Source of the DNA: an uncultured Deinococcales bacterium
GTDB taxonomy: Bacteria; Deinococcota; Deinococci; Deinococcales; JAAFIG01
Assembly (NCBI GenBank): GCA_964244895.1
Contig: CAXTKV010000049.1
Span: 1 to 26,541, forward strand
Reading direction: 5' to 3'
DNA: 26,541 nucleotides
Positions 1-26,541 of this stretch are shown piece by piece. The position numbers and the translations under genes are program-made. The number at the start of each line of letters is the position of its first letter. Within the stretch, counting starts at the first letter, position 1. Under the pieces are notes generated by a model. It did not search any database, was not told the DNA's origin, and saw nothing but the letters and a program-made list of their open reading frames with translations.

Positions 1-1
1 C

Positions 2-454
2 GGTCACGCCGACGGACACATGGGCTTGTGGCACGCCGAATCGAGGCTGCTGATCGCGGGGGACGCCATCCTGGAACGCATCACGCCGAACATCGGGCTG
101 TGGGCCAACTCCCGACCGGACCCGCTGGGCGATTACCTGAACACGCTCGAGCGAATCGCCGATCTGGGTGCGGAGCGCGCCGTAATCGGGCATTACGGCC
201 CCGTGCTGACCGACGTACGCGAGCGCGCCCTCGAGATTCACGCGCACCACCTGAGCCGCCTGGAATTGTGCCGACGAATTGACCGACCCATGAACGCGTA
301 CCAGGCGTCCATGTTGATGTTCCCGCGCGAATTACCACCATCTGGACGGCGTTTCGCGCTGGTGGAAACCCTGGCGCACCTGGAGCATCTGCGCTTGAAA
401 GGTGAGTTGGAGGGCGGCCTGGAGGACGGTATTTTCAAGTTCTGGAAGGCATAG
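2..454 (+). CDS. MBL-fold metallo-hydrolase, 5'-truncated by window edge
   Basis: Frame is open from base 2: GHADGHMGLW...LIAGDAIL...GHYG, matching the MBL (P)GHxxGH, GD and GHG motifs. Ends with a winged-helix-like tail (ETLAHLEHL). Confidence 0.85.
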   Translation, partial: GHADGHMGLWHAESRLLIAGDAILERITPNIGLWANSRPDPLGDYLNTLERIADLGAERAVIGHYGPVLTDVRERALEIHAHHLSRLELCRRIDRPMNAYQASMLMFPRELPPSGRRFALVETLAHLEHLRLKGELEGGLEDGIFKFWKA

Positions 455-456
455 AT

Positions 457-501
457 ACCGTCCCACACGGTGTTCGCACTCGAGAGACCGTGAGGGACGG
501 T
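457..501. repeat. Paired ACCGTC-N3-GACGGT palindromes (30 bp apart)
   Basis: accgtcccacacggt at 457 and accgtgagggacggt at 487, followed by GTTCTCGAG. Confidence 0.85.
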
Positions 502-625
502 GTTCTCGAGCAGGGCGACCCCTCGTGATGGGCGAAAAACGGGCTGAATGCCAGCTCCCGGATCAAGTTGGGGGAGGCAAAAGGCGAAGATATGGGTGTG
601 GCGGGGCGGGTACTGCTCATGGAAC

Positions 626-665
626 GCCGTCCCGGACGCATTCTAAGATATGCGTCGTGGACGGT
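626..665. repeat. Paired palindromes (25 bp apart)
   Basis: gccgtcccggacgca at 626 and tgcgtcgtggacggt at 651. Confidence 0.8.
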
Positions 666-761
666 GTTTCTCGAGGAACTCGCGCGATCTACACCGAGCG
701 ACGGGCTCAATCGTGAAGACGATTTCTGGATTTTCACAGAACACACCGTGGACAGTGGGAA

Positions 762-767
762 TAGGCT
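762..767 (+). promoter_or_regulatory. -10 box of leaderless promoter (S8 protease)
   Basis: TAGGCT 6 nt before ATG 774, no Shine-Dalgarno. Confidence 0.65.
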
Positions 768-773
768 CTTCTC

Positions 774-3029
774 ATGAACGGCATTCGTCTCACGGGTTTT
801 CTCGCACTTTTTGTCGGTCTGGTGCTCGGTCTGAGCGGCACCAGCGCCCAGCAAAGCAGGCTCGAGCCGAAACTGGCGCAACGGATTCGGGCGCAACCGA
901 AGGCGCTCTTCGACGTGGTGATCCGCTTCGACAAGGTCGCGCCACCGATCGGCACGCCGCGCGCGGAGGTCATCAAGTACCTGCGCGGCGATCTGGGGCG
1001 GCAACTGACGATCATCAACGCGGTCATCGCGCCCTACGGCCTCCGGCTCGCGCCGGACGAAAAAGAATCCTTGTGGCTGGATTCCAGCGTGGCCGTGCGC
1101 CTGCCCGGTCAGGCCATCGAGGTGATTTCCGCCGTGGCCAACGGCGTGGACGTGGTTTTTGAGAACTTCAAGGTGCGCATCCCGAAGGTCGTGGCGCAAT
1201 CCGCCGCCAGCGCACCGACCGGCACGCCGTGGCATTTGAACGCCATCGGTGCGAACGCCACCCGCGACGCGGGCTTGCGCGGCGCGGGCGTGCGCGTCGG
1301 GCACCTGGACACCGGCATCGATCCGAACCACCCGGAGTTGGCGGGCAAGATCCTGGCCTTCGCGGAGTTCGACGCCAACGGCAACCGCGTGCCGAACGCG
1401 CAAGCCAGGGACACGACTGGTCACGGCACGCACACGGCGGGCCTGATCGTCGGTAGCAAGGTCGGGGTCGCGCCGGACGCCAGAATCCTGTCCGCGATGG
1501 TGCTGCCGAACGGCGAGGGCACCTTCGCGCAGGTGATCGGCGGGATGCAATGGGTGCTCGATCCGGACAACAACGCCGCCACCGACGACGGCGCGAAGAT
1601 CGTCTCGATGTCGCTCGGGCTGCCCGGCCAGTACGACGCCTTCATTCCCGCCGTGCGCAACATGGTTCGCGCCGGGGCGCTGCCGGTTTTTGCGGCGGGC
1701 AACAGCGGCCCGGCGGCGGGTTCGATCAACTCGCCCGGCAATTTACCCGAACCCTTGACGGTCGGTGCGATCGATCAGAACAGTGCCCTGGCGTCCTTCT
1801 CGAGCCGAGGCCCCGTAACCTGGGGCGCACCGATCAACGCGAGCTTCACCAAGCCCGACGTGGTCGCGCCCGGCGTGGGCATCACCTCGCTCGCGCCCGG
1901 TGGGGGCTACGCGGCGCTCTCTGGCACGTCCCAGGCCGCACCGATCGCGGCGGGGGCTGCGGCGGTCTTGCGAGCCGCCAAACCCGGCGCGGACTGGCAG
2001 ACCATCAAGGACGCCATTCGGGACGGCGCTCGAGGATTGGGCGGCGATCAGAACGGCGTGGGACGCGGGTTGGTCAACCTTCAGGGAGCGCTCGAGAAGC
2101 TGGGCGTCAGCGTCGAGGCCAAACCGCCACCCGCACCGCCAGCCCCGCAGCCCGCGCCACCCGCCAGCCCGCCACCGGCCAGCCCACCGCCCGCCAGCCC
2201 GCCACCCGCGAGCCCGCAAACCCCACCAGCCGCCAGTCCTCCTCCGACCAGCCCACCAGCCGCAAACGCGCCGACCGCCAGTTCCGGCGCGCTGATCCGC
2301 GAGATCGTGGATGCGCCCGCCGACGGCGTGCTGCGCGGCGTGCTCGATCCCGGCCCGAAGGTCCTGGTCGGACAACCGATTCAAAGCATCGAGATCAGGT
2401 TGCTCGACGCGCAAGGCAAGGTCGTCTACACCCAGACCGAACGCGGCGACCCGTACTGCTTCGCGGGCGACAAGGACGGCAAGTGCGACCCGTTCGACAC
2501 GCGCAAGATTCCGGACGGGCGCTACACGCTTTCCCTGAAAGTCACCACGCCGGACGGCAAGGTTCAGGAATTCCGGGGTTCCGTCCAGGTCGCCAACGGC
2601 GGTCAGCCCGCATCCTCGACCAAGCTTGAGCGTCCGCCCGGACTGCTGTTCAAACCCGGCGCGCTCGAGAACGCCTCCAACCTGCCCGACACGAACGCCT
2701 TCGAGAACGAGACCGGCGGCCTGTTTTCCAGCGGCTCCAAAGCCCGCTTCCGCCTGCCCGGAACCGTCAAGAAGGGACGCTACGAGATCAACGTGCGCGC
2801 CCGAGGTCAGGCCTTTCAGGGCTGGCCGGAGTTGGAGCTTCGAATCGACGGCAAATCGGTCGGTAAGTTGACGGTCAACAACGACGGGTACGCGCTGAAA
2901 TCCTTCGGAACCTTCGAGCTGAAACCCGGCATGCTCTTAGAAATAGTCTTCACCAACGACGCGTACGACGGCGCGGCGGAGAAGGATCGGAACGTCTTCG
3001 TGGACGTGCTGAACTTGCAACCCCGATAA
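774..3029 (+). CDS. Secreted S8 (subtilisin-like) serine peptidase with Pro-rich linker, Ig-like domain and C-terminal CBM60-like module
   Basis: Signal peptide. Triad motifs LDTG, HGTHTAG and GTSQAAP, plus oxyanion AAGNSG. PPASP repeats. C-terminal FTND...DRNVFVD resembles Ca-dependent CBM60. Confidence 0.92.
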   Translation: MNGIRLTGFLALFVGLVLGLSGTSAQQSRLEPKLAQRIRAQPKALFDVVIRFDKVAPPIGTPRAEVIKYLRGDLGRQLTIINAVIAPYGLRLAPDEKESLWLDSSVAVRLPGQAIEVISAVANGVDVVFENFKVRIPKVVAQSAASAPTGTPWHLNAIGANATRDAGLRGAGVRVGHLDTGIDPNHPELAGKILAFAEFDANGNRVPNAQARDTTGHGTHTAGLIVGSKVGVAPDARILSAMVLPNGEGTFAQVIGGMQWVLDPDNNAATDDGAKIVSMSLGLPGQYDAFIPAVRNMVRAGALPVFAAGNSGPAAGSINSPGNLPEPLTVGAIDQNSALASFSSRGPVTWGAPINASFTKPDVVAPGVGITSLAPGGGYAALSGTSQAAPIAAGAAAVLRAAKPGADWQTIKDAIRDGARGLGGDQNGVGRGLVNLQGALEKLGVSVEAKPPPAPPAPQPAPPASPPPASPPPASPPPASPQTPPAASPPPTSPPAANAPTASSGALIREIVDAPADGVLRGVLDPGPKVLVGQPIQSIEIRLLDAQGKVVYTQTERGDPYCFAGDKDGKCDPFDTRKIPDGRYTLSLKVTTPDGKVQEFRGSVQVANGGQPASSTKLERPPGLLFKPGALENASNLPDTNAFENETGGLFSSGSKARFRLPGTVKKGRYEINVRARGQAFQGWPELELRIDGKSVGKLTVNNDGYALKSFGTFELKPGMLLEIVFTNDAYDGAAEKDRNVFVDVLNLQPR
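2124..2262 (+). repeat. 15-bp coding tandem repeats (PPASP)n linker
   Basis: ccgccacccgccagc-like units encoding PAPPASPPPASPPPASPPPASP. Confidence 0.85.
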
Positions 3030-3038
3030 CTCGAGAAT

Positions 3039-3078
3039 ACCGTCCCACACGCGAATCGCTGAGGGCGTTCTGGACGGT
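3039..3078. repeat. Paired palindromes (25 bp apart)
   Basis: ctcgagaat-accgtcccacacgcg at 3039 and ggcgttctggacggt-gttctcggg at 3064. Confidence 0.85.
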
Positions 3079-3150
3079 GTTCTCGGGATGGAGGTCTCGA
3101 GCGGGCGATGCTGAACGTCTTGCAAAAGTCTGGAAAACAGGCTGACGCGA

Positions 3151-3213
3151 GGGCAACCATCAAGGTTGCCCCTACAGGACAGGATTTTGTAGGGGTAGGG
3201 CTTGTCCCTACCC
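3151..3213. repeat. GTAG-family REP doublet (REPIN-like)
   Basis: GGGCAACC-atcaa-GGTTGCCC-CTAC (3151-3175) and GTAG-GGGTAGGG-cttgt-CCCTACCC (3189-3213), in inverted orientation. Confidence 0.75.
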
Positions 3214-3250
3214 TTCCCTCGAGACGTGGCCGACCGCCTTCGCAGGAGGT

Positions 3251-3835
3251 CTATCGTTGCGCGTTGAATCCGCCCAGCAGCATCACGCTGAACGCGTCCG
3301 CGACCTCGCGGGCGGAAAGGCGACCTCGAGGGCTGAACCAGTGGTACGCCCAGTTCGCGCTCGAGAGGGACAGTACGGCGGCCAGCTTCACGTCCAGGTC
3401 GGCGCGGAATTCTCCGGCCCTGACGCCTTCGATCAGGATGTCGCGGAAGACGCGTTCGATCCGGTCGCGGCGCTCACCGATGACCTCGAGCTTGTCTGGG
3501 GAAAGGTGCTTCCATTCGTGAAAGAACACGGTCGCCCAGTCCAGGTTGCGCGCGACCACGTCCATGTGGGCTTCCAGGGCCTGCCGGAGTTTCTTGGATG
3601 GCGATTGCCTGGAATGGCGGATCGGCTCGAGGGCCGCGTCGAACTCGTCCGCCGCGCGGTTGACGATCTCCCAGAGGAGTTCCTCCTTGCCCGCGATGTG
3701 CGCGTACAGGCTGCCGCCCTGCACGCCCAGCGCCCGCGCCAGGTCGCGCATCGAGGTGGCGTGGTAGCCGACCTCGGAGAACAACCGTCCTGCGGTGCGG
3801 TAGATCTGTTCCTTGCGGCTGAGGGTTTCGTCCAT
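3251..3835 (-). CDS. paaR: TetR-family regulator, Thermus PaaR-like
   Basis: HTH GYHATSMRDLARALGVQGGSLYAHI and ATVFFHEWKHLSP resemble T. thermophilus PaaR as recalled, not searched. Start moved to MDETLS, with TAGGAT 8 nt upstream. Confidence 0.75.
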   Translation of the reverse strand: MDETLSRKEQIYRTAGRLFSEVGYHATSMRDLARALGVQGGSLYAHIAGKEELLWEIVNRAADEFDAALEPIRHSRQSPSKKLRQALEAHMDVVARNLDWATVFFHEWKHLSPDKLEVIGERRDRIERVFRDILIEGVRAGEFRADLDVKLAAVLSLSSANWAYHWFSPRGRLSAREVADAFSVMLLGGFNAQR

Positions 3836-3850
3836 CAGTGGACATCCTAG

Positions 3851-3864
3851 CAAACGCTCCTTCG
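3851..3864. promoter_or_regulatory. Candidate PaaR operator (autoregulation)
   Basis: CAAACGCTCCTTCG has one mismatch to the recalled Thermus PaaR consensus CNAACGNNCGTTNG and lies next to the -10 box at 3844-3849. Confidence 0.45.
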
Positions 3865-3882
3865 GGCACGAACAAAGAGAAC

Positions 3883-3922
3883 ACCGTCCAGCACGCAAAT
3901 CACGAAATGCGTCTGGAACGGT
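3883..3922. repeat. Paired palindromes (25 bp apart)
   Basis: gagaac-accgtccagcacgca at 3883 and tgcgtctggaacggt-gttctcgag at 3908. Confidence 0.85.
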
Positions 3923-3961
3923 GTTCTCGAGGCGAGGGCGTTTTCGCGAAGGGCGCGAGGT

Positions 3962-5824
3962 TCAGCTTTTGATGCGCTCTTTGGTTTTGTGCCCGGTCGG
4001 GGATTTGGGCGCTTCGGGGCTGATGCCGTAGCGCGGCCATTTCTCGTCCACCAGCTTGACGATGCTGGCGTCCATCGTGATCTTGTCGGGCCACTGGCGC
4101 GTGAAGCCTTCGTCTGCGGTCTTGCGGGTCGCGTCCAGCACCAGCACCGGCCCGCTCGGGCCGTCCACGATCCGTCCGTCGCGCTCGGGGTCAATGTTGT
4201 TCAGAAACGTCCAGAACGCGTCGTCCAGGTCGTGCGCATCGGTCTGATCGTCGCAGATCGCGATCAGCCGGATGCCGGACGCGGACGGCGTGTGTACGAG
4301 TTGCTCGCCGACCTCGAGCCCCTGGTGCGGGCGCGTCTTCTGGAGCGTCACGAACCACATCCCGCCGCCCGGCTGGGATTGCTCCAGGATGCCGGGCAGT
4401 TTCGGCAGTTCGGATTCGGGTCGGGGCGCGGCGGCCTTCCAGTCGGTCTCGCCGCCCTCCTCAGGCCATTTTTTGGTGCCGTCCAGCAGCAGTTTGCTGC
4501 CGTAGCTCCAGGCCTGGCTCGAATGATCGAGCACGTCCACCGGGCCTTTGGTGAAGACCGTATCGCGTCCGGGGACGCAGTGCGCCAGGGCTTCAGACCA
4601 GAACGCGAAGTTGTCCTGCGGTTTGACGCTGGCGTGATCCGTCACGACGATGACCTTCGAGAACATCGCCTGGCCCAATCCCAGCATGCCGTTGGCGACC
4701 TTGAACGCCTGACCGGGGTAGGTTTTTTTCACGACCACGTTGACCAGGTTGTGCGCGATGCCCGCCGGGGGCAGGTGGTAATCCACGATCTCAGGCAAGA
4801 TAAGCTGCGCAGGCACGAGGAAAATCCGTTCGGTCGCCTCGATCATGTAGGCGTCCTCCATCGGTGGGCGACCCACGATGGTGGCCGGGTAGATCGCGTC
4901 GCGACGCATGGTCACGGCGGTCACGTGGAACCTGGGGTACAAGTCCTGGTTGGTGTAAAAGCCCGTGTGATCCCCGAACGGCCCTTCCAGCGCCCACGCT
5001 TCGTTCGGATCGACGTAGCCTTCCAGGACGAATTCGGCGTTGGCGGGGACTTCCAGGTTGACCGTCACGCCCTTAACGACTTCCTGGGGTTGGCCGCGCA
5101 GGAAACCCGTCAGGCTGTACTCGTTGACGCCGGGAATCGGCGGGATCGGCGCGGTCGCGGCGTAGATCAGCGCGGGATCGCCGCCCAGCACGACCGCGAC
5201 GGGCAGCATCCGACCGAGCTTTTTGGCTTTCTCGAGGTGGCGGGCTCCGGTTTTGTGGCGCTGCCAGTGCATGCCGGTGGTGTTCTTGTCGAAGACCTGC
5301 ACGCGGTACATGCCCATGTTGAATTCCCCGGTTTCGGGATCGTTGGTGATCACCAGCGGCAGCGTCACGAACGGCCCGCCATCCTGCGGCCAGCACTTCA
5401 AAACCGGGATTCGGGTCAAATCCACCTCGTCGCCGCGCCAGACGACTTCCTGAACGGGCGCAGTTTTGACGCGTTTCGGCGGCAGGTTGCGCAGTTCCCT
5501 CAGCTTGGGCAAGTTGGAGGCCAAGCCCAGAATCCCGCCGCCGAGCTTGATGTCCAGCAGCTTTCGGATGCGGTTGGCCGGGCCTTCCAGGTCGTCCACG
5601 CCGAGCGCCCAGGCCATGCGCTGGCGCGTGCCCATCAGCCCGATCACGACCGGGAAGTCCTTGCCGACGACGTTCTCAAAAAGGAGCGCCGCGCCGTCGA
5701 TCTTGACCATCCGATCCGCGATCTCGGTGATTTCGAGGTCGCTGGACACGGGTTCCTTGATGCGTTTGAGCTGCCCGCGCTCTTCGAGAAGCTGCATGAA
5801 GCTGCGGAGATCCTGGTAGGCCAT
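3962..5824 (-). CDS. mqnL: UbiD-family menaquinone biosynthesis decarboxylase (futalosine pathway, MqnL/SCO4490-like)
   Basis: Motifs MAYQDLRSF, NMGMYR, GMHWQRHK, EGPFGDHTGFY and TIVGRPPMED. Start at 5824 with TAGACT 7 nt upstream. Confidence 0.88.
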   Translation of the reverse strand: MAYQDLRSFMQLLEERGQLKRIKEPVSSDLEITEIADRMVKIDGAALLFENVVGKDFPVVIGLMGTRQRMAWALGVDDLEGPANRIRKLLDIKLGGGILGLASNLPKLRELRNLPPKRVKTAPVQEVVWRGDEVDLTRIPVLKCWPQDGGPFVTLPLVITNDPETGEFNMGMYRVQVFDKNTTGMHWQRHKTGARHLEKAKKLGRMLPVAVVLGGDPALIYAATAPIPPIPGVNEYSLTGFLRGQPQEVVKGVTVNLEVPANAEFVLEGYVDPNEAWALEGPFGDHTGFYTNQDLYPRFHVTAVTMRRDAIYPATIVGRPPMEDAYMIEATERIFLVPAQLILPEIVDYHLPPAGIAHNLVNVVVKKTYPGQAFKVANGMLGLGQAMFSKVIVVTDHASVKPQDNFAFWSEALAHCVPGRDTVFTKGPVDVLDHSSQAWSYGSKLLLDGTKKWPEEGGETDWKAAAPRPESELPKLPGILEQSQPGGGMWFVTLQKTRPHQGLEVGEQLVHTPSASGIRLIAICDDQTDAHDLDDAFWTFLNNIDPERDGRIVDGPSGPVLVLDATRKTADEGFTRQWPDKITMDASIVKLVDEKWPRYGISPEAPKSPTGHKTKERIKS

Positions 5825-5987
5825 AGCCTCGAGTCTAGGAATGTTTGGGCGCATTGAGAAGGGTCAAAGATACGCGCTCAATCGGGTGGCAGGCTGGAAT
5901 CTTGCACGGAAACCCGAGAACAATCGTCTAGGGCAGACTCGAGCCCGAAACACAGACCACCATCATTCCGCTCGAGATTTCGGCGGC

Positions 5988-6038
5988 GCCGTCCCGGACG
6001 CAAATTCCTTCATCCAGAAGAACACCGTGCTGGACGGT
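5988..6038. repeat. Paired palindromes (36 bp apart)
   Basis: gccgtcccggacgca at 5988 and agaagaac-accgtgctggacggt-attcttct at 6024. Confidence 0.85.
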
Positions 6039-6113
6039 ATTCTTCTGGGGTTCGGTTTCAAAGTGCCGATTATTTCAAAGTCAACGTTCAGAATCGCGCC
6101 TTACACTCAGCCC

Positions 6114-6929
6114 ATGCGAATCATGACCCTGACGGTGCTCGGCAGTATCGCCATCCTGGCCGGTTGTAACACCCAGGTCGGCACCAGCAAACTCAGCAAG
6201 GAAGCCGCCACCGCCATGAAACCCACCATTCAGGTCAGCCTGGAGCAGAGCGGCAAGGTGCTTTCTCAACGCGCCGAGTACGGCTCGAGCATCAAGACCT
6301 CCGGTGGCAACGGCCTTCAGCCCGCCGCCGGAAATTGCAGCCTGAACCTGACGCTCTCCGAGGACAAGGACAAAGACCTGGTGCCGTTGAACGCCTCCGC
6401 CACGGCGGATTGCAACTGGACGGGCACGAGCGGCGATTTCGCCAGGCTGACCGGTTCTTTCGCGGCAACCGACAAGGACGACAACGACGCGACCAGCGGC
6501 TTCAAGCTGACCGGCGACAACATCGGTTACGCGTACAAGTTCGGGATTTTCAACGACGCCTTCAATTTCAGCGGCGTCTTTGACCTGACCAAGAACAGCC
6601 CAGGGAATTACGGGGTGTCCGTGACGGCCAACGCCACCCGCAACGCGGACAGCGCCAACCACACCATGAACCTGACGGGCGTTTCGGACGACGCCACCAA
6701 GCCGTTCAGCGCCGCCACCCTGAACGGATCGGGCAGCACCAACCTGAACCGTTCCGGCACGCTGATCGCGCTCTCCTCGAGCGTCACGAACCTGCACTAC
6801 ACCAAAACCTGCACGTCCACGGGCTTTGATCGCGGGACGGTCGCCTGGACGGACGGCACGAACACGCTGACGGCGGAGTACAAGTCCTGCGGCGTGCTGG
6901 AAGTCAAGTACAACGCTGAAGTTCTTTAA
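6114..6929 (+). CDS. Lipoprotein of unknown function (271 aa, beta-rich)
   Basis: MRIMTLTVLGSIAILAGC lipobox. TACACT 6 nt before ATG 6114. The longer ORF-track start runs through intergenic repeats. Confidence 0.85.
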   Translation: MRIMTLTVLGSIAILAGCNTQVGTSKLSKEAATAMKPTIQVSLEQSGKVLSQRAEYGSSIKTSGGNGLQPAAGNCSLNLTLSEDKDKDLVPLNASATADCNWTGTSGDFARLTGSFAATDKDDNDATSGFKLTGDNIGYAYKFGIFNDAFNFSGVFDLTKNSPGNYGVSVTANATRNADSANHTMNLTGVSDDATKPFSAATLNGSGSTNLNRSGTLIALSSSVTNLHYTKTCTSTGFDRGTVAWTDGTNTLTAEYKSCGVLEVKYNAEVL

Positions 6930-6946
6930 GTCCGGCTCGAGACATC

Positions 6947-6974
6947 AGGGCACCGCTTTGGCGGTGTCCTTTTT
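6947..6974 (+). terminator. Rho-independent terminator
   Basis: AGGGCACCGC-tttg-GCGGTGTCCT followed by a T tract. Confidence 0.85.
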
Positions 6975-7016
6975 GGTCGTGTTTGATCGAAATGGTGTTT
7001 TTCACCCGAAGAAAAA

Positions 7017-7072
7017 CCCGTGCAGGACGGCATAAACAAGCGTTCAAGATCAGATCTCGCGTCTCTGACGGT
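7017..7072. repeat. Paired palindromes (41 bp apart, degenerate)
   Basis: cccgtgcaggacggc at 7017 and cgcgtctctgacggt-gttc at 7058. Confidence 0.65.
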
Positions 7073-7320
7073 GTTCGCGCATTTCTCGAATGGGCATCGA
7101 GGATGGTGCGGCGCGTTCAGGTGAACACCGCCAACCCGACTCCTCGAGATTCGAGCGACCTTCCAAATGATCCCAAAGCAGGTGCATTATGAGGCTGCTG
7201 CTTTTGTTTGAGCAAGTAATGCGCATCCCGCAAAGTCCATGCAGCACGCCGCGAAAGCTGACACAGACCGAATAAAACCCGTAAGAGTTTCGTCAATCGC
7301 AGAGTGCTTACCTAGAGCGT

Positions 7321-9600
7321 ATGAAGCCTCCGACCGCACCACAACCGCACCGACTGCGTTCACCGGGCCAACCAGAATCGAACCACAAAAACCACCAGCA
7401 AGGCATCGCGCTGGTGGCCGCGCTGATCACCATGCTGGCCGTGACCGCGATGATCGTGGTCGTCAGCAGCCTGACCATGCGCGACACCAGACTGGCCGCC
7501 AACGAAGTCAGAACCACCCGACTGACGCAACTCGCGGACGGCCTCAGCGACCGGGCGCGACTGATGGTCATTCAAAGCTACAAGAATTCCAAACTGAGCA
7601 TTCCCGCCTGGCTGGACAAGGTTTCACCCACCCGCGACACGGCGGGCAGCGCGGTCAGCCCCGACACCGGTGAGGCCACAGTCGCGCCGCTGGCGGGCAA
7701 GCACGCTGGCACGCTCGACGGCGCGACCGTCCGATGGCAGATCATCGACGTTCCAGCATCCACGGTGGCCGCAGCCTGGGTGCAACTCGCCGCCACCGCC
7801 GACGACGGTGCGGGCGGACGGCAAACCGTGACCCGCAAGGTGCAGTTCGGTCAGCGCAGCATCTTCGACCTGGCGCTCCTGACCAAGACCGTCAACTGCA
7901 TGTTCTGCCACATGAACGTTAACGGCGACATCGGTTCCTACGGCTTCCTGCGCCCCGGCTGGGGCAACGAGGGCGTAGACGGTCAGGGCAGCGGCGGCGG
8001 TTCCAACATCAACGGTTCGGTTTACGTCGCTCCGAGCGGAGATACGGCAGTGCCCACCAACGTGACCGCAGACGGCACGAGCGGCACACTCAACGACACG
8101 GGCGTGAGCGGAGCCATCAACACCAACTACGTCGGCGACAAGATGCCGACCGACGCGAGCAACAACCCGCAGTTTCCCGGCCTGGATCGCGCGCTGGCCA
8201 GAAGCAGCGCCAACGGTTCGATCACGGGCGGCCAGATCAAAAGCGTGCCGACCGGAGGTTCTTACCTGACCGCCAGCACCGCCTCGAGCATCTCGAAAAT
8301 CTACGACGGCAACCTGGTGCTGGTCGGCACGAGCGCCAACCCGGTCGTGATCAACCGCGATATTTACGTCAGCGGCGACGTGGTGATCAAGGGCGTCATC
8401 AAGGGACGCGGTGCAATCTACGCCGGACGCAACCTCTACGTGGTCGGCAACCTGACCAACGCCAACAAGGCCGATAAACCCGGAGTCGGCGTCTGCGCCA
8501 GCACCACAGATGTCAACGTCTGCGCCAGGGCCAACATCGCGGCGGGCAAGGATGAAGTGCGCCTGGCCGCCGGGAACAACATCATCCTGGGCGACTGGAC
8601 GGAAAAGGACGCGACGGGCAGCAAACAGAGCGTCAGGGACGTGCAGAGCGCCGATTACTTCCGCAACCAGTTCGGACTGGACGCGGGCACGCCCAAGTAC
8701 GTCAAGAAGGGCACCAGCGAGGAACTGAGCTTCGACGGCACGAATTACATCGATGCGCTCGGCAATACGGTCAGCGCCAGCCTGGTCAAGACCTTCGGCA
8801 GCGGCTCGAGCGACCCTTACGTGCCGCTGATGGCCCCTGGGGCGACCGACACGAGCGGCAATTTCAGCCAGTGGATGTCCGACGCGGATTACCAGACGCT
8901 CTTGGGACAGGAAAGCATTCCGTACAACACCTGGCGCACGGAGATCAACGGTTACAGCGTCAACGGCACGGCGCTGACGGGAGGCTCGACGACTCGCAAG
9001 ACCGCGATCACGACGCAACTCGTGGCGGCGGGCCTGCCGGTCACCGCTTCCGGCGGCTCGAACAGCGCCTCGACCATCGCCTCGAAGATCGTGAGCGGCA
9101 CGACCGGACAGTTCCAGTATTCCGGAACCGACAAGAACGGTCAGTCTGTCTCCGGTGTCGCCTACTTCGACGGTGGCAGCCTGCGCGTGGCCGTCAACGA
9201 GGCCAGAAATTACAAGACCGAAACCACGCAACTGGACGCGTTCCTGTACTCGAACAGCCGGATCGCGGGCAAGCTTTCGCCGCGCGGCGGGTACACCAAC
9301 GGCGGCATGATCTCGCGCGAGATAGGCGTGCTGGCACCAGGAAAAAATTACGGTTCGGACTGGTGGATCAATTCGATGTCGCAAAGCGTGCGCGACAACT
9401 ACAACAAGTGCAACACCGGCTCCAGGCCGACCGACAGCGCCGTTGACGCCGCCACCAGCGGTACGGATTGCAGCTACTCGATCAACTACGATTACCGCCT
9501 GAAGAACGGCGGGTACGGCTTCAACCTGATCTCCGGCACGACCGGCGCGACCAGCGACTGGCAATACGACGTGGACGGCACCAAGGCGGTCACACCGTGA
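7321..9600 (+). CDS. Large PilX/ComZ-like type IV pilin-domain protein (tip adhesin candidate) with CxxCH motif
   Basis: Class III signal QQG|IALVAALITML lacking Glu5, as in PilX/GspK. Beta-solenoid-like segment (DIYVSGDVVIKGVIKGRGAIYAGRNLYVVGNL). CMFCH at 7897-7911. Confidence 0.8.
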   Translation: MKPPTAPQPHRLRSPGQPESNHKNHQQGIALVAALITMLAVTAMIVVVSSLTMRDTRLAANEVRTTRLTQLADGLSDRARLMVIQSYKNSKLSIPAWLDKVSPTRDTAGSAVSPDTGEATVAPLAGKHAGTLDGATVRWQIIDVPASTVAAAWVQLAATADDGAGGRQTVTRKVQFGQRSIFDLALLTKTVNCMFCHMNVNGDIGSYGFLRPGWGNEGVDGQGSGGGSNINGSVYVAPSGDTAVPTNVTADGTSGTLNDTGVSGAINTNYVGDKMPTDASNNPQFPGLDRALARSSANGSITGGQIKSVPTGGSYLTASTASSISKIYDGNLVLVGTSANPVVINRDIYVSGDVVIKGVIKGRGAIYAGRNLYVVGNLTNANKADKPGVGVCASTTDVNVCARANIAAGKDEVRLAAGNNIILGDWTEKDATGSKQSVRDVQSADYFRNQFGLDAGTPKYVKKGTSEELSFDGTNYIDALGNTVSASLVKTFGSGSSDPYVPLMAPGATDTSGNFSQWMSDADYQTLLGQESIPYNTWRTEINGYSVNGTALTGGSTTRKTAITTQLVAAGLPVTASGGSNSASTIASKIVSGTTGQFQYSGTDKNGQSVSGVAYFDGGSLRVAVNEARNYKTETTQLDAFLYSNSRIAGKLSPRGGYTNGGMISREIGVLAPGKNYGSDWWINSMSQSVRDNYNKCNTGSRPTDSAVDAATSGTDCSYSINYDYRLKNGGYGFNLISGTTGATSDWQYDVDGTKAVTP

Positions 9601-10067
9601 GCCGCCAGCAGCACCGCGCCATGAGCGTGCCGGAGGCGCCGATCAAGACGCTCGCTCGCTCCCCGCTGCTGTGGGTTTCCATCGGCGGATTGCTGCTCGC
9701 GGGGGCCGTGATGTTCGTTCCGAAATCAGCCGCAGTCCTGTTGCAAACCCCGAGCGTGCCCGCCGCGCTGGTCAACCGCGCCACGGCGACCGACGCCGCA
9801 CCATCGAACCCCATCACCGCCAGCGCGACCCCGAGCGCAATCTCGAGCGCGACCCCCGCCAGACCGTCGAGCGCGCCCCAGATCGCCTCGAAGCTGCCCA
9901 GCCAGATCACGCCGGACGAGATCTCGAGGATCGATGGCGGCCCGGTTCCGACCCTGCACTTCACGGACGGCTCGAGCATGATCGTGGACACGTCGACCCG
10001 CAGCCAACTTCAGGCGGGCGTGCAATTCCGGCTCGGCTACTCGAGAGGAGGCAACAATGCGCCGTGA
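9597..10067 (+). CDS. Hypothetical single-TM protein in pilin operon (156 aa)
   Basis: GTGA overlap with upstream stop. TM helix LLWVSIGGLLLAGAVMFV, then an Ala/Pro/Ser linker and small C-terminal domain. Overlaps the next gene. Confidence 0.7.
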   Translation: MSRQQHRAMSVPEAPIKTLARSPLLWVSIGGLLLAGAVMFVPKSAAVLLQTPSVPAALVNRATATDAAPSNPITASATPSAISSATPARPSSAPQIASKLPSQITPDEISRIDGGPVPTLHFTDGSSMIVDTSTRSQLQAGVQFRLGYSRGGNNAP

Positions 10068-10503
10068 TGGGGGCTTCACGCTGCTCGAGATGCTGATCGT
10101 GCTGGGGGTCTCCGGGATTCTGATGGGCATCGCCAGCCCGATATTCTCCGGCTACCAGCAGGGGCTTCGGATGCGCGAGGTCAACAACGCCGTCGCGCAG
10201 ACCCTTCAGGAAGTCGCGGCCTGCGCGCTGCGCTCCAACACGTCCATCACGGTCACGTTCACGCTGAACAGCGCGGCGGCACTGAGCGTCCCGAGCGGCT
10301 GCCTGGCGCAAACCTTCGCGCTCGAGAACAACGCCAAGATCACGTCCGTGACCAGCAATTCGGTCGCGCTCAGCCCACTGAGCGTCGTTTTTACCGCCCG
10401 AGGCTGGCCCAACGTGAACGCCCCGGTGGTCATCGCGACCCAACTCGGAAGCCGCACGGGAACCATCAGGCTGCTGTTGAGCGGAAAGACGGTCATCCAA
10501 TGA
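10057..10503 (+). CDS. Minor pilin, FimT/GspH-like
   Basis: MRRDGG|FTLLEMLIV N-methylation motif, VVFTARG motif, SD AGGAGG. Confidence 0.9.
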   Translation: MRRDGGFTLLEMLIVLGVSGILMGIASPIFSGYQQGLRMREVNNAVAQTLQEVAACALRSNTSITVTFTLNSAAALSVPSGCLAQTFALENNAKITSVTSNSVALSPLSVVFTARGWPNVNAPVVIATQLGSRTGTIRLLLSGKTVIQ

Positions 10504-10916
10504 AATACCAGCGCCAGCAAGCCTTCACCTTTCTTGAGGTCGTGATCGCGTTGGCGATCCTGGGCATCGCCGTGATCGGCGCGTCGTTCGTGCCCGCGTT
10601 GCGGGTCGGTCGCAGCAGCGACGTGCGCACCTACGCCAGCAACGTCGGCAAGGAAGTCATGGAAACCTACCGCAGCCTCTGGAAAGACCCGGCGGCGTTC
10701 CAGGCCGCGACCGCACCGAGCTTGCCGACTGGTCTGCGTTACGGTTGCACCGTTCCAACCCCGGTCGTGAGCTCGTTCGGTTTCGACTCGAGCCTGGCGC
10801 TGGTGGCGGTGTCCGGCAGTTCACCGTTGGCGGTGCAGCGCGTGCAGGTCAGCGTGCAGTGCGCGAACGCGCCCACGATTCAACTCACCACGGAAATCGG
10901 GAATCCGACGCCATGA
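10500..10916 (+). CDS. Minor pilin, PilV/GspI-like
   Basis: QQA|FTFLEVVIALAIL, ATGA overlap, two Cys. Confidence 0.88.
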   Translation: MKYQRQQAFTFLEVVIALAILGIAVIGASFVPALRVGRSSDVRTYASNVGKEVMETYRSLWKDPAAFQAATAPSLPTGLRYGCTVPTPVVSSFGFDSSLALVAVSGSSPLAVQRVQVSVQCANAPTIQLTTEIGNPTP

Positions 10917-11728
10917 AGACCATGCCCGCAAACGCTAAAGGCTCGAGGAACACCAGTCAGAGCGGCTTCACGCTGGTCGAATTGCTGATCTCGATGGCGA
11001 TTCTGGGGGTGATCCTGACGGTCACATCGAGCATCCTGCAGGTCAACCAGAAAGGCGTCAACGCCCAGCAATCCCGCACCGCCAGCACGGGCGATGCTCG
11101 AGCCGCCATGACCCGCATCAGCGAGCAACTGGCGCAAGCGGCCTACATCTACCCTTCGGGCATCACCATTTCCGTCAGTAGCGGCATCAAAGGTCAGGGC
11201 ACGATCAACCGCGTCACGACCGGTTCAAGCACGATCGCGGTGCTGGTGGCGGACGGCCTGAACAGCACGCCACCCAAGTACGACGGCGTGATCTTTTACG
11301 TGACCGCCCGCAGCAACTTCAGCACCGACCTGCCGAGCCTACCGAGCGGCACCTTCAGCCCGAACGTGCTGGTGCGCGCCGCCGTCGAAACGACCGGAGC
11401 CGGACTGATCACCTGGGCGGTCAACGCCACCCCTCCGACCACCTGGGGAGCCGCCGCCGTCGAGGGCGTGCTGGCCGATGGCATTGACACCTCGCGCACC
11501 AATCTGATGGCGTCCGCGACGTACTCTCCGGTGCTTGGGGTGGACGACACGTACTTCAGCAGCGGTCTCAGGGGCAACAACCCCGCGATCACCGCCGCCA
11601 ACGCCCTGATCACCTCGCTGGGTTTTCAGGTCGCGGTCAACATCGCACCGAATTCCGCGTCGTTCTCGAGCAGCGGCGGAACGGTGCTTCGGGGCTTGAT
11701 CACGGCCCGCAACGTTCCGCGATCCTGA
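10913..11728 (+). CDS. Minor pilin, PilW/GspJ-like (271 aa)
   Basis: SG|FTLVELLISMAIL. ATGA overlap places the start at 10913. Contains the EQLAQAAYIYP segment. Confidence 0.88.
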   Translation: MKTMPANAKGSRNTSQSGFTLVELLISMAILGVILTVTSSILQVNQKGVNAQQSRTASTGDARAAMTRISEQLAQAAYIYPSGITISVSSGIKGQGTINRVTTGSSTIAVLVADGLNSTPPKYDGVIFYVTARSNFSTDLPSLPSGTFSPNVLVRAAVETTGAGLITWAVNATPPTTWGAAAVEGVLADGIDTSRTNLMASATYSPVLGVDDTYFSSGLRGNNPAITAANALITSLGFQVAVNIAPNSASFSSSGGTVLRGLITARNVPRS

Positions 11729-11762
11729 ACGCGCGATCCCGAAGAGATGAGATCTCGAGAAG

Positions 11763-11812
11763 ACCGTCTAGGACGGTCTTCTTTTTGTGTTGAAAAGACT
11801 GTGCTGGACGGT
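11763..11812. repeat. Paired palindromes (35 bp apart); first may double as terminator
   Basis: agaag-accgtctaggacggt-cttct-tttt at 11763 and actgtgctggacggt-gttc at 11798. Confidence 0.88.
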
Positions 11813-11865
11813 GTTCTTAACTCGAGCACTCAGCATCTCGAGAACCCAGCACCGGAGCGAAAATC

Positions 11866-13140
11866 TCAATCGCTCGAGACGCGCCGGATGTACAGCACGC
11901 TGCCGAGCGCCACCAGCGTGAACAAACCGGTCAGCATCACGATCCCGTCCACGTGCAAATCGTTCACGAACAACCCGCCGACCGCCCCGCCGATCAGGTT
12001 GCCGCCCGCCAGGAAGATGCTGTACAAGCCCACCACCACGCCGCGATCCTCCGGGAAGTCCTCGGAGATGTCCGCCAGGTACGCCAGCGCGACCGGCGTG
12101 AAGCCCGCCTGAAAGAACGCGCCGATCATCAAGCCCACGAACCAGACCTGCGTGGGCAGCCCGAGCGCCCAGAACGCGTCCGGGTGGTTGAGCGTGTACA
12201 GGCAGAACGTCAACCAGATCAGCCCGAAGGCGCTGTTCAGCATCGGCGCGGTGCGCCGCCCGGATGACCTGGAACCGAAGAACAACCCGGCCAGGAAGGC
12301 CAGTGCGAAGCCGCCCAAGGCGTTCGAGAGCTGCGGCCCGGAGAGCGTCCCGACCAGCGCCTGACCGGGCACCGTGTGGTTGTTCGGCCCGGCGTACAAC
12401 TGGTTTTGCAGGTGAACCGTCCACAGCCCGACGATCGCGGTCGCGGCGATCCAGGCGGGCATGAAGCGCAGCAAGCGCCGATTCGAGAGCGCCCGCGCGT
12501 AATCCTGCCAGGTGCGGCGCTTCTGGATGCGCAAACCGATCGGTGGCAGCGCGAACGCGAACACGATCGCGCCCACGACGTACACGACCGCCAGCATCGG
12601 GTAGCTCGAGGTTCCCAGCGCGTCCCAGACGCGCGGCCCGAGCACGGTGCTGCCCAGGGCCAGCCCGAGCAGCGTGACGATCTCGAACAGGCCCATCACG
12701 CGCGAGCGGTGCTTTGAGCCGTCCGTCAGATCGGAGAGGTAGCCGAGCGTGGCGGGCGTGGCGATGGCCGCCGAGATACCTTCCAGGACGCGAATCGCGA
12801 ACAGCACCGCCACACCCGTGGAAAGCGGGTAGAGCAAGAGCGCGATTGCCCCCAGGAACGGAGCCGCGACCATCAATCCTTTTCGGCCCCAGCGGTCGCT
12901 GAGCGCCCCGAAGACGGGCGCGAGCAGCAACTCCGTGGCGTAATAACCCGCCGCGACCAGCCCGACGCTCTCGCCGCGCTGACCGAGCGCCCCGAGGTAC
13001 AAGCCCAGACTGGAAGTGGCCAGCCCACCGGCCAAGCGCAGCAACAGCGTTCCCCCGAGGACGGATGCGATGGCGCGGAAGAACAGTTTTGGATCTCGTT
13101 CGCTGATGTGGACGGGTTCGGTGTTCGGTTCGCTGATCAA
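11866..13140 (-). CDS. MFS transporter
   Basis: About 12 hydrophobic segments, motif A GALSDRWGRK, and RVLEG. TTG start at 13140 with SD AAGGAAGG. Confidence 0.9.
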   Translation of the reverse strand: MISEPNTEPVHISERDPKLFFRAIASVLGGTLLLRLAGGLATSSLGLYLGALGQRGESVGLVAAGYYATELLLAPVFGALSDRWGRKGLMVAAPFLGAIALLLYPLSTGVAVLFAIRVLEGISAAIATPATLGYLSDLTDGSKHRSRVMGLFEIVTLLGLALGSTVLGPRVWDALGTSSYPMLAVVYVVGAIVFAFALPPIGLRIQKRRTWQDYARALSNRRLLRFMPAWIAATAIVGLWTVHLQNQLYAGPNNHTVPGQALVGTLSGPQLSNALGGFALAFLAGLFFGSRSSGRRTAPMLNSAFGLIWLTFCLYTLNHPDAFWALGLPTQVWFVGLMIGAFFQAGFTPVALAYLADISEDFPEDRGVVVGLYSIFLAGGNLIGGAVGGLFVNDLHVDGIVMLTGLFTLVALGSVLYIRRVSSD

Positions 13141-13228
13141 CGGGAAACCTTCCTTGTGGCCTGGACATCTTAACCGCATCCTTCGCGGTCAATCTGGAAC
13201 AACGCTCCCGTCGGGTGGCGCGAGCAAA

Positions 13229-13277
13229 ACCATCTTAGACAGCCTCCCAATTCTCGAGAGGCAACGTCCTGGACGGT
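13229..13277. repeat. Paired palindromes (34 bp apart, degenerate)
   Basis: accatcttagacagc at 13229 and aacgtcctggacggt at 13263. Confidence 0.65.
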
Positions 13278-13281
13278 CTTT

Positions 13282-14424
13282 TTAGGGGTTCGCCAGCGCC
13301 CAAGCGCGCGCCGCGCGGATGCGTTTTTCAATCGTCGGGTGATCGTGCAACCAGAATTCCACCCAATCCGGCGGGTCGGGATCCGAGAGGTTATCGCGCG
13401 CCAGGGCGCGAAAGGCTTCCTCGAAGGCGGGCAGGTTGCGGGTCATCTCTAGGGCGTAGCGATCCGCCGCGTACTCGGCGCGGCGCGTGACCTGGTTGGT
13501 GATCAGGCTGAACAGGCTCCCGACCAGCGTGAAAGCGAACACGAACACGGGCAGCGTGGCGATGTCCGTCGGGCCACGCATCCCGAAACCGAAACCGAGC
13601 GTGTTCAGAAGCGCGTAGGCCACCAGCAGAATCAGCGCGAACTGCACCCACGACAGCGCCAGCAACCTGGGGATGTCGCGGTGGACGCGGTGGCCCAGTT
13701 CGTGCGCCAGCACGACCTCGATGCCGTCAGCGGTGATGGATTCCATCAGCGTGTCCGCGATCAGCACCTCCGAACCCGTGCCGACCGGGATCAGGGCGGC
13801 GTTGCCTTGACTGGTTTTCTCGCCGAACAACCATTTTGAAACGCGCAAGAGCGGCACGCCCGCCCGCGCGAACAACGCCGCCACCCGAGCCTCGAGTTCC
13901 GGGTTTTCCAAAGGGGCGCTCTTGAAGCGCAACCGCGCCAATCGCGGACTGAGCCACAAGGCCAGCGCAAACACGACCGTGATGAACCCCAGCGCGACCG
14001 GGAACCACAGGCTCGGAAAGATCCGGAAAATCGTGTACAACCCCAGAAACAAGCCCAGCGAGAGCGCCCCGCCGACGGCGGCCTCCTTGAGTTGATCCGC
14101 CAGCCAGCCCGCGAAGTTCTGCTTCAGCAAGCCGAAGCGTTTGCCCATCGCGTAGCCAAAATAGACCTCGAGCGGAAATTCGATCAGCGCCACGATCAGG
14201 CTGAAGGCCGCAATAAAAGCGATCCTCGAGAGGAGCGTCCCGTCGCCGCCCGTCGCGTCGCGCAGGGCCACGCCCGCGCCCGCGTACACCCAGATCACGA
14301 AGACCGCGACGGACACGACCAGCCCGATGATCGCGTTCAGCACCCGCAATCGTTCTCTGGCGCGAGCCTTCTGGAGGTCGGCGTCGTTGAGGATCGGTGA
14401 GAAGTTCACTTCAGCCTGTGCCAC
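13282..14424 (-). CDS. M48 family (Ste24/CAAX protease-like) membrane zinc metallopeptidase
   Basis: HELGH, RRAEYAAD and HPTIEKRI motifs with multiple TMs. TAGAAT 6 nt before GTG. Confidence 0.92.
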   Translation of the reverse strand: MAQAEVNFSPILNDADLQKARARERLRVLNAIIGLVVSVAVFVIWVYAGAGVALRDATGGDGTLLSRIAFIAAFSLIVALIEFPLEVYFGYAMGKRFGLLKQNFAGWLADQLKEAAVGGALSLGLFLGLYTIFRIFPSLWFPVALGFITVVFALALWLSPRLARLRFKSAPLENPELEARVAALFARAGVPLLRVSKWLFGEKTSQGNAALIPVGTGSEVLIADTLMESITADGIEVVLAHELGHRVHRDIPRLLALSWVQFALILLVAYALLNTLGFGFGMRGPTDIATLPVFVFAFTLVGSLFSLITNQVTRRAEYAADRYALEMTRNLPAFEEAFRALARDNLSDPDPPDWVEFWLHDHPTIEKRIRAARAWALANP

Positions 14425-14525
14425 GTCTCGATTCTACGTGTTCGTGAAGGCGAAGCTTCGAGGTCGGTATCACCAATCGGGCGTCCATCACACCGAATCC
14501 ATCTCGAGAAAACGCGGTCGGGCGT

Positions 14526-15179
14526 TCAGAAACCCGCGGTCGGGAACGAACCGATCGAAAACGCGATCAGGAACTGCCCAGCGTAGTACAGCGGCAAACC
14601 GAGGAATGGATTGACCGATCCGGAGCTGACGAAGCGCTCGCGCGCCACAAACACGTCCGACACCGCGAACATCGCCGCACCGAGCACGATCAGCCAACGC
14701 GCCGGGTTCAAAAGCGTCAAGGTTCCGGTGGCCGCGACCAGCATGATGCCGATGATGCCGACGTAGACCGCGACCGGCACGCGCATCCGGCCCAGGTGCG
14801 GCCACAGCCACACCAGCGTTCCGCACGCGACCAATCCGACCAGCGCGATCGACACCCTGGGAAACGGTTCTGCCGCCCCCAATGACGCGAACGCCACCGC
14901 GTACAGCCCGTGCCCGAGCGCGAACGCGATCATGCCCGCCAGGAATGGACGCTTGCCGCGCAAGCCCAGCAGCACGTCGCCCGCGAAACCGAACGCCAGT
15001 CCGGCCAGCACCAGCGCTCCGTACCGGCCAGAGATGCCCTGAGCCAGTCCGCAGATCACGAAGCCCAGCGATGCGAACGCCTTCCAGATCACCCGCGCCT
15101 GAACGTTCCCGGTGATCGTGATCGCCATCAAGCCGATCAACCCGACCGCACCCATCCCCAGTCCGATCAAACCTTGCAC
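14526..15179 (-). CDS. Lysoplasmalogenase (YhhN/TMEM86) family membrane protein
   Basis: GDVLL, GMIAFALGH, FAVSD and LYYAGQ motifs. TAAACT 6 nt before GTG. Confidence 0.88.
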   Translation of the reverse strand: MQGLIGLGMGAVGLIGLMAITITGNVQARVIWKAFASLGFVICGLAQGISGRYGALVLAGLAFGFAGDVLLGLRGKRPFLAGMIAFALGHGLYAVAFASLGAAEPFPRVSIALVGLVACGTLVWLWPHLGRMRVPVAVYVGIIGIMLVAATGTLTLLNPARWLIVLGAAMFAVSDVFVARERFVSSGSVNPFLGLPLYYAGQFLIAFSIGSFPTAGF

Positions 15180-15234
15180 CGATTCAGTTTACGCCTTCTA
15201 TCACGAGGTCCCGATCGCGCATCAGTCAAAGAAG

Positions 15235-15284
15235 ACCGTCCTGGACGGTGTTCTCGAGTATTTAAAATCACCGTCCCAGACGGT
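15235..15284. repeat. Paired palindromes (35 bp apart)
   Basis: gaag-accgtcctggacggt-gttctcgag at 15235 and accgtcccagacggt-cttc at 15270. Confidence 0.92.
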
Positions 15285-15340
15285 CTTCCCAGCAAAGCCA
15301 TCTCGAGTACACGCCCGGAGCACGACGGGATTTCATCACC

Positions 15341-16252
15341 TCAGCGGCGCTCGTGTTCGATTCCCTGAAGCCTGACCTCGTTCAGCAGCACCTCGATCAT
15401 CCGCTCGGCGGAACCGGAAAGCTGGTCGCGCCGCGACAGATGCACCAGCGCCGTATCGCGGTACACGGCGGGCGCATCTGCGATGCGAACCTCGATCAGC
15501 TCGCCGCGATCCAGGTTGGCTTGCACCAGCATTTTCGGGAAGAACCCGACGCCCCGACCCGATAAGACCAGATACCGCCCCGCGTCGATCGGTACATCCA
15601 TCGATCTTCGGGCGCGCGCCACCAACCCGGCGATCTCCGGAGGCGTCGTCTGCCACCAGCGCACCAGCAGGAACGGATCGGCCAGCTCGAGCAGGTTCGC
15701 GCGCGAAACGGTTCCGAGCCCGGCCAACGGGTGATCCGGCTGCGCGACCAACAGCATCGGTTCGCGCAGCCTGAAAACGGGCGTCATGTCCGCCAGAGAA
15801 GGGTCCTGTACCGGCCAGCAGACGAGCGCCAGTTCGATCACGCGATCCGCCAGCAATTCCACCAGTTGCCAGTGGTCGCCCTCTCGGGCGTAACATTCGA
15901 CCTCCGGGGACATCGCGTGAAAGCGCGACAGCGCCCGACCCAGCAAGCCACCCGCCAGCGACCGGAGCGCCCCGATCGAGAGCCGCCCCAGCGCCCCGGA
16001 ATCGAACCTGGCGGCCTCGAGCCCGTCGTTCAGGGCGGCCAGCATCCGTCGGACGTGCGGCAAGAAATTCGCGCCGCGATCCGTCAACCCGATCTTCCGA
16101 CCCCGCCGAAAGAGCGCCCCTCCGACCTCGAGTTCGAGCGCCTGAATCCGGGAGCTGACGGTCGGTTGCGACACGCCGAGCGCCCAGGCCGCCTTGCTGA
16201 AACTGCCCTCGCGCACCACGCGTTCAAACACCACGAGCTGACGGACATCCAT
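15341..16252 (-). CDS. LysR-family transcriptional regulator
   Basis: MDVRQLVVF...GSFSKAA...SQPTVSSRIQALE HTH. TATACT 6 nt before ATG 16252. Confidence 0.93.
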   Translation of the reverse strand: MDVRQLVVFERVVREGSFSKAAWALGVSQPTVSSRIQALELEVGGALFRRGRKIGLTDRGANFLPHVRRMLAALNDGLEAARFDSGALGRLSIGALRSLAGGLLGRALSRFHAMSPEVECYAREGDHWQLVELLADRVIELALVCWPVQDPSLADMTPVFRLREPMLLVAQPDHPLAGLGTVSRANLLELADPFLLVRWWQTTPPEIAGLVARARRSMDVPIDAGRYLVLSGRGVGFFPKMLVQANLDRGELIEVRIADAPAVYRDTALVHLSRRDQLSGSAERMIEVLLNEVRLQGIEHERR

Positions 16253-16261
16253 AGACGGAGT

Positions 16262-16276
16262 ATAGGGAAACCCGAT
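16262..16276. promoter_or_regulatory. Candidate LysR box (T-N11-A)
   Basis: ATAGGGAAACCCGAT, an imperfect ATAG-N7-CTAT dyad overlapping the lysR -10 box. Confidence 0.5.
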
Positions 16277-16395
16277 CTCAAGAATTCGCATTGCCCGCTT
16301 GAACGCCTGTTCCACACGGAATAAAGTCGAGTCGTGGCTTTCAGCATCACGAAAACCGATACGCCGACCAGCCGAATTGGGGCGAGGGGGACGCG

Positions 16396-16917
16396 GTGAA
16401 GATTGAACGCCTCGATGCAGACCGGGCGCGCGCGCGCCTGCCTGAACTCGTTACGCTGCTTCAGGAGGTCGTCAACCTCGGCGGCACGGTCGGTTTCATG
16501 CCGCCCCTATCCAACCAGGAAGCCACCGCCTACTGGCAGGGTGTGGCTCGGGCGCTCGAGGAACCATTTCGGGTGCTGCTGGTAGCCGAGGACGGTCACG
16601 AGATCGTCGGCACCGTGCAACTCGAGCTGTGCGACCGGTCGAACGGACGGCACCGCGCGGAAGTCATGAAGGTCATGGTTCACCCCTCCCGGCGAAACCG
16701 GGGGATCGGTGCGCAACTGATGCGCGCCATCGAACTCGAGGCCGGGCGCGCCAGCCGCACCACGCTGGTGCTCGACACGCGCCAGGGCGAACCCAGCGAG
16801 CGCCTGTACGCCAGCCTCGGCTACATCCGCGCCGGAACCATTCCCGAATACGCCATGAGCGCGGACGGCACGCTGCACGCGACCGTCTACATGTACAAGT
16901 TGCTCAGGGACGCCTGA
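16396..16917 (+). CDS. GNAT acetyltransferase (Ttr-like)
   Basis: GTVGF, GTVQL, NGRHRAEV, RRNRGIG and LVLDT motifs, SD GAGGGG. Confidence 0.88.
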   Translation: MKIERLDADRARARLPELVTLLQEVVNLGGTVGFMPPLSNQEATAYWQGVARALEEPFRVLLVAEDGHEIVGTVQLELCDRSNGRHRAEVMKVMVHPSRRNRGIGAQLMRAIELEAGRASRTTLVLDTRQGEPSERLYASLGYIRAGTIPEYAMSADGTLHATVYMYKLLRDA

Positions 16918-17405
16918 TGCGCCTCCGACCGGCCACACCCCAAGACGCGGCGGCGATCCTCGAGATCTACAACGACGCGATTCTGAACACGACCGCCGTC
17001 TACAGCTACGACCCGGTGATCTTGGAGAACCGCCTCGAATGGCTCGAGGCCAAAGCCCGCGATGGCTGGCCGGTGTTCGTGGCCGACGATGCGGGGCAGG
17101 TGGTCGGATTCAGCGCTTACGGGGCATTCCGCGCCTGGCCCGCGTACCTTCATACCGTCGAGAACTCGGTCTACGTTCATCCCGGTCGGCGCGGCCAGGG
17201 CATCGGCAAGCTTTTGATTCCACCCCTGATTGAGGCGGCCAGAGCCCAGAACATGCACGCCATGATCGCCGGGATAGACGCCACCAACGAAGTCAGCGCA
17301 CGCCTGCACGCGCACTTCGGGTTCGAGAAAGTCGCCCACTTCCGGGAAGTCGGCTTCAAGTTTGGACGCTGGCTGGATCTGAGCTTCATGGAGTTGATGC
17401 TCTGA
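16917..17405 (+). CDS. GNAT acetyltransferase, phosphinothricin/methionine sulfoximine acetyltransferase (YncA/MddA-like)
   Basis: EIYNDAILNTTA, TVENSVYV, RGQGIG and VGFKFGRWLD motifs. TGATG overlap. Confidence 0.9.
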   Translation: MRLRPATPQDAAAILEIYNDAILNTTAVYSYDPVILENRLEWLEAKARDGWPVFVADDAGQVVGFSAYGAFRAWPAYLHTVENSVYVHPGRRGQGIGKLLIPPLIEAARAQNMHAMIAGIDATNEVSARLHAHFGFEKVAHFREVGFKFGRWLDLSFMELML

Positions 17406-17491
17406 AGATCGTTTGAGTGCGCCGACTGACGCAGCTCCCGTCGGCGCGATGGGATGGGATCGCGCCGTGTTCCCGAGTCTCGAGCGACGGC

Positions 17492-17531
17492 ACCGACCCG
17501 CACATCGTCAAGGAATGCCGTTCCAGACGGT
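17492..17531. repeat. Paired palindromes (25 bp apart, first degenerate)
   Basis: accgacccgcacatc at 17492 and gccgttccagacggt at 17517. A further degenerate copy at 17589. Confidence 0.65.
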
Positions 17532-17699
17532 GTCTCGAGATCAACAACCTTCTCGAGCGTGCGAAACGCGAAGCGCACCGACGCGAACGCCTTCCGGGAC
17601 GCCCGAAGATTCTCTGTCCGCACGACGATCATTAATCCTGCGGCACTTTCAATTTGCGCCCTCGAACTCGATAAAATGAGCGCGTCCCGGCACAAGAAC

Positions 17700-17749
17700 A
17701 CTGTCCAGGACAGCGTTCTTTGGAATCGGGAATGACCGTCCCAGACGGT
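17700..17749. repeat. Paired palindromes (35 bp apart)
   Basis: aagaac-actgtccaggacagc-gttctt at 17700 and accgtcccagacggt at 17735. Confidence 0.88.
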
Positions 17750-17819
17750 CTTTCCGACCTCACAAAAAATCCTCCCGAGCCCGTGCCCGAGAGGATCGTT
17801 CGATGCTGACTTCTGAGGT

Positions 17820-18482
17820 TTACGCCGGGAACCTATAGCCGATGCCCCGCACCGTCTCGACCGTCCACGCGCCGAGTTTCTTGCGCAAATTCCAGACGTA
17901 CACGTCCACCACGTTCGTGTCACCGCCGAAGCTGGCATCCCAGACGTGCTGGATGATCTCGTCGCGCTCAAAGATGCGGCCCGGATGCCCGGCCAGCAGT
18001 TCCAGAATCGCGTACTCCTTGGCGGTCAGGTGCGTGGGTTTGCCATCCACCGTGACGGCTCGCGCGTTCCAGTCCACTTTCAGGTCGAAGCGCTCGAGCA
18101 GGTTGCTCTGGGCGGGTTTGGCGCGGCGCAGCATGGCGCGCAATCGAGCCTGAACCTCGTCCACGCTGTAGGGCTTGACCAGGTAATCGTCGCCGCCGAC
18201 ATCGAATCCGGCCAGACGGTCGTTCAGTTCGGCGCGGGCGGACAGGAACAGCACGGGCGTCTTCAGGCCGTCGCTGCGCAATCGGCGCACGAGCTTCAAG
18301 CCCGCGTCCTGACCTTCGGGAAGGCCGATGTCCACGACCAGCCCGTCGTATGGGTAGACGGTCGCCAGCCCTTCGGCTTCGCTGGCGCTGCCCGCCTCAT
18401 CGACGGCGTAAGTGGCGGCCTTGAGGGATGTGGTCAGCATCTCGCGGATGTCTGGGTCGTCTTCAATCACCAAGAGGCGCAT
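17820..18482 (-). CDS. OmpR/PhoB-family response regulator
   Basis: MRLLVIEDD, phosphoacceptor LVVDIGLP, DDYLVKP, wHTH ETVRGIGY. Start at 18482 with SD-like AGGTG. Confidence 0.93.
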   Translation of the reverse strand: MRLLVIEDDPDIREMLTTSLKAATYAVDEAGSASEAEGLATVYPYDGLVVDIGLPEGQDAGLKLVRRLRSDGLKTPVLFLSARAELNDRLAGFDVGGDDYLVKPYSVDEVQARLRAMLRRAKPAQSNLLERFDLKVDWNARAVTVDGKPTHLTAKEYAILELLAGHPGRIFERDEIIQHVWDASFGGDTNVVDVYVWNLRKKLGAWTVETVRGIGYRFPA

Positions 18483-18698
18483 GGTTTCACCTGTTTCACG
18501 TGTCTGTCTTCTGTTCCCCGGTTCATATCGTGTGCAGTCTGCCACGCAGGTTCTGACAGAACAATCACGCTTCCGGGTGCGCGAGTCTTGGCTCTGCGAG
18601 CCGTCTGAGCGCTGATGTTCGGGTTATACCAATCCCAAGATGAGTTTCCGCTCGAGATTCCCGCCTCGACCAGATCGGTTCGGTGGCATAAAGAGAGC

Positions 18699-18749
18699 AC
18701 CGTCCCAGACGGCGTTCCTGAGTGAAGGAAATATAGCGTGCTGGACGAT
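18699..18749. repeat. Paired palindromes (36 bp apart)
   Basis: accgtcccagacggc at 18699 and agcgtgctggacgat-gttctc at 18735. Confidence 0.8.
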
Positions 18750-18810
18750 GTTCTCGGTGACACACCAGAGGTTCTCGGGGACGCGCCCGAGAATGGAATT
18801 TCGGTTCAAT

Positions 18811-21093
18811 TCAGGCTTGCGATGTCGGCAAGGTCACGGCGAAGGTCGCGCCGCCCAGACCCCAGATGTTCGGCAGGCGCAGGCTCGAGCCGGGCGCGCC
18901 CGGCGTGGAGGTCAACGGCACGGGCGGCGGCCCCTCGATCCAGACGCGCCCACCGTGGCGTTCCGTGATGCGCTTGACGATGGAAAGACCCACGCCCGTG
19001 CCGTTGGAATTGGCATCGAGCTTGTGGAACAAGCCGAACACGCGCTCGCGGCTCTCGAGCGGGATGCCGGGGCCGTTGTCCTTGACGCGCAAGATGATGT
19101 GCTCCTCGCCCGCCGCCAGCGCCCAGGAAAGCTCCACACGCGGCGGCAATCCGGGCCGCCCGGCGTATTTGAGGGCATTACCGATCAAATTCAAGAGCAA
19201 CTGGTACGCCTGAGATTTCGTGTAGGTCACGCTCGGCCAGGTTTTGGGCATGTCGACCTTCATGCGCGCGGCGGTCATCTGCGGTTCCAGGTCGGACAGC
19301 ACGCTCAGCACGGTCTCGCCCAGGTCGAAAGTCTCGAATTCCTCTTGGGCGATACCGACCTTCGAGAGCGTCAAGAGATCCTCGAGCAAGCGCCCCATTT
19401 TTTCAATCCGGCGGTTGATGCGCACCAGCAGCTCGCGCACCTTGGCGTCGTCGTCGTTGGTGATGGCGGTGTCCATCAGGTACGTCAGGCTCTGGATCGC
19501 CAAGAGCGGCGAACGCAAGTCGTGACTGGCGGTATAGACGAAAGATTCCATCTCCGAATGCCGAAGCTCGAGCTCGTGCGTGCGCTCCTCGACGCGTTTT
19601 TCCAGGGTCAGGTTGAGTTCGCGCAATTGCAGTTCGGCGCGGCGGCGCTCCGTCACATCCGAGAAGGCCATCACGCCCGCGATCACCTGCCCGACCGCGT
19701 TGGTGATCGGCGCGGCGTTGGCGCTGATCGCGCCCCACGAACCGTCACCGCGCAGAATCTCGATCTCCTCGCCGATGACGGTCTCACCGTCCCGGATGGC
19801 ACGAGCAAGCGGCCAGCGGTGCGTTTCCAGTGGGCCACCGTCCGTCAGGGTCGTGCCCGTCAGGCTGCCGTTGACCGCACCGGTCTGAAAGCCCAACCAG
19901 TGCGTCCAGATTTCTTCGGTCTGCGACGAAATGCTCTGGTTGAACGGCTGCCGCCAGATTTCCTCGACCTGACGGTTGGCCAGGATCAACCTGCCGGACG
20001 GCGCGTCCGCGATCACGACCGCCGAAGGCATCTGTTGGAGCACGGCCTCGAGATTCGCGCGCTCCGTCTCCAGGCTCAGGATCAGTTCCGTGCGTTCGAG
20101 CGCCCCCGCGCACTGCCGCGCCAGTTCGGTCAGGAAATGCCGCGCTTCGGCGGGAAAGCGCCTGGACTGCAACCAACCGAAGGTCAGCACGCCGACCGCG
20201 CGCCGCCCCAGACGCATGGGAATCGCCACCAGGGCGGCGGGCAAGTTGCGCGCCTGCTGCGAGCGCGGGAACAGACTGACCCACTGCTCGCGCGATTCCA
20301 GCCAGATCGCCTCGCCGTGGGCCGCCTCGAGCAGCACGTCGCGCAGCGCCAGCGGCAAACCGTCCGTCAGTTCGGGCTGGCCGTTGGCCCACAGCACCCG
20401 CATCTGCTCTTTTTCCAGCAGCGTCACCGTGCCGAACGACGCGCCCAATCCCGAGAATCCCTGGTCGATCACGACCTGCGCCAGCGTTTCCGAACTGGTG
20501 GATTCCAGCAGGGCGTTGGCGACGCTGCGCAATCGCGCCGCGCTCTCGCCCGCGCGGGCCAGGGCGCGCCTGGAGCGTTCCTGCGCGAGCTGCAACTGAG
20601 AACCCTCGACCGCCAACGCCGCGAATTGTGCGATCGGTTGCAGGGTCTCCAAGTCGGCCCGCGAACCGCCGAGCGCGATCAGGCCGAGCGTCTGTCCGGC
20701 GATCCGCATCGGGACGATCTGGCCAGACTTGGCGCTGGGCGTCTCGAGCATCAGCCAGCGTTCCAGACCAGCGCCCGCGATCAGTTCTTCGGGATGTCCA
20801 ACGATCGTCGCGGACTGGTCGGGGTTGAGGCTCAGCGCGGCCTCGAGCGGCATCAATGATGCGTCTTGCGCATCGCGCAGCACGACCAGCCTGGCCGCTC
20901 CATCGTCGTCAATCAGGTGAATCGCGCAGCGATCCGCGAATTCAGGAACCAGCACGCCCGCCAGCCGTTCCAGCACGATCCCCGGCGAAACCGGCTCCGG
21001 CGATGCGGCATCGAGCGCGACCGCCAGGCTGGCCTCTGCGATCAGGCGGTAACGGTCGGTGGAACCCAGTGGTGGTCGCGTTTCGGTCGGCAT
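18811..21093 (-). CDS. Cytoplasmic GAF-GAF-PAS sensor histidine kinase
   Basis: H-box ASHDLRSPL, N-box NLIGNALKY, G1 DNGPGI, G2 GTGVGL, with GAF/PAS segments and no TM. Start uncertain, MPTETR chosen. Confidence 0.9.
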   Translation of the reverse strand: MPTETRPPLGSTDRYRLIAEASLAVALDAASPEPVSPGIVLERLAGVLVPEFADRCAIHLIDDDGAARLVVLRDAQDASLMPLEAALSLNPDQSATIVGHPEELIAGAGLERWLMLETPSAKSGQIVPMRIAGQTLGLIALGGSRADLETLQPIAQFAALAVEGSQLQLAQERSRRALARAGESAARLRSVANALLESTSSETLAQVVIDQGFSGLGASFGTVTLLEKEQMRVLWANGQPELTDGLPLALRDVLLEAAHGEAIWLESREQWVSLFPRSQQARNLPAALVAIPMRLGRRAVGVLTFGWLQSRRFPAEARHFLTELARQCAGALERTELILSLETERANLEAVLQQMPSAVVIADAPSGRLILANRQVEEIWRQPFNQSISSQTEEIWTHWLGFQTGAVNGSLTGTTLTDGGPLETHRWPLARAIRDGETVIGEEIEILRGDGSWGAISANAAPITNAVGQVIAGVMAFSDVTERRRAELQLRELNLTLEKRVEERTHELELRHSEMESFVYTASHDLRSPLLAIQSLTYLMDTAITNDDDAKVRELLVRINRRIEKMGRLLEDLLTLSKVGIAQEEFETFDLGETVLSVLSDLEPQMTAARMKVDMPKTWPSVTYTKSQAYQLLLNLIGNALKYAGRPGLPPRVELSWALAAGEEHIILRVKDNGPGIPLESRERVFGLFHKLDANSNGTGVGLSIVKRITERHGGRVWIEGPPPVPLTSTPGAPGSSLRLPNIWGLGGATFAVTLPTSQA

Positions 21094-21323
21094 CGTTTCA
21101 GTCGGATCGGTCAGTCGGTTTCGAGGTTGAAGCTCGTCCGGTTCGAGCCTACCAGTCCCGAAGAATTCGGTTGGGTAAATCTTGGCGTTTTCCGTCGGTG
21201 AGGAATCGCTCGAGGTCTGGAAAGCGTGAAACGCACCCCGAATTGCGCTCGGAGAACCGCTTCTCGCGCGCCACCGCGCGAGGACGCACCAAAATGCACG
21301 CTCGAGCCTCGCTTTCATGAAGG

Positions 21324-21354
21324 TGGCACGGTTTTTCAAACCGTGCCAGACGGC
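21324..21354. repeat. Hairpin overlapping a single palindrome copy
   Basis: TGGCACGGTTT-ttc-AAACCGTGCCA hairpin, with accgtgccagacggc at 21340. Confidence 0.65.
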
Positions 21355-21548
21355 AAAAAATGCACCGAAGCGTCATCTCATGCGTCCAGGAGGATCTTTG
21401 TTGACCCAAAGAAGCTGAGTAAAAGATTCCCGAGGCAAGCCTCGGGTATTCACAGCCAGAAGTCGCACCCTCGAGAAGACGGAAAAGCTCGAGCGGTATC
21501 AGAGAAAAAGCGAGGCGAGCCTGACAGAATGCACCCTCAGAAATTCAT

Positions 21549-21581
21549 TCGAGAAATACCGTTCTGAACGGCATTTCTCGA
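21549..21581. repeat. Extended single palindrome copy bounded by TCGAG arms
   Basis: tcgagaaat-accgttctgaacggc-atttctcga. Confidence 0.8.
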
Positions 21582-21599
21582 GATAGCGCGGGCTATGTC

Positions 21600-22310
21600 T
21601 CAGATCAGGCTGAGCCGATACCCGCGACCGCGAACCGTCTCGATCACGTGCGATCCGAGCTTGCGGCGGATGCTGGTCACGAAGGCCGAAACCCTGCCCC
21701 CCTCAGCCCTCGAGAGTTCCCGACTCGAGAGCACCTGACCGGGTTTCGAGGCCAGCACCTCGAGCAGATCGAACTCGTGCGGGCTGAGCGGCACCAGGCG
21801 GTCGCTGACGCGCGCGGTGCGGGCCGCCCAATCCAGGTGAACGTCACTTTGCGCGATGTTGTACGCCAGGCGCGGGTTGGCGCGGCGCAACACGGCGCGC
21901 ACCCGCACCCGCACTTCCTCGGGCACGAGCGGACGAACCAGGTAATCGTCGCTGCCCGCGTCGAGCGCCGCCACCCGATCGCGCAGCAAGGCCGACCGTC
22001 CGATCAGCACGACTGGCGTGTGCGCGTGACTGACGCGCAGTTGCTGCAACAAACCGATTCCGGCCTGCGGGTATTCGGGCAGCGCGATCTCGAGGATGAT
22101 CAGGTCATAACTGGTGCGCGCCAGGTGCTGTTCCGCATCGGGCAGCTTCGTCACGCGGTCGATCTCATAACCGCCCGTGTTCAGACCCGAGTTGAGGGCA
22201 TCATCAGCATCGGGAGACTCGAGCACCAGTACCCGAAAACGCGTCCTGACCGGACGGGGCTGTCCTTCGCGCTCGGGCGACCATGCGGTGCTGGGATTGA
22301 AAGCGTTCAC
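21600..22310 (-). CDS. Atypical OmpR-family regulator with pseudo-receiver domain
   Basis: YDLIILEIALP (Asp to Glu), DDYLVRP (Lys to Arg), wHTH ETVRGRGY. Confidence 0.85.
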   Translation of the reverse strand: MNAFNPSTAWSPEREGQPRPVRTRFRVLVLESPDADDALNSGLNTGGYEIDRVTKLPDAEQHLARTSYDLIILEIALPEYPQAGIGLLQQLRVSHAHTPVVLIGRSALLRDRVAALDAGSDDYLVRPLVPEEVRVRVRAVLRRANPRLAYNIAQSDVHLDWAARTARVSDRLVPLSPHEFDLLEVLASKPGQVLSSRELSRAEGGRVSAFVTSIRRKLGSHVIETVRGRGYRLSLI

Positions 22311-22488
22311 GAGACACTGACCTCACGGAGCTGCGCTGATTTTTGTGGTCGCCCTGAGCCTACCGCACGGCCCCATCAGAAATAAAGTGATGGGGGACGC
22401 TCATTCCAAGCGTTCGGGTTGCGCCCCGAGAAACCCACGTTCTTCATGATTCTGATCGGTCAGGATTTAGACCGGCTTAAGTGGGGTG

Positions 22489-22544
22489 GCAGGCTGCAAG
22501 CCGCAAGCCGCAAGTTGCAGGCCGCAAGCCTCGAACCGCAAGGA
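22489..22544 (+). repeat. Heptamer tandem array (GCAAGCC)x8
   Basis: gcaggct gcaagcc gcaagcc gcaagtt gcaggcc gcaagcc tcgaacc gcaagga. Confidence 0.85.
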
Positions 22545-22560
22545 AAGTCATTTCGAGAAG

Positions 22561-22610
22561 ACCGTGCTGGACGCAGCCTCGAGGGCTCACAAAAACGCGT
22601 CCTGGACGGT
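22561..22610. repeat. Paired palindromes (35 bp apart)
   Basis: gaag-accgtgctggacgca at 22561 and cgcgtcctggacggt-gttc at 22596. Confidence 0.85.
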
Positions 22611-22657
22611 GTTCTAAAAAGATCGCTCGAGATTCGCGCCCTGCGTACAATAGTTCT

Positions 22658-22706
22658 CGCTCGAGGCCCTGGGTTCTGGGCTCGAGGCTTGCGGCTCACG
22701 GCTTCG
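22658..22706 (-). repeat. Degenerate inverted heptamer array (GGCTTGC-like)x7
   Basis: cgctcga ggccctg ggttctg ggctcga ggcttgc ggctcac ggcttcg. Confidence 0.65.
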
Positions 22707-22763
22707 TTTCCCGTCAATCTTTTGCCATGCACGTCCCGCACCGTGGGTGTTAGGCTCGGTCGC

Positions 22764-23696
22764 ATGGACGGTGTGGACAGGGTTCACGGCGCTTCGCAGC
22801 GCCTCAAGAGTGCGCTCTCGAGGTCGTTGATCGGCCAGGAGGACGTGATCGAATCCCTGATCGCGGTGGCGCTGGCGGGCGGTCACGCGCTTCTGGAAGG
22901 CGTGCCGGGCTTGGGCAAAACCTGGCTGGCGCAGAATTTTGCCAAGGCCGCCAACCTGGAATACCGACGCATTCAGTTCACGCCGGATCTGATGCCCGCA
23001 GACGTGACGGGCACGCAGGTGATCGAGTCTTCGGGCGGCAGCCTGACGTACCGTTTCCAACAGGGGCCGCTCTTCACGCAGTTGCTGCTGGCCGACGAGA
23101 TCAACCGCGCCACGCCCAAAACGCAATCGGCGCTTTTGGAAGCCATGCAGGAAGGGGCAGTCACGACGGCGGGCGAACGGCGCGAGTTGCCGCAACCGTT
23201 CATGGTGCTGGCCACGCAGAACCCCCTCGAGATGGAGGGCACCTATCCCCTGCCCGAGGCGCAGCTGGATCGGTTCCTGGCGCGGATCGAATTCAAACGC
23301 CCATCGCCGGAAACGCTGAAAAAAGTGCTCGAGGCGGGTCAGGTTTCGCCGTCGCCGTTGGCGCTCGATCCGGGCGAGTTGCTCGAGTTGCGCGGCATCG
23401 TCCGAGACGTGCCCGTCTCGCAACCGATGCTCGAGACGATCGTGGCCCTGACCGAGGCCACCCACCAGCACAAGGCCGTGCGCTACGGGATTTCTCCGCG
23501 CGGGGCGCAGGCGCTCTTAGGCATGGCGCGGGCGTTCGCGTTGATGGACGCCCGCCCGTTCGTGTCCAGAGAAGATGTCGTGCGGGCCGCGCCGCTGGCC
23601 GCCAACCACCGATTGATCCTGGGCTTCGAGGCGGAACTCGAGGGGATCACGCCTTCCAACGTGCTGAAATCCGTGCTGGAGGGGGTCAAGGCGTGA
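22764..23696 (+). CDS. moxR: MoxR-family AAA+ ATPase
   Basis: Walker A GVPGLGKT, RIQFTPDLMPAD, LADEINRA and ATQNPLEMEGTYPLPEAQLDRF. TAGGCT 7 nt before ATG 22764. Confidence 0.93.
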   Translation: MDGVDRVHGASQRLKSALSRSLIGQEDVIESLIAVALAGGHALLEGVPGLGKTWLAQNFAKAANLEYRRIQFTPDLMPADVTGTQVIESSGGSLTYRFQQGPLFTQLLLADEINRATPKTQSALLEAMQEGAVTTAGERRELPQPFMVLATQNPLEMEGTYPLPEAQLDRFLARIEFKRPSPETLKKVLEAGQVSPSPLALDPGELLELRGIVRDVPVSQPMLETIVALTEATHQHKAVRYGISPRGAQALLGMARAFALMDARPFVSREDVVRAAPLAANHRLILGFEAELEGITPSNVLKSVLEGVKA

Positions 23697-23863
23697 TTCT
23701 GGCGGCGTTGATCTCGGCGGCGATCAGTTTTTTGCTGGACAGGCGTTTTTTTCAGGGCGACCAGCAGCGGATCTTCAAGGTCTTCGCCGTGTTCGTGTTC
23801 GCCTGGGGTGTGATCGGGGTGGGTTTCCGAATCCTCGGGCTGTCGCTGCTGCGCGCCGGATGA
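23693..23863 (+). CDS. 56-aa two-TM small membrane protein (not in ORF track)
   Basis: GTGA overlap with the moxR stop and SD GGAGG. Sequence MILAALISAAISFLLDRRFFQGDQQRIFKVFAVFVFAWGVIGVGFRILGLSLLRAG. Confidence 0.7.
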   Translation: MILAALISAAISFLLDRRFFQGDQQRIFKVFAVFVFAWGVIGVGFRILGLSLLRAG

Positions 23864-23895
23864 TCGAGCTCTTTCACATCGCCAATCTCGGGAAG

Positions 23896-23946
23896 ACCGT
23901 CTGGGACGGCGTTCTTCGTGAGCGCAGAGATGCCGTTCTGGACGGT
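23896..23946. repeat. Paired palindromes (36 bp apart)
   Basis: accgtctgggacggc at 23896 and gccgttctggacggt at 23932. Confidence 0.85.
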
Positions 23947-23954
23947 GTTTCCGC

Positions 23955-24677
23955 GTGAGCCTGCGCGGTTACCGCTTGGCTTCTCGAGCGACCGCTTTGC
24001 AGGGTGGGGATCGGCGCTCGAACCTGGTGGGGTCGGGCGGCGAATTCATGGATTACCGGGCTTACGAACCAGGCGATGAACCCCGGCACGTCGACTGGAA
24101 CGTCTACGCGCGCACGGGACGCTTGTTCACGCGCCAGTACCACGCGGAACGTTCCAGCCGCGTTTACGGGGCGCTGGATCGTTCGCTTTCGATGCAGGAA
24201 AAACACGATTTCAGCCTCGAGACGCTGCGCTTCTTGCGCACCTTCGCTCGGGCCGACACCTGGCTCGAGCGCGATCTAAACGGCCTGGCGGCGGGATTGG
24301 GGCGGTTGGCGTTGGAGCGTCCGGGCCTGGTGGTGCTGGTCACGGACGGTCTGGAACCTCTGAGTGCCGTTCGGGTCGGGCTCTCGAGTCTGGTCGCGCG
24401 CCGTTTCGACGTGTCGGTGGTTCAGGTCTTGTCGGCGGATGACCTCGAGCCGCCCAGCGGCGCGTGGCGCGTGCGCGACGCCGAGGACGGCCTGGAACGC
24501 GAGGTCGACGACGCGGCGCGGCGCGCATACCTTTCGCGCTTGGCGCGCCACCTGGAGTCTTTTGCGGCCTTGACGCGCGGTTTGGGGTTGCGCCACGTTC
24601 AGGTGCGTTCGGACGCGAACCGACTCGAGGTTTGGTCGCGTTTGCGGCGCGCCGGAATTCTCGAGCGCGGCGCGTGA
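23955..24677 (+). CDS. DUF58 domain protein (vWA-like, MoxR partner)
   Basis: GSGGEFMDYRAYEPGDEPRHVDWNVYART, LDRSLSM and LVTDG motifs. Confidence 0.9.
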   Translation: MSLRGYRLASRATALQGGDRRSNLVGSGGEFMDYRAYEPGDEPRHVDWNVYARTGRLFTRQYHAERSSRVYGALDRSLSMQEKHDFSLETLRFLRTFARADTWLERDLNGLAAGLGRLALERPGLVVLVTDGLEPLSAVRVGLSSLVARRFDVSVVQVLSADDLEPPSGAWRVRDAEDGLEREVDDAARRAYLSRLARHLESFAALTRGLGLRHVQVRSDANRLEVWSRLRRAGILERGA

Positions 24678-25117
24678 AAGCGGCCAACCCCGACCCGTGA
24701 ACCATGATGCTCGGGTGCGAGGCTGGTTTCGACACCAGCCCGAGGATACCGATTTACGCGTGTACAGCGATCTCGATTAGAGGTTGGCACTGTCGTTTTT
24801 CTCGGGATCGAAAGCAATCCAAGAACCGCCTCTCATGGATCTCAGGATCGATTCAACTCGTCTGCGAGGCTCGGAACCCGATTCAGGCTCCAATTCAGGC
24901 AGCGCGTAATGTGATCTACCCCTCACAAAAAACTCAGGGGCAGCGATAACTTCTCATCGAGCCGTTCTTCAGTCAGAAAATATCGGCCATATGAGATTCG
25001 TGTCTTCACCGGATCTTGATATTTTCGTGTATGGACTCAAGTTCAACTGGATCGGATTTCGTCCGACTCAGACGCAACACATCAGACCTTCACACTTTCT
25101 GGTGTGGACTTTTTCGC

Positions 25118-25146
25118 TTGACCTAGGCCATTCGGCTCAGCATACT
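25118..25146 (+). promoter_or_regulatory. Sigma-A promoter, leaderless
   Basis: TTGACC-17 nt-CATACT, then 7 nt to ATG 25154. Confidence 0.65.
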
Positions 25147-25153
25147 GACCCGC

Positions 25154-25837
25154 ATGCGTAGGAGCCTCGCACTTGTCATTGTCGCCACACTGACCTCATT
25201 CGCGCTGGGCTCTATGGCCTCGGCCAAATCGTATACGGTTCAGTCCGGCGATACCCTCTACGGCATCGCGCAGGCCAACAGCGTCACGATGGCGCGCGTG
25301 CTGATGCTCAACCCCGGTTTGAACGGCATGAACCTCAAGCCCGGTCAGAAGCTCGAGCTTCCCGACGACGCCAAACCCGCGACCGTCGCCACGACCGCAG
25401 CCAAGCCAACCCCGACAGCGACAGCCCCGACGGCGACAGCCCCGACCGCGCGCAGCATCACCCGCGCGTTGTCCAACGCGAACGTCACGCGCGCCGCCTA
25501 CAGGTACGTCGGTTCGCCTTACGTCTGGGGCGCGGCGGGCCCGCGCGCCTTCGATTGCAGCGGTTTCGTGATGCACGTGATGGCGCAATTCGGCGTCAAG
25601 TTGCCCCACTCGAGCCGCCTACAGGCGCAGATGGGCACCTTCGTTTCTCGCGGCAATCTGCAACCCGGTGACCTGGTGTTCTTCGCCACGCGCGGCGCGG
25701 GCATCTCGCACGTCGCGATTTACGTCGGCAACAACACCATCGTTCACGCGTCCACGCCGGGCACGGGCGTGATCGCCTCGAGCCTGAGCGAAAAATACTA
25801 CGCCGCCCGTTACGTCGGCGCGCGGCGCGTGCTCTAA
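25154..25837 (+). CDS. LysM + NlpC/P60 (C40) peptidoglycan endopeptidase
   Basis: Signal peptide, LysM YTVQSGDTLYGIA, (ATAPT)n linker, PYVWG...FDCSG, HVAIY and VHAS motifs. Confidence 0.94.
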   Translation: MRRSLALVIVATLTSFALGSMASAKSYTVQSGDTLYGIAQANSVTMARVLMLNPGLNGMNLKPGQKLELPDDAKPATVATTAAKPTPTATAPTATAPTARSITRALSNANVTRAAYRYVGSPYVWGAAGPRAFDCSGFVMHVMAQFGVKLPHSSRLQAQMGTFVSRGNLQPGDLVFFATRGAGISHVAIYVGNNTIVHASTPGTGVIASSLSEKYYAARYVGARRVL

Positions 25838-25856
25838 TTTCGGGTCTGATACCCGA

Positions 25857-25886
25857 GCCCGCGCTATCCAGCGCGGGTTTTTCTTT
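25857..25886 (+). terminator. Rho-independent terminator
   Basis: CCCGCGCT-atcc-AGCGCGGG followed by TTTTTCTTT. Confidence 0.85.
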
Positions 25887-25898
25887 GGATTCAGCGAC

Positions 25899-25938
25899 GC
25901 CGCCCTGGACGTAAATCAGAAACAGTGTCCCAGACGGT
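25899..25938. repeat. Paired palindromes (25 bp apart)
   Basis: gccgccctggacgta at 25899 and agtgtcccagacggt-gttctc at 25924. Confidence 0.75.
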
Positions 25939-25949
25939 GTTCTCGGTCG

Positions 25950-26531
25950 TCAGCCTGCGGCGCGCCAGATCCATTCGAGCGATTCGCGCAAGGCGTGACG
26001 CGGTGCCCAACCCAGGCTCGAGACCGTCAGCGACACGTCCGCAGCTTGCCAGTCGATCTGTCCGGCTCTGGGTGATCCAGCACCATCCTCGAGAATCCGA
26101 CCGTCGAAACCCGCGATCTCTGCGAGCATCCTGACCAGATCGCGCGTCAGCGTCGCCGCGCCGCTGCCGAGGTTCAGGATCGGTGGCGGCAGCGTCTCGA
26201 GCGTGGCCGCCCCGATCAGGGCATCGACCGCGTCCCGGATGTCCACGAAATCGCGGCTGGATTCCAGCGAACCGAACCGAATGCTGTCCTCACGGCGCTC
26301 GAGCGCAGCCCGCAGGCGAGCCACGGCCCGTCCGGGCAGGCTCGAGTCCGGCAAGTCAGGCCCGAGCGGGTTGAACAGGCGCAGAACGACCGCCTGCGCG
26401 CCGAGCGACCTGGCCTGAACCACCCGCCGTGTGGCAGCGAGCTTTGCGCTGCCGTAGGCGTTCGCGGGGCGCTCCGGCGCGTCCGTGGCGATGGCCGCTC
26501 GGGTCGCGACGCTGCCGTATTCCGCCGCCGC
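25950..26531 (-). CDS. NAD-dependent epimerase/dehydratase (extended SDR), 5' part missing
   Basis: AAEYG, catalytic YGSAK, LRLFNPLGP, RDFVDIRD, NLGSG and LGWAP motifs. Confidence 0.88.
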   Translation of the reverse strand, partial: AAAEYGSVATRAAIATDAPERPANAYGSAKLAATRRVVQARSLGAQAVVLRLFNPLGPDLPDSSLPGRAVARLRAALERREDSIRFGSLESSRDFVDIRDAVDALIGAATLETLPPPILNLGSGAATLTRDLVRMLAEIAGFDGRILEDGAGSPRAGQIDWQAADVSLTVSSLGWAPRHALRESLEWIWRAAG

Positions 26532-26541
26532 GCATTACCGC

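Follow-up and report, generated by a model that had tools for sequence, protein, structure and literature searches.

We found that the genome of an uncultured Deinococcales bacterium (G000; 91% complete, 328 contigs) contains about 3,000 sites in which the same 23-bp palindrome serves as the unit, and two thirds of the sites are pairs at helically quantised spacings. Judged from the sequence, the palindromes are candidate sites for a cooperative homodimeric protein that would bind double-stranded DNA, with two dimers bending or organising it, a reading that we favour tentatively and place slightly short of an even chance. The preliminary description had proposed two dimers on double-stranded DNA in fixed phase, and the proposal draws its strength from the quantised spacing, the unique spacers and the lack of any sign of RNA-level selection, together with a half-turn shift in spacing that follows half-site polarity, pairs that arose in place in conserved genes, and the even spread of sites; what it missed was local copying and insertion.

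The repeat was analysed in a window of 26,541 nucleotides, the whole stretch of DNA under study, and across G000, using a 23-bp matrix trained on that genome (cut-offs of 12 bits or more for units in the window and 14 bits or more for genome-wide pairs). The core ACCGTC-N3-GACGGT occurs 11 times in the window with at most one mismatch, against a chance expectation of 0.18, and the matrix finds 4,650 units genome-wide against 11 in the reversed genome, which establishes that the palindromic repeat is real. Genome-wide, 1,893 pairs were identified. The inner half-sites, thought to decay to ACGCA/TGCGT, do so in part, but they are also a distinct recurring variant rather than random decay alone. 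No conserved unpaired GTAG or CGTC tag stands beside the stem in G000, where CGTC sits within the palindrome. A search covering article texts without supplements, and few subscription papers, found no published description of the unit. A separate excess of CTCGAG is family-wide, present also on motif-poor contigs, and often extends the unit.

The window holds 30 units of at least 12 bits, forming 12 pairs and six singles. Three pairs belong to the 25-bp class: 622..669 (cores 626 and 651), 3035..3082 (3039 and 3064; in a convergent gap, directly 3′ of a stop codon) and 3879..3926 (3883 and 3908; 34 and 27 bits). The 35-bp class comprises 11759..11816 (11763 and 11798; convergent gap), 15231..15288 (15235 and 15270, both perfect), 17696..17753 (17700 and 17735; spanned by a related contig without an element-sized gap) and 22557..22614 (22561 and 22596), and the 36-bp class 5984..6042 (5988 and 6024; divergent gap), 18695..18753 (18699 and 18735) and 23892..23950 (23896 and 23932; within a MoxR-DUF58 gene run). 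The remaining two pairs are spaced at 30 bp (453..505; cores 457 and 487, 23 and 20 bits) and 41 bp (7013..7076; 7017 and 7058, 14 and 19 bits). Fifteen pairs had originally been proposed, and these 12 have both units at exactly the distance given; two others have a weak left partner, the unit at 13263 (22 bits; 13225..13281) with one of 5.5 bits at 34 bp (13229) and the unit at 25924 (28 bits; 25895..25942) with one of 9.9 bits at 25 bp (25899), while the partner proposed at 17492 for the single unit at 17513..17535 (20 bits) is unsupported (-0.4 bits). The other singles lie at 21554..21576 (22 bits) and within genes, namely a subtilase gene (1997..2019, core 2001; 14 bits, which may be chance) and an MFS transporter gene (12774..12796, core 12778; 18 bits). 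Inverted heptamer arrays flank the pair at 22557..22614 on both sides; they do not belong to the element in general, being present in 21 of the 506 gaps that hold a 35-class pair, seven of the 582 that hold a 25-class pair and 10 of the 598 that hold no pair. The window also contains a gene for a PilX-like protein (7321-9600), for which no solved relative was found by sequence; we presume a possible likeness to ComZ, as a lead only.

Among all pairs within 260 bp in G000 (units of at least 14 bits), start-to-start distances fall at 24 (19 pairs), 25 (810), 26 (125), 30 (28), 31 (14), 34 (35), 35 (541), 36 (200), 37 (13) and 41 bp (20), giving main peaks at 25-26 and 35-36 and minor ones at 30-31, 34 and 41. 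The genome-wide matrix scan and neighbour-distance histogram thus recovered both classes seen in the window, and the outliers at 30 and 41 bp proved to be real classes; the peak guessed at 46 bp came to a single pair. Each distance from 44 to 199 bp has between 0 and 6 pairs, there is no periodicity beyond 42 bp, and the smooth distribution named in advance as contrary evidence was not seen in G000. GTAG-type REPs, tried as a spacing control, yielded too few neighbours (26). At 10.5 bp per turn the main classes correspond to 2.4 and 3.4 turns, so that the two dyads point roughly away from each other across the helix instead of sharing a face. Across the 1,893 pairs, flipping the polarity of the half-sites moves the preferred spacing by half a helical turn. 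Pairs with strong halves outside and weak halves inside (1,012) favour 25 bp (675) and 35-36 bp (244), with none at 30-31; those with strong halves inside (27) show the reverse, with 16 at 30-31, eight at 33-34 and none at 25 or 35. Where all four halves are strong (53 pairs), 44 lie at 35-36 and none at 25.

Whole elements almost always have a unique spacer (831 of 832 in the 25 class and 563 of 563 in the 35 class), and the homologous spacers expected of two MITE subfamilies were not seen in G000. The original claim that spacer sequence is not conserved is right for nearly all elements, but spacers retain positional base preferences. In G000 there was no arm-to-arm covariation within units, spacer self-complementarity was no higher than in shuffled sequence, and there was no young genome-wide subfamily; 13 boundaries in four classes showed no excess of 2-9 bp flanking direct repeats of the target-site type. 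Neighbours less than 3 kb apart resemble each other beyond the random level (z -1.8 to -4.5).

These features bear on whether the elements are RNA hairpins that end or stabilise transcripts. Such hairpins would suit the median distance of 20-23 bp from stop codons and the occupation of 494 of 659 convergent gaps in G000, as well as the stable folding (all five window elements examined form long hairpins, z -2.7 to -7.9) and the covariation of 25-class units with their partners (central base 0.54 versus 0.40, z 10), which is largely absent in the 35-36 class. Set against this, 358 of 676 divergent gaps are also occupied, and on the transcribed strand G-U shows no excess over A-C in the two large classes (364 versus 408, n=311; 228 versus 282, n=199); the 36 class, by contrast, does show an excess (121 versus 94). 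T content is equal on both sides of elements, leaving no U-tract, G000 elements have no orientation bias relative to transcription, and the window has no Rfam match. Since fixed helical spacing and mid-gene pairs would also be left unexplained, we consider the hairpin explanation very improbable.

Genes were called with a simple custom caller and cover 81% of G000. The repeats were at first described as intergenic in every clear case, which fails genome-wide, where 398 of 4,942 units (8%) and 41 whole pairs lie in called genes. In-gene sites of at least 18 bits number 99, against 13-16 in amino-acid-preserving shuffles, and are enriched far from other sites (20, 25, 25 and 14 versus 36, 26, 13 and 9; p=4e-5, with distance to the gene end controlled). 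Of the in-gene singles, some of which may be chance matches, 21 of 26 are within one residue of the length of the ortholog. Orthologs were available for 15 of the 41 in-gene pairs; six of these are within three residues and five carry element-sized extra length, the clearest insertion-like case being a heavy-metal P-type ATPase with 17 extra residues. Examples of the former kind are PheT (length difference 0), NuoG (no gap over the pair relative to the genome G006), an FAD oxidase (±2 residues) and a 3-hydroxyacyl-CoA dehydrogenase whose 35-36-class pair differs by 0 or -1 residue from five genomes and shares the spacer residues KFYDG with the genome G003. Where the host residues are retained across the spacer in this way, insertion of the pair is excluded. 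Outside genes, gaps that hold a pair exceed their G006 orthologs by a median 70-78 bp (those that hold none, by 0), and the expansions do not peak at 48 or 58 bp. Several elements are spanned at equal length by contigs of about 90-94% likeness, in a comparison where other repeat copies mask differences in the core, and among the 15 joints listed (93 others lie beyond the listing) none shows a skip of 48-59 bp. From their sequences, element pairs are evidently also copied locally and, it appears, sometimes inserted.

The expansion occurs in one of 364 phylum genomes, with a small one in a second (G193), and each of 125 genomes of one family (f3) has 0-3 exact copies of the unit. In G193, a genome of another family, the unit lies within a homologous, young copied cassette of about 85 bp. 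Same-locus copies there differ at two or fewer of 59 bases in seven of 27 comparisons (between loci, 0 of 249), and the central spacer resembles G000 36-class spacers (5.69 versus 4.07±0.20 matches). No transposase was evident beside the copies in 150 kb compared by blast with G000. The homologous cassette, together with local copying and insertion in G000, makes a mobile or driven history part of the story. In five genomes without the expansion the unit is present two to six times in origin-like iteron regions or beside the tRNA attachment site of integrase-primase elements (seven of seven loci examined, from one related element family and so not independent), and in G000 a tRNA attachment site has units to its left and right. 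Units at such regions fit a factor acting inside the cell. These integrated elements share only integrases, PolA and host genes with G000. One full 25-class pair was found on a mobile-looking contig of the genome G005, and none of the following searches was positive: the pair pattern in metagenome contigs (0), closer relatives in metagenome contigs through the PilX-like protein (0 of 152 candidates), a phased pair among 120 loci in viral contigs, and analogous high-copy motifs in family relatives (small samples, 4.5-69 kb from nine genomes).

The elements could instead be non-autonomous inverted doublets of the REPIN kind, copied by a nuclease since lost or simply absent from the assembly, and now old and eroded except at their ends. 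Inverted doublets, conserved length, a variable spacer and a position near gene 3′ ends all match the accessible parts of the REPIN and REP-dimer descriptions, and the patchy lineage spread, the G193 cassette with its 36-class-like spacer, the insertion-like in-gene cases, the longer gaps and the G005 pair point the same way, as do the 203 of 577 intergenic singles in G000 with a weak in-phase partner. However, Y1/RAYT (PF01797) was found in five of seven other genomes searched and in neither G000 (91%, 328 contigs) nor G193 (99%, about 240 contigs), where loss or non-assembly is possible, and the incomplete G000 assembly has a single GIY-YIG match (PF01541), in a 613-aa frame and not a small Ssn-type gene. 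Tag, target duplication and young genome-wide subfamily are all lacking, in-place pairs keep host residues through the spacer, and gap expansions have no 48 or 58 bp peak. REPINs, in the portions of the literature available, spread randomly in extragenic space at 91-323 per genome in one table, in contrast to about 1,900 evenly spread pairs here, and a single-strand hairpin does not predict the polarity-linked half-turn shift. We regard this origin as unlikely.

Evenness was assessed on 144 contigs (3.55 Mb), excluding short and motif-poor ones. Elements in G000 have a mean spacing of 1,584 bp with a coefficient of variation of 0.584, against 0.668±0.013 after permutation within gap type and length; a separate comparison gives 0.67 against 1.31±0.02 for random placement in free intergenic bases. 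About one element occupies a gap of any length (variance/mean 0.16-0.58, bins of at least 40 gaps), and sites also fill long stretches of genes. Unit density is 0.93-1.20 per kb over the middle half of 134 contigs and 1.13 on the dnaA contig, and hence near-uniform, with position relative to origin and terminus judged only roughly on 328 contigs. Few units are found on the 396 kb of contigs that carry Rep, coupling protein, Tn3, integrases, CRISPR, BREX and sugar islands (plasmid-like or accessory by annotation of 108 of 215 genes).

Such a distribution recalls uptake sequences, and preferential uptake, donation or recombination of site-bearing DNA during natural gene exchange might alone have driven the site through the chromosome. 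The mean spacing is close to the roughly 1,500 bp given for the Neisseria composite DUS in the accessible part of its description, which, with that of USS, also reports the scarcity on acquired DNA, the over-representation in permissive gene parts and the origin through substitution or replacement of patches that are seen here; G000 has ComEC and ComEA, and HIP1 of cyanobacteria, itself palindromic, has been put forward as an uptake signal. Yet DUS and USS are non-palindromic, with 35-65% in genes and about 10% inverted pairs, the close pairs acting as terminators and not raising uptake, whereas only 8% of the units here are in genes and most sites are phased pairs. The family without the motif shares the competence genes (in 18 of 19 and 19 of 19 genomes), Thermus shows no apparent specificity in its DNA uptake, and an uptake tag would not be expected to cluster at the origins and attachment sites of integrated elements. 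A packaging version meets the further difficulty that terminase PF03237 was not found in G000. We judge an uptake-like signal alone to be distinctly unlikely.

Under the favoured protein-binding reading, a putative dimer would read each palindrome, and two dimers would touch only at 25-26 or 35-36 bp when the strong ends face outward, and only at 30-31 and 34 bp when they face inward. A site would be worth most where the nearest other is more than about 1 kb away, and point changes together with short-range copying would add sites until they covered the chromosome, perhaps for an architectural role of the kind that IHF plays at attachment sites and origins. HU/IHF-family counts single out neither G000 nor G193, and neither these counts nor the proteins shared with the integrated elements yielded a candidate binder. 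More specifically, though this is less likely than not, the site of a host DNA-bending factor, as a rule confined to a few origins and attachment sites on integrated elements, may have passed through a copied cassette (the G193 stage) to a self-completing dimer-of-dimers lattice with steps of 1.6 kb, under selection or drive strong enough to change residues in essential proteins such as PheT and NuoG; this would amount to a novel chromosome-wide code. An expansion in one of 364 genomes is odd for a core architectural system, and insertion-like in-gene pairs, longer gaps, 25-class partner covariation, hairpin folding, alike neighbours and the 36-class G-U excess count against the favoured reading. 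It predicts maximal binding at spacings of 25 and 35 bp with one polarity and of 30 bp with the opposite one. RAYT passengers or RNA hairpins are the customary explanation for abundant palindromic repeats in bacteria; this unit fails several such tests and behaves like a binding site valued by its distance to the next, with a geometry readable from sequence alone. Two genomes at two evolutionary stages offer a way to ask how a repeat becomes a chromosome-wide signal. An architectural role, if true, would mean that a phylum noted for its compact nucleoids has a nucleoid lattice with sequence specificity; an uptake or donation role, if true, would extend such signals beyond Neisseriaceae and Pasteurellaceae with one that is palindromic and paired.

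Among known systems, matS/MatP, SBS/SlmA, NBS/Noc and parS/ParB are likewise palindromic double-stranded sites read by dimers, but they number tens with regional bias, whereas this unit numbers thousands at near-uniform density. IHF sites are asymmetric; origins, attachment sites and the interior of small repeats also carry them. REP doublets, REPINs and BIMEs with RAYT, and CGTC-tagged REPs with Ssn, resemble the unit, in the accessible descriptions, as short inverted palindrome doublets of conserved length with variable spacers in 3′-end intergenic positions, and in lineage restriction and occasional in-frame copies in genes. The unit differs from these repeats in lacking a tag and within-unit covariation, in that neither a RAYT nor an Ssn gene was found, and in its even spread, about 1,900 pairs, polarity-shifted turn-spaced classes and in-place origin. 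Unlike a MITE, it shows no target duplication in G000, where spacer likeness is only positional or between near neighbours; its interior in G193 is homologous. The available text on Deinococcus describes SNRs (SRE) as mosaic repeats, with 295 copies in D. radiodurans, and RDRM as a palindrome marking one regulon; the unit shares with them the phylum and a dispersed intergenic placement, and is set apart by those descriptions and by its near-absence from family f3. HIP1, in its accessible description, is an 8-bp hyper-abundant palindrome and single, to which the G000 CTCGAG excess is the closer parallel. DUS (Neisseriaceae) and USS (Pasteurellaceae), as far as the available accounts extend, share one copy per 1-1.6 kb, no strand bias, scarcity on acquired DNA and gain at permissive coding positions, and are set apart from a 23-bp palindrome arranged in phased pairs without a terminator signature.

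The palindrome-pair family is real and genome-wide. The core ACCGTC-N3-GACGGT occurs 11 times in the window at up to one mismatch, against 0.18 copies expected by chance. A scan of G000 (5.12 Mb, 328 contigs, 91% complete), the genome in which the window is contig C49, with a 23-bp matrix trained on its own sequence detected 4,650 units of at least 14 bits, the reversed genome returning 11. Each unit has the layout GAACACCGTCC-N-G(G/C)ACG and then a second arm, either complete or in a shorter form, and therefore has one strong end and often one weak end. At a threshold of at least 12 bits, 3,000 elements were found, comprising 1,893 pairs, 1,083 singles and 24 larger groups. Start-to-start distances peak at 25 (810), 26 (125), 35 (541) and 36 bp (200), with minor classes at 30–31 (42), 34 (35) and 41 bp (20). 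The preliminary description of the window had anticipated genome-wide peaks at 25 and 35–36 bp, which are present, and perhaps one at 46 bp, which is absent as a peak (one pair; beyond 44 bp, each distance holds 0–6). From its list of 15 pairs, 12 hold fully in the scan at 12 bits or more, two have a weak partner and one fails.

The spacing of pairs varies with the polarity of their units. Where the strong halves lie outside and the weak halves inside (1,012 pairs), 675 pairs are spaced at 25 bp, 244 at 35–36 bp and none at 30–31 bp. With the strong halves inside and the weak halves outside (27 pairs), 16 are at 30–31 bp, eight at 33–34 bp and none at 25 or 35 bp, while 44 of the 53 pairs with four strong halves are at 35–36 bp and none at 25 bp. 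Flipping the polarity shifts the spacing by half a turn, which, we infer, is the result predicted for two proteins touching on the double helix. Phased pairs on double-stranded DNA are probably read by a protein, a conclusion common to a reading by dimers within the cell and a reading by DNA uptake.

That the pairs are explained by RNA hairpins, which the preliminary description had argued against, is very improbable. Units of the 25 class do covary with their partner unit (central base 0.54 versus 0.40), and long hairpins were predicted for all five elements folded, as would be expected because inverted repeats of any kind fold in this way. Neither covariation between the arms of one unit nor self-complementarity of the spacer was found. 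On the transcribed strand there is no G-U excess over A-C in the 25 class (364 versus 408) or the 35 class (228 versus 282). The two counts are about equal in the smaller 26 class (83 versus 77), and the 36 class runs in the opposite direction (121 versus 94). The T content is equal on either side of the elements, and no Rfam match was found in the window. GC hairpins with T runs, of the ordinary type, adjoin pairs at window positions 6945–6975 and 25850–25885, and these neighbours suggest that termination is done by elements separate from the pairs.

Gene calls from our own caller (4,605 genes, 81% coding) place elements in 494 of 659 convergent gaps, 1,431 of 2,942 tandem gaps and 358 of 676 divergent gaps, with pairs at a median of 20–23 bp from stop codons. 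Across 144 contigs, each of at least 12 kb and with at least 0.5 units per kb, there is about one element per gap regardless of gap length, at a mean spacing of 1,584 bp. This spacing is more even than in permutations stratified by gap type and length (CV 0.584 versus 0.668 ± 0.013), with both neighbours closer than 700 bp (97 observed versus 162 ± 8) and distances above 4 kb (77 versus 104 ± 6) depleted. Twenty-three contigs, totalling 396 kb, are nearly motif-empty; among the 108 of their 215 genes scanned are those for a replication initiator, a coupling protein, Tn3 and IS transposases, integrases, CRISPR, BREX and sugar islands.

Although the motif had been described as intergenic in every clear case, 398 of 4,942 units genome-wide lie within called genes. 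In-gene units exceed protein-preserving shuffles both at 18 bits or more (99 versus 13–16) and at 22 bits or more (54 versus 2–6), and their partner distances are 25–27, 30 or 34–36 bp in 43 of 50 cases. They are about tenfold denser where the nearest intergenic element is more than 1 kb away, an effect that persists once distance to gene ends is controlled for (p = 4e-5, n = 84). Ortholog alignment was possible for 15 of 41 in-gene pairs: six are within three residues of the ortholog length, five carry element-sized extra length and four are intermediate or shorter. In 3-hydroxyacyl-CoA dehydrogenase, compared with the relative G003, the left unit differs mostly synonymously, the spacer residues are shared and residue changes are confined to the right unit. 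PheT and an FAD oxidase retain conserved residues across the pair, and in NuoG the pair occupies the place of a loop stretch of equal length. A heavy-metal ATPase has 17 extra residues at the pair relative to both ortholog and paralog, three linkers have 18–25 and one further case has 9–19. For in-gene singles, 21 of 26 are within one residue of the ortholog, 31- and 32-bit sites among them; the weaker ones may be chance matches.

Whole elements are nearly all unique, and element-to-element mismatches fall slightly below Markov nulls (6.2 versus 6.6–6.8; 11.6 versus 11.9–12.9). Elements separated by less than 3 kb resemble each other more than random ones do in the 35 (z −4.1 and −4.5), 36 (−3.6 and −3.3) and 25 classes (−2.3 and −1.8); the effect is absent past 3 kb. 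Relative to about 1.3 Mb of the comparison genome G006, the 37 orthologous gaps that contain a pair show a median excess of 70–78 bp, as against a median of 0 for the 98 element-free gaps; the expansions show no peak at element length, and no target duplication was seen at the elements. The likeness of close neighbours, the longer gaps and the length-neutral in-gene pairs together indicate that some sites arose in place and others through insertion or short-range copying.

We tentatively propose that a homodimer inside the cell reads the palindromes. Each palindrome would be read by one homodimer, two dimers would cooperate at set helical phases, and a site every 1–2 kb would be favoured along the chromosome, so that sites would be gained where absent. 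The genome has three HU/IHF-family genes (G193 has one, other genomes 1–3) and a single GIY-YIG hit, within a 613-aa frame; no PF03237 terminase was found in it. As the preliminary description held, the window shows no cognate protein: its genes are ordinary, none being an evident motif partner, and its UbiD-family protein shares 76–81% identity with counterparts in uncultured Deinococcales genomes.

An uptake-type drive spreading the palindrome pairs is unlikely. ComEC and ComEA are present throughout the family, and the ComEC open frame of G000 (contig C24:16822–17604) is, at 824 aa, the longest in the family genomes searched (others at most 814 aa). At window positions 7321–11728, the gene for a PilX-like protein of 759 aa precedes a small frame and three pilin-like genes, a run that may resemble the Thermus ComZ locus. 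The PilX-like protein has 116 homologs, of which some carry the name PilX or come from Thermaceae and Trueperaceae. This minor-pilin run is the only one that our pattern matched, and we found no evidence linking it to the palindrome pairs.

Exact core copies number 251 in G000 versus 0–6 in 40 relatives, and the 25-bp pair 860 versus 0–1 in 18 family genomes. One relative otherwise without the family, G005, has a full 25-class pair at L170:1657–1705, on a mobile-looking contig with ParB, DnaB and IS genes, through either transfer or misbinning. A 16-mer occurs 1,166 times in G000, 10 times in G193 (which belongs to a different family, f5, probably Thermaceae) and 0–3 times in 362 other genomes of the phylum, including the unpublished G327, which enters no other result. 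Near matches in G193 number 107 versus seven for controls. The 37 copies read there, mostly between ordinary genes, belong to a homologous cassette, about 85 bp long, that has heptamer arms and, 36 bp further on, a second copy that matches by half. In this dispersed family (at least 100 copies with the unit; loci L312–L321 and L332–L340), neighbouring copies are often near-identical; additional unrelated repeat families are visible in the same loci. Inverted heptamer arrays resembling the cassette arms flank a pair at window positions 22485–22545 and 22670–22710, and a minority of the gaps in G000 have such arrays.

Five other f5 genomes have 2–6 copies of the unit, placed either in origin-like regions rich in iterons or next to a tRNA attachment site belonging to related integrase-primase elements; genome-wide counts are near control in the four tested. 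Members of this element family (PrimPol, some PolA; L322–L328) differ in their iterons and share the unit near origin-like or attachment regions. In G000, integrated elements at C52:4131–11075 and C32:187–6510 bear unpaired units, and two integrated-element units, 119 bp apart, flank a tRNA attachment site. G193 suggests that a copied cassette came first. It is rather unlikely that the pairs are a REPIN-like element, now eroded, that lacks its RAYT. A Y1/RAYT gene was not found in G000 or G193 and is present in five of seven other genomes. The dimer, REPIN-like, uptake and RNA readings are not exclusive.

Other repeats were also noted. CTCGAG, a HIP1-like hexamer that is separate from the pairs and was observed across G000 and in loci L001–L005 and L133–L176, occurs 21,883 times in G000, inside and outside genes, where base content predicts about 1,722, and persists at about 2–8 per kb on the 25 motif-poorest contigs. 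Its density is 4–8 per kb in every family genome sampled and 2–4 per kb at several loci of f2 and f5. Other palindromic hexamers are strongly avoided: CGGCCG (31 versus 3,222 expected), CCCGGG (60 versus 2,198) and CCGCGG (396 versus 3,732). A second repeat family, a GTAG-type stem-loop with a GTAG end, lies at window positions 3146–3213, and its start has 223 matches in this genome, where no Y1 gene was found.

The palindrome-pair family belongs to no known family tested, and no published description of such pairs was found in the literature searched. Comparison was made with published work on REP and REPIN sequences (PMC3116915, PMC11893778, PMC3733652, PMC8049555), DUS and USS uptake sequences (PMC2397512, PMC7811141, PMC1939737), Thermus DNA uptake (PMC6561018), the Deinococcus repeats SNR and RDRM (PMC1978522) and HIP1 (PMC13756078), and with one further source (PMC6006769); matS, SBS, NBS, parS and IHF sites were compared as well. 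The G000 pairs fail some of the tests that define REPINs but share their anatomy, and the sites, although failing some of those that define uptake sequences, are distributed as uptake sequences are.
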